Of a stretch of DNA of 64,000 nucleotides, positions 1 through 64,000 are shown piece after piece. The notes under the pieces were generated by a model. That model was given only the letters and a program-made list of their open reading frames with translations, did no database searches and was not told the origin of the DNA. The translations under genes and the position numbers were made by a program. Source of the stretch: Botryllus schlosseri (lineage: Eukaryota); contig CM119384.1 of NCBI GenBank assembly GCA_051294905.1, positions 9,424,001 through 9,488,000 of the forward strand, in the 5' to 3' direction. How positions within the stretch are numbered: position 1 is the stretch's first letter; every line of letters starts with the position of its first letter.

Positions 1-863
1 GAAATTCAGCGATTCTGTTTGCAGGTGAATTTACTTTCGGAAGCCCTTTTCGTCAAAGGAGCCATTTTTAACCTTATATTTTCAATTGTCAATGCCAATC
101 CACTGTAACGTCACAATTAAAGATTCATGACATCATCGCTAAAAAGACATGTTTTAAACAAGGGCCCTTTTTTAAACATGTTTGTCTTAAATTTATTTTT
201 GTTTTAAATACAACCCTAGCTACACACTTTTATCCGATCCGATCCCAGATAAACCTTCAATGATTCGATATATTCCATTACTAATAGATTTGCAATGCTA
301 CACGTTACTTTCGTGGCCCCGCTTACAGGTAACGGGCATTGACAGTGGACAAGCCTACACATGCGGTGTTGTCTGACACCATTATAAGCCTCGAACTCAA
401 GTCTCAATTGAGACGACCAGAGCGTGAAATAAGCCTATGCCCAATTAGCAACATTTACGCCGATTGGGCGGGTTTCTTATATGGACACTAACCGACGATC
501 GAGCGAACTACTCAATCAATCATGTTGCAGAACTGACGATGTTGAACAACTTTCCGATGTATGGACTGGTGCGCTCACAAAGCCAAATAAGTTTTTGAAG
601 AAAATACGAGATCTCGGAGGCGGTTTTTCACTGCCCTTTTCAGGTGCTGATAATACGTAGCGGAAGCTATTTTACCTATTTATTAAACTACCTGACTATT
701 GGTTGGCTTCCGTTATTTATGAAATTCCCTTACCTCACGAAGTGTATCCGCAAAGATATCAGTTGCATAGGTAGTGCACACTTAATCCATGCCTCTTGGT
801 TTCTCCGTCATTGGCGGGTAGGCCTACCATTCAATGGCGTTCATGCCCGCTTTTTTGCTCCAG

Positions 864-1045
864 ACATCACTTTGCATAATCAGACGGTTGTCGAAATCAT
901 AAAGAGCAAACGCCGGTCCAGGGATCGCACGGGCTCGTCCTCTTTGCGGAAAGAAAAAGAAAGCAAGATGAAACTTCTACAGCACGGAATCATTTGGATG
1001 GAATATAACATGGCGATAGTTCATTCTTGTCGCAGCTATATTCAG
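864..1045 (+). CDS. C1q-like gene exon (ITLHNQ...KSKRRSRDR...GIIWMEYNMAIVHSCRSYIQ)
   Basis: ttttttgctccag acceptor, gtgtgg donor; IVHSC matches LVHSC of the last domain. Confidence 0.65.
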
Positions 1046-4000
1046 GTGTGGGTGTTTTTTTAGCGTGTAACTATAATTTATTATTGGATGATTGAGAGGA
1101 TCCTATATTGAAACGTTTTGCGGGTCTATAGATCCCAGGTTAAGAACCAATGCCTTCAACACGCTGTTACAGGTTTCTTTAATGATATCAAACGAAGATG
1201 ACCACGCGACAAATGATGGCGCCGTTTTAGGGCGCACGAGGTCGAGAATCGTTCATAGCGATTCATCTTACCGGTCTTTGGTCGCTACCAGATTGGAACA
1301 CACAACCGGTGACCGCTACAAATTCGTGAGCATGTCGGCGGTGGCCGAGATTCACCCGAAGCAAAATATTAAAGTAAGTATAGGATAAGTGGTTCTATCT
1401 TTGGAATATTGAGAAGTGCTTCTTCATCTTAACCTGGGTTCACACGAACCGCAGGAGTTCGCTGAGCTGGCTCCAGGGCTTTACTGGAGGTCAAGACATA
1501 CACCCAACTTTTTGACTTCGCGGACCCCTTTTGAACCGTCACGAAGTTCCGCGGACCCCCAAAGTTTTAGTTCAATTTTAGCTCCATTATCGCGCAACCG
1601 TCATCTGTTCTGTGCAAATATCAGTTGTAGGCTAGTGATAAACAGCAATAGAATAACAAATTAACCATTCATTAAAATGATATCATAGCCTACTATATAT
1701 GTAGAAATTCGGAAGGCTTTTATGATTTCAAAGCCAATTCTGTAGCTAAATTTCCTGCCTACGTGGCCATGTCTTGATAATCCGCGCCGGATATTTGATA
1801 TGAACCAATGCCGAACATTCATTTCCACAAAGATATAGGTGGTGGCGAACGTAATAATATCGCTCGACGCTTCCGACGATACCTTTGGCTATATGATCGC
1901 AACACAGGACATCAAAACTGAGAAACAGTTTTTAGTGTGAACAATGAACATATAACGTCCAGCATATAGTCATTTCTATCTAGCAGCTCTTCTTGAAGTT
2001 ATTCTGGAATAGCGGTTACGCATATCACAAGAGAACATGGATTTTTGCAATACAATATTTCCCAAATCCCCAACAAAACATCCCTAAACAGCAATATGTT
2101 TGTATGAGTTGGCCATTGGCGATTTGTAAATTAAAATGAGTTTGAACAGTTTTCTTTTAGCAGTAGCAGTTATGAAGCGAAACTGTGTCGTGATTTCTCT
2201 AATTTAAGAATATAAGAATTCGGTCATCAACCGCCGGTTGAGAACCACTGGTGTAAGATGTGTAATGTCGTAGACTCTTGTGGCTATAGGCGGGAATATG
2301 TGGTTCGCCGAAGGCTTGCATAATAGCGTAACCAGTAATGGTTCGCCAAATTGAAATTAGTAATGGTTCTGATATAATAGAGCCATCACAGGCCTGATAT
2401 AGGTGCATCAAATCCAAATCCACGGTCAACTCTGCTATCTAGCCTAATCGTATGGTAGATGAATGAACAGTATTCGATTGGAATGTCACTTTTAGCTATA
2501 GTAAGATACCGGAGAAAGGCACGCGCAGAAATGCGACTGCGAATTCACATCCGCATTTGACAGGTGGATTTCCGAAGCGCGCACAGCGACTGTGTGTCGA
2601 AGCCGAGCAAGGGTGACCGTTACGGCCTTCAAGCGATAGCCACAAATTCCAAATCAGGGCCGTTCAGTTTCTTATGGCTCTCGCACGACACCGGAGCCGT
2701 GGCTTTCCGGGCGACTCTCAAAAGCAGAAATGTATACTCGAATCTTCAAGCTGAGTTCAATCAAGTACGTTTTTCTTGAATTGTGTGCTTCTTTTATAAT
2801 TCGTATCACCGGGTACTATCGCCCGCTAAATTATGTATATTGCTATCTGAAATATATTTGCTGATAGTGTTGCCTGGAAACGATAAGGTCGGGAATAATT
2901 GTGCTATGTGCTTCTCACGCGATGAATAGGTCGATAAGCGACGTCACGAATTGTATGGGATCGTTTTACTCCTTGAAGATTGGACTGAAACATTGATATA
3001 ATTTTCTTAGTCATACATTCTTTAACCTATCTGTTGCATTCACAGGAATACGCGTCTGACCTACACGTTCTGCGAATGAGCACATCTGGAAGGTACTTTG
3101 AATTCAAAGAATCCGGAATTGTATTAGGAAGATATCACCAGGCTCTTTATAGTATAGGTGGGTATCATGTTAAGCTATATGGCTATATCTACTCCTATAC
3201 CTCGGCCTGCATGCTTCCCAAGGGACACCGTCTGAAACGGATGATGTTGCTACCTTTTGTGAAGTACATTTGCGTGTCTGATTTAAACTTTTAGGTTTTG
3301 TACCGTCAGTTAGATCAGTGTTTATCAATTGGTGTAGGCTACCAGGTGTCAAAGAAATTCGCAATATTTTGATAATAAATAGTATTTATACTAAAATATA
3401 GTTATTCTCTATCATCAGCGTGATTATGCCAGCAGCATTAGCTTCATTTAGCGCTAAACAGAATATGCGTTTTTGTTCTTCACACATACAACAGTGGCGC
3501 TTTTGCCTTTTGTGCCCGCCACAATGACTTTGCAATGTCCAGTGTATTTGACTTTGTAATCTTTCGAACGACTTTCACACCGGCGCTCTTTCAAGATTAG
3601 TTCGTCTGTCTCGTTTTCATACGTCCATTAGGGCTGTTCAAAAATAACTTTCTTCCCGGATTCCAGCCATTCACTGATTAAATTGTCAAGTTACCCTAAA
3701 AAAAAACGCTGCACACCAAATTTGGTTCAATTCTATCAAGTATAAGCCTCCGTTGATCCAATTAAAATTTTTATTTAATTAAGAAAAATAAAAAAAAAAG
3801 TCAAATTTTTCTGTCAACTCCATGAAATTGTTGGGTTGTCTTCAAAGACGATGCGAAACAAAAGTGACTCAATTCCAACTGGTAGAATCGGAGTTATTTG
3901 AGTTTTTCGTCAATAATTCTCGGATTGGTTGATTGGTGGATAATCCGATAATTATCAACGAAAAACTCAAATAAATCCGCTCTACTATAGTTGGAATGGC

Positions 4001-5955
4001 TGGAATCCGGGAAAAAAGTTATTTTTGAACAGACCTAACGTCCTTATCTTCGTCTCTGCTGCCGACTTTTTGGGCCCGGCTTACCTTCACTCTGGCCTTT
4101 AGGTACACTGAATTCTTCTTGAAGTCAGCGATGTTGAGACGGTATTGACTAGTCAAATTTCGAATGCGACCATATACGCTCGCCTTTAATTATTTTCTTT
4201 GATGTTATTCTATTAGCGACGATGTTTGACTGGATAAGAGATTCACATTGTCTGGTGCTGATAAGGCCGAAAGACACTGGGCGATGCTGGATTGTGACGT
4301 TACATTGAGAACGTTGTGTCAAAAATTTATGAGTTCAATTTCGAATTCGTTCGCATTTCTAGGCGACTCTTGCGTGGAGCAAGGCTACTCAACATCGTGT
4401 GTCATGGAAAAACATGAGGGGGAAGAGGAGACAGAAGCGTTGTTCCGGTCGCATAAATCGGGGGTGACTTACACAGACACGTCGGTGTCATTGACTTTCA
4501 TGACCGCGGTGGAGGCCGGGGACCGAATCGCTCTCAATATCGACACTCCGACCAGATGCCAAGTATGTTCTTAATGCTATATTGGGATTCGTGGTCAAAG
4601 TAGTAAGCGTACACTCAAGTAGAAGTAGAAGTAGTCTTAAGACACTTGAGTAAGTAGTGAAAGTGGGCAAAAGTACTTCAAAAGTAGACTTATTCCGTTA
4701 ATGATCACCTCCGAACACACAAGAATTCGTGATGCGGTTGCAACACAGCATGACTTCGTACCTGATCGTTTCCCATCCGCCTACTTTTTTACTATACGTT
4801 CAGATTCGCTACATGACCGACCCGAACCTTGGCGTTGCGAATCTTCTCTGGATACCGAGGCATAGCGGCTCTTCGCTGACAGCGCGTTTGAACTATCGCG
4901 ATGAGATCAACGGCAGTGTCCGTTCCAGAGTTCTTACATTCGTGGAAACGCAAAATATCGACCCGTCGAAACTGTCGCTGCGGTCGAAGGCGTACTTTGA
5001 GTTCAAGGTGAGATGTGATGTGCTCGTATGTCCAGATTGTCCACGGACCGACTCCGACCTCTAACACTTAAATCATATGGGGACTCCCTGGCAATACCGC
5101 ATCTAATCTCAGGCAATTAATAATGATCTCATTTATGACTAGCACGGTCATTATAAATTCCTTCTGTATTTCACGTGGTTGACGTAATTAATGAACTCTC
5201 TATCGTACCTCGTTCACAGGAAGCAGGTCGCGTTCACATCCACTATTCTACAAGACTCGTGCATTCCTGTGATTACGTGAAATTAGCTTTACACTACACT
5301 GGTAACGCGGCGGGGTCTACGAACTCTTCAGAAATCGCTCAGCAGGTAGCTTGAGATCAGTAGTTTGTTCGTTTTGTACGATTTGGCGTGAACCTTTGTA
5401 TGGGTCCATGGCGTGTGAGTAGCCAGAATATAAATTATAGCCCAAGTCCGGATAAATGGAAGGGCGTCGCGGATAGATTGTGCCGTATCGCCAAAGGTGA
5501 AGCCACAAAATCATACATTTGGAATAGGAAGCATCTGCGTCCAGGTACAACGAACGACTCGAAACACTATTCTACTATCTGGCTCCACATTACTTCTCTG
5601 ATTTTGAAGTAAACTGGTAACTTGTGTTATGGCAAATATGCCTATGCGGATTACAATATCGGCTGGGGCGATGCACTCTATATTGCTATCTGCTACAGAG
5701 TATGTTGAAAATATAAGATTTGTTTTTAGCAGTTCGAAAAGTATGTTCTTCTTATTCGCTTCACACATCTCGTTGATACTATTTCAGATTCTTGGTGATA
5801 CCGATGGACACTGGGACGGTATATCAATCGGAACTTCCTACACCGTGGAAAGGGGTTCCATGTGCCACGCCACACTGACATGCACGAGGGGTAGAGTGAG
5901 CAGAATGTCCTACGGGGAATGGAGCACCATGTCAATATTATGGATTCCACTATGA
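864..5955 (+). CDS. Multi-exon gene model: protein with >=3 tandem divergent C1q/TNF-like domains; exons 864-1045, 1173-1373, 2564-2764, 3046-3157, 4363-4562, 4804-5007, 5220-5345, 5788-5955; 5' end unresolved
   Basis: Eight AG/GT-bounded exons join in frame (phases 1-0-0-0-1-0-0-0) into about 463 aa plus stop. Repeated C1q-like elements: VAFRATL / SLTARL (strand A), YFEFKESG / YFEFKEAG / MKLLQHG (B-C), EAGDRI / GDRY (F-G), FSFLWL / ANLLWIP / MSILWIPL* (H). The family call is from motif recognition only. Confidence 0.7.
1173..1373 (+). CDS. C1q-like gene exon (VSLMIS...TGDRYKF...QNIK)
   Basis: ttacag acceptor, gtaagt donor, 201 nt phase 0-0, open frame. Confidence 0.75.
1388..2250. mobile_element. 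hAT MITE (CAGTGGTTCTCAACC family), left end degenerate, in a C1q-gene intron
   Basis: Ends ggttgagaaccactg at 2250; gcggacccc subterminal motifs; interior similar to 25589-26572. Confidence 0.7.
2564..2764 (+). CDS. C1q-like gene exon (VDFRSA...GPFSFLWLSHDTGAVAFRATL...EFNQ)
   Basis: tttgacag acceptor, gtacgt donor, 201 nt phase 0-0. Confidence 0.75.
3046..3157 (+). CDS. C1q-like gene exon (EYASDL...GRYFEFKESGIVLGRYHQALYSI)
   Basis: cattcacag acceptor, gtgggt donor, phase 0-1. Confidence 0.75.
3629..4037. mobile_element. hAT-like MITE with about 45-bp TIRs (TAGGGCTGTTCAAAAATAAC...)
   Basis: Long inverted termini; 8-bp flanks acgtccat / acgtcctt. Confidence 0.8.
4363..4562 (+). CDS. C1q-like gene exon (DSCVEQ...VSLTFMTAVEAGDRIALNIDTPTRCQ)
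   Basis: catttctag acceptor, gtatgt donor, phase 1-0. Confidence 0.8.
4804..5007 (+). CDS. C1q-like gene exon (IRYMTD...ANLLWIPRHSGSSLTARL...KAYFEFK)
   Basis: acgttcag acceptor, gtgaga donor, 204 nt; only frame 0 is open. Confidence 0.8.
5220..5345 (+). CDS. C1q-like gene exon (EAGRVHIHYSTRLVHSCDYVKLAL...IAQQ)
   Basis: cgttcacag acceptor, gtagct donor, 126 nt phase 0-0. Confidence 0.75.
5788..5955 (+). CDS. C1q-like gene terminal exon (ILGDTD...WSTMSILWIPL*)
   Basis: tatttcag acceptor, TGA at 5953-5955; ends on an H-strand-like motif. Confidence 0.8.
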   Translation: MLGDTDGHWDGISIGTSYTVERGSMCHATLTCTRGRVSRMSYGEWSTMSILWIPL

Positions 5956-6740
5956 GTTTCTGGTCGCACTAGTTCTATTATTTTTATTGTAATTGCGTCA
6001 TTTTCTATTTTCCAGTATTCCGCAAAATAGCCCAACATTGTTAAATATATTTTCTTCCTGTTTGTATATCGTCCAATATCGCTGATATTCTTTTGCACGA
6101 TAAGAATAGGAATGTTAAACCGGGACTTCGGGACTTGAGCCAGAAAAATGACATTTTTTAGTCAACCAACGAAAAATCTCATAGAAAGCCGGGAATTCGG
6201 GATTTGAGTGAGTAGGAAAGATGACCCTGTTTTTAGTCGGGAAAAAATTACCATTTTTTCAGAATTTTTCTCCGATATTGTAAGTCTGAAAATTCTGAAA
6301 AGGTGTCCTCTTTTCAGATTTCCAAAATATGGTAACCCTAGACCCCCAAGTAATCAAATAATTAATACAAATTGTCAAAGACTTTTAGTGTCGGTCAGAA
6401 ACGATACTAAATCTTTTGGCTGTCTGTTTTAGAACGCTTCTTCCAGATAAATACAATAGCTTATGAATTTAAAAATGTATAGATCTATCACGGCAGTAAT
6501 TACGTAAATGATTTAGCAACGTAGAAGGTAGAATCCTAATAATCATGTACGCGCCGAAGCGCCATCGCATGATGTATGTTCGCGAAAATGGCCAGATTCT
6601 ACTATTTTCAAGTAAAAATTGGGGGATACGGTAGGTGTTTGCCAGTCTTCCGAATTGTTTCGACACTTTTCAGTCTTTACAAGGTACCACTGTGTTAACG
6701 GGAAACAGCACTACAGAAATTTTCTCGTCTTTGGCGATTC

Positions 6741-6767
6741 GAGAGAGAGAGAGAGAGAGAGAGAGAG
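6741..6767. repeat. (GA)n microsatellite
   Basis: Direct reading. Confidence 0.95.
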
Positions 6768-6831
6768 TCTTTATTCTGCAATCGTAACGAAACGCAAAAA
6801 ATAATAAACGTTAGACGTCTTTTGAAGGCGG

Positions 6832-7485
6832 TCACGACAAATTACATATCTCCGGATACTTCGGCTTGTGGCACTCCAAATACGAATACTTCTCGCGTTT
6901 CCCGTCGCATTTGCTATCGCTGATATAAAATTTCGTCTCCTCCGGCCCACCGCCCCTCTCCACGGCGGCCCGTCCGAACAGGCTGCCGTGCGTAAGAAAT
7001 TTTGCGTCGCACATCCCGATCAGAAAGAACTCCGCAATCGTTTTGTGTAGCTTCTCGCGAACCACGTCCTCTCTCGATTCTGCGCGCGAAACGTGCATCA
7101 CGTGGATGGCAGAGTCGTTCAGAGTGACTACCTCGAGGCTAAAATCTCCGGAATGTCGCCGCAAATCCGCGATCGCGTTTTGCTTGGTCTGGTCGTGGTC
7201 TGAAGTGACAAATACAACAAATTTGACCATGCGGTCGCCCGCTCTTTTCTGGTATTGCTCCGCGTAGTTTCGGAAGCACGAGACGAAAATCTTTTCGTCG
7301 CCCGGCGACAGGAACTGATTGTATTCGCCGATCCCGGTACGCATCACCACTGCTACCTTGTGGAGGATTTGATCGTCCGGTAGTTCGGCGTCGCTGAACG
7401 GGCCGTCACGGACGGTCCTTATAATTTTTTCGACTTTTTTCGCAGGTTGCAAAAAGTAATCGTTGATGCTTTGATAATCGGTGTG
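6832..7485 (-). CDS. FucT-like exon 4 (GDP-fucose-binding C-terminal domain)
   Basis: attcacag acceptor, 654 nt to stop; contains the listed 206-aa ORF. Confidence 0.9.
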   Translation of the reverse strand, partial: HTDYQSINDYFLQPAKKVEKIIRTVRDGPFSDAELPDDQILHKVAVVMRTGIGEYNQFLSPGDEKIFVSCFRNYAEQYQKRAGDRMVKFVVFVTSDHDQTKQNAIADLRRHSGDFSLEVVTLNDSAIHVMHVSRAESREDVVREKLHKTIAEFFLIGMCDAKFLTHGSLFGRAAVERGGGPEETKFYISDSKCDGKREKYSYLECHKPKYPEICNLS

Positions 7486-10400
7486 CTGTGAATAATATAA
7501 AATGATACCAAGGTTTTAGAACCAAGGTTTAGACTGCGACTTTTCGCGTACCTCTTCTCGATGCTGTGTGATGCATCAGTAATATAGTCGTATTTGTAAA
7601 GCATATGTCAGTTTTGACTTCGCCTTTATTGCTATGCGACAGCACAATAGCATAACTAATATATCTATCACTTTATGACTAGTCATTACCGGATTTGAAC
7701 TTGGTTTTGTTTATGTTATGAATGGAATTATGGATTACGAAATTTCATTTCCGCTCAACTCCGCCCATACACCATTCGACACACGGTCGATTCTAGTATA
7801 TTGTGGATGATTGTTGGCGACGTCGTGCTATTTATGAAACGGTGTAGCCAACTCACGAAATCCCAACGTTCCGCATCTTTTGTTAATGGATGATTGGTTG
7901 TGATATGACCGTGCAAAAACGAGGAAGGGTCATCTTCCAGTGGACAGATGAGCGGTTTTCCCGATTTCGTCTTCATCTTGACAACCTCTTGATAGTTGTA
8001 ACGAAATGGCAATGACTTGAACATCACAGACCACGGGTACGGCTTCCAGTCGATGAAAAACAGCCTGTTAGGGTTCAGTAGGGTAAATTGTTGAGTTTCA
8101 AGCAGTACTGTGTTGTGCAGATACAGTTAGTTGTGCTGTTTGGTTGCCATCGTGGCTATAGCAGGACATTTGGTAAGTCATCAATAGTCGCCATAGTTAC
8201 GCTATCCGACAAGAAAGAGTATAACTTGTCGATGTTTCATGCAAGAGGTTTGCTTAACTTTTACAATCATATAATGATATCGGATCTGATATAATGTGCA
8301 ATTGTATGAACGAAAATTGCTGAGAGACATTGCACTACTGAAGACATAGAGAGGTATAGACGGAGGGTTGCATTTAAAGCAAACGGCGCTTTAATACATT
8401 TTATTTATTGCATGTTTTAAACAGTGTTTTGAAAAAAATACCATTTAAAAACAACAACATTTTTTTCAAAAAGTTGTAAATGACGCCATAATTGTGTAAA
8501 TTAGTGTTACCATATTTTGGAATATGGATTGGAGGACACTGTTATCAAATCATAAAAGTTAGTTTACCGAAATTGAAAACAGCTGATTTTGTTATTTCTA
8601 CTGGAAATCTTGCTGTGTTGACTAAAAAGAATAGGTCCTCACTTTGGCTAGACTACCGAATTTCCCGCCTTTAACGTTACTTTTGTTGTGTTGACTAAAA
8701 AAAGGTCATTCTTCAGATCTTACTCTCGCGTAACCCGGCATCTATCTTTCAGGCAGAAATTTAACGTCTTACGTGGTCTTTCAGGGCCTTTTAGGCTGAA
8801 AAGGAGGGCAAATTCTCTTAAAGCAGGGCGTATGGTAACCCTGTAAATACTAAACATGTAGTATGAGCCTACGGACGATTTACACCCGATTTTGTCGACG
8901 TAGATGGTTGGAAGCCTCGAAATCGTCATCGGTTCAACAGTTATGACATGTAGTTTTAAATCATTGGTACTGAATGGATGTTCTTCCGATGATATGACCC
9001 CGACCGAAAAAATGATGCATTACAATGTAGACCTGGTCAGAGATATTTTCGGCTCGTTTAAGAAGGTCGGAAGCCTTTTTCGAAAAAAGAGCCATATTCA
9101 ACCTATATTTTCAATTGTCAATGTCATTCGACTGTGACGTCACATATAATAAAACAACAACAACAAAAAGTAACAATAAAATATGGGGCATGTTTGAAAC
9201 ATGATTGTTTTAAATTGATTTTTGTTTTAAATTCAACTCGATGTATACACGAAACGCACGAGTATGAAATCAGCACAATGAGAACATCTCCTTCTGGTAG
9301 CGTCAGCGCGTGAAGATTTATGGTGGTCCGATGGGGATGGGGTTGCTCACCTTCCTGATCTCAGTGCATATAAATATCCGGTGGTTAACGCTCCTATGCT
9401 GTCGCCGAGACCGGCATTGGGCGTGAACACAACTGTCTTCTTAGACTTGCACGGTATTTCGTCGTTTTGAAGAGCGCTTTCGTGCCAATTGCTATACTTT
9501 TCCGCCAAGCTGTATATGAAGATATGAGATATCTATAAGACTGCGTTTGCATAATTGAAACTTTACTAGGCGAATAATATTCACCATATTCACTAAAGTA
9601 ACCATAATACATATATAACACAGTTCCGTGCGATGGAGACGTTCGGTGTTCCAAAACGTGGCCGTCTGCCCTCCATCATAGGTCACGGAGCGAGTTCAAG
9701 CAAGCCTGATTACTGATTAACTTCGTTATGATCATATTTAGGTGGTTCAAAGTTAAGCTAGGGTTTCGCATCGGAGAATTTCTTTTACAAGAGCATTTGC
9801 GACAAAAATAACTGGAATCCGGTATTTTTCAATGTCAACGACTATATTCGTACCGTTTGACCCGAGATACAAACTATAATTTACGAAATATCTAGCGATG
9901 ATATCGTCGAATCGGTCCAAAAGAACGAAGTGCTGGATATGGATATGCAAGGCAGAGGTGGTCAAAGTAGTCAAGAAAGCTACTCCAGTAGAAGTAGCGA
10001 CGAAAAAAATCTACTCAGGTACGAGTAGAAGTAGTACTTTTGAAAGCAATCTAAAACTACTTCAAGTAGGCTAGAAGTAGGATTATTGACTGGCTTTAAA
10101 TCATTTCTAAAACATGTCTAACTCTCGAAATAATCGGAGACCACTTTTCCAGATTAGGACACGCTGTGTGTTGCTAGATGGCGAAACGGAAGTTCGAAAC
10201 GTTTTGATGAGCCGTATTTACTGTGATGAAACATATGTCATATGGGCGACAACGCGGTGTGAACTGAACCACACAACCCGCTTATACTTCAATTATATTC
10301 ACAGATACTTTTGTGAGAACACTGTCACCCCATAGCTACTTTGCGCGAAGCGCGACGAAAATTCTAGGTTTTACTTGACTTTGATTATTGAAAATTAAAA

Positions 10401-11420
10401 GCAATTACTGCAAGTATTGGAAAACTACTTGAGTAGGCCTACTTCGAAAAAGTACTTCATTACTGACCAGCTCTGATGGAAGGGAATGTATTGGAATTCA
10501 TTAGAAGCTTTAGTCATAACTAAACTAATACGCACGTTTGATATAACTCTGGGACTTATACAACGTGATACCAGAAACTATCATATAACCCACGAGAACC
10601 TACAGAAAACTTGGTTTCAAATTTTTTTATACGCAGAACGGACTCTTGGAGTTGTATGTGTTGTATTAGTAGAATTATTCTGCGTCTTATTTATAATTTT
10701 ATTTTTAAGTTTTACGCTCGATCTGCTCCTCGTATGACGTGTTTCAACATGATGTAGTGTCATGCATTTTCTAAACATCCCTCTATGACGACATTATACA
10801 TGTTATGATAGTGAAAAGCACCATTAAATATATATGGCGCGTCTTTATAATACCATTTCTCGATTCGCGTTCTGTCTTCGTGCACTTTATCATGATAAAT
10901 TTCGTGCGTCAAGCCTTGATTACTGTGATTGCAGTTCTGCTGAGATCCTTGGTAGTACTATACAACCATTTATCTTCGTAATAGTTGCGCGACTACGGAA
11001 ATATCGTCTCTCTACATGTGATTGGAAGAAATGTCGCCTCGGCATGGAGAAGCAAGAAATTTGTTTACATTATGTCGGGTTTGTCTCAAAAAAAGTGTAT
11101 ATTAACCCGACCGTCAGCAATACCACATAACAAAAACTATAGCCTGTAGCTGAATATTACGGATCCACGAATAGCTACCAGATTGTGATTGCAGTCCCTA
11201 GAGCTCCATAAACATCAGCCTACCGGTCGAAAGCAATCCATTTATCTTTGCTTGTTACACGGAACGGCAACCACGCGTCTCTTGAATTTTGATCGCCGAT
11301 TGTCGAAGAACAGTCGGCTCCATCCTCACAAACGGGATTATCGTCACACTGACACGATACTGCCAACAATAGCAGATATAAAACAAAGCAATTTCTTCTG
11401 CTGAAGCAAAACCCAGCCAT
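6832..11420 (-). CDS. Fucosyltransferase-like glycosyltransferase (alpha-1,2 / alpha-1,6 / O-FucT GT-B superfamily; NodZ/GT23/GT37-like), 405 aa, 4 exons: 11420-11224, 9509-9351, 8064-7857, 7485-6832
   Basis: Exons total 1218 nt in frame. N-terminal hydrophobic anchor (FVLYLLLLAVSC), NAGLGDSIGAL...ALRSGRLFFIDW, motif I-like KVAVVMRTG, motif II-like FVVFVTSD, motif III-like EFFLIGMCDAKFLTHGSLFG. Confidence 0.85.
7857..8064 (-). CDS. FucT-like exon 3 (LFFIDWKPYPW...AERWDF)
   Basis: ctaacag acceptor, gtgagt donor, phase 2-0. Confidence 0.85.
9351..9509 (-). CDS. FucT-like exon 2 (GLGD motif)
   Basis: atacag acceptor, gtgagc donor, 159 nt phase 2-2. Confidence 0.9.
9953..10475. mobile_element. 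hAT MITE (CAGAGGTGGTCA TIR, AGTAGA-rich) in FucT intron 1
   Basis: TIRs cagaggtggtca / tgaccagctctg; flanks atgcaagg / atggaagg. Confidence 0.85.
11224..11420 (-). CDS. FucT-like exon 1 (signal anchor/peptide)
   Basis: ATG at 11420 (MAGFCFSRRNCFVLYLLLLAV), gtaggc donor, phase 2. Confidence 0.8.
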
Positions 11421-12391
11421 CTTTGCCAACTCTTCTCTGACGCTGAACCTCTCGCGGTCAGCTGGTGACTCGGCAGTCGATTGCAAATCTGAGGCTGCTC
11501 TAAATATCAGTTCGTTGCTCGCGATAGTATGTTGTGAGTCGTGACTGCAGTGTAGTTAGTAACTGTGGCCACGTTATTAGGAAATACCCTAAGGGTGTTG
11601 TGGAATCTTTATAGCGTAACCGTATCAGGAAAGCCAGTAATCTTATAGCTCGGCGACCTTAATTGTCCCGTATGGCCCGGTATGGGTTATTCCTTTGCTT
11701 TAGTGGCATAACGCTAGTAACTTTACCCGATCACGGTTACGGAACCATTGAATTCACCAAACAGCTTAAATGTTGTCTTCACTTATCATGTCTATACGTC
11801 TATACTACACTACCAGCTACAGTTTTACTTGAGACCTGACAGAGCCTCGATATTTTGAATCTTGCAGCAATGTTTTTCTAATATGTATTAACCATTTTAG
11901 GTAGATGGTCTCGGTTCGATATTGTGGTGAGTGGTTTACACGAATAGCTACACAAAATCTATAATATTTCGTAAAATATGGGCGGTTCGATGAGTGCTGC
12001 ATTGCTGTCGCCAAATAGCAAATTGCGCAGTGAGGATTTGGGTAATGCTGGTCATTTGCATAGTCAAGCGATTTCTAGAGTGAAATAGATTTGGCATGGA
12101 TACCGGTATATTGTTTGTTGCGATATTGAGGTTTTGTACCTCAAGATACGATACCTATTTGTAGAATTAGTTCTAGGTTTATGCGGGATTGTCGACAATG
12201 GGGAGCCTCTGACATCATTGTCAATCTTGGCCGAATTTCTATCCACATAATAATGGACCTATACATGTCTTGTATTACTCATCACCCCCTCTTACACCCG
12301 TATATGATCACCCGTCATGCTTTTACTTGTCATTGCTTTGGAAAATAATGCATCTTTACTATCACTTAAACAGGTTGTTGTTTTCAAAAAT
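11421..12391. promoter_or_regulatory. Probable bidirectional promoter / 5' UTR interval between the FucT-like and TMEM53-like genes
   Basis: Divergent start codons 971 bp apart with no recognisable TE between them; transcription start sites cannot be seen. Confidence 0.45.
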
Positions 12392-13102
12392 ATGTTACTG
12401 AACCAGTTGTCAAATAGACTGGTGAAGATAAACTGTTGTTCTGTGCATGACGGAATTACCGGATTTACTCAATATAGTTGCTGTAACACTGGGATTCAAG
12501 TGCGCCATGCGTCCAACAGCAGTAATGGCGGGCTCGGAAGAAAAGGAATTGTTGTGATACTTCCGTGGCTTAACGCGCCAAAACCAGCCATCAAAAAGTA
12601 TGAAGATTTGTACCAACGACACGGCTTGCAATCGCTCGTATATCAAGCCAATCTGAAAGACTTCATCTTTCCGAAATCGGGCCTTCAAAGAAGCGCAGTA
12701 ATTTTGGACAGTTTGATGATGATGTCGGAAAGTGGAAATGATCATGCGAAAATTGTAATCCACTCGTCTTCAGTGGGTTGCTATTTCTACGCTCTGATGC
12801 TTCATCAAATGAAAAATCATCCAGAAACATATCAAATCGTCCGTGACTCTATTGCAGCTCAAGTGTGCGATAGTCCTGTTGTCGGAACGTTGAATGAAAT
12901 GGCATATGGTGTGGGTAAAATGCTCAGCCCAAAATCGCAATTGTTAGCCAGTCTCTATAGCAGACTCTGTTTGATGTACTTTTCTTTTGCCAAAGACACC
13001 GTTTCATTGTACGATGAATTGATTGACACGTTCAAGCATCATGCGCCATCAGCACCTTCAATGATATGCGCTGCAGAAGATGATCCCATGCAAATACCAC
13101 AG
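12392..13102 (+). CDS. TMEM53-like: TMEM53/DUF829-family alpha/beta-hydrolase-fold protein, exon 1
   Basis: VVILPWLNA...IKKYEDLY, IVIHSSSVG, QVCDSPVVG, PSMICAAEDDPM; gttaat donor at 13103, phase 0. The ATG at 12392 is assumed. Confidence 0.85.
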
Positions 13103-13326
13103 GTTAATTCCTCAACTCATTGCTTTCTACTTTTTATTTTTACTATTTGTTAATAGAGTTGTCTCTAATTCTTAGTTATTTCCAGTGTCTCACATTCATA
13201 ATACTATCCTCCACCCACCCACTCACGGAGATGGTCATTGACAACTAGGCTAATTCTACTAAGTTCCACTTTTACTATCGGTACAACAGTTTTTTATGAT
13301 TTACATATTGTTCAACTTATAGATTC

Positions 13327-14187
13327 CAGTGTTTGGATCAAGTCACTACCTTCCAGTCACGAGTCATTTCGAGTCATTGCACATTTCGACTCGAGTCAAG
13401 TCAAGTCACTCGATTTTTGGAGGTGACTCGAGTCAAGTCATGAGTCAAGTCACAATTCAAGTCAAGTTGCCTTTTCGGAGTATGAGGCATGATTAGTGAT
13501 TACGTCATTGCATTTTGCTAGCGGTCTGAAATACAGATTGAGTGTTCATTGATGTTGAACCGATGAACGAATATAGAGTTGAATATATACATACACACAA
13601 GAAGGCGCTGTATCGCTAAACTACGCAAGTAATTGCATAGCCTCAGTTCATAGTTTCCAGCCAAAATAGAGAATAGAGAAACGAATTGATAAGATGCCAT
13701 GCATTACCCATTTACAAATTGATATGATACAATCCGAGCTTGCGCCAATGGTTGAGGACTATATAAACTATATTCGAACTCAACTACAATAAAACAAGTG
13801 GATTGGTCAAGGTAAAATCAGAGAACAGAAATAGACATTTTGCTCATTTATTACAGCACTACTAGTCTACGGCAACGTAACCTGTAAGCTTCGATTACTT
13901 CGTTTGCGGTCAATTTATTTGTGAGAGAGCAATGGAGGCTCGGTGAAACGCACGGTCATTGAATGATTGGTCGCTCTCACGGGTTCCACCAGCGTTTCGC
14001 AAACAGTCCGAACATATGCAAGATACAGTGATTTTATCGACACTGATGACTTGAAATTGACTCTTGAATTTTGTCCAAGTCGCGAGTCAATCCACATTTC
14101 TGATACGCCGAGTCAAGTCAAGTCATTTTGTCAAAGTTGCTCAAGTCAAGTCATACGAAAAAGGTGACTCGAGTCATCCCAGCACTG
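13327..14187. mobile_element. hAT MITE (CAGTGTTGGGAT TIR, GACTCGAGTCAAGTCA arrays) in the TMEM53-like intron
   Basis: Perfect 8-bp TSD ATAGATTC; homologous to 30251-31166. Confidence 0.92.
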
Positions 14188-14981
14188 ATAGATTCGCATC
14201 GCTTGAAACATGAGTGAAATTGCGACCAAAACCGTATGATGCAGATTTTATAGGACAGCAACATAATTGTTAAACTTACACCTATATTCATTGTGTCCCA
14301 AGTCATTTTGTGTTTGTCATAAAGAGGCATCTAGCAATTTTACAAAACTCCGCCGCTGATTGACCAACAAAATTATGTCATGCGACGCCTTATCCTAAGC
14401 TACTTTTGAAGCTTATGACTTTAGTACTTATCAAATCTGTCAATTTTGACTTGATCACATCAATAGTTATTATGCAATTTTTTAATTAGGTAGAAATTTA
14501 TGACTTTACTTCTACTTGTACTTGAGTACCAGCAACGACTACTGTAACTGCTTCTGAGCAATGTCCATCAACTTGAATACTTTTCTTAGTGTTATATTCT
14601 GGTCTAGATTATGATTTGCTTCACTTTTATTCATGAAGATGATGCTGGTAACAGAAATAAAAATCAGCTAATGAGAAATAAGTAAGCATACCATATCGAA
14701 GATTTTGAGAATTTACCTAAAGGACTGAACTGATTAATTCCTTTTTTGCATATAAAAAAAAGCTGAAACTCGTCAGATAATTGAAATTAGATTCACAAGT
14801 GCGGATGTTCAATATACACTCCTGTGTTGCGACAGCTATCGGCAGTAATTGAAAATTCATTCAGTCTTTTGTCTCAGGATTAGATGCGATCGTATACCTT
14901 CAAATGATTGATGTTCTATTTTTGTGGCAATTGTCAACATCGCCATTGTATTTTCATTGTCATACCGTTGCACCCTTACAG

Positions 14982-15131
14982 GCCTATCAAGAATTACACA
15001 CATCATGGGAAAAGAGAAGCACAGTTACCGAAAAGAAATGGAAGCAGTCACAACATGCACAAAATTTGAGATACCATCCTGAGGAGTATGAAAAGATGGT
15101 GAAAGAACTCTTGAAAGACGCGAAGATTTAA
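14982..15131 (+). CDS. TMEM53-like: TMEM53/DUF829-family protein, exon 2 (terminal)
   Basis: cccttacag acceptor; W...SQHAQNLRYHPEEY matches the DUF829 C-terminal H-x2-H/N-L-R-x-HPEEY pattern; TAA at 15129-15131. Confidence 0.85.
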   Translation, partial: AYQELHTSWEKRSTVTEKKWKQSQHAQNLRYHPEEYEKMVKELLKDAKI

Positions 15132-15759
15132 CACTGTGCTCTGCGTATATTTTGTTCCTATCACAAAGCCATGTGGCACCCTGACATGAGGTGCGTGAAT
15201 TGTTCAGCGTGCCTAATGAATGCAAATTTGCCCAACTCTGATATCGAAATATTGAAACCATAATACACAAGATAACTCGCACATCACCACTATCATAAAT
15301 AATTCTGAAATGTTTGGTTATCTCATTTCATTGTCGTGGATTTCTAAACGTCACATTTTTGCATCACAGTTTGCCATATTGTTCAGGGTCAAGACTTTGG
15401 ATACAATGATAGATTAGCTAGGTAATGGATGAATGACAATGTGTTACGTTTTAAAAGCACTTTCTGCATCTAGTCAAAACGTTAACGAAATTGCAACTTT
15501 TGATAGTTGTCCAGAATTTATTTACAAATTCTACATCTTCTTTTTACGAATGAGTTATACTTCTTGCCAGTAACAGTATTTCTTATGATAATAAATATTT
15601 TATAAATACTGTCAACATTGTTTCTACTGTGAAGTTCCCAAGAATGACGCATTTGCATCTCTTCTCCGTTTTCATCATGTTTGTATGTGGTGTAGTTGCT
15701 AATCATGGTTGCTATTACGATGCCATTTAGATATCTGCTTCAGTGTTTACCCTCCAAAC

Positions 15760-16181
15760 CAAAGATGAGCGGATTTGGAATTTCTATGTCCTAATCCGAA
15801 GCTTCAAATCCTAATCCAGAACTTTTGCATATTAAAGTCCATGTCCAATCCTAATCCGATTCCAACTTGAAATTCAGAAAAAAGGCTATTTATGCAAGGG
15901 AGGAATTGGGAATTTTTCTTTCACAGCCAGCAATTCTCTTGATTTTCGATAACTTGGCACATGGCTGCACCTCTCATGCTCATTGGCACCGAGTGTACCA
16001 TAAGTACATTAATAACTGATCTGAATAAAGTTTGTCGCCATTCGCCACACGACATATCAATCTCCCCCAAAAATCGGTAAATCCAATCCAAATCCTAATC
16101 CTTTCAGAAGAAAATCTCTAATCCTAATCCAATCCAAATCCTGGTTTTTCAAAACCTAATCCTAATCCATGCTCATCTCTG
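15760..16181. mobile_element. MITE with CA(A/G)AGATGAGC TIRs and CTAATCC subterminal repeats
   Basis: caaagatgagc / gctcatctctg termini; TSD not resolved. Confidence 0.7.
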
Positions 16182-16878
16182 AAACCAGGGCAGACACAGC
16201 ACTTCGTCAGCCCCCCTAAACGTCGGTCTTTGGGCCCCCATAGGTAGATAAACAAAACTTCTGGGGAGCTTCGCTTCTAACATTATCTCAAGAATCAGAG
16301 AAGTCAAAGTATTCAGCATTGCTACTCAAGTAGAAGTAATTGTAACCAGAGGTGGTCAAAGTAGTCAAGAAAGCTACTCAAGTAGAAGTAGAAGTAGCGA
16401 CGAAAAAAATCTACTCAAGTACGAGTAGAAGTACGTATTACATAAGCAACCTAAAACTACTTGAAGTAGAATTGACTGACTTTAAATCTACTCAAGTAAG
16501 TAGTTGTGAAAACGATCATAATTCGTTCGCATGGATTGTCAAGAGGTGCAAATTGAGCTATGCGGAAGGTGCCGAGCTTGATTCATATTGATGCATACCA
16601 GAAGGTATTCAATTTTCGACAGCATAAGCATTCGTCCGCATCATGGGATGAAAATGATAGTATTGATATGGAAATGCGATATTAATCCTCTGCTTATTCG
16701 AACAGCACGTTTTAGAAAATATCATGGTATGGCGCACTCCCTCATATTACAAGGCCCGTAGTTTAGTCGAAGAGCAATACGGAGAAATTGTATAGGATAT
16801 GGCGTAAACACTTTGCGCGATTAGTAAACGTGAATAAAAAATATGGTGGATCGTAAAATGCTATATTGTGTTGCTTTA

Positions 16879-17394
16879 CAGGGTTGTAATAACTCGAGTC
16901 ATTTTCTCAAAATACGGAAATGACTCGACTCGAGTCAATCTGTGTATTGACTCGACTTGGACTCGAGTCAGTGCGCATGACTCGAACCACGTCATATGAC
17001 TCGAGACTCAGACGGCCAAGACCTACATTTCATTGTAATTTCGAAGAATAGTAAAATTACCAGACTATTGGGATTTTGTCTATCAGTACTGGTAATTGCA
17101 AATGCGGCCATAAACTACTAAAAGTGAGGAAATTTAGTAAATTATAAATGCGAACCATTCGATATCAACAAACAGAGTTATAAAAAGTTGGCTTAACAAG
17201 ACTTTAACTGGAAACTGAGCAATCAACACAATGACTTGGACTCGGACTCGAGTCATAATACCATGACTCGGACTCAACCCTCTGCTCAGTGACTTGGACT
17301 CGGACTTGACTCGGTGGTGAATTGAAAATGATTCGACTTGACTCGAGTCAAAACTATAAAATTGAGATCGACTTGTGACTTGGTTACAACCCCG
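16879..17394. mobile_element. Nested hAT MITE (CAGGGTTGTAA TIR, GACTCGAGTC motifs)
   Basis: TSD TTGCTTTA; relatives at about 34585-34835 and 61203-61700. Confidence 0.88.
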
Positions 17395-18113
17395 TTGCTT
17401 TATTTCCGGAAATTAAAGGCATTACACTTGCTTTTATACTTCAATATGTATGTTATCCAGACAAAAGAACTGATATTAATTAGCACTCAAGGTATATGAT
17501 ACTGGGAATAAAAAGTGAAATATAAATACTACTTCTAAAAGCGGAAAATGTATTTCATGTCTTTAAAACAGAAAGTTTCAAAGGTGGTATGGTAAAACAG
17601 CTCTAAAACTAAAAAAAAAGTCAGAGTCCACTTTTCCAGATTAGGACACGCCATGGACTGCTAGATGACGATATGATAAGTAAATGCTAGATTGCGAAAC
17701 ATCAGTTTCAAACGTTATGATGAGCCATACATCCTGTGATGAAATATTTCATATGGGCGAAGAACGACGCCAATATGAACGGAACCACGCCAACCCGCTA
17801 CCTAAATTATATTCACCGATACTTTCGTGAAATCATACTGGTTACTTCGTATTCACTGAGCGCGAATAAAATTCTGGGCTTTACTAAACTTTTATGAAAA
17901 TTAAATGTTTATATTTCGCGAAAACAGCTCCGAAATTCCTCAGGCTATCTTCCTGATTGAAGGAATAAAATACTTCTACTCGACAAACTGAAAATAGCCA
18001 AAAGTAAGTAAGTAGATCACAAAATATTACGAAGTAGATGTAGCGATAATCATATATACTTGAGTACCAGAAGTAGAGGGAAACTACTTGAGTACTTCGA
18101 AAAAGTAGAAGTA

Positions 18114-19082
18114 GGGGAGATGTGGTACCGATGGATCACTGGGACCGAAAATGCTTAAAAAATACTCCATGATAATTCCATGATTACACTCCGTGAATTT
18201 GTCTACAGTTGCATGCTGGCAGAATCTTTTTTCACATGCAAAAAAATTCGACCTGCGTGAGTTAATGGGGTCTGTGATGAATGATTTACGTTTTAGGGGG
18301 TGTAAAGTTAATTTGGATCGACATTTGCATTTTTCTATATCACCTTTCAGACTAACAAACCCGCCATAATTTTTGATGTGAAGTTTGGGGCTTGTATCAG
18401 GTTATATAATGGCACATATTTTTTCAATCAATACCATCCTTGAGTTGACTATTTTCAAGTCAATTACAATATTTATGGGGTGGGGGACCTATGGTACCAT
18501 GTCCAAATCAAGCAAAATAGATGGACCAACTAATCACTTACCAACAGAAACTCGACTACATATATATAGGCTGTAAATCGTAGTCAAGTGTGGTGTTTTA
18601 TCGCTATTACGAGGTATTTGAAAGTCAAAATGTCGATTTTCAGGTAATGTGTATGTGGCAATAATTTTGTAAATTTTAGCGTAAATCAAAATAAGATTTT
18701 ATGCCAACATTTGAGTTGACATAATCTATTTTATTCTTGAAGGTCGCGACGAAACATTCTTCATTGACTTGCTATAGCTATAGCTTAGCTTCTAGTACAC
18801 AACAAAACAAATGAACAAATTTGAGTTTTTGAGCGTACGTCTCATAGGTCCCATGGTCGTGTGCCTTTGGAACCACCGGGTGGGGACCGATGACACGTTC
18901 GAGCAACAAATTTTAAACGTTTATAAATATTTTTTGAAAAGGCGGATATTCATGTATATGTCTGCGATAAGTAGAGCTTGTATCGAAGTGTTGAGACAGC
19001 AAAAGATCTGCTATTCTCGGCTGAAGATTTGAGGGCCAGAGATCATTTTGCAATTTTTGATCCATCGGTACCACATCTCCCC
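18114..19082. mobile_element. Nested TA-flanked MITE (Tc1/mariner-pogo-like) with TIR GGGGAGATGTGGTACCGATGGA
   Basis: 22-bp perfect TIRs; inserted at the TA of the host motif gaagTActtcg (compare the uninterrupted copy at about 43117). Confidence 0.88.
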
Positions 19083-19692
19083 TACTTCGTTACTGACCAC
19101 CTCTGATTGTAACTCCATAAATTTCTACTCAGTTACTACTAGGGATGGTGTGAACATAGTGTACTATATGGTGTCGACACAAGCAAATCGCTTTTTCTAT
19201 GCGCTTCGGTACAAGCGAGCACACACCATCCTTTCCTTGACTTGTAAGGGGAGGACTAGGTCCACAGAATGTATTAGGGCCCTACCAATTTTCGCGCAAT
19301 ATCCGCCGGTCCGCGGACCGGCGGTTGAGAACCACTGATGTAGATAGCATATTCGGAATGAAGCAACCCCGTGTGTCACCAGCAGTGTACGCACAACTTC
19401 AGTGTTGTCAGCCAACAACTGCTGCTGTCGAACGTTCTTTCTCTATTCTCGTCAAGCTACTTAATTAGTACGGACAGACACTTTCTACCCGAGAATGTAG
19501 GAAAGTATCTTTCGTTGTACTACAACAAATTTTAATTGTTTCTACTATAATACGTGATGCAACTACTGGAATTCTTCATACGGCCAGATTTCGGTAAAAT
19601 ACTAGTTTTTTTCATTAACAATTTTTCAGTTTTTAAGCCAAAAACGTGTTTTCAGGCCAAACTACTGCGTAAGCACAGACAGTTCCAACCAG

Positions 19693-19880
19693 AAATAGCG
19701 TAGTGGTAACGATAAGTGCCTACTAAGCCGGTGGACCGGCTTCGATTCCCATCGGAGGTTCATCTGGGCTCCTCTTCGCCCAGAAAAAAGACCCGAAGAA
19801 AGAAAGCACTCACAAGAAATGGAAAGAACATCCTCCTATCTGTTCATTACATCGCATTGTACATTGACATCTGATGAAAA
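19693..19880 (+). mobile_element. tRNA-derived SINE fragment
   Basis: A-box-like TAGCGTAGTGG, B-box-like GGCTTCGATTCC, and gggctcctc-tcgcc shared with the SINE at 43625-43942. Confidence 0.6.
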
Positions 19881-20038
19881 TTATAACCATCGATTGTTGT
19901 TGTTTTTGTGACAAGTTACAAGATTACCAACAACTGATTAGGGTAATAATTTCGTCACCAAAGTGGAGTATGATGATATGGCATCTCACCTACGGCAATT
20001 TGTTGCGATTGACCAAAAATGCTGGAATTAGTCAAGAG

Positions 20039-20832
20039 CAGGGGTGGCCAACCTGCGGCCGTAGAAGGAAATTTGTGCGACCGTGGACAAGTAATTCAAT
20101 TAGTATGTGTTGCCGGCCGTCGACGTGCAATTTGAATTTACGAATTAATTCCCGATTTCGTGATAGATTTTAATAAATCTTGAAATTTTCTTCGCGCTCC
20201 GCGCAATTCAACATAGCTTCATTTTTCGATTTTAATAGTACGGCCCTTTGAAATTAGAGCACCACATTACATATTCGAACAGCAGAGGAAAATGATACGC
20301 CCCATATAGAAATACCAATTCGGAATAGTGTAATCCTCACTATACCGACAATCCTGATGGGAGGTTAAGAAATAACGGCATGCATCAAAGTGACTAATAA
20401 CAATTGGCCCACCCGAACACGCAACATCATTTATAACTTGCCCTGAATTTTCGAAAACACCCCCTCCATCAACTCAACCGGTTAATCTAATCACATCCAT
20501 TGGCTGAAAAAGGATAAATGCTTGATAGTAATGTGGAAAACAACTAATATCAGTCACGAAGTTCATAGTAATTCTTGAAAAATTTTCGCGCTTAGTGCTA
20601 CATTGTACACGCCCATAGCATGACCAGTAGCCTAGCATTTCGGTGCGTATAGCAAGCCTATATGATTAAATAGATTACTCCGGAGTTCACCAGAGATGGA
20701 CATAGACACTCTAATACGGGAATTTATTGGCGTACAGTTGGTTCATTACGACTATGCCCTGGAATGCGGCCGTATAGGCTACATGGGTAGTCGAAATGCG
20801 GCCGTGAATGGCAAAAAGGTAGGCCACCCCTG
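20039..20832. mobile_element. hAT MITE (CAGGGGTGGCCAACC TIR)
   Basis: Perfect TSD GTCAAGAG. Confidence 0.92.
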
Positions 20833-21574
20833 GTCAAGAGTGACCTAACAATGGGAAAACGGGAGTTTCCGTTCCATGGTCCCATTCGAAAGTCATAAAA
20901 AAGAAAATCCTCAACAGGAATAAGAGACCTTATTCAATGTATTCGACTCAATATTGCGATATTAATGATTTTGAATTCCACTCGAATTCCGGTAGGAGCT
21001 GCATCGCCACAGAAACCCCCACTAGAGCCACGGCTGATATAGATTCACCAAAAACCGTCTTGGCGTAAATTATTTTTTCAGTTTCAGCAAAATTTTAAAG
21101 AAAAGGTATGGACACTAGACAGTAGGGATGATGTGAACGTCAGGTTCACGTTCGCGTTCTGTGTGTGAACCTCGGAAATTTAGATGTTCACGTTCACAAA
21201 CGAACCTTGGTAGGTTCTGCACTGTGAACCTTTTTCATATATTACAATTTTCACTTCATTATAACATCTTCGGATGAAAGTTATTGTATTTCAACTGCAG
21301 ACACTCTTATATGCATGGCGCTGGCAGCATAAAAAAAATCAAGACAATCTCAAAAATTTTACGTGCTTTGTTACAAAGATTTGCTCGAAATACCCAGCTT
21401 CCCGCCAGTGAATATTGAGTGACTCTCTGCTGTCAGCCTGACCCGCAATTACACAACATCAAGAGCAAAATACACTACATAGGTAGTCAGCGAATGATGC
21501 TTATTGAACCAATCAATGAAATTCATATCGCTCAAATCTAGCAGGCGTACCAGGTCGATCTTGACTTCATATGT

Positions 21575-22395
21575 TTACTCGAGTCAAGTCAAGTCAAGTC
21601 ACGAGTCAAATCACAATTCAAGTCAAATTGAATTTCCGAAGTATAAGTGATGATTCAAAGTCAATTACGTTTTGCCAGCTGTGTGAAAGACAGAATAATT
21701 GATCATTTATCTTGTATCAATAACGAATAGCCTACCTAATTAAATATGCATGCAAAAACACGATGTATTCCTCACGCACACGTAGAGCTGTTAATAAAAT
21801 ACGCGAGGAACTGTAATGCTACATGCTGCAGTCAGTTATTATCAGTCAAAATATAGGACCTATAATACGAAGCTTCGAGAAGTTGAAACAAATTGATATG
21901 CATGGTGGTACAATAGCCTACACTACCCATCTACACATCCGTGAGAATATAATCACACGAACTATATTTGTTCGATTTAAATCATACAAGAGGGTTGGTA
22001 AATGTGAGCACTGCGCAACGTAAGCATTGAGCCGACTAAGAAACAGAGACATTGCTATTTAGAATAATCTTCTATTACTACTTCGACAGCGTAAGCTGTG
22101 ATCGTTTAGTTTGCGGTCAATTTATTTGTGATCTAACAATGGAGGATAGTGTAACGCAGGTTTAGTGAATGACTGGTTGCTCTTATCTCGAACAATCCAA
22201 ACATACACAAGATACAGTGATTTATTCGACACCGTTTACTTGATGACTTGAAATTGATTCGTAAATTTTGCCCCGAGTCACGAGTCAATGCACATTTTTG
22301 AAGCTCCGAGTCAAGTCAAGTCAAGTCATTTTTCCTAAGTGACTCGAGTCAAGTTAAGTCATACGAAAAAGTTGACTCGAGTCATCCCAACACTG
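21575..22395. mobile_element. 5'-truncated copy of the CAGTGTTGGGAT / GACTCGAGTC MITE
   Basis: Ends gagtcatcccaacactg; interior similar to 13327-14187. Confidence 0.8.
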
Positions 22396-22740
22396 TTATT
22401 ATGCAAAAGAGATTTGTTGGTTTATATCAGGGGCGGGCAACTTCTCCAGTCGGCGGGCCGGATATAGGAAAATTAAGTACTTGGCGGGCTGGATTGCTGA
22501 ATCGACACATTATTCGCCCATTTATCCAAATACACAAGGAATAAATCATTTCATTAAATATCATCATCACCAATGATGATGATGATGATGATATTTAATG
22601 AATGTATTTTAACGACAGTAATGTCACTTCAAAGCCATTTCTCGCCGATAATGACGAGGATATAATGTGGATTTGAGAACAGCATTGTCATACAGGCGCC
22701 GCCATGTCTGCTTCTCTCTGATCATACATCTCTGATTAAC

Positions 22741-23377
22741 TATATGGTGTGGACACAAGCAAATCTCACGGCTCAGTGAAATTGGTCTACGTCACACTTT
22801 CCATTTGGTCAAAGGCAATTTGACGGTAGTTTTTGACCGACTTGCCGAGCAGCAAATTTCATAAAACGGGTATCAATCGAAAGCTACCGCGGTGCTGGTT
22901 GCGAAAATATAAATTCTATTCTGCTCGAGGTTCTGGAACCCCCAAAATAAGCCTTGAATGTTGCATTGTGACGGAGTTTCGTATTGTGACGCAGCCATGC
23001 CGTCTGAGCAGCTTAGGAGCAAGCGCGCACGAGAGTTAGAGTATGAATGCTGAATCGGTTGCGCAGCAATGGCCAATACGCATGCGGTTTACTCTGCTCC
23101 TCACCTGCTCCCAGACGGCATGGTTGCGTCACAATACCAAACTCCGTTACAATGCAACATTCGAAGCTGATTTTGGGGGTTCCAGGACCACGAGCAGAAT
23201 AGAATTTATATTTTCGCAATTAGTACCGCGGTAGCTTTCGATTAATACCCGTTTTATCAATTTTCATGCTTGGCAAGCCGGTCAAAAATTACCGCCACAT
23301 TGCCTTTGACCAAAGGGAAAGTGCGACGTAGACCTATTTCACTAAGCCGTGAGATTTGCTTGTGTACACACCTTATA
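22741..23377. mobile_element. Foldback MITE with about 270-bp inverted arms
   Basis: Arms about 22741-23015 and 23104-23377; a single-arm copy lies at about 35640-35970. Confidence 0.85.
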
Positions 23378-23497
23378 GGACACTACGCTGTGCTCAATCA
23401 ACTCACGGCTCAATCCGTAATTAATATTTCAAGGTGTTCGATAAGCCCGGTACCCCAAATTTACCAACATATCAATTCATTAGGGCTGAGTAGGTGA

Positions 23498-23765
23498 TGA
23501 GATAGCGTCGTTGTTCATCCATGTGGCCTATTTTATCTCGATAATAAATTCATGCGGACCACGGCATCTACGAAATTTGAAAAGTGGCCCGCGACCCGTT
23601 TTGAGTTGGCGTCCCCTGGCATAAGCGGTGTCTTACAAAAGCCTACAAGTGTGCCGTGCTACAAGTCGGCGGTTACGGAATCAAAACTTATAAATATCGG
23701 TCTGGTGTAAATGACCATTGTAGTCTACCAACACCATGATTTCCACAAACGATATTAGGGTTGAG
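23498..23765 (+). mobile_element. tRNA-derived SINE, related to the copy at about 25685-25930
   Basis: Shared gagatagcgt head and gtgtctta-aaaagccta...gaccat-gtagt...aacaccatga body. Confidence 0.6.
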
Positions 23766-24752
23766 TACATCGTAAGTGCCGATAATGCAAGTCTTCTCGC
23801 TTCGACGAACTTACGTGCAAGCTCCACTCGCACGCTGCGCATACAAATAACATACAGTCACTAAAATTTGAGGAAGAAGCAAGTAGCGGGGTATCTCGGC
23901 AGACTGTAGCCGCGGGCCACATTATAATATAAGACGGAAAACTGTCCGCGGGCCGGACAAAATCCCTTCGCGGGCCGGATCCGGCCCGCGGGCCGTATGT
24001 TGCCCACCCCTGGTTTATATCATATAGGCCTGGAAGCTGAGCGGGCCTTGCAGGAAGCTAACTTTATATAGTATCCGCTTTATTTCGGCTAGGGAAAAAT
24101 TACCGATATTTCGGAACGGAATAGCATCATGTCGAGTTCTTTTTCGGCCCTACATTAATTCGATCCGAAACCAGCTGCATCTCAATCTGCGGAAGTCCGA
24201 CCAGAAATCCTGCCATCTTCAAACGAAGCACCATGCACCAAGCATATAAACTTCAAAGTCTCAATTTAATACGAGTCCGTACTTTTATATTATATAAAAA
24301 TTTATTAAGGCAACGCATATGCGCTGCGAAAAAGATCGTCCGCTCTATAAAAAAATCAGGAAATTCTCAACATGCGTGATCACCGTTCGATGAATGTAAA
24401 GGACTGGACACAGCATAATATTGGGAATCGAATCATTTCCAGAAGCAAGATGACCTCGTAAACCCGCCCTCGACACGAGTTCTTAGAAGCGAAACGGAAA
24501 CGGACTTCAACACTAACGAATTGTTGCATTATATTTTTATTGAATTATAACTGGTTGACGGGACGCAATTTCTGCCGAAGCTTGAGCTCATATCGTCGCC
24601 GGAATCAATCGAGTTACACTGAGCAGATCTTTGATTCCTTCACGGCGGTCGCATGATGTCATAGAATGTGTTAATACAGATTGAATTGAATTGGCATTTT
24701 GCATATAACTATACTAAGTAAGACAAATCTTTCAAGTACACGCTCTCTATCG

Positions 24753-24866
24753 TCACGCTTCTGTCCTGGACTCTGTATCGGTGACTTCTGGAACCTCAGC
24801 TTTTGGAGACGCATCTTTTGGAGCCGCAGCTTTAGGAACCGCATCGTCAGCTTCATCCATCTCCAT
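24753..24866 (-). CDS. Probable terminal exon, acidic cytoplasmic tail (MEMDEADDAVPKAAAPKDASPKAEVPEVTDTESRTEA*)
   Basis: acgttcag acceptor, phase 0, TGA at 24755-24753; AATAAA on the - strand at about 24536-24541. Confidence 0.62.
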   Translation of the reverse strand: MEMDEADDAVPKAAAPKDASPKAEVPEVTDTESRTEA

Positions 24867-27800
24867 CTGAACGTTGAGTGATAATAGTTACCGATTGCAT
24901 CTTACGTATGATTCTAATCCAAAAAGGTGTGCCTCGCAGGGGTGGTCAGTAAGGACGAAAGTACTTTTTCATAGTTATGTATCAACTGTATGCTTTGCAC
25001 AATGCTGGCTTTAGACCATTTCTACTTCAGTGTTTCCACAGGACGTCAAATAACTTATTTTTTCCCATATAAGTAAGGGTGTCGAATCGAAACTTGTTTT
25101 CGGAACAAACGAAGAAACGTTTTCAAAAAAGTAACGACCGTTGGATGTATAACCCGTACATCCCCGTCACTATTTCATTTCATGCTGGTGACGTCATATT
25201 TCGAGATACGATTGTTGATAAAGAATGTTCTTTCCAATTCTCTACTGGTTGCTGACGATTTCCCCTGACGAGTGTCAGCCGACAATATTCGGGTTCATTT
25301 CAATATGAATATACTATTCAGATATAATTTAGATATCACTAGGACAAGTTTTTGCAACTTTTTTACAGCTTCCGGAAGCTTCCTAGATACTCAGAATCTA
25401 TGAGCTATGATATTTTAAGCTGTTTGGGGGGATTTTATAGGGTAATTTTTCTCTATTTTTCATGCCAATTTTTACTGCACCTTTTATCAAATATTGTGTG
25501 ACAATGTTAAGGAGTGATTTAAAAACATGCTATAATCTATTTCTAGTATGATTCTATTATCTTTGATTTGAACAACAATGAGCTATATCAGTGGTTCTCA
25601 ACCTTTTTGTCTTCGCGGACCCCTTTTGGAGTGCCAAGGACCCCGCGGACCCCCAAAACTTTAGTTTAAATTTAGGTCAATTTGGCGAGATAGCGTAGTG
25701 GTATAATCCGCAGCAGCAACAGCACTGGGTTGCGGTTACTCCCGAATACCTACCCATGTTTCGGTGGTTTATCAAAGTTTCTCCTTGCCATCTCATCCAT
25801 GTAAGAAGTGTCTTATAAAAGCCTATAGATGTGGGTCATGATATAAGTCGGCAGCTACGGAATAGAAATGAAGAAAATTGGCTTGGTGTGAATGACCATA
25901 GTAGTTGACAAACACCATGAATACCACAAACAAGCTCAATTATCGTGCAACCGTCATATGTGTTTTACGAATATTAATTTCTGGCTAGTGTCAAATATAG
26001 CAAAAAATTAACATCGAACTATTTATATGGAAATTGGGCTGACGGTAGCGAGTTTTGTAGCTTCATTTCTTGAAATACGTGGTCGTGTCTTGAAAATCCG
26101 ACTCTTCGGTTTGATATGAACGATTGCCGAAAATTTATTTCCACAAATATAGGTGGTGGCGAATGGTATAATAACGGTCACCGACGACCCATTTGAGTAT
26201 GATCGAAGCATATATACCACCAAAATTGAGACTAGGATTTGTCATTGAACATATAACGTCCATCCTAGTCATTTTCATCAAGTAGCTCATTTTGAAGTTG
26301 GTCTGGGATTGTGGTTATGTATATCACCCCAACAAACCTCTCTAAACGGCAATACGTTTTTTTTATCAGTAGGCTATTGGCAATTTAGCAATTAAAATGA
26401 GTTTGCACAGATAAGATATCTCATCTCAGACGGCAATTATGTTGATGTGAGTCATGAAGTTGTAGCTGTAATTAGGCAAAATATCATTTTGCAAGTTTAG
26501 AGGCTTCGCGGACCCCCTGAAAATGCTTCACGGACCCCCAGGGGTCCGCGGACCCCCGGTTGAGAACCGCTGAGCTATATGATGGGTTAAGTGCATCTGA
26601 ATGTTATCTATGACACAATAGTTCAACTTTCCCTACCAAGCACGACCTTGCCCGAACAACATATAAATAGATTGCTATAACAATTCTAACACATTTGAAT
26701 AAAATATTCATATTTATTCCCGAAGCTTTTCGGCTGACCCTCGTCAGGGGATGTCGTCATCAATATTGCGAGAATTCGAATAACTATGTTCAACAACAAT
26801 ATGTATCGCTAATTATGACGTCACACGGAAAATGTACATAATTAGCGATATATATTGCTGTTGAACATAGTTATTCGAATTCTCGCAATATTGCTGACGA
26901 TATCCCCTGACGAGGGTCAGCCGAAAAGCTTCGGGAATAAATATGAATATTTTATTCAAATGTGTTATGATGTTCTGTACTCCTAAGAGTCTCTTTATAT
27001 TAATTCTGTCGTTTAAATTTGGATAGTTTCCCATTTCCCGTAGGCCCAGGCGGGACCGTCAAAAGCTACATTGTCACTGGACCATCCTTTTCAGGCTATT
27101 GATTTGGTTTCTGTCGCCAAGAGTGAGTTTTTCTCTAATTCCTTGGGTCAACTTTGTGCAGATTTAGGGGTTTTTGGGTGTGTTATTTGATTTGTTGTAG
27201 GGAGAGGGGTTCTCGCTACGCTGTTTGGCTTTTTTTTGGGGGGGGGGATTATTCCCGCATTGCGTAATTTGTTTGCTGTGTACCGGTAAAAAATGTAATT
27301 TTTGGCGGTCTCGCCCGTCGCCACACCATCAGTGAAATGGCAAAGTAACAAATTTGACAGCTATGCAGGAACAAGGCTAAACAACGGAACCCTTTCGAGT
27401 ATCTCATACCCTAATAATTACACAGAAATCATTATAAATGCAACTTTTTACTGTACCTTTTGTAAAGTTAAGGGCGGAGATAATAAAGTTTGATTAGCAA
27501 TAAGTCGATTATCGCGTTCGTCAGGATTTATCACCCCATGAGGAAACCGGTTGATCGCAGCACATAACGTTAGTGTTAATCTCATGTTAACAAACCGGAA
27601 TAAACTATAGATAGTTATCTATAAAAAGCTGTCTACACTGCGTACCATTCCTGCGCACAAATATTTCCGATAATGACCGTGCCTGTTTCCTAGGTATAAT
27701 GGCTTCACTAAAAAATCAACGAATTATGTACCCGCCATTGCAGAGCGATATCGATTTCTATAATACGTTCCTTAGCTGTACAGTACGAATTGGACACGAT

Positions 27801-30800
27801 TTTCATTTGGCGATGATGATAATTCCACCTATTGTAGCGGCAGTATTGTTATCTACAGCCTGCTGTTAAGCCGCTTCATTCAACCAATTGACAACTGACA
27901 GCCCTTATAACGCGTTGTCGCATTATGATACAACAGATAACCCCACTTGATTGAAAACTCGGGACACCTCGACTGTAACCATCGCGCCTAACCTGTTCCA
28001 ACTTTATGCGTCGCGATTAGCAGTACATATACTATATAATCACACAATAAGCATGCTTCCGGATCAGCTAACTTTATTATCTCCGCCCCAAGTGCAACTA
28101 TCTCGCGATTTTAGTGCAACAAAAACTTGCCCCAGATATCACACCATCAGTTTCTACTTAGTAAATACTAGTCAGCCCGCAAATATTACCGGATCACAAT
28201 CTGACATATCGACCTTGTCTTAGATATACGGACCGAGGTGTCACATTGATTTTCGTCGGTTGTCTTTTTGTGTTATGTTTTATTCCATTCATCCAGTGTA
28301 CATGCCTCTTATTTACATGTTCTCTAGGTCAGGTTGGGATTCGATGACTATATTCCAAGTCGTTCCGCACCTTCCCCTCTTTTAATTATATCGCAATCTT
28401 GTGGATTGGATGAAAATTTAATAACAAACAGTACCGAACTCTCTGTATTTGACACCGTTACCTAGTTATTCTGCGTTAGTCGCAAATCTGTATTTGTCGA
28501 ATTTGGAATGTGGTCGCCAACTAGAGGGCAGCGATTGACTAAGCGAAATGTCCGATACACCGCCACTTTTCATAGCTACTTTCTCGACTGATTCTAAGTG
28601 ATTTGAATAGCGCGTCTCGGTATTAGGTACATTTTACACGTACATCGGTGCATATCTAACGTATTACTTCTACTTGACTAACTTGAGGATACCATCAACG
28701 GCTATTTCGAACGTTTCTGTGGCTGATATTTCTACTACCAATTATGCCAGGCACCCGACATGGTCCTTCCGTGCTGTCCGCTACATGAATATACGATCGG
28801 TGATAAACATGAATATCACTTCTAAAAACAGTACACATATCATACGTGAATACTGTTGGCTTTCTTTTTCTTCACCACGGCAAAATAGTAAATTCCTCCG
28901 CCAATAAGAGCTGCTGCCGCGACGCTTCCAATCACAATACCAGCAATTGCTCCCGGCGAAAGTCCCTCCTCAGTGACGACCTTCATAGTGACATATCGCA
29001 TATATCAGTAGGTGTTCTTTGATGTGCAGTGTTCGTTATTATTTTTGCCTCACAGACGGATACCTAGTTAAATAGCCATAATGGAGGGTGGGAAATTTCA
29101 AAAAAAAATAGCATGGAGTCTGCTTCTGGAATGGATCAGGTGAGAGCAGGTTATTTTCTTGCCAACGAGTATTAAAAGATTTTTCAGCTTTGGGAATCGA
29201 GATAAGGCCATGCAGATGATGATGATGAGGGTGTTCAGCAACGAAGTTACTATAGGCTTCTATTCGAAATAATTACTCAGGCTATGTCTACTTCTATCTC
29301 TTGCTCTTCTGCTTATGTTATTAAAATTTTGTCAAGTATAAAGTATTTTGCAACATTTCTATCGAATTTCGTCACATAGGCCTGGTAACATGTCTTCCAT
29401 TCCATGCTACGGAAACAGAATATATAATTTCGACAATTAGACGATGTGTCGTTTCACCAAACAAGATCTTAACGTCGGGTCTCGTATTAGGGTAGTGCAA
29501 ATCAACCCGCTGAGATAACAGCGACAGAAGTCAACAGTTTCAGAATGATGACTTCTTAAGAACATTGCTGACTAGCAAAAACCAGTGTCCGGCCCAAGCC
29601 CGTGTATGATCGGGGCAGGGAGGGCATGGAGCGTAAAATTTCAGACAGATATCATTGCGCACCGCCGAGCGGGAAAGCCGCGTAGACCAGTTTTACTTTA
29701 AAATCGTAGGTCTGACTCGGACGTGGATTGACCCCACGACCTACCATTACGAAATGTCGTCGGTTGCGAAAAGTCAACGGAAAAATAGTACGAATGGACT
29801 CACCGTAGCAATAGCGACGTACTCCCCGGGCTCACTACAAATACATCGGATATCGTAGTTTGACTGTAATGAAGCACTGCAACCACCATCACCCCATTCT
29901 CGAGTGGCCTTCTGCCAGCGCTGACAACCTACAGTAGCTTTCTAAAAATAATGAATATAGCCTTGTAATCAGCAGTCAAAATAACGAACTCGGGCATTAT
30001 CGAAGTCTAGTAATAACCACCGATATGACAAGACTGAGACTACACGACTACAAGATGTTTTAGTAATAAGATGGAAATTTTGGAATAATGACGAATTGAC
30101 GGTGTCCATTGTGAAATATTCGACTATGATGATGTCACTATGCCCGATTCCAAAATTGTAGCACTAAAAGCAGTTCGTTTGAAATATTTTCTGGGCTGCT
30201 CGTGGTGTGCTATCAGATTTATCCACACTTTCCACAATGTTACTTGTCACCAGTGTTGGGATCAAGTCACTACCTTCGAGTCACGAGTCATTTCGAGTCA
30301 TTGCCTATTTTGACTCGAGTCAAGTCAAGTCAATCGATTTTCAAAGGTGACTCGAGTCAAGTCAAGTCACTCGATTTTTGGAGGTGACTCGAGTCAAGTC
30401 GAGTCAAGTCAAGTCAAGTCACGAGTCAAGTCACAATTCAAGTCAAGTTGCCTTTTTGAAGTATGGGGCATGATGACGTCATTGCATTTTGATAGCTGTC
30501 TGAAATACAGGGGTCATTGATTTTGAACCGATGTACGAATATAGAGTTAAATATACACGAAAGAAGGCGCTGTATCGCTCACATATGCGTAGAACTGCTA
30601 AACCACAGTTTATAGTTACCAGCCAAACTAGAGAATTGATACGATTTGATAGGATGTGATACATTACGCATTTACAAATCGATATGATGCAATTCGAGCC
30701 TGCGCCAATGGTTGAGGACTGTATAAAATATATTCGAATTCAATTTCATATATTCGAATTCAATTTCAATAACACAAGAGGTTTGGTTAAGGCAAAAACA

Positions 30801-33800
30801 GAGATTAATTACTTTAATATACTAGTTTACGACAACGTGAGCTGTAAGCTTCGATCATGTCGTTTGCGGTCAATTTATTTGTGAGAGAACAATGGAGGCT
30901 CAGTAAAACGCACGATCATTAAATGATTGGTCGCTCTCACGGTTACACCAGCGTTTCGCAAACAATCCGAACATATGCAAGATTCAGTGATTTTTATCGA
31001 CACCGATTACTTGATGACTTGAAATTGACTCGTGAATTTTGCTCCGAGTCACGAGTCAATCCATATTTCTCATACGTCGAGTCAAGTCAAGTCAAGTCAT
31101 TTTAGCAAAGTGACTCGAGTCAAGTCAAGTCATTCGAAAAAGGTGACTCGAGTCATCCCAACACTGCTTGTCACGTATTTACTTTTTATGCCAGGCTAAT
31201 TTCACCTTTTTCAGAAGGTTCAGCAGGACGTTGAATAATCATCTTATAACTATACCATGTAATCGTGATTGAAGCTCTACATTTCGATTGTGTGTTGCAG
31301 CGATAACCGACGTTCGTTCATTCATCTTTTGAGATGTGGTCAATCCATACTGGTCATCGACCTCACCAGTCACGTAGACGATAGCCTACGTGGTCTTCCG
31401 AAAATGCTTGGACAAATATGACATAGACATACCGGCTTGGATTTTTTTTAAATCGACATGTGCATTTTTAGGCAGCCGTGTCTTACCGAAAGGATACGTC
31501 ACATCAGCAGTAGAGGGAAACATGCTACTTGATATAATGCTCCTGTGATGTGCCCGCTGGCCGAACGCCAAAGCATGACATTCAATAGCGTCCGTACCCT
31601 TGCGTTGAAAATCACTAAGAATGTCGCAACTGACAGGGACGCGGACGACGATCAAGCCTGCTGTCACGCCAACTGCGGTGACATGAGATGGATATACTCA
31701 TTGCTCAACGCCGCCACCACCACCAACAACAGCACGTTACAAAGTGAGCCAGTCCCGCATGGTCATGGGTGAAACATATACCTGCTGCATTATGGCATAG
31801 TCGCCGATCGCAATTCTACCGTACCGCTACTGCTATACACTGCAGCAACATACAATCATTCCGCTTACTGGCTGGTTATTCTCGAAATTGAAAACAAATT
31901 CTTGACTGCTGGGACTCCCGGTCACAATACTGGCAGAAAGCACGGTTCTTTGCAACACAACGTTGCCCGGCAAATTGCTGAAAAGGACGTCTGAAGTCAT
32001 ATATGCGCGAAAAGATACCCGATAGGTTCCTGCAAAATGAAAATTAAGGTTTTTGGTATCGATACAGAACCACAGTTATTCAGCGAAGCCTTCTGCACGG
32101 GGTGTATACTTGGTTAATGAAACCACGCCGCGGTCCCATATAGTGACTTCATAATTATAATTGTCCGGGAAAATACAAAATCAATCACGAAATACTCCTA
32201 TTCGAACAGATTACAGTTATGACGAGGTTAAACGGAATCTCTTACCCACTCCTGTTCCTGATGCAGTCATGAATGTACCCGAGTCGGGTTGGGCGGTCTC
32301 AACCCGAAGACCAGCGGCCGTTAGGTCGCTTGCTGAGGCCCAGCCCTCTTCTGCAGCGAACGTGGCTTCTGAGAATGGTTTAAAACAAGTTTAAAAAAAT
32401 ATCTAATCTGCATGAGGTAACGGTCAGTTGCTGGCGTCTGGCAACTATTATTCTACCTACATGAACAATTGAACATAACATAAACACGTCAGGATAGAGT
32501 TTGTAAATGAACAGCACGTCGGAAATTGACATGTGGGTTTCATTCACGTGTCCTCCTGAGGTAGTCATTAACGAGCTATATTTATCGTCATTCAGTAGAC
32601 AACTCAAATAATTCCGATGCAGATTCTATACTTCAAGAGTTTTGAAAGCCGTAAAATATCACCTTCACCATATCAAATAACTCTGAAGGAACTGAATCAG
32701 TAACAAGTACATTAGTTCACCCCCTTTCGATGCGGAAATACTGAATCAGAGTTTAAAGCTGTGGCATTCGAGATCAATTTATGGTGAACTCCCGATACGT
32801 AGTACCTCGTCTATTTTCCCAACCGACGATGGGTTGGAATAGGGCACATCGATAAGTCGTCATGGGAATGTCAATTGCCAAATACGGCGCAGCCGACAGG
32901 GTGAGAATATGATATGGAGGGGACTGCAATAGCAATGATACGATGTGTGACTGCGTTCATGCTGCGTTCATGCTCGAGTATATTAAGCTTCGAGTCGAGC
33001 CGAGTATTCGAATATCACTAGTTATGACGTCATAACAGTATGAATGATGTGAAAGTTCAAATATGTACCGTTTATGTATAGATAACTAACCTCATAGCAA
33101 CCTCTCCTATTGCTCAGCAATAAGAGGCATACTGCTTGCCGAAGCGTAACCACTGGGAGTTACGAATCTATCCAGGTTAGTAATCTATAGTTTTTGTGAC
33201 TACAAATAATTTAATGCCAGTTCTACATTACATAAAAGATTATTTGGTACTTTTTGGCTGGACCTAATTTGTTGCACTTTGTACAGTGCTTCGGGTTGAT
33301 CGCGACTGCGCAGATAAGTCATTTACACTGGCGTGTGTATATAGCTTTACTACATGCGTCGTATGCTGCGATACGAAAAATCGCTACTCGAAAAATGTTC
33401 TAAAATTTCGAAATTTCTAAAATTTCTATAATTACTACTTGATTCAGATTACAGTAGTCGAACCATTGTGCACAAGCACAGCCCTACTTACCACCCGTGC
33501 CGGAAATGCTTACAACAGCAAGCGCAATATTGGTATCAATATCAATAAACTCATCCTCCGCAGCTCTTGAAATAGGCGCCACGTCGACAATTGCTGACAA
33601 TTCGTCGATAGAGGTCAAAATTCTGTAACGAAATGAAACAATATAAGCCAGTGGTTCTCAACCGGGGGTCCGCGAAACCTTGAAATTTGCAAAATGGTTG
33701 GTAGCCTAATTTGCATTTCTTTAAATTAGGGAAATCACGGGGCAATTTCGCTCCATAGCTGCTAAAACTGGAGCTACAGAAATCGCTTTGAAATAACAAA

Positions 33801-36800
33801 AGTCTACCCTATTTCTGCACAAATATTATGATGATATTTTCAAGGAAAGACATTTTGTTGACGCAGGTAATATTTTCACAAGACAGCTGACGGTTGCACG
33901 ATAATTGCGTTAAATTTTGACTAAAACTGGAGGGGTCAGCGGCGGTCCGTGACGGTTCAAAAGGGTCCGCGAAGACAGAAAGGTTGAGAAACATTGGTAT
34001 AAGAAATCAGCATATGTGTTTTCCGACTATAGGTTTTGTGGAATTTTTACATCGTTGAAAATCGGACGACATTCATATGTGAATTGCAGGATATTCTATT
34101 CTCTCACAACCAAAACGTATAAGTATGACCTTCATACTGAACATGTCGTTATCAAAATTGGACATCATTTTAACTATGGACCAACCCTGGAGCATATAAA
34201 GATGTTTGAGATCAACTTACTCATTTGACTGGTCGTTCACTCTCGCTTTGGAACCCGCATCTATCACTTGGAGGAGGTTGTTATAAACGTCAATTGATTG
34301 GCCTGCTTGCTATATAAACAGAAACGGAAATATTATGTAATGTCCTTAAGGCGTATGACGCTAAACCGTGGTTGACAACAGAGGAGGTAAGCTGAAGTAT
34401 TAGTAAAACCATAAATGTCTAGTGTCTAGTCAATTACAGGTACAAGTATAGTAATTTCTAAAACTTTTTCGAGTAGAAGCGACAAATTAAAAGTCTGAAA
34501 GGCACTCAAGTAAGTTATTTCAAAACGTGGATTTGATCGAGGTCATATTAGTTTGACTATGGGCGATTGCTTTCATCAGAGCACGGGGTTGTAATGACTC
34601 GAGTCGCGATTTTTCATTAACTCGAGTCCTTTTCTTAATCACGAAAACGACTTGCTTCGACTTGAGTAACTTGGTGTGTTGACTTGTATTCGAGTCATTG
34701 CGCATGACTCGAGACATTCTATATGACTTGATTCAAGTCTCGGGCTGACTGAAATTACTTGACTCAAGTTAAAACTATAAACGTTAGATTGACAATTTCA
34801 CTAGACACCTTGGGACTTCGTTACTACCCTGTTACAACACCCATTGCGAAAACACATTCATTTTTACTTGAGACTTTTCGTGTGCATGTTATCATGGTAT
34901 TTAGCAGATTCAAAATAAAAACCAAGATGACAAAGTATGTTGAATGTACTGATAAAAGTGATGCAAACTTTTTCCAAAATCTCTTTCCAATTTTCAAAAT
35001 CCAAAATGTAAAAGGTTGATGGTTTTGCCCAAAAACTAATTTAAGTTGAAATCGAAGTAGTCTAAAACCACAGTTTCTTGAGTACTACTTGCTTACCTCC
35101 TAAAAATCAAAAATTTCAATACTGATCGCTAAGGCAAGATTTTGTTGCGGTCGAATCCGTGAAAAGTTACACTTATTTTTGAGGTTGCAGTAAAACGTTG
35201 CATTTATTTTTCCCAAAAGTTGCACTAAAAGTGGCATTTATGGACAAGCTCCTTAAAATTATTAGGTTTTTATATACTAGAATTGATCCGTATCTAAGGC
35301 ACTGTAGCAAAACTCAGTGTTGGCGACAATGACAAAATCAATAGCCTAATAAAATTGACCCAGTGAAAATATAATTTTCGGCGATCTAGCCTGAATGTAC
35401 GTCAAATATTTCCAGTAAAAAGTTGGTTGCATGAAAAATCGAAAAAAGTTGAAAAAAGTTGCGTGAAAAACATGGAGAAAGGTTGCAAAAAGTTCCAATA
35501 TAAGAGTCCTCCAAACAGCTTAAAACAACATATCACATAACTTCTGAGTATTTTGGAAGCTGTCGGAAGCTGTAAAAACAGGTTTCAAAAATTGCAAAAC
35601 TTGCCCTATACTGATCACCTCTAGGAGCAGATGAGAGCAGCACAAACAGCCAGCGTATTGGCCATTGTTGTGTAACCGATTGAACATTCACACTCTCACT
35701 CTAGTGCGCACTTGCTCCTGAGCTGCTCAGACGGCATAGTTGCGTCACAATACCAAACTCCGTTACATTGCAACATTCGAGAAATTTATATTTTCGCAAT
35801 CAGTGCCGCAGTAGCTTTCGATGATTGATACCCGTTTTATCAAATTCAATGCTCGGCAAGCCGGTCTAAAATCACCGTCAAATTGCCATTGACCAAATGG
35901 AAAGTGGGACGTAGACCAATTTTACTGAGCCGTGAGATTTGCTTGTGTCCACGCCATATAGGACACTATGCTGTAACTGCGCAAAGTCATGTCCAGCCCA
36001 CATGTCGGAAGCCTTTCGCATGCAAAGAGCCATGTGAGCTCATTTACTGTGCAATAGAACGACATCAACCGTTGAATCGCTAAAATTATGCCAGAACTAT
36101 TGGTATTTCTTGATTAGAATAGGCTGTAAACTGTAAAAATCGCCTAGTATGCAAAATATGTGAATATGTTGGTAATTATATAATTGATATGTTTTTTTTA
36201 TGAATGGAATGTAATAAGATTGCGAACACCATAATCTCCTTCTCAGCATATACGTCTTACACTCACATTCGCATCTATTGATGAGCTAGTAGATATGAAA
36301 TCCGTGGTGGTTGTGACTGCGTAGTCAACTTGTGTGGGAGTAGCAGTCTCCGGATCCGAAGCAACAATAGCGTATGGTAGTTGTTCTTCAGACGTCAAGT
36401 CCCCAGCCCCAGCGCTACAATCGGTATACTGGAACTCGTCGTAGATTCCAGAAGCCTCATTACAACGTGCTATAGCTATGGGTTGTTGCATGTCTAAAAC
36501 GCATCAACATTATCATTTAAAATTGTGAGTGATATGATTGGGGCTGTTTAGGGGAGAGCCTTCTTCTTTGCCCTACCTTTCGGACCTCCGCGTACATTTT
36601 CAATGTCGAAAACAAATAGACAGCTATATCGGAGCGCCCGGGGACACTAATAGAGCTACGTATACATCGTAACGATTTCCAGTGCAAATATAGGTCCTAT
36701 ATCTATAAAAGACGGGCCTGATCGCCGAGAGCGAAATTCATTGAACAATGATCTGGGGTGGGAAACACTGAGTCCGTCGCAAATGGCTACAAACGCTATC

Positions 36801-39800
36801 AGTTACATCCGGTGGAGAACTCACTTTTACATATGAACAATTGAACATATATTGTCCTGTATACGTTACCTGGAACAACACACGATTCAGTACATTTCTC
36901 GGTCGATTGCGTCCAAGATCCTGCGTCGGCGCCGGAAAACGTCAAATTTCTCAGGTCAGTGTCGGGGACGTACACGTATGTCGAATTACAATCGGCGACG
37001 TCACGGATAAGAGACTCATTTCTGGTCTGCGTCGTCGCACTGCAGGCAACTGTGTCAAGTACATGTCAATTGCAAATGACTTGTTGCATATAGACAGTGA
37101 AATGCCAAATAGGTCTTCTTTACACTCATAGGTATTATAAAGAACAAAGAGAAATGAAATAGCTATACAGTGTACTCAAAGTATACGGTAAAAGCAGTGA
37201 TATCAAATTCTAGCCGCGTCAGTAGAAGTTTGAGTACACATATTAACAACCATCAAACAATCTTGTGACGCACTGCAGCACCCCAAAAGTTGTACAAGTA
37301 AGCGACCATTTATATTAAAATGAAATATCACTAACAAAGCATTATTGATGCTCTAATGTCGGATATACCTACGCTGGGTTGTTAAAACATTGAATATCTC
37401 ATGCAATTTCTATTTCGTTTTGGTGCGGCTCGTCTAAGAAATACAGAGTGGGGCTGAAATAGCGATCATGTAGGTATTTGCAGAGGTGGGCAGTAACAAA
37501 ACACTGCTTGCTTTTGACATTTTGGATTTTGCGAAGTATAGTAAAGTGTTTGTAAAGTAGTTTTTGCCATTGATTTGTGTCACTTTTATGAGTGAAATTA
37601 TCACATTATAGGGGAATATTTATATCTAAACATGATTTGAGCAGAAGTTCACGGCATTACTGAAACTTCTACTTGAGTGGCAAAACTGGCTACTTTGACC
37701 ACCTCTAGATATTTGTGTTGCATTAGACATGCGCATTATGCACTATAATTCGCATTTTTTAAATTCAGTGAAATTTCCGTTAGTTGGGTAGCAGTACCTT
37801 TTGGCCCCCTGACCCTCATTTACTCGTTATACGCGTGCCTCCCCCTAAATTATTCACCAACGTCGGGCCGAAATCGTGTATGGACATATCACTGGTTTGT
37901 TAAACGTGTGTTTGTTAACGTGAATATATAAAACGCGGGTAAGCATTAAAATCCAAATTCGTTTTTGGTCGACTAAACCAAACACGAAACACGACAGTGG
38001 CAGAACGAAGCTTCGGTGCTAGATTACGAAAAATTGTAATTGACATTCGCTACTTGTTCAAGGGGTTATGTGTTCAGGCGATACTGCCACTTCTATAGGA
38101 ACAGTTTGCTAAGAAAAACTATTTACTTTTTGCACATAGAATTTTGATGAGTTGAAGTATTTTTTTGTTTCCATTTTTATGGTTGCTATTGTCATAAGAA
38201 CCGCTTGTACTCTGTGTCACGGCTACTGAATCTATTTTTGAAGATTGTGCCTATTTGTAGCGCTATTTGTCATCTTACGACTTCGAACGTAGCCACATGC
38301 GATTATCTGTTAAAAGTATGCGACCGCATGACAGATCTGCTACAGGGTATCAAATGCTGTGGTGCAGTCACCGAAATACGGAGCCATTACACGCACCTTT
38401 GTCTCCACAAAAGTCGCCTGCGTAGCCTGGTGAGCACTCGCAATCGTAATTGCTGGCGGTTCCAATGCATATCGCGCCATTTTGGCAATCATTATCCAGA
38501 CAGTTATCTGCAGAAATTAGCAAATAATTACATGGATGTTGTGACTTTGTTAAGATTTTGGCTCATCGTCCATGACGCGTCCTGAACACTGATTCTCAGC
38601 CGAATATAAAACCGGATATTGAACATTTTTTGCACCCAAAACCAGAGGCTGTGTGTACCTGTTTGACAAGAATCACCAGAGAAGCCCGGGAGGCAGATGC
38701 ATATTGAATTGCCTTCAACCACGGAGCACGTTCCGCCATTTACACATTCTTTCGTACACTCTGAAAAGAAAAAGAAAAGTCGATAACGGTATGCGGTGCT
38801 CCAGCGAATCAACGGAATGTCGTATCCCACCTTCTGTCCCGCCATCTCCGCTGAACGTGGTTTCTACAAAACAAGAAATACTTCAACAAATCAGTTGATG
38901 CGATCCAACTATATGGAACTTGGTATTATGGTTAAAGGGTGTATCGGTTTGGATGATCTCAAATTACTTCGGTCAAACGAGCAGATGTTTGAAAGCATGA
39001 GATTTGTATCTGACGGAGTCGTCGATTAAATGAATCCTCGCATCTGTAAATGGTTCGTTTTAATATCTATATGCTGGCATATCGGTAGGCAACATAGCAT
39101 AGCCCAATTCCCAATCTTTTTCGACTCATTGCCCCCTTATCAATCTCGGCACAAATTTTATCCCCCCTCCCCATATTTACGGATCCGAAAAAGATGACAT
39201 CTAAACGGGGGAGGTTCATTCACCTAACTCTAATCGCTGGTGAAATGACTTTAAAAAGGTCATTTCCGAGTAAGTACTCGTAAAAACGGTGTCTGCGACT
39301 ACTTTCCGTTGAGTTGACCTTTTTTGCGTCATAATTAGCCGTCATCACATGCATTTTTCCGCTTTGTCAATTAAATGTATCTCACTGAACGTTATAGCAT
39401 TTTAGCCCCTACCGCCCCTTTCGTATTTCCGCTCCCTTGCATCTCAAAATCACCCATTGGGGAGGGGGGGCGATATCGCCAACGTTCGAACCATTAATAT
39501 AGCCTGTAATACCCTATATAGTGACCATACTACAGGGGTTGGCATATTTTGAGCATGACGGTCGTATTCAGAATATGAATCGGTTAGTATAGACTAAGTT
39601 ACAATTATATACCAAGACATAAAGGCGCAGTGTGAGTGTGCAGTGGAATGATGAGCGCAGTGTGTAAAACGGCAGCAACGGTAGCTGGTTCGAGCCTCGA
39701 ATCCTCCAAGATAGGTTGTGGAAGCTACCGAGGTCTTGTTTATATATATCGTCTGCTATCGGCGTAACATACTTTATGTCCAGGTTGTGTCGTCTAAAGC

Positions 39801-42800
39801 GTGAAAATGCCCAGCGCCGGGATGCCGGTTCATAAGTTGCGCTCCCATTAGGCTGCACACGTGCACAGTGAAAACTATTAGACTAAAGCATCCAAACGGT
39901 TTGATACGATATTAGGTTGACGTTCTTCCATAACTGCTAATACGGTTGACTCATTTCTGTACGTTATGCATAGTTTTTAAAAACATTTTCTGTATACATA
40001 TATATTTATTATTGGGTGGTCCCACATTATTATTATGACACCACGCTCCAATCAATCGTGCGAGGCGCGGAAAAAAATTTCAAGAAAAGAAAAATTTGCC
40101 CTAGAAGACTCTATTTTATGTTGGTTTATGAAATAATTTTGGATCGCCTACGAGCTTTGTAAATTTTTAAAACTTCTGTTTCACTTTTTGCAAAAACGTG
40201 GTCTCAATATGTCGTTTGCGTGAAATCATTTGGCGTGCCTTGAAAAATCATCTCGCGGGCCACAAATGGCACGCGTGCCGAGGTTGCCGGCCCCTGTTAT
40301 AGGCCTACCGTTGTAGAATCATAAACGAGCAAATGAAATAAATATACGTCGACATGGTGTTACACTCAACGTACCGCAATATCCCAACTTAAACAAAACT
40401 GCTTGGGCATTGGTTCTTATTATATCAAGAAGCGCATGATGAAAAATTGTGATGTAGACAACATTGTTTGAATGAAGCAACACGGTGTGACACCAGCAGT
40501 GTACGCTAGGATTGTTTTAAAAAAAAACTTTTTTTTTTGAAATTTCATCGGCTTAGTTGTCAAATCGTCAGGTTACATAAAAAAAACGTTGCGCACCAAA
40601 TTGGATTCAATTCCAATCAGTAGTAGCCGAGGTCAGTCAAATTGAAATTTCGGTCATTTTCTAAATAATAGTAGGCTATTTGCGGCGACCAATTTCGTCA
40701 TACCGACATGACCAAAAATCGTGTTCCAGGTATGCCTGAAGTGGCAGGGATGTCTTTTTCACTTGTTTTGATGCTGGCAATGGCCTACGATGGATTTTGG
40801 ATGAAGACATTGTCAGTAAACGAAAAAAAGATATGACACTAATTGGCTGGAAATTAGTCCACTTCATTGAATTGACACGTTAAAACGATGTTGAGATAAT
40901 TTTCAAATAGAGTACTTTACAAACTGAAATTAACCACCACGAAAAGGAAATAAACTGATAATAAGCATACGGGTAAATATATTTCTCAAGTGCTAGTCAA
41001 TATATATATTCTTTGTCGGTCCAATATATAGATTTCTTCACGATACAATTTGATATTATATGATATCCTATCATTTGCTCTGCAGCACTCCTATAGTACT
41101 CTCACAGGCGAATTATAAGACTAATGGGCATCGTGACCAATGTTCCCTCTAAGCTGCGCACGTGCGCAAATGCGCAGTGCTGACACGGTCTCTGCGCACA
41201 GAAAATCCAATTTGCGCACAAGAAATCTGAAGTGATGACCTTTTATTTAGTAGTTACGCACTGTTGTCCAAGGTTCTGCGCAGTGAGTTTGTGAGTGTGC
41301 GCAGACTCGTCAAAAATTAGAGGGAACATTGTCGAGACATTCCTATCAAAAGTTAATCGCCCTCTCTTCATGTCATCCTCCACATTCGGTGAATACCATC
41401 TAATTGTATATCGTGGTAAAACACCAATGCTTTTTATTACTCTATGACAAGAAGGGGGGGGGGATCACACAAGAAGGGGGTTCAGGTGATATTGAAAGAC
41501 CAGAAAATGGCTAATGTGCGTTATCAGCTCAGTGAGTTACCATTTAGTTTCCCTGAAGCTCGCAAAGTTTCGAGCACATAAAAAGCTCTAGTTAGTCTAG
41601 TATCAACGCTTATGTGAAGTACCAAAAATGCTTTTTCAACTCATAAATACTATTCATTGGCATAGCCATTTTCAATTGCAATCAGCACCATTTTTAACGC
41701 CCTGTATCAGTCAATGTCAGGCTGCAGAGAAATATTCGAACACTGAGCTGCTGAGGAATGCAACTGATGTCTCTGTGGATGATATAAAACTTCGAATCAA
41801 GGCAGAGAGACATCGGCATGCCCTGTATAACTGGGATAGATTTCCGACAAAAAATACTTTTAGATATGACTATCACTTGAAAATATATTTACCCGTATTT
41901 TACCTGCTTGTCAGTTCATTTCCTTTCCTTTTCGTGGTCGTTAATTTCAGTGTGTAAAGTACTCTAATCGAAAATTATCTCACCATCCTTTTAACGTGGC
42001 CATTTCAATGAAGTGGGCTAATTTCCAGCTAATCCGTGTCGTGCCTTTTTTCGTTTATAGGCGATGTCTTCAACCAAACTCCACCATAGGCCCATATCAA
42101 GATTAAAACAAATGGAAAAGACACCCCTGCCTTTTCAGGCATACCTGGAACACGATTTTTGGTCATGATCGTGTGACGAAATTTCAAAAATGACCGAAAT
42201 TTCAATTTGACTGACCTCGGCTTCTACAGGTTGGAATTGAGTCAAATTTGGTGTGCAACGTTTTTTTAGGTAACCTAACTAAGCCGACAAAATTTGAAAA
42301 AAAAAGTTTTTTAACACCCCTACTGTACGCATAATTTCATTGTTGCCAGTCAATAACTGCTGCTGCTGCTAGTTGGTAAGGACAAACACTTAGTACCCGA
42401 GAATCTAGGAAAGTATATTTCGTTGCATTAAATTTTTTTTAAATTATTTCCACCATAATTAGTATAATGTAACTACTGGAATTCTTCATAGGTCCAGATT
42501 TCGTTAAAATAAAGTTTTTTCACGTGAAAATTTGTCAGTAGTATAATTGTAACATTACGTGGGAAAACACCTAATTTACATACATGTGTTCAAAATTTGG
42601 TCAAAATTAATTTTTTAAGGTAAAAAGTCAGAGTCCACTTTTCTAGATAACACACGCCATGGACTGCTTGATTACGATATGATAAGTAAATGCCAGATTG
42701 CGAAACATCAGTTTCAAACGTTATGATGGGCCATATAAACTGTGATGAAATATTTCATATGGGCGACAATGCGGTGTGGACGGAACCACACAACCCGATA

Positions 42801-44579
42801 CCGAAATTACATTCACCGGTACTTTCGTGAAATCATGTTGGGCACTCCATATCCACTGTGCGCGAAGCGCGACGAAAATTCTGGGCTCTACTCAATATTT
42901 ATGAAAATTAAATATTGATACTCCTTGAAAACAGCCCCAAAATTCCTCTGGCTATCATCCTGATTGGAGGATTAAACTACTTCTATTTGACAAATTGAAA
43001 ATAGCTAAAAGTAAGTAAGTAGATCACAAAATATTACGAAGTAGAAGTAGCGCGAAATTAGATATACTTGAGTAAGTACCTAAGTAGCGGAAAACTACTT
43101 GAGTACTTTAAAAAAGTCGAAGTACTTCGTTACTGACCACCTCTGAATAAATCATTGTTGTCTCAAACATTTCACATCAGTAGCTTTATTTAGCAGCATT
43201 GATTAGCTACAAATATGCTCACTGCCTATCATTATAGGATGCTTGGTTTCAAGTGGTGTTTCGAATTATAGCCTTTAAATCCCATGGTCGGGTTTTCTTT
43301 TGTTAGGTCAAGATTAGCTTGGGTTCTCTTTTAATGACTGGCCATCATGGCACTATAGCGGATTCGATTCTCGCCGCATGTGTTCCACTCTAATATGGTC
43401 ATGCCACCAACGCGGATTGTTACTACACAACGTATGGCGTTATCGACAAAGTATAGTCAGATAATCCCCCCTCCCATATTCTCGCGTGGTCCCCAAGGTC
43501 AAGTAAAACGCATGAGACAATCAGACTTGCATCTGCCAAAGGTGTATGAGACTTACCCATTCCCGCTGTAGCATTCTGCGCATCTGAAAATATTTCGTAA
43601 ACGTTGTCGTAGGAAGCAGTAACTGTATCTGTATGTATATGTATTAATGGAGCTTATCGCCTTTTTAGGACTTGTGCTCCACGACACGAATTTCATAATG
43701 TTCAAAGGTCTTCGCTTTTGTATTATTGAGAACGTCTTCCAGTCTCTCTCGCAGTCATTCTTCATTCTCTCTCGCTCCCATGCGTCCGCATCGAGATCTC
43801 TGCTGCCGACTTTTGCACGGCTCACTTTCAGTCTGGGCTTTTCAATGCACTACCGTAGTAGTGAGGTCGGCGATGAGGAGCCCAGAGAAACCTCCGACAC
43901 ATAGACGTTGGTCAGAACCGGGATTCGAACCCAAGTCCATTGAGGAAGCAGTAACTAATCCATACTAGATTTGGGAATATGGAGACTTACTGTCTCTGTA
44001 GGAAGTTCGTTCCCATCATTCCGGGAATATTCCAGAAAGCGAGGAGGGTTAAAACCTCGTTAAAATCGTATTCAATATACTCACGGAACAATCAAATTTG
44101 TATAACAGCTAAAGCTTTGGTAAAAGTCTATGAGACTTACCCGTTACAGCTGTAGTATTCTGCGCACCTGTAAATAATTCGTAGACATTTACGTACAGAG
44201 CAGTCACTAATCTATACAGTATTGGAATATAGAGATCTCCTATATATGTAGGAAGTTCGTTCGCAGTATTCTGGACACATTCCAGAAAGCAAGGATGGTT
44301 AAAACCTCGCAGAAATAATATGCAACATACAGTATTCATTTCAATCAATAAGTCGATCTTTCCACATCGCTTCTCGTCATACTTCTGTGAACTTACTGGC
44401 TTAATAGTTTGTTGCTGCAGCTGTCAATTTTTTCTTTGAGCAATATCCGTTAATATTCGTTTACCATTTTGAAATGAGATAGGTACAGTGTGGGCTTAAA
44501 TCAAATTCAATTAATCAAGTTTTTTTTGTTTGATATATTACACGCAGTTTCAATAGAGTGTGGCGGTTGTTATTTTCAT

Positions 44580-44617
<38 letters not shown>

Positions 44618-47600
44618 TCATCAAGTTGTGTGAACTTGTCGCACTTATACTTCTCCAAGAGACTTTTCGGGGTACAGAACTAAGCTCTTCGAGCTGATAC
44701 TCTTCACGGACAATCGTCAGCAAATGAGGAATTTCAAAAACTTGTATCCAACTACATTGCGTGCATGCATCCATTTATGGCGTCATAGAAACGAATAGCC
44801 CATGAAGTCCAGACAAACCGCGAACTCAGCTGTAGCGAATTTTCAGTTCGAGCAAAAATTCCTTCTGCTGGCAGAAACGGGGTTGGTGGATTTTAGCAAA
44901 TACTTCTCGCCACTTCAGAACGCTTGTGGCCTAATAAGTAATCCTTACAAAGTGAAAATCCTTACTGATTGTCGGTAACAGCGACCATATTGGCAAGAGT
45001 TTGATGATATGTTTAGGGCTCCGATCAGTTCCAATAAATATTTATATATCGGTGTTTAAAATCGTCTGCTGTGCTCCTTCGGTCACTAATTTGTCGGCTA
45101 TACGGACGGAATGTCAACAAGATTTTGCAAGAAAGTCAACTCGTTAAGACGAGAGCGCATTAGCTCAATATTAATATGTAACGATTTGATTGAGTCGCCA
45201 TGGAAATTCCAAACACATTGCTGTTGATAACTAGTACCCGCTTGCCCAAGCTAGTGTTTTCATTTTTATGTCTAAACGATGTGGCACTTTTAAAATCACA
45301 GCATTCGACCTGACCAATGACCATTGTGCATAAGTCGGTGGGTATTAAGGTATAGACTACAGACTGAATGTAATCATCCTATACATAAGAAAATATCACA
45401 TAGCATTAGCCATATAACAGCTTGATTCACACAGCTAATATGGAATGCCACGACCGCAGCGGATTGATAGCTGTATTCACCGATTCGTGGAATTTGGATT
45501 TGAATTTGGATGGATTTGTGAAATTGTGATCCAATAGTTGTTCATTTTGCTGTCACGCCTGGCCATCAAGAAATCCAATCGCGTACTGAGTTTTTCCAGT
45601 CGCTATTTTTTCGTTCAAGTTATGTTCGTCACCATTAAACTTTGTTTTAGCATCGTACGATTCAAGAAATTGAACCCAACTTCCAGTATTATATTGCAAG
45701 CAATCTGACCCTATCCGAATCATTCATCAACGGAAGTACTTTGCGATGAATTGGTTAAATTGCGGTTGAAATATTGGTATTTCTGGGGTGTTCGCGTGTC
45801 AAACTATGAGGAATGAAGACATAGACGCATTCATATCCCCTGTTCAATAATAATAATAATAATATCTTTTGAAATAACGAGGTCAATAACCAACCATGTC
45901 ACGGGATGGTTTCATGGCAATTTCATCTCACCACCGTTTACTCAAGTTTTTATCATTTCTAATCATTGCGTGGTTGCGATTTTGGAAAATAAAACCGCTG
46001 CGTCATCCGTTTGACAAACTTCCATGGCAACTGCGTCATTTCCATCGCTATCCTAACGGCGCTAATGTCAATATTGGGCAATAACCCACAAGTCCACATG
46101 CCCGGGTTGATACTGATGAAATGTATCAACTATAGTACTAATTGTAAGGATTGCATTGCGGGGGATATGATCCGGGAGTTAAAATACATTTTTCTATGAA
46201 TAGTATTTTCGATAATTGCGATGGCATCGTAATCATGCCTTTGCGACGAAGCGCAGGTCTTGCTGTCTATTATTTGTAAACCAGTTCATTTCAACCATTG
46301 GCTCTTCGAGTGGCCGTTGAATAGGATCAAGTATCACTTTTCATTTGATAACATCAATTTTGCGAATGAGTGAAATTTTCATGTTGAACGCATAGGATAT
46401 ACTGGAAACTATATAGAATTTTAATATGTTTCGTGTAGGTTTGAATTGGTCTTTCACTATATTCAACTTCAACCATTCGTCAGTATACCATGTTGCACTA
46501 TTAAATCACGCAACTCCGTAAGCTCATGCAGCTTTAAATGCGCCGCTCAAGTCATATATAATATACAATAATAACAAACAAATATTCCGTAGCAGTTTGT
46601 GTAGACAGCACGTAGCTAAATAATATTCTTCTTTGCAATATATTTTCTTATTTGACGCCATACCACGGCACACATGATTTATAGTTTAGACGAGCAAATA
46701 CGAGCGGTAGTCATGGATATACGATAAACTTTGGGTCAGTGGTGGCATATGATCATGATTGGTTTAATTTAATTGGAATATATCGCTCGAACTCAAACAC
46801 CGACGGGGTTCGGCTAACAGAGGAAGATAACGATTGTTGTATTATTTAATTACAAAAGGCGCGCAAGCAATTGTTTGCATAATGTGGCATAGCTTTATAA
46901 CAATATGAAACATATTGCTTGTATATCTCACTAGCCGTTGGGCACCTGAAACCATAGCCTACTATAGACTTGCGAGCAAATTCGATAGCGTCGATAATAA
47001 TATATTCTGGCAATGTCATTGTCAATGAGGTGGGGCAAATCAATGTTCGCTGTCAAACAGGCCTGCATTGCCATTGCGATAAGATACATTCCAGGAATAG
47101 AGTAACGAATGCAATTCTAACATATATATATACTTTCACATATGCCGCCGTAAAGACTATGTAGGTGTAGGCCTATATAGCAGAAGTGAATGTGTAAAGC
47201 AGGGGCTCCCAACCTGGGGGGCGTGAAAGCATCTGAAGGTAGCCGCGAAGAAACGGCCAACTGAAAAATTTTTTTGCGCTCCGCGCGATTTACCTCCAAT
47301 TCACGCATGTTTTCCTGTATATGGACTGAATTTGAAATTTTTTAATTCTCTCATGAACAATGAACATCATAACCTTCCATCCCATCAAACAATCTGTTGA
47401 GGTTGCTAGCATCCCGGTTGGATTTTGTGATATGACGATAAGGGAGGCGCGAAATTTTTCACTATCACAAAGGAGGCGTGTCTAAAAAATGGTTGAGAAC
47501 CACTGGTGTAAGGGAATTCACAAATGCGGGGATAACCTGCATTATGGCGTTTGATTATGACGTCACTAAGAAACATGGAATCGAGAGTGTCCCGTGATGC

Positions 47601-50600
47601 AGCGACAATGCGACATGAATGCCTCGTATATCGATATAGGAATCCAGCACGCTCACAGGACGAGGTAAGCATCTAGTGCCATAAATGATGGTACACCGAA
47701 CTTAACTGACGTAATCCATAGTCCGGCGACACGACATACACTAGGAATGAATAACCATACATTGTAACAGAATAAATGGCTGTACTTGTACGCGTATATC
47801 GCGAAAACCTCGAAATGCATCACATGACAATAAATTGATAAATTTATCATTTCTGCTGTACATGGGCGAAAACCCGTTTTATACTATACGCAAAAACGCT
47901 GGAAGACTCACTTGATGTGGCGAGCGTAGCAAAAAGAAATACTGCCAGGGAAGTCACCTGCATCTTCATAATTACTTCTCTTTCAATCTTACGACTCCAG
48001 TGACACAATTATAAAATATAAGATATCAGATACAATATATAGCTGTAAGAATAGGATTTATGAAGGCATATTGGGATGGTCTCAAATATATCTTTATACT
48101 TCCATCCCGTGATGGAATATGTAGACCGCTGTGTATCCGGAGGACCAAGGCTGAACTATCTTGACACATTTAAAAAGTTCATGGTTAGCATTCGGTCACC
48201 TATAGATAAAATTATCCACTCTCGCTTTCGGCTACTTCATTAGCTCCCGCATCCGACATACCTCAGTTCACCGACCTCTATTTATGACACTTAGTCCCCG
48301 GTTGTATCCTTCAAAACTGTCCATCGAATTCGAGTAAGGTTAAATCGACCAATATTTATGTATGAATGAGATCCTTCTGATCTAAATATTTGATCTCTAT
48401 TTTAGCGAGGATGTAATTTATATTTCCCCGCCGATTTACCATCTGTTGCATATGATTCTACACGCACTGGTGATATTTGCAGGGCTAACATTTCTATCTT
48501 CGGCTGACATTGACACTGGTGGATTCATTTCAGTGCGGCTACATTATTTTTATCACGTCACCTCGGAACATTATCATCAATACTATCATCTTTCTATGAC
48601 ATTTTACCTCCTGCATTCTTTTCGAAGACAGGACGACATATCAATTTTGACACACCCTACTCCAGAGATCCAGACCGCCATGTGCATCAAATTATAAAAC
48701 AAGTGGCGAATATATTGCTTGATGTCATACCTTGTGTTTGTGATCACCTATGGATACGCATGACGTTGCCGTAGCAACGATGCGCTCCCGTTAGACATGT
48801 CGCAACTTTCCTATCCCGATGGGTGTTGCTAATAATTGACTAACTGATTGGAGTACTTTATGCTTCATATATTGGAGTGTCATAAAATATAGCCCACTAG
48901 ATACACACGATGGGTGTACTCAATTTGAAATTTGTATTGCGGTGATAATTTGTCCATACGGTTCTCATCTCAAGATATGTATTGGATGATTTATATCAAT
49001 ATTGTTGAAATACGGCTTTTATCAAATTCGTTGCAAGGGGCCCCGTTTAGGTCAGATAAATATAGATTGGACTTGAGTATTTCTCGTCATTGAACATAAT
49101 AGTCCTAAATATCCATGGAGATAACCTGACGCCATAAGAAATTTTGTTACGTATGTGTCGATAACAATATATGTATTGTCTAGGTGCCCACTGACAGCCG
49201 TGGACAGTGTTCAAAGCTCGCACGCATATCCTCCACATGCATCATTGTTGGTTGGAAGTAGTTGGTTATTTTGTATAGAGAAGCCTCATCCTTATATATG
49301 TCAAACCGCCATAAATTTCTATTTTTATGGAATCTTCTTGTTTGATAACCTCTGCTCGTGAAGATAAAATTTAATGCGGATGTACCGCGTCGTCGTTCAC
49401 TGGTTATTGATTTTAGTGGCTAGTAGCTACTACCCGCTACCCATAGTTGTCACTTGTCATATTCAAATTTTAATAAATCGGTAATTCAGTACCATCAATA
49501 TGATGCTGTTGAATCTCGCATTTAATATTGCATTGTAGGGATGGTGTGAACCCCTGAAAGGTTCACGTTCGTGTGAATGTGAACCTATGACGTCACGTGA
49601 CGTCGTATTGCTAATTCCAACCCTGCATTTCAGTGAAGAGATATATCAATGTTTGTACGTACACGATATACCTAGCGACTACTCAGGTCACGCTATGCCA
49701 CTATAGAGACTGTAGACATGCCATAATGCTGAAGTAGGCTACATCATTAGACCAGTGGTTCTCAACAGGAGTGCCATTTACGTTTCGCATGTGTGTGTGT
49801 TGCGAGAGATTTCTTCGAAATTTTGAAATTATACGGAAAATAATTCTAGTCTATAGCAAACGATTAATCTAACTCGGGGTCAATGAGAAGTTTGTAGATT
49901 TGACAAATCAAAATTGCTGTCATGCAGGCAACCAATATCCCCCGCTAATTCGATTTACCCGACCATATCGCATGCTCTGAAGGCTGAAATAAGTTTTGCA
50001 CAATGCGTTGAATATTAATCGCAGAGAAGAGCCTGTATGACGATGCAATTTTCTCATCGTCTTCCTAATCACAAGCGAGAAATGAACTCCTTCGGGAGTG
50101 ATGTTCATTGTTCATGTTCATTGTTCACCTTTACAAATTCGAATTATAAGCATAACCAATTAACCATCCATCGAATTATAAGCATAACCAATTAACCATC
50201 CATTCATTCATCCATTCATCCATTCATCCATCCATTCGAATTATAAGCATAACCAATTAACCATCCATCCATATTGTGATTGTTAGGTAGTATGCCGGCA
50301 CTGCCGGTCTAATATAGGCTTGTATCGCAACGTTATGTTACCGGTGACGAATTTAAGAATTGAGAACTAAAGTTGCTCAAATTAGATCATTTTACAAATT
50401 TCTCCGCCGCAAAGGCTATTATCGCGGTTTGTTGAAACTATAATTTATCTGCGGGTGGCTGCCAGTAGAACAATCGAGGTATGGCTATCCCCACGCGTTC
50501 TACACGATCTGCCTGGAAATGCATCTGGCATCCATGTAGGTAGGCCTATGCCTCTTCGATGCGATGGTTAATTACATCGACAATGCGGAAGTGTGGAGGA

Positions 50601-53600
50601 AGTGTCAAACAAATCTTATGGCGCAGTCCGAAGTTTCTGTGACGCCGTGAATCGTTAGTAAATCAAAGTGACCCAACCCCCTTTCTATACTTTCTTCTGA
50701 ATATGTCCTGCTTGTTGTAATCACGAAGGATCGATATCCTGGTCCGAGGAATATGACGATCGTTTTTCAGGGCTTATCAAGCTATATGAGGGACGGTTTC
50801 CTTACAAATGTTTACTTTTAGAAATATTGAAATGGATTAGTCCATGTTGAAAGAAAGGAAGTCGAACGGTTTTTATCATTGTAGTGAACGAAGAAAATAT
50901 ATTTTAGAAGTGGAGGTCCTTCGGAAAAGAAAGCCGGAGAGCTCGCTTATATATTGCGACGGTTTGCGACATCACTTGATGTAATTACGACTGTACCAGA
51001 TTTCCTTTTCTATCATGCAAAATTGTCAAATGAAGCTATGGGTAAAAGCAAATTGAAAGGCCCTTTTTAAAAACCATATACACACTCTAATTGTCTGGCA
51101 AAGCGCCGAGCTATTTCGAAACCACAATGTGCTAGTGTGCCGCGAACTATTTTTCTCTTTGGAAGGGTGCCGGGAGTACAAAATGGTTGAGAACCACTGC
51201 ATTACACCCATGTTACCATGTACCAGTTCACACGCTCAAGTGACAAAAACCTATATTCAGCAAAATCCAATCTTGACCAACAGCGCAACTCTTTGGCTGT
51301 TGCGATGATGAATGTATGGAGTAGCGCCCTCCCTTCCGAAACTGTACTACGCGTTTAAGTTTGCTACTTTTCAAAAGTAAAGTAGACAAACCAGATCAGG
51401 CTTCGCAGGCTCGGTTTTACTAGCGTCTTAGGCCAATTATGCCATATGCCTGGCCGTTATCTCAGGCACGAAGCCAGCCGAAAAATGAGGGGGGGTTGAA
51501 ATAAATGGATGGGTTTCGATTGTTATCGAATTTACTAATATAGCATCAATTCATTAGGGTTAAGTATATGCATAAATAACGATTATACAACATACTCGTG
51601 TTATACGCGTATGATAAGCTTGTCCACGTGTCCGGAAGTGCTGTTAATTAGCGACTGCCTGATCTGTCGTGAACAGTTAATATACACGCACTAATCAACG
51701 CGTCGAACAATTAAAGACGCCCGCTTTTCAATGCGTTTTACGTAGCCTAGGCGACGATTCGCGCAAGTCAAAATGTACGAGTTGTTATGGAATATGTGCC
51801 ATAATGACGCCGATTGCAGGTGATTCAAACCTTACTTCTTTTATAACTCAAGGCTTGACACACAGCTTCTGATTGTTATGTTCAAGAATTAGCGATCGAT
51901 TCCACATGTGCGCACACGTCGCACATGTTTGCGGCCATCCGATGTCATTCAGTTTCGAGATGTCACTCTTTAATCACAATCGCTAATCAGCATATACCTA
52001 ACTGCATTTTATCCAAGCCATCGGGAAATAGGAGCCAAAGCAAGGTAGACCCGAGACGCGGTATGGTTAGGCTAGCGATATCTTTCGTACTAGGCCTATT
52101 GCAGATGAGATTATGTAGGCAAGAGATGATATCGTGCGCACCAAACCAATGCAGATGCGATTATGTAGGCCAGCAATGATATCGTGCGCACCGGGCCTAT
52201 TGCAGATGCGATAATTAAAACCAGCGGAACTGGGCTTGTTGGAGACGTGATAGATCAGGCTAGCAACGATTGCCGAGCGCGCGCCAATGAATGACCTAAT
52301 TTCGCAATCATCTCAGCGGGAGATCGTGTCGCATTACATTGTGCAGTTCACTGCGCACGGACGAATCTGGCAAATAATTGGCAACGCGCCTTCCGTTAAT
52401 TGGCCGCGCGCAACACTATAATACCACTTATTGAATTGTAACCGAGTATTAGCGTCAGAACGGTCATTTGAAAAGGACGGGGTTTCACGTGGAGGGAGTT
52501 TCGCGCTTCCAAACCCCCACTTGGCTACGCGCCTGGTTATGTTTCTTTAGCTTCATATGACTACATTATTCGTCGTGATTATAAATATTTTTTCTGTTAT
52601 GACTGGCAACTAAAATATATACGGAAGGCTAAACTCAGTCAATTAATGATCTTAAGTTTCCGATCTTACATACGGCACATACATAACTGTTCATCTGACT
52701 TGAACTGCACTTATATGCAGAAATATAAATATATATATTATGTTTATATGACAGCTTCATTATTACAATCAAATTAGTATCTCAATAAATACCCGTAGTT
52801 GTGTCGACGAAAGGGTCCGAACGAGCAATTGTTGTAAGGACATAATTAGCACATAACGCAGCTGGGGTAGTCACGGAAGCATCTGCGAACAAAATAAGAT
52901 ATGGTGTCGCTTATTTACTAGTTTTCGTACTCCACATAGGAGACTATAAATCATTTGTTTTCAACGTTCCTATGGTGAGCGTGCATTACTTAAAACATGA
53001 AAGCTCAGGACCTTCGCCCAGACCTATAGTTCTGGATAACCACTAAAAGCTGATTACTAGAAAAGGTCAGAACCTTCGGGGTTACCACCTTACGACCGCC
53101 CTCCTACGGATTGAAAACCACTGTAATAAACCCTAAAAGCCTGAAGCTGTGTGTTCCACTAGTGTGAATGTAATCAATTTCTATTCGCGACTGTTGCTAC
53201 GTACTAGTATACTCTGTATACTCACCTACAATGTAGACTTGCAATAGCTTTTCATCTGAAAGAGACCTGCAGTAGTAATCTCCAGAATCTTGCACAGTCG
53301 CGAAGTTGTAAAAGTACAATCGACCATCCAGTTGTTCAACAGGCTTCCCCGATGGAAACTCAGGTACCGTTGTTCCGCCATTCCACCACGTTAAATTTTG
53401 GTTTGAAACCGACCGACAGATCACATTGGCGCCAGTGCCAAGAGGAATAACTATACATCCACCTTCCGCATCACCGTAAAACGAAAGGTCGTCTGTCGGG
53501 AATACATTGTCGTTTGTTAGTTGCATTAATATAAATATAATATTTCAAGATGAAACAACCCGAACTCAGTTCGATACAAATCTGCTGAACGTTCTATTCG

Positions 53601-55225
53601 GAAATTTCTCTTACATGCTGATCAGTGATAAATTAGAATGATTTTTTTGACAAAATTTTGACTTTTTTTGACATGTCAAAAAATCGCCCTATACTGATAA
53701 TAATATGAAATGTTGTTACGTGTAGGCCATGGATATTGCCTTGTTGGTAATAAATATTGCCGTTTAGCTGTATAAAAATAATAATATACTCCCGGTAATC
53801 ATTTGTCAACTAGGTCGTTTCAATTCATTGTCGCGCAATGCCTTTTGGAATACCAGCAGAATCGAGTGATAATGTCAGAAGTATAGGGCTCCCGGGCACA
53901 ATGATTCTAGTACTCAAATTCGAATCGACTATTAATTGTAATGATTGGAGTAAAGTGGTGAGAGACGAATTTTTCCGAGTACTGATACTGACTAACATTT
54001 TTCAACGATAATTGCAGTCTTGGTGCTTTTTTCGTGGAAGCCTTGAAACATCAATTGCTCTTATTACCGCAGTACGGAGCTTAGCAACTTAGCCGCAGTG
54101 GTTCTCAACCTTTTTTTAGACACGCCCCCCTTTTTGATAGTGAAAAATTTCGCGCCCCCCTTATCGTCATATCACAAAATCCAACTGGGATGCTAGCAAC
54201 CCCAACAGATTGTTTGGTGGTATGGATGGTTATGAATGTTGATGAGAGAATAAAAATATATGAAATTGGATCTATATAGAGAGAAACCCGCGTGCATTGT
54301 AGGCAAATCGCGCAAAGCGCAAAAAATTTTTTCAGTTGACCGCTTCTTCGCGCCCCCTTCAGATGTTTCACGCCCCCCAAGGGGGGCGCGCCCCCCAGGT
54401 TGAGAACCCCGGACTTAGCGGAACTAATATTTCTGTGAAGCCGTTATCAACACGCAGCATTGTCAGCACACAGTCCAACGAAGTCGATGTCCAAAGTCCA
54501 ATGGTCGACGAAATGCCAAATTATATCTTTATGTGGTGTAGAAGAGGCAATAGTTTTTGTGGTCGCATATATAAGAGGCACACATATGAACTTTCCATAT
54601 AATTCACACTATTATGACATCATAATAGGTGATGATCAAACACTCGACTCGAAGACTCCGTGGATTTGTAATCCATACTCAATTCAGAACCGAATCAGGA
54701 AGGTACTCGATTTTGCCCTCGCCTAGTAGGCAGTAAACATAAAATTCCAACGGGGACCCCATCGAAAAGGTGACTAGCTAATTAATAGCAGGTTGAAAGA
54801 ATTGTGACATGGCGGTATAGACGCATAGTACTATTTAAGCTTACTGTAGAAGTTGTTGGAGCAGTGATAGACGCTGTCGCTAATCGACTTGTAATAGCTC
54901 AAGTTCGTCGAGGCAAACGATGCTAGTCATATCCTAACAGACAAATGTCATTGTGAGTGACCAGACCATATACAATGTAAATGCGCTTTCGGCACCACGC
55001 ATTTGACAAGTTAGTCACGTGCCGCACCTGTCCCCCTAATAATTTCATATTCAACCGCAATATCATCGCCATATAGTTTGTGAAGATGAGTGTTGAAATC
55101 CGGCCTAAAAGTTGTGAAAAAAAAAACGATCCATACTAACCTTCAGCAACGGCTTGACGAAAACACCATGATAGACATGATATCGTTATCATAGCGAGTA
55201 CGGTATTGCTGATCGTAGAAGTCAT
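24753..55225 (-). CDS. Gene model (15 exons, about 612 aa): single-pass type I membrane protein with SP-Ig-microexon stalk-EGF-HormR-GAIN-GPS-1TM-acidic tail; adhesion-GPCR-like ectodomain lacking 7TM
   Basis: Exons 55225-55141, 53492-53226, 44167-44141, 43583-43557, 38863-38831, 38760-38659, 37049-36870, 36493-36267, 34309-34221, 33622-33492, 32368-32246, 32029-31869, 29941-29804, 28980-28846, 24866-24753 join in one frame (1839 nt) with AG/GT ends. Further unrecognised exons in the long introns cannot be excluded. Confidence 0.72.
25589..26572. mobile_element. hAT MITE (CAGTGGTTCTCAACC TIR) with nested SINE at about 25685-25930
   Basis: Perfect TSD AGCTATAT. Confidence 0.93.
26688..26966. 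mobile_element. Near-perfect 279-bp palindromic MITE, TA-flanked
   Basis: Arms of about 128 bp with few mismatches around a short loop; a related fragment lies at about 25255-25315. Confidence 0.88.
28846..28980 (-). CDS. Single transmembrane exon (GLSPGAIAGIVIGSVAAAALIGGGIYYFAVVKKKK)
   Basis: Type I TM signature followed by a poly-Lys stop-transfer; tgaag acceptor (weak tract), gtatga donor, phase 0-0. Confidence 0.82.
29804..29941 (-). CDS. GPS-motif exon (CQRW...WGDGGC...CICSEPGEYVAI)
   Basis: Four Cys and two Trp in GPS spacing; atttttag acceptor, gtgagt donor, phase 0-0. Confidence 0.88.
30251..31166. mobile_element. hAT MITE (CAGTGTTGGGAT TIR, GACTCGAGTC arrays) in the GAIN-GPS intron
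   Basis: Perfect TSD CTTGTCAC. Confidence 0.93.
31869..32029 (-). CDS. GAIN-B-like exon (TYRVSFRAY...LF...VLSASI...FVFNF)
   Basis: ttttgcag acceptor, gtaagc donor, phase 1-0. Confidence 0.82.
32246..32368 (-). CDS. GAIN-like exon (ATFAAEEGW...GTGV)
   Basis: attctcag acceptor, gtaaga donor, phase 1-1. Confidence 0.78.
33492..33622 (-). CDS. GAIN-like exon (ILTSIDELSAIV...NIALAVVSI)
   Basis: tcgttacag acceptor, gtaagt donor, phase 2-1; NIAL-x-V resembles the GAIN A/B junction. Confidence 0.8.
33649..33996. mobile_element. hAT MITE (CAGTGGTTCTCAACC TIR)
   Basis: Flanks atataagc / gtataaga. Confidence 0.82.
34221..34309 (-). CDS. GAIN-like helical exon (QAGQSIDVYNNLLQVID...)
   Basis: tttatatag acceptor, gtaagt donor, phase 0-2. 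Confidence 0.75.
36267..36493 (-). CDS. HormR-like second part plus start of GAIN-like region (AIARCNEASGIY...TDC...)
   Basis: gttttag acceptor, gtgagt donor, phase 1-0. Confidence 0.82.
36870..37049 (-). CDS. HormR-like domain exon, first part (ACSATTQ...GSWTQSTEKCTESCVVP)
   Basis: cacag acceptor, gtaacg donor, 180 nt phase 1-1, open frame. Confidence 0.8.
38659..38760 (-). CDS. EGF-like domain exon (CTKECVNGGTC...CICLPGFSGDSC)
   Basis: Six-cysteine EGF spacing; long pyrimidine tract plus cag, gtacac donor, phase 1-1. Confidence 0.92.
38831..38863 (-). CDS. 33-nt microexon (E)TTFSGDGGTE
   Basis: ttgttttgtag acceptor, gtggga donor, phase 1-1, 70-nt intron to the EGF exon. Confidence 0.55.
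40507..42322. mobile_element. Large foldback element (TAGG...CCTA termini, about 340-380-bp inverted arms) with a nested MITE
   Basis: Arms about 40507-40890 and 41985-42322; flanks gtgtacgc / ctgtacgc; interrupts a repeat seen intact at about 19360-19600. Confidence 0.82.
41138..41331. mobile_element. Small MITE with CAATGTTCCCTCTAA TIRs and TGCGCA repeats
   Basis: 15-bp perfect TIRs. Confidence 0.88.
42540..43145. mobile_element. Partial CAGAGGTGGTCA-family hAT element
   Basis: Ends tgaccacctctg; body similar to about 17620-18110 and 10140-10470. Confidence 0.78.
43557..43583 (-). CDS. 27-nt microexon (D)AQNATAGM
   Basis: attttcag acceptor, gtaagt donor, phase 1-1, N-A-T sequon; paralog of 44141-44167. 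Confidence 0.7.
43625..43942 (-). mobile_element. SINE (B-box head GGGTTCGAATCCC, TACATA-like tail), possibly 5'-truncated
   Basis: 14-bp TSD AGGAAGCAGTAACT at 43611-43624 and 43943-43956. Confidence 0.85.
44141..44167 (-). CDS. 27-nt microexon (G)AQNTTAVT
   Basis: atttacag acceptor, gtaagt donor, phase 1-1, N-T-T sequon. Confidence 0.7.
44583..44614. repeat. (CT)n microsatellite
   Basis: Direct reading. Confidence 0.95.
47200..47505. mobile_element. hAT MITE (CAGGGGCTCCCAACC / GGTTGAGAACCACTG)
   Basis: Flanks gtgtaaag / gtgtaagg; inverted homolog at 54096-54412. Confidence 0.88.
50138..50270. repeat. Three copies of a 32-bp unit (tcgaattataagcataaccaattaaccatcca) with an (ATCC/ATTC)n expansion
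   Basis: Direct reading. Confidence 0.85.
52092..52215. repeat. About 2.5 copies of a 50-bp tandem repeat
   Basis: tgcagatg(a/c)gattatgtaggc...atgatatcgtgcgcacc repeated. Confidence 0.85.
53226..53492 (-). CDS. Immunoglobulin-like domain exon
   Basis: ANVIC...LTWW...DGRLYF...QDSGDYYC; ctaac branch-like motif with cgacag acceptor, gtgagt donor, phase 1-1. Confidence 0.9.
54096..54412. mobile_element. hAT MITE, same family as 47200-47505
   Basis: CAGTGGTTCTCAACC start; acttagc occurs in both flanks. Confidence 0.85.
55141..55225 (-). CDS. Signal-peptide exon (MTSTISNTVLAMITISCLSWCFRQAVAE)
   Basis: ttattttcag acceptor 1 nt before ATG, gttagt donor, phase 1 matching the Ig exon. Confidence 0.75.
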
Positions 55226-56072
55226 GCTGAAAATAACCAGATGTATATATTATCAAGTTAACAGCTTTGGTTGCAATTCACAACATATATATTATAGGTT
55301 ATATATCTAATGATTTTATTACCGATATACTGATGGTGTAAATGGGAAACATTGTACACGTCAAATATCCGGAAAGTTTTTCGTAAGAAGCAACAATGTT
55401 GCAGACAACACCGCATGAAGTCTTATGGGAATGTTGCAAGTTAGCCTACTCTTTCAACGTTAATTGTAATTTCAAGTTGATTTTTTGCACTGCTTTATAA
55501 TCTCCGAAAATATACGAAATATACCACCTACATCACCTATTCATTAGAAAAGTTCCCACTCAAGAATTTGTTTATGCCTTCAACACTTCAATAGCCTATA
55601 TAAGCTCCGAAGCATATAGTATAATTTACTTATGTTTATGGTTGGTGGTATAGTGGGTATTCATTCAATTCATTTATTTCTAACATTGGATTACCTGATT
55701 TTTTCCCAACAAAATATCTAGCTTTTTATACAGTCTGCCTCAAACATCTGCAAGTTCTACAATGTACATTATACATAATATAGCCTACTCTTGCGATACC
55801 ATCGTGTGCGATTTTGAACGCAATGTCTTAAATACGCCAGTATACCTATACTACCTCTTCAGATCAAAATTCAATATTACGTTTTGGCGGCCCACTGTTT
55901 GCTTATATTCATTACAAACATCAACCCCCTGTGTGTATAGCAGCTGATTGCACATGCACATACTGGCAACACCTATAAGACCGCGGCGGCCTGCATGGGC
56001 TCGAAAGTAGCGTGACAATTCATCGCAGCAGTTGCCGACTCGTTACGATTTTCTGATGACTCAACTTGACTC

Positions 56073-56240
56073 CAGGGCTTTGGAGCCGGAGCCGGAGCCG
56101 GAGCCCGGAGCCGGAGCCCCGGAGCTGTGCATTTTTACCGGAGCTGGAGCCGGAGCTGGAGCTGGAGCTCTACATAAAATTCAGCCGGAGCCGGAGCCGG
56201 AACTGGAGTCAGTTATTTGAGGGGTAGCTCCGGCTCCGAC
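56073..56240. mobile_element. GGAGCC-repeat MITE (CAGGGCTTTGGAGC terminus), partial
   Basis: (GGAGCC/GGAGCT)n arrays; relative at 61070-61202. Confidence 0.7.
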
Positions 56241-57537
56241 GTATTTCATAAGAGGCTATTATATATGCAACAACATATCTGCTGATTTCACATAATTTAA
56301 CAGCAGGCTTTCGCGAAATTAAGAATCTTTTCCTCTTTGGCGGTACCTTTTCCGACTAACCATGTTCCTGGGGGTTTAACAGCAGAGCAGTCATATGTTC
56401 AATGTTGGATTTCCATACATGAGTGCCGAACCTCGCGGTATGCGAAATATGCCTGTGAATATTGTGTGTATTCGGCATTCCCGCAATTTCATCATCAGCA
56501 CTACCTTACCTTGTTGGCCAATTGTACTGCTCGAAAATAATGATGACTATGTATTACGCGAAATGGGAGAGAGGATATAAACGTGATTTCGTTGCTCATG
56601 TCGATCTGACGAGCACGAGCGGAGAAATTCCATCTCATAGTTGCTATGAATTGGATGAGCAAATACTCATTCTTTCGTGTTAGTTCTTTAATCGGGCCGC
56701 GAAATTGGACAGTATTATTGCGTATGCAATTATGCATGCTAATTTGAATTCATTACTGCTCATGATCGTCATTCACTCCAGTGTAAGGATTTTCGAGCGT
56801 AAATAGGGGATTGCAGAAGAATAGCCCAAAATCGCCGGTACACTCAGCAAACAATTGTCGGGGTGTGAGCTACTAAATGCGATATCAGGAGTCATGGTAT
56901 TTTATGTTGGTGAAAAATTACTGATTTGATACGCGATTTCCAATTTGTAATCATCTGTTTCGTAAATTCATTCTTGATGTCTTCTTGATACTCTAGTTAT
57001 TCCCGGATTATCGCGCACTGTGACTTGTAAATGTGGAGTGTGCATTCTGCATAGTTTAATTCGTTATGGGCATGGCGCAATGTGCATGGCACAGTGTTTA
57101 ATTCGATTATTCGATTCGTTTCAACGGGAAAATATTATATTCCGATAAACTTGATCGACACGGGATGGACTGGTAACGAGTGCACCAATATCGAACGTCA
57201 AACCATTGGCCATTGGTACAAATCGAATTTCTATTGATCACGTCGTGATATCCGCCCATATTGCTCTTACTACAGTTACAGTTGAATAATAATCGCACAT
57301 TTAAAGATTGAATTGAGCTGTATGGCTTAATGTTAACGAGTACAGTACCAGCGTTAAAACGCCGCATCAGAATTTTAATGCTGTAGACAGCAATGCCACC
57401 GAGTAAAATGCGTTCTAGTGCGACTATGATGTTTTCGACAATTATCAAGTATTCAATATGACGTCACAAGCCGGCACGGCGGCACCTAAGTCTTCGTTGC
57501 TGCATCCGATGTTACTGACGGCTGACAGACTCTAGAG

Positions 57538-59600
57538 CAGTGGTTCCCAACCTTTTATTTCCCGTGGCCCCCTTGCGCAGGCTTCTAGCACTGGTGGCTC
57601 CCTGCTTACCACTAAAAAAAGATTTGTTTGAACGTGCTTGCGTTTATTATTTTAATGCCATCTTTGATGGTGTTCAAAAGCAAACAAAACAAAACGAAAC
57701 AAAGTCAACGAAGTTTAATTGACCATCAATGCGAGATTTGCTCTTGGGATCGTCTGACGAGGCTCTTTATATTTGGCTCAGTCTTTGACACAGCAAGACG
57801 AATGTCACTGCCAACATCGAGACGGTTTCTAGATTTTGTTTTGATGGTAGCCAGATCAGAAAACCCAGATTCACAAAGATAGGTTGTGGCAAATTGAACG
57901 AGCAATACAGAAGCTTTCTTGCTGAGTAGCGGATATGAATCGTAAAGAGACATCCAGAAACTGGCAAAAGCTTCTCTGTTTTCAAAAACCAATTTTAGCG
58001 CATTTGAAACCTGTAGTTCTGCCAGTTCCCCTACCTCTTCTTCAATAGGGTCAATTTCGGTGTTGAACGGGTCTTTGTACCACGGAATATGCACACGTTT
58101 TTCTGGAAAATAAGATTCAAACTCAGCAGAGACGATTCTCAGGTGCTCAGAGATGCAAGTTTGGATGCCCACGGGTAACTCAACTTTTTTAATTTCCAGG
58201 TATTGGCTTAACAGAGGGAACGAGGAAGTTGAGCGTACCTTGATTCGTTCTCGCCAAACTCCAATTCGAGCGCATATTCCAACTAGTTTATCTTGAACGT
58301 CACCGACTGTTACATCACGGCCTTGTCGGGAAAGGTTCATTTCATTAAAGCACCCAAATACATCTGCCAAATACGCCAGTATCATGACAAACTCTTCATT
58401 TTGAAAGTGGGCGTGGAAATTGTTTTTGTTTTCTCGCAGAAAGATTTCCACCTCAACACGGAGTTCATATAGCCGAGAGAGACATTTCCCTCTGGATAGC
58501 CATCGAACATTTCTATAAAATAGGAGCCGAACATGTTCAGCTCCCATTTCTTTGGTAAGAATTTGAAAGAGTCTGTGGCTTTGGGCCCTCGCACGTATGA
58601 AGTTAATCACTTTTACCGCGTCGTCCATAACTTTCATCAAACTGGAAGGTAGAGTTTTTGATGCAAGAGCGTACCGATGTAATGAGCAGTGCGAGGACGT
58701 CACGTGGGGCCATTCTTTCTTCACAAGCGTGACGAACCCCCCTTTGACACCAACCATCGCTGGAGCACCATCCGTACATATATGTTTGAAATTTTGCCAG
58801 CCGAGTCCATTCGCTTCGAAAAACGAGTTCACAATAGTCTTCACATCTACTGCGGTGATGGTGCCTGGCATGGTATTGCAAAACAAGAATTCTTCTTTTA
58901 TCTTTCCCTCTTTTTCATAGCGAGCAAAGGCAATCAAGTGATTTTCCAGAGCGCAATCAGTAGATTCGTCCAGCTGAAGGCTAGCCTGAATCTTGCTTTG
59001 CTTGATTTCAGAGCAAACTTGCTGACATACAGTAACAGTCATATCGTCAATGCGTCGGCGAATCGTATTATTTGAAAGAGAAATCTGCTGAATCTTTTTC
59101 TTTTTTGCAGGTCCTATCAGTAGTTCTACCATTTTCTCCGCACATGGCTTGATAAGGTCCTCGGCTATAGTGTGCGGCTTCTTGCACCTTGCAATCCGAT
59201 ATGCCACTTCATAGCTGCATTGAAGAGCTATGGATTTTCCTTCGCCAGGAATCCGAAATGGTTTAGTGTTGCTTCACGGTCGAATCGTACTCGCTTAGCA
59301 GCCAAAGCATCGTTGCCAACGTCATTTCTCCGCGGATGATTCTTGTCGTGGTGGTTTCTGAGTTTGGATGGACGTAATGACGCATTGGACATAACATACG
59401 AGCAAGGCATACATTGCGCGCATTCTAGGCAATCTCGGAGAACTTTTGTAAAGCCGATAAGTAACATAACTTTCTTTCCATTTTCGAACTTTAGGCATTT
59501 TGAATTTAAAATTTACGGTAATTTCTTTTTGAGTCTAAAATAGGCTAGGTTTGACCGTTGGTTCTCTATACTTGATATGAAAAGATTCAATTCCGTTATT
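57538..59600 (-). mobile_element. Formerly autonomous Buster-type hAT element; one TIR present, the other not found
   Basis: CAGTGGTTCCCAACC begins at 57538, preceded by ctcTAgag; no matching TIR or TSD seen beyond 59500, so the right boundary is approximate. Confidence 0.8.
57726..59498 (-). pseudogene. hAT (Buster/Charlie-type, ZBED5/SCAND3-like) transposase; 493-codon DDE core intact, BED-finger N-terminus broken by two frameshifts
   Basis: SLQLDESTD, ICTDGAPAMVG, HCSLHRYALA, VRWLSRGK, TTYLCESGFS in ORF 57726-59207. C2H2 BED (CMPC...PSKLRNHHDKNH) lies in another frame (59228-59467) and MPKVRKWKESYVTY starts at 59498 in a further shifted position. Confidence 0.9.
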
Positions 59601-59668
59601 TTGAGCCCCTGAGAACGAGACTAGTAGCTGCATTTTCTTGACGTAGCCTAATATAACTATACCGGGTT

Positions 59669-59722
59669 ACTCATCAAACTATACTCATCTAACTATACTC
59701 ATCAAACTATACTCCTCAAACT
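59669..59722. repeat. About four copies of the 14-bp unit actcatcaaactat
   Basis: Direct reading. Confidence 0.85.
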
Positions 59723-61069
59723 TCACCATCGCATCACTTTCAAAAGTTACCATGCGGTGGAAGATCAGCTAAATACGTCACATTGCTTGTTTATGATGAT
59801 AGGACTTGACTGAAAATTGTGATTTGTACTTGGGCACGACGTTTTGTAGAATTACTCGAACGCGTACTGAATGGGAGAAAAATAAGGATGACTCGAGTTG
59901 AGTCGGGCGAAACGTTACAATCAGAGAAGGACATGTAACTCTGAAAACCGTGACTTGGTACAATCACAGATGCAACTAACTACCAAGGTGCTATAGTAAA
60001 TGAACTGAACAAACTGAAATAGGATAATATCAAAAGGGCGTAGCTTGCGTTGCGGAGCGTATTTCGCTATCAAAGTAGGCCGGTATGGCAACCATTGACA
60101 TACTGTCCCCCCTCTTAATGTGAAGTTAGTTATTTTCTGCGTAATATTGGGTCTCTTTAACCATGGTAATATTGCCTATTGAAGGTGACGAGTATAAAGT
60201 TGCGGTGTTACGTTCCATTGCTGTAACACCAACGGATTCGTCAGCGACTAGAAATTTATATTGCTGTGGCACATTAATCAGTCGGCAGTTGTCATTGATC
60301 TGTAAATCTAACGCTGATTTAATTTTACTTTGGTAATGGCATGATCAATAGCCAAGTTATCAGGAGTATGCCCGCAACCCAGATTAGGATGTATTGCTCC
60401 AATGCTTCGATCAGATCAATATTTGTTAAACTTTTATATCATCTACCAACAATTGCGGCACGTCAAATGTCCGCTAGCTGCCAAATTATAACGCAACAGC
60501 TTTTACGATGTCATGAGATACATTTGTACTCTCGCATGGTGTCTATAACTACATATTTTGACAGACTATGCCAAGTACAACAACAATTTTATTCAAACAT
60601 TTTAAAATGTGATATTTTTCGTACCAGGCGTGAATTCACAATAGTATAATTGGGAATATAGTTAGACTCAATCGGCTAAATCAGGCGTTTTGCATTTTCA
60701 GGTAGGGTTAGGCTACAAAGCAAGAAATCGTGTGACAATTAAACACGCGAAGAAAAATTTTACTACCTTTTTTAGTTTATTGTAATGTACAACGATTTTC
60801 TAAAAATGTGCCTGGACCCTGGATCTGCCAATGTGTCGGAACTGATATGTTAGTCATCAACATCCCAAGTGTCGCGGCCAGACTAATCATATTTTTGGTT
60901 GGCCTTACAAGTTCACAATCTGAGCAATTCAATTTCGATAAACAGAATTTCGATAATACAACGTGAAATTAGCTCGCGGGCTACTCAAAACCTTCTCGTG
61001 GGTCACATATAGCCCGCGCGGGCCGCGGGTTGCCCACCCCTGATATAGACAGACACCTTCGATAGTTTT

Positions 61070-61202
61070 CAGAGTTGGAGCTGGAGCCGGAGCAGTGGTA
61101 TTAATGCGGCTCCGGAGATGGAGCCGGGGCTAATATATGATGGAAGAAAGCTCCGGAGCCGGAGCTGGAGCCATGCAAATTTACGGCTGCTCCAAAGCCC
61201 TG
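61070..61202. mobile_element. GGAGCC-repeat MITE with imperfect TIRs
   Basis: cagagttggagc ... gctccaaagccctg. Confidence 0.7.
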
Positions 61203-61700
61203 CTTGACTCGAGTCATTTTCTCAAAATTCGGAAATGACTCCACTCGACTCGAGTCAATTTGTGTATTGACTCGACTTGAACTCGAGTCATCGCGCATGA
61301 CTCGGACCAAGTCATATGACTTGAGACTCGGGCAGCAAAGGCCGACATATCATGGTAATATCGAATAGTAAAGCTATGGCACTATTGGGATTTCGTATAT
61401 TGGTACTGCATGGTACTTGAAAATGTGACCAGAAACTGCTAAACGCGAAGAAAATTAGTATATTATAAATGCGAACCATTCGATATCACCAAGCAGAATT
61501 GTGGGTTTAACAAGACTGGAAACTGACCAGTCAACACAATGACTTAGACTCGGACTCGAGTCCTAATACCATGACTCGGACTCGAACCTCTGCTCGCAGA
61601 CTCGGTGGTGAATTGAAAATGACTCGACTTGACTGCAGTAAACACTATAAAAGTGAGATTGACTTGTGACTCGGAGCCTCGTAACTTGGTTACAACCCTT
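61203..61700. mobile_element. CAGGGTTGTAA / GACTCGAGTC MITE, left end lost
   Basis: Collinear with 16879-17394; ends gttacaaccc. Confidence 0.82.
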
Positions 61701-64000
61701 GTGCCAAATGCATGTCTGGTATAGTCTTTCATGTGCAAAACTTTATATTTTGAATATATTCCTGTCGCTATTGCTGCTGCTCAGCCAACGTTGGGACGAG
61801 TCGAGTCATATAACAACGAAATTCATCGACAATTCTAGATATCCCTGCAATGGCCAACTGAAGTACGTACATTTTACGACGTTATGATCTTACTAATCTA
61901 TAATAATTAATTTTCGAGCGTAAAATTGACCTGACGAACATGATGTTAAACAAAACAGATTTCAAGGGCAAAACCGAAAAACCCAGGTGATGCTCGAAAA
62001 AAAAACAGATCTGGGTGAAAAAGAAATCAGGAGTTGCATGTCTGGTCAGTGGTCATGCTGTGATGCGATTGTGCAGTCTCGTTTTATATTGAGCCCCCAT
62101 TGTTATGTCACAAGAAATTGACCGTAAACGAAGTGAATAGATCAGGGCTGATCCCGACATCCTCTGATCAGGCTACGCAACTGGCGGACTGCGGTCCTAA
62201 TGCGGACGTTTTCAGTGTTGAATCCTGAGCTTATCTGTCTCAATTTACTTATATTTTTAACAAAACGAAATCGACTATCGCTGATTTGCAAAAGCAAAGA
62301 GAAGTGATAATTTTCCTGCATTCACCACTGATTTCGTCTCGTCCTCGTCACCTCGTCACTCGTCACACATTTCGATGATTGATTTTGCTAATACTGCTTT
62401 ACCAAATTTTGTATATAGTTTTACCGTATTATTTTGTATTATGGTATCCTATATATACCATTTTTGGGCAAACTGCAGCTCGCGAGCCGCATGCAGCTGT
62501 TTGAGCCTTTAATTTCGGCTCTTTAATGATTACACAATGTACAATTGCGCGTGCACAATTGCACATGCGTTTCGCCATTTTGCTAGAGAGATTTAACCTG
62601 ATAAAAGATTTAAATGATAAATTGATGCATTTTATCACATATTAACAATATGCGTGTTGTTTTCGTGTTGTTTCTTTCCTTGTGGTTTACGTAACTCTTG
62701 TAAAATTGAGGGGAAGGTGGCACTATAGGGTTAGAACTTTGCAATTGAACTCTCAAAATCTAGTTCACAACTGCAGGTAAACCTTTCACCCGCAACGATG
62801 GAACATGTTCATCAATATACGATTGTGTTCAACAATGAACTTGATAATTAATCACGGTAGCGCCCTAGCGCAGGTCACAATCATTTCCGGACTAACAATG
62901 GTGAATACTGAATACGGCTCTTCGATTCGTATCGTAAAGGCTAGCAATGACGGCACAGTGCATACTGCACAGCAGACATAAGGTGATTACTTCACGAATG
63001 TAATCGATTGCGATTACGGTTACTTCTGAATCACGCAAATACGATTACAAATACGATTATAGCAAAATCGGGAAGGAGTTACATTTATTTTGCTTATGAG
63101 AACTTATTGGAAGACCTCTGAGAGAATAACTTTTTCAGATGAGTCGTCATAACATCATTTGCTGTTGATGTCATAATATACCCCCAGCATAACTTATAGA
63201 AATGAACATTTCGTGCCGGCCATTACCGCGCCACCTCAGCAAGACCAACATGTGACTCCGCGAAGTATGCTGGCAAAGGAATGCCTTGACCGTAAGTTTG
63301 TGTATGTGTCCATTGTCCATGGCTGCGCCGGATGGTCTCGAAGAATAGTCCTGTCCTCCAAATCTGAGCCTCACAATACAATTGTCACCCGGGGCACCAA
63401 CTGAGGAAATTCATGCGCCCGTAACAATAAGGAAATTTATGTGTGCGTATACGAAAAATTTTTCTTTCCGCTACATTTTGGCGACTCCGATATCTCTTGA
63501 CTGTATAGTAGACGCGAAGTCACGAATTAACAACATTCAATAAAGTAATAATAACAACGGGCCCGCCCGAAGATGTTAGAATTATGAAATAGGCCTATGT
63601 GCCCTAATTTTCGAAGACACCCACGTCCCCCAGCTTAACCGGTAAATCTGACCGCGGGAGCTGAGAGAGGATTAAAATGAACATTATTATATGCAATTAC
63701 CAATATTTTACACGAAATAAGTCATGAACTTGAAAAATTGTTTGCGCTTGGCGCGACTTGGCAACGAATATACAGCGAATTCATATCCCATCTAAACTTG
63801 CCTTTCAGTTGTTGCGAAAAACCCGATCGTAAAAAGGGGTCTGGGGTACTTCGCCCGCCAGACGTTTTGGTTATCACCCTATTATTAAGGACCCAAGACC
63901 ACCGTTTGGGGTAGGACGAAGTGCTGTTTCGGTCCTGATTCCAGCTGCAACCCACGCTTACATGGTGGAAATCGTCATGTTTAATTTGACGAGTACAAAG

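Follow-up and report, generated by a model that had tools for sequence, protein, structure and literature searches.

The window analysed here is a 64,000-nt stretch of the Botryllus schlosseri genome (GCA_051294905.1, contig CM119384.1, positions 9,424,001 to 9,488,000 of the forward strand), and its minus strand carries a coding sequence that stays in frame without stops from an ATG at 55225 to a stop at 24753–24755, with GT-AG borders at every intron. The spliced gene model comprises 14 exons (Table 1) and encodes a predicted type I membrane protein of 597 aa; a first-pass annotation of the sequence had recognised the in-frame splicing, while its count of 15 exons and 612 aa is corrected here. 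From its N terminus the protein displays a signal peptide, an Ig-like domain, the products of two microexons, two EGF domains and a six-Cys module, followed by a linker that is acidic and Thr/Ser-rich, a compact GAIN-like region with a GPS motif at its end, one transmembrane (TM) helix, a KKKK motif and a short tail. When all exons were compared with the window by self-tblastn, no paralogous exons turned up except EGF1 versus EGF2.

Table 1. Exons of the Botryllus gene in order of transcription (positions are those of the window).
Feature	Coordinates	Strand	Description
Exon 1 (start codon, signal-peptide-like N terminus)	55141..55225	-	28 aa, ends in phase 1; predicted
Ig-like domain exon	53226..53492	-	phase 1-1; C...W...DxGxYxC pattern
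Microexon 1, 27 nt	44141..44167	-	phase 1-1; adds N-T-T sequon; predicted
Microexon 2, 27 nt	43557..43583	-	phase 1-1; adds N-A-T sequon; predicted
EGF domain 1 exon	38659..38760	-	phase 1-1; strong acceptor
EGF domain 2 exon	38397..38507	-	phase 1-1; Pfam EGF
Cys-rich exon (first part of the HormR proposed earlier)	36870..37049	-	4 Cys, 3 N-glycosylation sequons; in-phase splice sites
Second part of the HormR proposed earlier, with acidic Thr/Ser-rich linker	36267..36493	-	A-R-C...G-x-Y...Y-x-x-C; phase 1 to 0
Short helix-like exon (putative GAIN subdomain A)	34221..34309	-	phase 0 to 2; predicted
Helix-like then strand-like exon (putative GAIN A/B boundary)	33492..33622	-	phase 2 to 1
Strand-like exon before GPS (putative GAIN subdomain B)	31869..32029	-	phase 1 to 0
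GPS-motif exon	29804..29941	-	46 aa, phase 0-0; C-x2-W-x6-W-x4-C-x11-C-x-C
Single-TM exon	28846..28980	-	short linker, 27–28 residue hydrophobic helix, KKKK stop-transfer
Last coding exon	24753..24866	-	37 aa, acidic, Pro/Lys/Ala-rich, ends ...R-T-E-A, then stop

Exon 1 begins at the first ATG downstream of an in-frame stop, encodes a hydrophobic core followed by an A-x-A cleavage-like site and ends at the donor AAG/gttagt. An AG acceptor lies immediately upstream, at 55226, which suggests a further 5'UTR exon. The next exon shows the canonical cysteine and tryptophan pattern of an Ig-like domain, and its Pfam matches to Ig_5, Ig_2 and Ig_3 (16–17 bits, E 0.006–0.02) lie under the gathering scores; this exon has a strong donor (TAG/gtgagt) and a weak acceptor. 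Run X3 carries about 0.06 of the words of 53200–55300, which fits its 1463-nt transcript contig ending within the Ig exon. Acceptor and donor of microexon 1 are both strong, and a 31-nt motif found there occurs in only two copies in the window, against 0 expected by chance. The two exons after the microexons encode EGF domains, a domain type proposed earlier, both being matched by Pfam over the gathering score: EGF_2 (24.6 bits, E 3.4e-5) and EGF (22.6 bits, E 1.3e-4) for the first (38660–38758), EGF (33 bits, E 7e-8) for the second (38398–38505), which also matches hEGF (E 8e-7).

The Cys-rich module had been read as a hormone-receptor-like (HormR) domain, a claim that we could not substantiate. 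No HormR/HRM (PF02793) match was obtained with Pfam, PDB-sequence, language-model or fold searches, in which the two halves of this intron-split domain were queried separately. PDB sequence searches with both Cys-rich exons returned noise only, an Atlas feature search with the first gave nothing meaningful, and the AF2 model of that exon alone is uninformative (pLDDT 37). The sole resemblance to HRM is the A-R-C...G-x-Y...C pattern of the second exon, which ends at the donor AAT/gtgagt.

Five exons contribute to the GAIN region, which amounts to about 175 aa in all and is short for a GAIN domain, with only about 130 aa between the linker and the GPS motif. The distance from the end of the putative HRM to the TM helix is about 230 aa here, versus 280–330 aa in HRM-GAIN-7TM modules (PMC12716839). 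Among open exons with acceptable splice sites, the first of those that follow the linker exon alone fits the phases on either side, and the second has a good acceptor and the donor GTG/gtaagt. The third ends in ...FVFNFENNQP, a loose end that an X1 transcript contig connects with 29941. Searched singly in Pfam, the second and third matched no family, and an Atlas feature search with the third gave nothing meaningful. A complete GAIN fold comprises a helical subdomain A and a 13-strand subdomain B, whose last five strands are formed by the GPS motif. The GAIN assignment holds for the GPS end, for which a five-strand fold is predicted, and the helices and first strands are putative, suggested by sequence pattern.

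The GPS exon itself shows the canonical spacing of four Cys and two Trp. Its sole family match is Pfam GPS (PF01825), which is sub-threshold (14.9 bits versus a cutoff of 22.5, E 0.041), and its neighbours in a language-model search are all GPS clusters. In PDB sequence searches, both the exon and a two-sequence GPS profile returned noise only. Modelled alone with AF2, the exon adopts five strands (pLDDT 84.8), and the best crystal-structure matches of this model are the C-terminal GPS parts of the GAIN domains of BAI3 (814–864), CELSR1 (2421–2470) and BAI2, while in AFDB and the ESM Atlas it matches the GPS ends of GAIN domains in adhesion GPCRs (ADGRG3/5/7, Cirl) and in PKD1L2/3. As far as prediction can show, the exon forms a real GPS end of a GAIN domain, in line with the motif noted in the first-pass annotation.

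In adhesion GPCRs the GPS carries the cleavage consensus H-L-T/S and the tethered agonist TxFAVLM (PMC12716839). Both are absent from the GPS exon, where C-I-C is followed by S-E-P-G-E-Y-V-A-I-A in place of x-H-L-T/S-x-F-A-V-L-M. Since E-P-G replaces the H-L-T/S triad, neither autoproteolysis nor a tethered agonist is expected from the sequence. Such a GPS would resemble the non-cleaving GAIN domains of ADGRB2/BAI2 (uncleaved HormR-GAIN, 8oek) and CELSR1 (8vy2), which keep the GPS strands and disulfides without autoproteolysis and belong with the best structural matches found for the exon; unlike in the Botryllus protein, a 7TM follows in both.

What follows the GPS in Botryllus is a single TM helix, as the first-pass annotation had claimed. 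The TM exon contributes a single stretch of strong hydrophobicity (hydropathy up to 2.15) and matches generic type I TM entries only in Pfam (Podoplanin, CD99L2), with no 7tm_2 hit; its splice sites are weak (acceptor -2.2, donor -0.6). The junction 29804>28980, for which an RNA check had been called for, was found in transcript contigs of two studies, X1 (depth 172, 1380 nt) and X3 (depth 31, 1463 nt). The X1 and X3 contigs also span the junction 28846>24866, as do 8 raw RNA-seq reads from a third study, X19, so that the GPS exon is joined to the TM exon and the TM exon to a tail exon with a stop codon. The intron removed at this last joint holds a highly covered repeat, for which Rfam and tRNA scans gave no match. 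The tail is indeed short, as annotated, with 46 aa after the TM helix in the model instead of about 40, and the 3'UTR extends below 24753, RNA depth reaching at least 24250.

These junctions bear on whether the gene is a conventional adhesion GPCR gene observed through a 1TM splice isoform, the TM-tail exons being an alternative 3' end and the 7TM exons unrecognised or outside the window. Isoforms lacking the 7TM are common from adhesion GPCR genes (bioRxiv 10.1101/2023.01.11.521585; PMC13197933), the weak splice sites of the TM exon would suit such an arrangement, and contigs prove the presence of one form, not the absence of others. However, splicing of the GPS exon to 7TM exons was not seen, the joints at 29804 and 28846 leading only to the TM and tail exons. 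Over the 28.8 kb downstream, the minus strand shows neither a hydrophobic exon series nor 7tm_2; among the hydrophobic stretches between the end of the gene and about 11.4 kb, where a signal-peptide exon marks the next gene, no 7TM-like exon was found. A 7TM (7tm_2) directly after GAIN/GPS, which characterises adhesion GPCRs (class B2), is therefore not what this gene encodes in the window. Moreover, the 1TM form uses dedicated spliced exons, whereas Cirl retains the intron after TM1. Altogether, we consider a splice isoform improbable.

Protein databases hold little that resembles the gene. Among 1.84 billion protein representatives, the GPS exon found one match, a 155-aa genomic ORF fragment (P0001), and no full-length counterpart was found there. 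P0001 gave no GPS match in Pfam and retrieved only itself from a 5.8-billion set, and no candidate emerged when the TM exon's antisense ORF was taken to stand in for a conserved TM exon in the contig of P0001. The fragment nevertheless has the same exon as the GPS exon, with the intron at the same position and EPGEYVA retained, and is about 60% identical to it, an argument for constraint. This point weighs against a decaying adhesion GPCR remnant, in which the 7TM and the cleavage site have been lost and a hydrophobic stretch has been exonised by chance and is transcribed without a selected function. The missing catalytic H-L-T/S, the weakly spliced TM exon, the shortened GAIN region and the databases' single ORF fragment would all agree with decay. 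On the other hand, the frame is intact across 14 exons and 597 aa, the GPS retains its full set of structural Cys and Trp and AF2 models the exon with confidence, P0001 carries the same substituted motif, and expression of the gene is seen in several studies, so that decay appears unlikely, if slightly less so than a splice isoform.

The lineage of the GPS raises a further alternative, membership of the PKD1/REJ family, which is marked by a REJ domain ahead of the GPS and PLAT/LH2 behind the first TM. The GPS exon has the GPS regions of PKD1L2 and PKD1L3 among its top structural matches, in a 46-aa model that is too small to tell the adhesion GPCR from the PKD1/REJ lineage, and sea urchin SpREJ1, of the PKD1 family, has a short tail after a GPS plus one TM (PMC1934368, PMC2120838). 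SpREJ1 is also like the Botryllus gene in being a dedicated gene with a large modular ectodomain that includes EGF. Yet no exon gave a REJ, PKD or PLAT match, and 46 aa after the TM helix leave no room for PLAT. The REJ domain of about 600 aa and the C-type lectin domains of SpREJ1 are both missing from the Botryllus protein, whose ectodomain is instead adhesion GPCR-like, with Ig, EGF and a Cys-rich module beside the GAIN region. A PKD1/REJ origin is thus very unlikely. A GPS-like five-strand unit without a following 7TM also occurs, judging from names and match positions, in predicted amoebozoan receptor kinases (AFDB clusters A0A2P6N330, A0A2P6NUV9, A0A2P6NN84), where it precedes one TM; these are automatic annotations from an unrelated lineage, with long kinase-type cytoplasmic parts.

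Because transcripts run from the GPS through the TM exon to a stop, no 7TM exons were recognised and a GPS fold is predicted, a stand-alone GAIN/GPS receptor without a 7TM is the best reading of the locus. The locus is probably an expressed gene dedicated to a type I membrane glycoprotein, one in which an adhesion-GPCR-type ectodomain occurs without a 7TM unit. The interpretation given in the first-pass annotation is supported to this extent, with the HormR unproven and a layout less unheard-of than had been implied. Indeed, 1TM isoforms have been described for Drosophila Cirl (ADGRL/latrophilin) and for GPR126/ADGRG6, and the non-GPCR 1TM form is translated and acts together with the 7TM form (bioRxiv 10.1101/2023.01.11.521585; PMC13197933). 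As in these, a GAIN/GPS ectodomain is anchored by a single TM helix with a short intracellular part. However, Cirl-1TM and GPR126 1TM are produced from 7TM genes as isoforms that retain the intron after TM1, and their GPS is cleavable, whereas in Botryllus the 1TM protein is apparently the sole product, has spliced TM and tail exons of its own and no longer carries the cleavage triad.

In origin, the gene may be a member of this genome's lineage-expanded adhesion GPCR family that lost the 7TM exons and came to end in a generic TM and tail cassette. Its GPS retains two disulfide pairs and both Trp, with E-P-G at the site of the cleavage triad, and because of this substitution the GAIN stalk would neither cleave itself, nor shed an N-terminal fragment, nor expose a tethered agonist. 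Lacking a 7TM, the protein would not couple to G proteins by itself. A decoy, co-receptor or adhesion function can be envisaged; the most likely role would be that of a ligand-binding or adhesion subunit acting through its Ig and EGF domains. It would do so either alone or by pairing, via the ectodomain, with 7TM paralogues to tune or compete with their signalling, as described for Cirl-1TM with Cirl-7TM. The short tail would tether the protein to scaffolds, given its CK2-like acidic Ser/Thr sites and a C-terminal T-E-A that resembles a class I PDZ ligand.

The role of many 7TM-less isoforms is under debate in the adhesion GPCR field, and for Cirl the 1TM form is reportedly required for 7TM function. 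A gene that pairs a stand-alone ectodomain and one helix with an uncleavable GAIN stalk would serve as a natural separation-of-function allele, with which 7TM-independent roles of the GAIN ectodomain (adhesive, trans or co-receptor) could be tested free of G-protein and tethered-agonist confounding, and would show how lineage-specific adhesion GPCR expansions spin off non-GPCR receptors. Its value is limited by the precedents of Cirl-1TM and SpREJ1, and its function is only inferred. More tentatively, and with a lower likelihood than the stand-alone receptor, the gene could belong to a separate family in which a 1TM partner subunit of adhesion GPCRs, which flies and mammals produce by alternative splicing, has become fixed as a gene of its own, uncleavable and solely devoted to pairing with or competing against 7TM paralogues that share the Ig-EGF ectodomain. 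In X19, reads cover the TM and tail exons with several fixed differences, and the GPS exon has 0 reads; because of this, a second transcript, or a paralogue with the same TM-tail cassette, may exist. If such a partner family were real, these variant reads would hint at more members carrying the cassette.

In order to define the gene on the minus strand between window positions 55225 and 24753, we derived a model from stop-free stretches and splice-site scans and joined the exons by script; the underlying window contains 0 N and has a GC content of ~40%. The resulting 1794 nt coding sequence comprises 14 GT-AG exons of compatible phases and encodes a 597 aa protein with 0 internal stops. The in-frame architecture proposed in the first-pass annotation is retained while its counts (15 exons, 612 aa) are revised; the 15-aa gap between the models probably corresponds to one extra small exon or other acceptor choices and leaves the architecture unaffected. 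The two microexons are near-identical, a 31-nt motif being found in exactly two copies in the window with 0 expected by chance, and inclusion of these putative microexons in the mRNA would fit the length of the transcript contig.

Coding features of the candidate receptor gene, in window coordinates
Feature	Position	Strand	Remarks
Signal-peptide-like exon	55225-55141	-	
Ig-like exon	53492-53226	-	
Putative microexon 1	44167-44141	-	27 nt, phase 1-1; encodes AQNTTAVT, N-x-T sequon; strong splice sites
Putative microexon 2	43583-43557	-	27 nt, phase 1-1; encodes AQNATAGM, N-x-T sequon; strong splice sites
EGF exon 1	38760-38659	-	Pfam
EGF exon 2	38507-38397	-	Pfam
First Cys-rich exon	37049-36870	-	six Cys together with 36493-36267
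Second Cys-rich exon	36493-36267	-	leads into acidic Thr/Ser-rich linker
Helix-like then strand-like sequence (3 exons)	34309-34221, 33622-33492, 32029-31869	-	
GPS exon	29941-29804	-	46 aa
TM exon	28980-28846	-	
Terminal exon	24866-24753	-	carries stop codon

Transcripts were examined as Logan contigs of two runs from different studies (X1 and X3) and as raw reads of X19, a genuine RNA-seq library. The junction joining the GPS exon to the TM exon (29804>28980), which the first-pass annotation had put forward as a check and which is the key test for a stand-alone GAIN/GPS receptor devoid of a 7TM, was found in contigs from both studies (X1, 1380 nt, depth 172; X3, 1463 nt, depth 31); the omitted segment, 28981-29803, has GT..AG ends in minus-strand orientation. 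The junction to the tail, 28846>24866, is present in contigs at depths of 441 (X1) and 127 (X3) and in eight X19 raw reads with seven start points. On the other side of the GPS exon, junction 31869>29941 is seen in the X1 contig, whose letters past 29941 match, as reverse complement, the final part of exon 32029-31869 (...FVFNFENNQP). Beyond the stop codon, RNA depth persists as far as at least 24250, as would be expected of a 3'UTR. The part of the X3 contig that lies upstream of the GPS exon measures 1214 nt, a length compatible with the exon chain reaching the Ig exon, and the fraction of sampled words from 53200-55300 present in X3 is ~0.06, in line with a contig overlapping the Ig exon by ~160 nt; this agreement is approximate and does not amount to proof.

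Hydropathy scanning of the 597-aa protein revealed only two hydrophobic segments, the signal-like N terminus and residues ~524-551, the latter directly followed by KKKK, in agreement with the single TM helix noted initially. In Pfam, the TM exon retrieves nothing but generic type I TM segments, e.g. Podoplanin and CD99L2. Three scans argue against a hidden 7TM: self-tblastn with all exons returned no paralogous exon copies in the window; beyond the TM exon, the downstream minus strand shows no series of hydrophobic open stretches, and the ten most hydrophobic ones do not match 7tm_2; and another minus-strand gene displays a signal-peptide-like exon at ~11.2-11.6 kb, which bounds the locus. The open stretch at 11223-11555 (minus strand), with a signal-peptide-like start followed by Cys-rich sequence, probably represents the initial coding exon of this downstream neighbour.

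The GPS exon has the GPS model as its sole Pfam match, a weak one (14.9 bits; cutoff 22.5), and PDB sequence searches gave no match. Three independent lines of prediction agree with the GPS motif suggested at first reading. The exon has GPS clusters as its language-model neighbours (27 of the top matches, score 0.87). AlphaFold2, run on the 46-aa exon aligned with one relative, predicts five strands with a mean pLDDT of 84.8; in the GAIN crystal structures of 2012, the GPS motif reportedly corresponds to the final five strands of subdomain B. Finally, this model is best matched structurally by GAIN proteins, which align through their GPS ends: BAI3 (4dlo; TM 0.60, rmsd 2.4 Å, 43 columns), CELSR1 (8vy2) and BAI2 (8oek) with Foldseek against the PDB, and, in AFDB Swiss-Prot, ADGRG3/G5/G7/G1/E5/E4P/F4, Cirl and PKD1L2/L3 (TM 0.57-0.68), which account for about 17 of the top 30, with unrelated matches all below 0.4. 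Searches of the AFDB clusters and an ESM Atlas shape search again returned GAIN/GPS matches (top probabilities ~1.0). With so short a query the individual E-values are weak, and the structural evidence lies in the enrichment of GAIN/GPS proteins. The exon reads C-I-C-S-E-P-G-E-Y-V-A-I-A as compared to the family pattern C-x-C-x-H-L-T/S-x-F-A-V-L-M, the tethered-agonist consensus being TxFAVLM (PMC12716839). E-P-G in place of H-L-T/S means loss of the catalytic triad; the tethered-agonist core is altered as well, while the strand retains its hydrophobic pattern.

A HMMER search with the GPS exon against 1.84 billion representatives identified one protein, P0001, a 155-aa ORF on a 2.5-kb Logan contig from sample SRR25569784, and no full-length protein of this architecture was found in that set; a protein-database search with P0001 returned no further relatives. 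P0001 is 58-60% identical to the GPS exon and retains every Cys and Trp as well as the EPGEYVA motif. Its ORF runs through the same intron position (...VATVSSF..., ...IATVSPF... in the studied gene), and thus that genome conserves the post-GPS exon boundary.

Structure was predicted for two single exons, the GPS exon and the first Cys-rich exon. Since a GPS motif folds only with the remainder of the GAIN domain, a compact putative GAIN domain is likely here. The pre-GPS GAIN region is short: the distance from the last Cys of the six-Cys module to the TM is ~230 aa, ~50 aa of which are low-complexity linker, as compared to 280-330 aa in HRM-GAIN-7TM modules (PMC12716839). Further towards the N terminus, the proposed EGF is borne out by two exons, both Pfam-confirmed, and the consensus pattern of the proposed Ig is plain in the sequence although Pfam Ig matches are sub-threshold. 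The candidate HormR gained no support: it is split by an intron, and its halves, searched separately, gave no match in Pfam or in PDB sequence searches; no language-model signal was obtained, and in AlphaFold2 the first Cys-rich exon alone reached a pLDDT of 37. Only the A-R-C...G-x-Y...Y-x-x-C stretch resembles HRM, and we call exons 37049-36870 and 36493-36267 simply a six-Cys module, its type being unproven.

A GPS followed by one helix is already known as such. In Drosophila, Cirl produces 1TM isoforms by intron retention; these isoforms are translated and bind to the 7TM form, whose mechanosensory function requires them, and GPR126 isoforms interact similarly (bioRxiv 10.1101/2023.01.11.521585; review PMC13197933). 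The SpREJ proteins of the PKD1 family combine REJ, GPS and 1-11 TM segments, with one TM in SpREJ1 (PMC1934368), and predicted amoebozoan receptor kinases (AFDB clusters) have a GPS-like unit too. The present case differs in that an adhesion-GPCR-type ectodomain is encoded by an apparently dedicated gene, which has spliced TM and tail exons of its own and a disabled cleavage site. Altogether, the initial observation is borne out, including its key junction, and the evidence supports reading the gene as a stand-alone GAIN/GPS receptor that lacks a 7TM, HormR and a full GAIN fold being unproven components and function something we infer.

X19 raw reads cover the TM exon at ~13x and the tail exon at ~24x, with fixed differences at 28900, 28916, 28919 and 28936 in the TM exon and at five tail positions, while at 95% likeness 0 reads fall on the GPS exon; the 28936 variant accounts for ~30% of depth in X1. 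These variants stem either from a divergent haplotype or from a paralogue with the same TM-tail cassette. The last intron contains an interspersed repeat (25177-25630) of very high RNA depth (X1 ~40,000 at 25235-25431) with many loose ends at 25318-25320, 25589 and 25628-25630, in which Rfam and tRNA scans detected no family and no tRNA. The same intron harbors an inverted repeat (26689-26808, minus strand; 26846-26983, plus strand), whose arms encode nearly the same peptide (RYILLLNIVIRILAIL...) and which is probably a transposon remnant.

What the first reader, a model, noticed from the sequence alone, without database searches (positions are those of the whole stretch)
43548..44340. Tandemly duplicated 27-nt microexons, each adding one N-glycosylation sequon to the receptor stalk
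Seen: two phase 1-1 microexons, (G)AQNTTAVT and (D)AQNATAGM, both with gtaagtctca donors. They sit in a duplicated intronic unit of about 250 bp (shared gcagt-actaat, gtaggaagttcgttc and ttaaaacctcg blocks). The flanks have diverged visibly but exon length, splice sites and the N-x-T sequon are kept. Inference: a growing glycosylated spacer between Ig and EGF whose length could be tuned by exon skipping without frameshift.
Basis: partly seen in the sequence, partly recalled or inferred. Interest (0 to 1): 0.7.

Follow-up and report, generated by a model that had tools for sequence, protein, structure and literature searches.

The report
Duplicated 27-base microexons, both spliced
Two neighbouring 27-base exons made by a local 250-base duplication are both spliced into the mRNA of an EGF-domain surface protein, each adding nine amino acids with a sugar-attachment motif; this is real, but it is an ordinary tandem exon duplication.

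Summary
On the minus strand lie two 27-nt, phase 1-1 exons, at 44141-44167 ((x)AQNTTAVT) and 43557-43583 ((D)AQNATAGM). Each has an AG acceptor and the donor gtaagtctca. They sit in a ~250-bp tandem duplication (208 aligned columns, 80% identity) found nowhere else in the 495-Mb genome. The downstream copy was later split by a 318-bp SINE-like insertion with a 14-nt target-site duplication.

RNA data from three studies show GT..AG joints linking upstream microexon, downstream microexon, a further 33-nt microexon (38831-38863, not in the finding), EGF exon 1 and EGF exon 2. Both copies therefore sit together in one mRNA. The genome holds no retrocopy.

- No skipping joint was listed.
- The exons are as diverged as their introns (81.5% against 80%, p = 1), and 4 of 5 exon changes alter the amino acid, so there is no sign of selection on the peptide or the sequon.
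- The exon upstream of the first microexon was not determined.
- A signal-peptide-like first exon (47912-47969) lies between the Ig exon and the microexons. The peptide may therefore be the N-terminal tail of the mature protein rather than an Ig-EGF stalk.

This is a new member of a known kind; interest is low to moderate.

The parts
44141..44167 (-). Upstream 27-nt microexon, phase 1-1, encoding (x)AQNTTAVT with sequon N-T-T
   Evidence: Sequence. The donor is used: joint 43583->44141, CT..AC on the + strand, in X1 (2 contigs), X3 (1 contig) and X17 (3 reads). The 5' boundary is inferred from the AG, the phase, homology with the other copy, and zero RNA depth at 44195-44390 in X3 and X17.
43557..43583 (-). 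Downstream 27-nt microexon, phase 1-1, encoding (D)AQNATAGM with sequon N-A-T
   Evidence: Both boundaries are shown by joints 43583->44141 and 38863->43557 (X1 2 contigs, X3 1 contig, X17 9 reads from 7 starts).
44122..44330 (-). Copy 1 of the duplicated unit (aligned part): about 160 nt of upstream intron, the exon, and about 19 nt past the donor; period 250
43957..44080 (-). Copy 2 of the duplicated unit, upstream-intron part
   Evidence: Family D1, 79% identity, spacing 250; alignment.
43538..43624 (-). Copy 2 of the duplicated unit: the exon and the flanks next to it
   Evidence: Family D2, 80% identity, spacing 584; alignment.
43625..43942 (-). SINE-like dispersed repeat inserted into copy 2's intron, 42 nt upstream of the downstream microexon. 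It is flanked by a 14-nt target-site duplication (43611-43624 and 43943-43956) and ends in a TACA-type tail
   Evidence: 2047 first-look candidates in the genome; the 40 scored copies are 86-94% identical, nearly all from element base 1 to 295. Exact 14-nt direct repeat, family D5. Very high RNA depth. No tRNA or Rfam match.
38831..38863 (-). Third microexon, 33 nt, phase 1-1, encoding (E)TTFSGDGGTE; unrelated in sequence to the 27-nt pair
   Evidence: Joints 38863->43557 and 38760->38831. No similarity to the unit.
38659..38760 (-). EGF exon 1, phase 1-1
   Evidence: Pfam hEGF/EGF_2/EGF hits, below the curated cut-offs. Joints 38760->38831 and 38507->38659.
38397..38507 (-). EGF exon 2, phase 1-1
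   Evidence: Pfam EGF, E = 4.8e-07, above the cut-off. Joint 38507->38659.
47912..47969 (-). Candidate first coding exon: MKMQVTSLAVFLFATLATS plus one base, donor gtgagt, phase 1. Signal-peptide-like; a possible partner of the upstream microexon
   Evidence: Sequence. It is the only ATG + hydrophobic core + GTRAGT phase-1 feature on either strand of the window. Splicing it in keeps the frame. No RNA evidence was obtained.
53226..53492 (-).
   Evidence: Weak Pfam Ig hits, E about 0.01. 67% identical ORF in a related species' genomic contig. Phase compatible.

Best explanation
A local tandem duplication of about 250 bp copied one symmetric (phase 1-1) 27-nt microexon together with about 160 nt of its upstream intron and its donor site. 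The exon is a multiple of three and symmetric in phase, and each copy kept its own AG acceptor and strong GTAAGT donor. The spliceosome therefore uses both, and the mRNA gains a second nine-residue module without a frameshift. Together with an unrelated 33-nt microexon, the two modules form a 28-residue segment rich in Thr, Ala and Gly, AQNTTAVT-D-AQNATAGM-E-TTFSGDGGTE. It has two N-x-T sequons and lies directly N-terminal to two EGF domains of a predicted surface protein. Later a SINE-like element inserted into the intron between the copies, lengthening it from about 225 to 557 nt. Its target-site duplication left the 41 nt next to the acceptor intact, and splicing continued. Shown here: the duplication, the insertion, the use of both exons in one transcript, and the open frame into the EGF exons. 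Inferred: that the segment is extracellular, flexible and N-glycosylated, and that the second copy persists because it is harmless, or at most mildly useful as extra linker and glycan, rather than being a regulated length switch.
For: Duplication: (208 columns, 80.3% identity, period 250). It is unique to this locus. SINE insertion with a 14-nt target-site duplication. Splicing of both exons in series, all joints GT..AG on the minus strand, in runs from three studies including raw transcriptomic reads. No retrocopy that could mimic the joints. The frame stays open through to the EGF exons only in phase 1. EGF identity of the next exons. Divergence looks neutral: exon 22/27 against intron 145/181 identical, Fisher p = 1.0, K2P 0.22 against 0.23, 4 non-synonymous changes to 1 synonymous (codons read).
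Against: The 27-nt exons give almost no power to detect selection, so a functional role for the sequons is not excluded. The 12 bases after each donor are identical in both copies (12/12), which could reflect constraint on microexon recognition; at 80% identity the chance is about 0.07, and runs of similar length occur elsewhere in the unit. The 5' partner of the upstream microexon was not seen. Contigs cannot show rare isoforms, and only about 6% of the one informative raw-read run was read, so exon skipping is not excluded. Glycosylation and membrane topology are predictions only.
Confidence: 0.8

Rival explanations
1. One reading: the microexons are cassette modules of a glycosylated spacer between an Ig domain and the EGF domains. 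Spacer length and glycan number are tuned by in-frame exon skipping, and the array is expanding.
For: Every exon from the Ig exon to EGF exon 2 is phase 1-1, so any subset can be skipped in frame. Both copies keep N-x-T. The Ig exon is a conserved coding exon on the same strand with a phase-1 donor.
Against: No skipping joint is among the best-supported joints in four runs, and the assembled major form holds both exons. There are only two copies and no decayed third one. Exon divergence equals intron divergence. A signal-peptide-like first exon lies between the Ig exon and the microexons, so the Ig exon may belong to another transcript or gene.
Confidence: 0.12
2. The two copies are mutually exclusive exons, as in many tandem exon duplications, giving two alternative nine-residue variants.
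For: Same length, same phase, adjacent and homologous, which is the usual anatomy of mutually exclusive pairs (PMC9741552).
Against: The joint 43583->44141 joins one directly to the other in contigs from two studies and in raw reads from a third.
Confidence: 0.02
3. The 'exons' are chance AG...GT open frames in an intronic repeat, and the spliced forms come from a processed pseudogene or an assembly artefact.
For: Exon and intron are equally diverged. Runs X1 and X3 are only guessed to be RNA.
Against: Four consecutive introns are removed exactly at GT..AG in independent runs, including a run recorded as transcriptomic raw reads. Neither spliced junction sequence exists in the genome, even allowing 3 mismatches.
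Confidence: 0.02

Closest known systems
Tandem exon duplication in animal genes (Kondrashov & Koonin 2001 and Letunic et al. 2002, from my own knowledge; reviewed in PMC9741552)
   Same: Adjacent homologous exons of equal length and phase arise from a local duplication that also copies intron sequence. Symmetric phase makes the duplication frame-neutral.
   Different: The cases studied most are mutually exclusive substitutions. Here both copies are included in series, so the protein gains an internal repeat and does not get two alternatives. The exons are also unusually small (27 nt).
CD45/PTPRC variable exons 4-6 (A, B, C) and CD44 variant exons
   Same: In-frame cassette exons encode unstructured, heavily glycosylated extracellular segments near the N-terminus (CD45, PMC8380896) or in the stem (CD44, own knowledge). 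The number included sets length and glycan load.
   Different: Those exons are larger, mainly O-glycosylated, and demonstrably alternatively spliced. Here no skipping was seen, and glycosylation is only predicted from two N-x-T sequons and seven Thr residues. No homology is implied.
Regulated (neural, SRRM3/4-dependent) microexons
   Same: Length within the usual limit of 30 nt or less (PMC7821500), in frame, with a strong donor, and UGC 35 nt upstream of each acceptor (read).
   Different: No evidence of tissue-specific or switch-like inclusion. The exons lie in an extracellular linker, not on a surface of a cytoplasmic protein. No deep conservation was shown.

Membership tests
Microexon (30 nt or less, spliced) | Exon length of at most 30 nt | tested here: met
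   27 nt each. Both boundaries of the downstream copy and the donor of the upstream copy are fixed by joints. The upstream copy's acceptor is inferred.
Microexon (30 nt or less, spliced) | Present in mature RNA with canonical splice sites | tested here: met
   CT..AC joints on the + strand in X1, X3 and X17. No genomic retrocopy.
Tandem exon duplication | Adjacent exons of the same length and phase, with similarity that extends into flanking intron | tested here: met
   27/27 nt, phase 1-1. 208 aligned columns at 80.3% identity including 181 intronic ones. Period 250.
Mutually exclusive exon pair | The two exons are never in the same transcript | tested here: not met
   They are joined directly to each other (joint 43583->44141) in three runs.
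   No skipping joint is among the 15 joints shown; 23 weaker ones were not shown. Contigs drop rare forms, and X17 gave only 3-9 junction reads.
N-glycosylation site | Sequon N-x-S/T with x not Pro | tested here: met
   N-T-T and N-A-T, each followed by Ala.
N-glycosylation site | Segment is translocated into the ER lumen (signal peptide, extracellular context) | tested here: inconclusive
   It lies next to EGF exons. A signal-peptide-like exon and a downstream transmembrane-like ORF exist, but they are not shown to be on the same mRNA.
N-glycosylation site | Glycan actually attached | not testable with these tools
   Needs glycoproteomics or a PNGase F shift.
SRRM3/4 (eMIC)-dependent neural microexon | Neural-specific inclusion and a UGC motif close upstream of the acceptor | not tested
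   UGC lies at -35 in both copies. Tissue specificity could not be examined.

The most novel reading that the evidence does not exclude
The pair is the visible part of an evolving microexon array. Its copy number varies among individuals or sister species, and its members are skipped in a tissue- or stage-specific way. That would set how many N-glycans decorate the N-terminal tail (or Ig-EGF linker) of an EGF/GPS-like surface protein, an invertebrate analogue of CD45/CD44 isoform control built from 27-nt units. Both Logan contigs end within 3 nt of the upstream microexon's 5' edge. That leaves room for a branch point there, though the offsets fit nearby SNPs better.
Probability: 0.1. Interest if true: 0.5.

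Novelty: new member of a known kind. Interest (0 to 1): 0.27.

Why it matters
It is a clean, RNA-verified example of how a symmetric microexon can be duplicated with its splice signals and be accepted at once by the spliceosome. The result is a short internal repeat in an extracellular linker. The pair survived a SINE insertion 42 nt from one acceptor. Three microexons in a row (27, 27 and 33 nt) are easily missed by annotation pipelines, so the locus is a useful test case for microexon-aware gene prediction in this genome. It does not open a new question. No regulated or selected function is shown, and the phenomenon is well known.

Tried and rejected
1. I looked for a full-length or cDNA-derived protein of this gene, to read the exon upstream of the first microexon. 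A phmmer search of 1.84 billion representatives with exon 36246-36503 found only two short ORF fragments. A word-index search with the EGF1 region found nothing. A search with the Ig exon found one 96-aa ORF from a related species' genomic contig. The look-up of encoding contigs returned no DNA for either fragment.

2. I tried to infer the upstream partner from the 'side' values. I rejected this. 'Side' is counted per aligned block, and both microexons are 27 nt, so the value 27 says nothing about what precedes the upstream one.

3. I considered the contig ends near the upstream microexon as evidence of alternative 5' exons. One ends 24 nt inside it and the other 3 nt beyond it. Neither offset is what a branch exactly at the junction would give, so they do not support that idea.

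4. Third or decayed copies of the unit were sought in 38.3-53.2 kb and genome-wide. None was found.

5. A retrocopy was sought. None was found.

6. tRNA and Rfam searches of the SINE and the region gave nothing meaningful.

7. Pfam on the long accidental ORFs that run through each microexon into the intron gave no family.

8. I searched for a signal-peptide exon upstream of the Ig exon, in the window plus 10 kb beyond it. There was no convincing candidate.

9. I made rough splice-site lists for downstream exons but did not carry them to a full gene model. The downstream architecture (GPS-like motif, transmembrane segment) rests on weak Pfam hits only.

Full report
**What is in the sequence**

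The feature lies on the minus strand.
- The upstream candidate exon is 44141-44167. It is preceded by ..aattatttacag and followed by gtaagtctcata.
- The downstream one is 43557-43583. It is preceded by ..aaatattttcag and followed by the same twelve bases.
- In phase 1 they read (x)AQNTTAVT and (D)AQNATAGM. One of the other two frames hits a stop and the other breaks the frame of the EGF exons.

The duplication is real.
- The repeat finder reports a 107-nt pair spaced 250 nt apart (79% identity) and an 87-nt pair spaced 584 nt apart (80%).
- The two spacings differ because a 318-bp element (43625-43942) sits inside the downstream copy. It is flanked by an exact 14-nt direct repeat (43611-43624 and 43943-43956).
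- With the element and one repeat copy removed, the two units align over 208 ungapped columns at 80.3% identity. Shuffled units score 12-17, against 52-207 for the real copies.
- The unit occurs only here in the 495-Mb assembly. The pattern 'exon core plus GTAAGT' has exactly these two matches, even with three mismatches allowed.
- No third or decayed copy exists between 38.3 and 53.2 kb.

**The insertion**

The 318-bp element is a dispersed repeat. There are 2047 first-look candidates, and the 40 scored copies are 86-94% identical. Nearly all of them align from the element's first base to base 295, after which a TACA-type tail follows. ARAGORN and Rfam recognise nothing in it, so I call it SINE-like.

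It inserted 42 nt upstream of the downstream microexon. The target-site duplication left the 41 nt next to the acceptor as they were. The intron between the two microexons grew from about 225 to 557 nt.

The two units differ by K2P 0.23, whereas this element differs from its relatives by 6-10%. The duplication is therefore older than the insertion, assuming roughly neutral rates.

**Are they exons?**

Yes. I laid two sets of Logan contigs (X1, X3) and two raw RNA-seq runs (X17, X21) on 38395-44390. Four joints appear, each with CT..AC ends on the + strand, which is GT..AG on the minus strand.

| Joint (+ strand) | What it joins | Support |
|---|---|---|
| 43583->44141 | upstream microexon to downstream microexon | X1 two contigs, X3 one contig, X17 three reads |
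| 38863->43557 | downstream microexon to a 33-nt exon at 38831-38863 | X1 two contigs, X3 one contig, X17 nine reads from seven starts |
| 38760->38831 | 33-nt exon to EGF exon 1 | X1, X3, X17 |
| 38507->38659 | EGF exon 1 to EGF exon 2 | X1, X3 |

- X1, X3 and X17 come from three different studies. X21 has no reads on the gene.
- X1 and X3 are only guessed to be RNA, so I checked for a processed copy. Neither spliced junction sequence exists in the genome with up to three mismatches. The joined form is therefore RNA.
- Both boundaries of the downstream microexon are fixed directly, as is the donor of the upstream one.
- The acceptor of the upstream one is inferred. The grounds are its AG, its phase, its homology with the other copy, and zero RNA depth at 44195-44390 in X3 and X17.
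- The contigs run a further 1083 nt (X1) and 1160 nt (X3) past EGF exon 2, so this is a long multi-exon mRNA.

**The encoded segment**

The spliced series gives AQNTTAVT-D-AQNATAGM-E-TTFSGDGGTE, followed directly by the first cysteine-rich EGF exon. The segment is 28 residues long, with 7 Thr, 5 Ala, 4 Gly and two N-x-T sequons.

The 33-nt exon is a third microexon that the finding does not mention. It is also phase 1-1, lies only 70 nt from EGF exon 1, and has no sequence relation to the 27-nt pair.

The two following exons are EGF domains. For exon 2, Pfam EGF has E = 4.8e-07, above the cut-off. Exon 1 has several EGF-type hits below the cut-offs.

**What lies upstream**

Two candidates are phase-compatible.
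- **The Ig-like exon, 53226-53492.** It ends ..GTAG|gtgagt in phase 1. It is a conserved coding exon, 67% identical to an ORF in a related species' genomic contig. Its Pfam Ig hits are weak.
- **An exon at 47912-47969, between the Ig exon and the microexons.** It reads MKMQVTSLAVFLFATLATS plus one base, followed by gtgagt, also in phase 1. It is the only ATG + hydrophobic core + GTRAGT phase-1 feature on either strand of the 64-kb window. Joined to the upstream microexon it gives ..ATS-S-AQNTT.., which is a typical signal peptide followed by the mature N-terminus.

I found no signal-peptide exon upstream of the Ig exon, either in the window or in 10 kb beyond it.

My estimate is about 0.6 that the signal-like exon is joined to the microexons, and about 0.4 that the Ig exon is in at least some transcripts. 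The two are not exclusive. 'Stalk between Ig and EGF' is therefore unproven. An N-terminal glycosylated tail is at least as likely.

**Selection**

It is equal.
- Identity is 22/27 in the exon against 145/181 in the introns (Fisher p = 1.0). K2P is 0.22 against 0.23.
- Of the five exon differences, four change the amino acid (G/D, T/A, V/G, T/M) and one is silent.
- At 80% identity, keeping the sequon, the exon length and the splice dinucleotides is each expected by chance with a probability of roughly 0.4-0.6 (my estimate). None of these is evidence of constraint.
- The only hint is the 12/12 identity just after the donors. That could reflect the need for a strong donor at a microexon, but equally long identical runs occur elsewhere in the unit.
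- With 27 nt the test has little power, so function is not excluded either.

**Skipping**

None of the 15 best-supported joints skips either microexon, and the assembled major form has both. Contigs drop rare forms, 23 weaker joints were not shown, and X17 gave only 3-9 junction reads from about 6% of the run. Minor or tissue-specific skipping cannot be ruled out, but nothing supports it. Mutual exclusion is ruled out, because the two exons are joined to each other.

**Comparison with what is known**

This is a tandem exon duplication, a common route of protein elongation and of alternative splicing in animals (PMC9741552; earlier work from my own knowledge). It differs from the well-studied cases in that both copies are included in series, so neither substitutes for the other, and in the small size of the exon, which is within the usual microexon limit of 30 nt or less (PMC7821500).

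The defining feature of those systems, regulated skipping, was not seen here.

**Verdict**

The mechanism is an ordinary frame-neutral tandem duplication of a symmetric microexon, later hit by a SINE. The claims of selection, tuning, growth and an Ig-EGF position are not supported by present evidence. It is a new member of a known kind.

Earlier scan notes gave the GPS-like motif at 29804-29941 (s1-301060). I could only partly check it (Pfam GPS E = 0.068), and it does not bear on the microexons.

Noticed in passing
window 38831-38863 (-): An RNA-supported 33-nt phase 1-1 microexon, (E)TTFSGDGGTE, lies only 70 nt upstream of EGF exon 1. It is not in the finding and is unrelated to the 27-nt pair. 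The linker is therefore built from three consecutive microexons.
   Followed up: yes
window 47912-47969 (-): Signal-peptide-like first coding exon (MKMQVTSLAVFLFATLATS, donor gtgagt in phase 1), with a TATAAAG about 125 nt upstream of the ATG. It is the only such feature in the window. It may be the true start of the EGF gene, or an alternative promoter downstream of the Ig exon.
   Followed up: partly
window 43625-43942 (-): A SINE-like element with a 14-nt target-site duplication and more than 2000 genome candidates. Its core (about 43795-43994) has RNA depth above 1000 in raw RNA-seq. Many reads diverge at 43815, 43860-43867, 43905 and 43931, which suggests several related repeat families share a central core.
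   Followed up: partly
window 44141-44170, contig ends in runs X1 and X3: Both long cDNA contigs stop within 3 nt of the 5' edge of the upstream microexon, one 24 nt inside it and one 3 nt beyond it, despite k-mer depths of 172 and 76. The cause is unknown. Nearby SNP bubbles fit the offsets better than alternative 5' exons do.
   Followed up: partly
window 38741-38760: X17 reads carry a variant of the first bases of EGF exon 1 with two differences from the assembly. X1 has a second contig over the microexons. Two haplotypes seem to be expressed, both holding both microexons.
   Followed up: no
window 57729-59273 (-): An uninterrupted 515-aa ORF with a hAT C-terminal dimerisation domain (Pfam E = 5.7e-06). 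It is a possibly intact hAT transposase upstream of the Ig exon. The adjacent ORF at 59231-59512 looks like a zinc-finger part but has no Pfam hit.
   Followed up: partly
window 40395-43194: The 4.7-kb intron between the downstream microexon and the 33-nt exon holds several stretches with very high depth in all RNA and contig runs (for example 40395-40594, 40995-41394 and 42195-43194). These are presumably further dispersed repeats.
   Followed up: no
window 44583-44615: A perfect (TC)16.5 microsatellite lies in the intron upstream of the duplicated unit.
   Followed up: no
window 36246-36503 (-) and 53226-53492 (-): Both exons have ORF counterparts (76% and 67% identity) in genomic contigs of one other sequencing sample, apparently a related species. 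Exon 36246-36503 is single-copy in this genome.
   Followed up: partly
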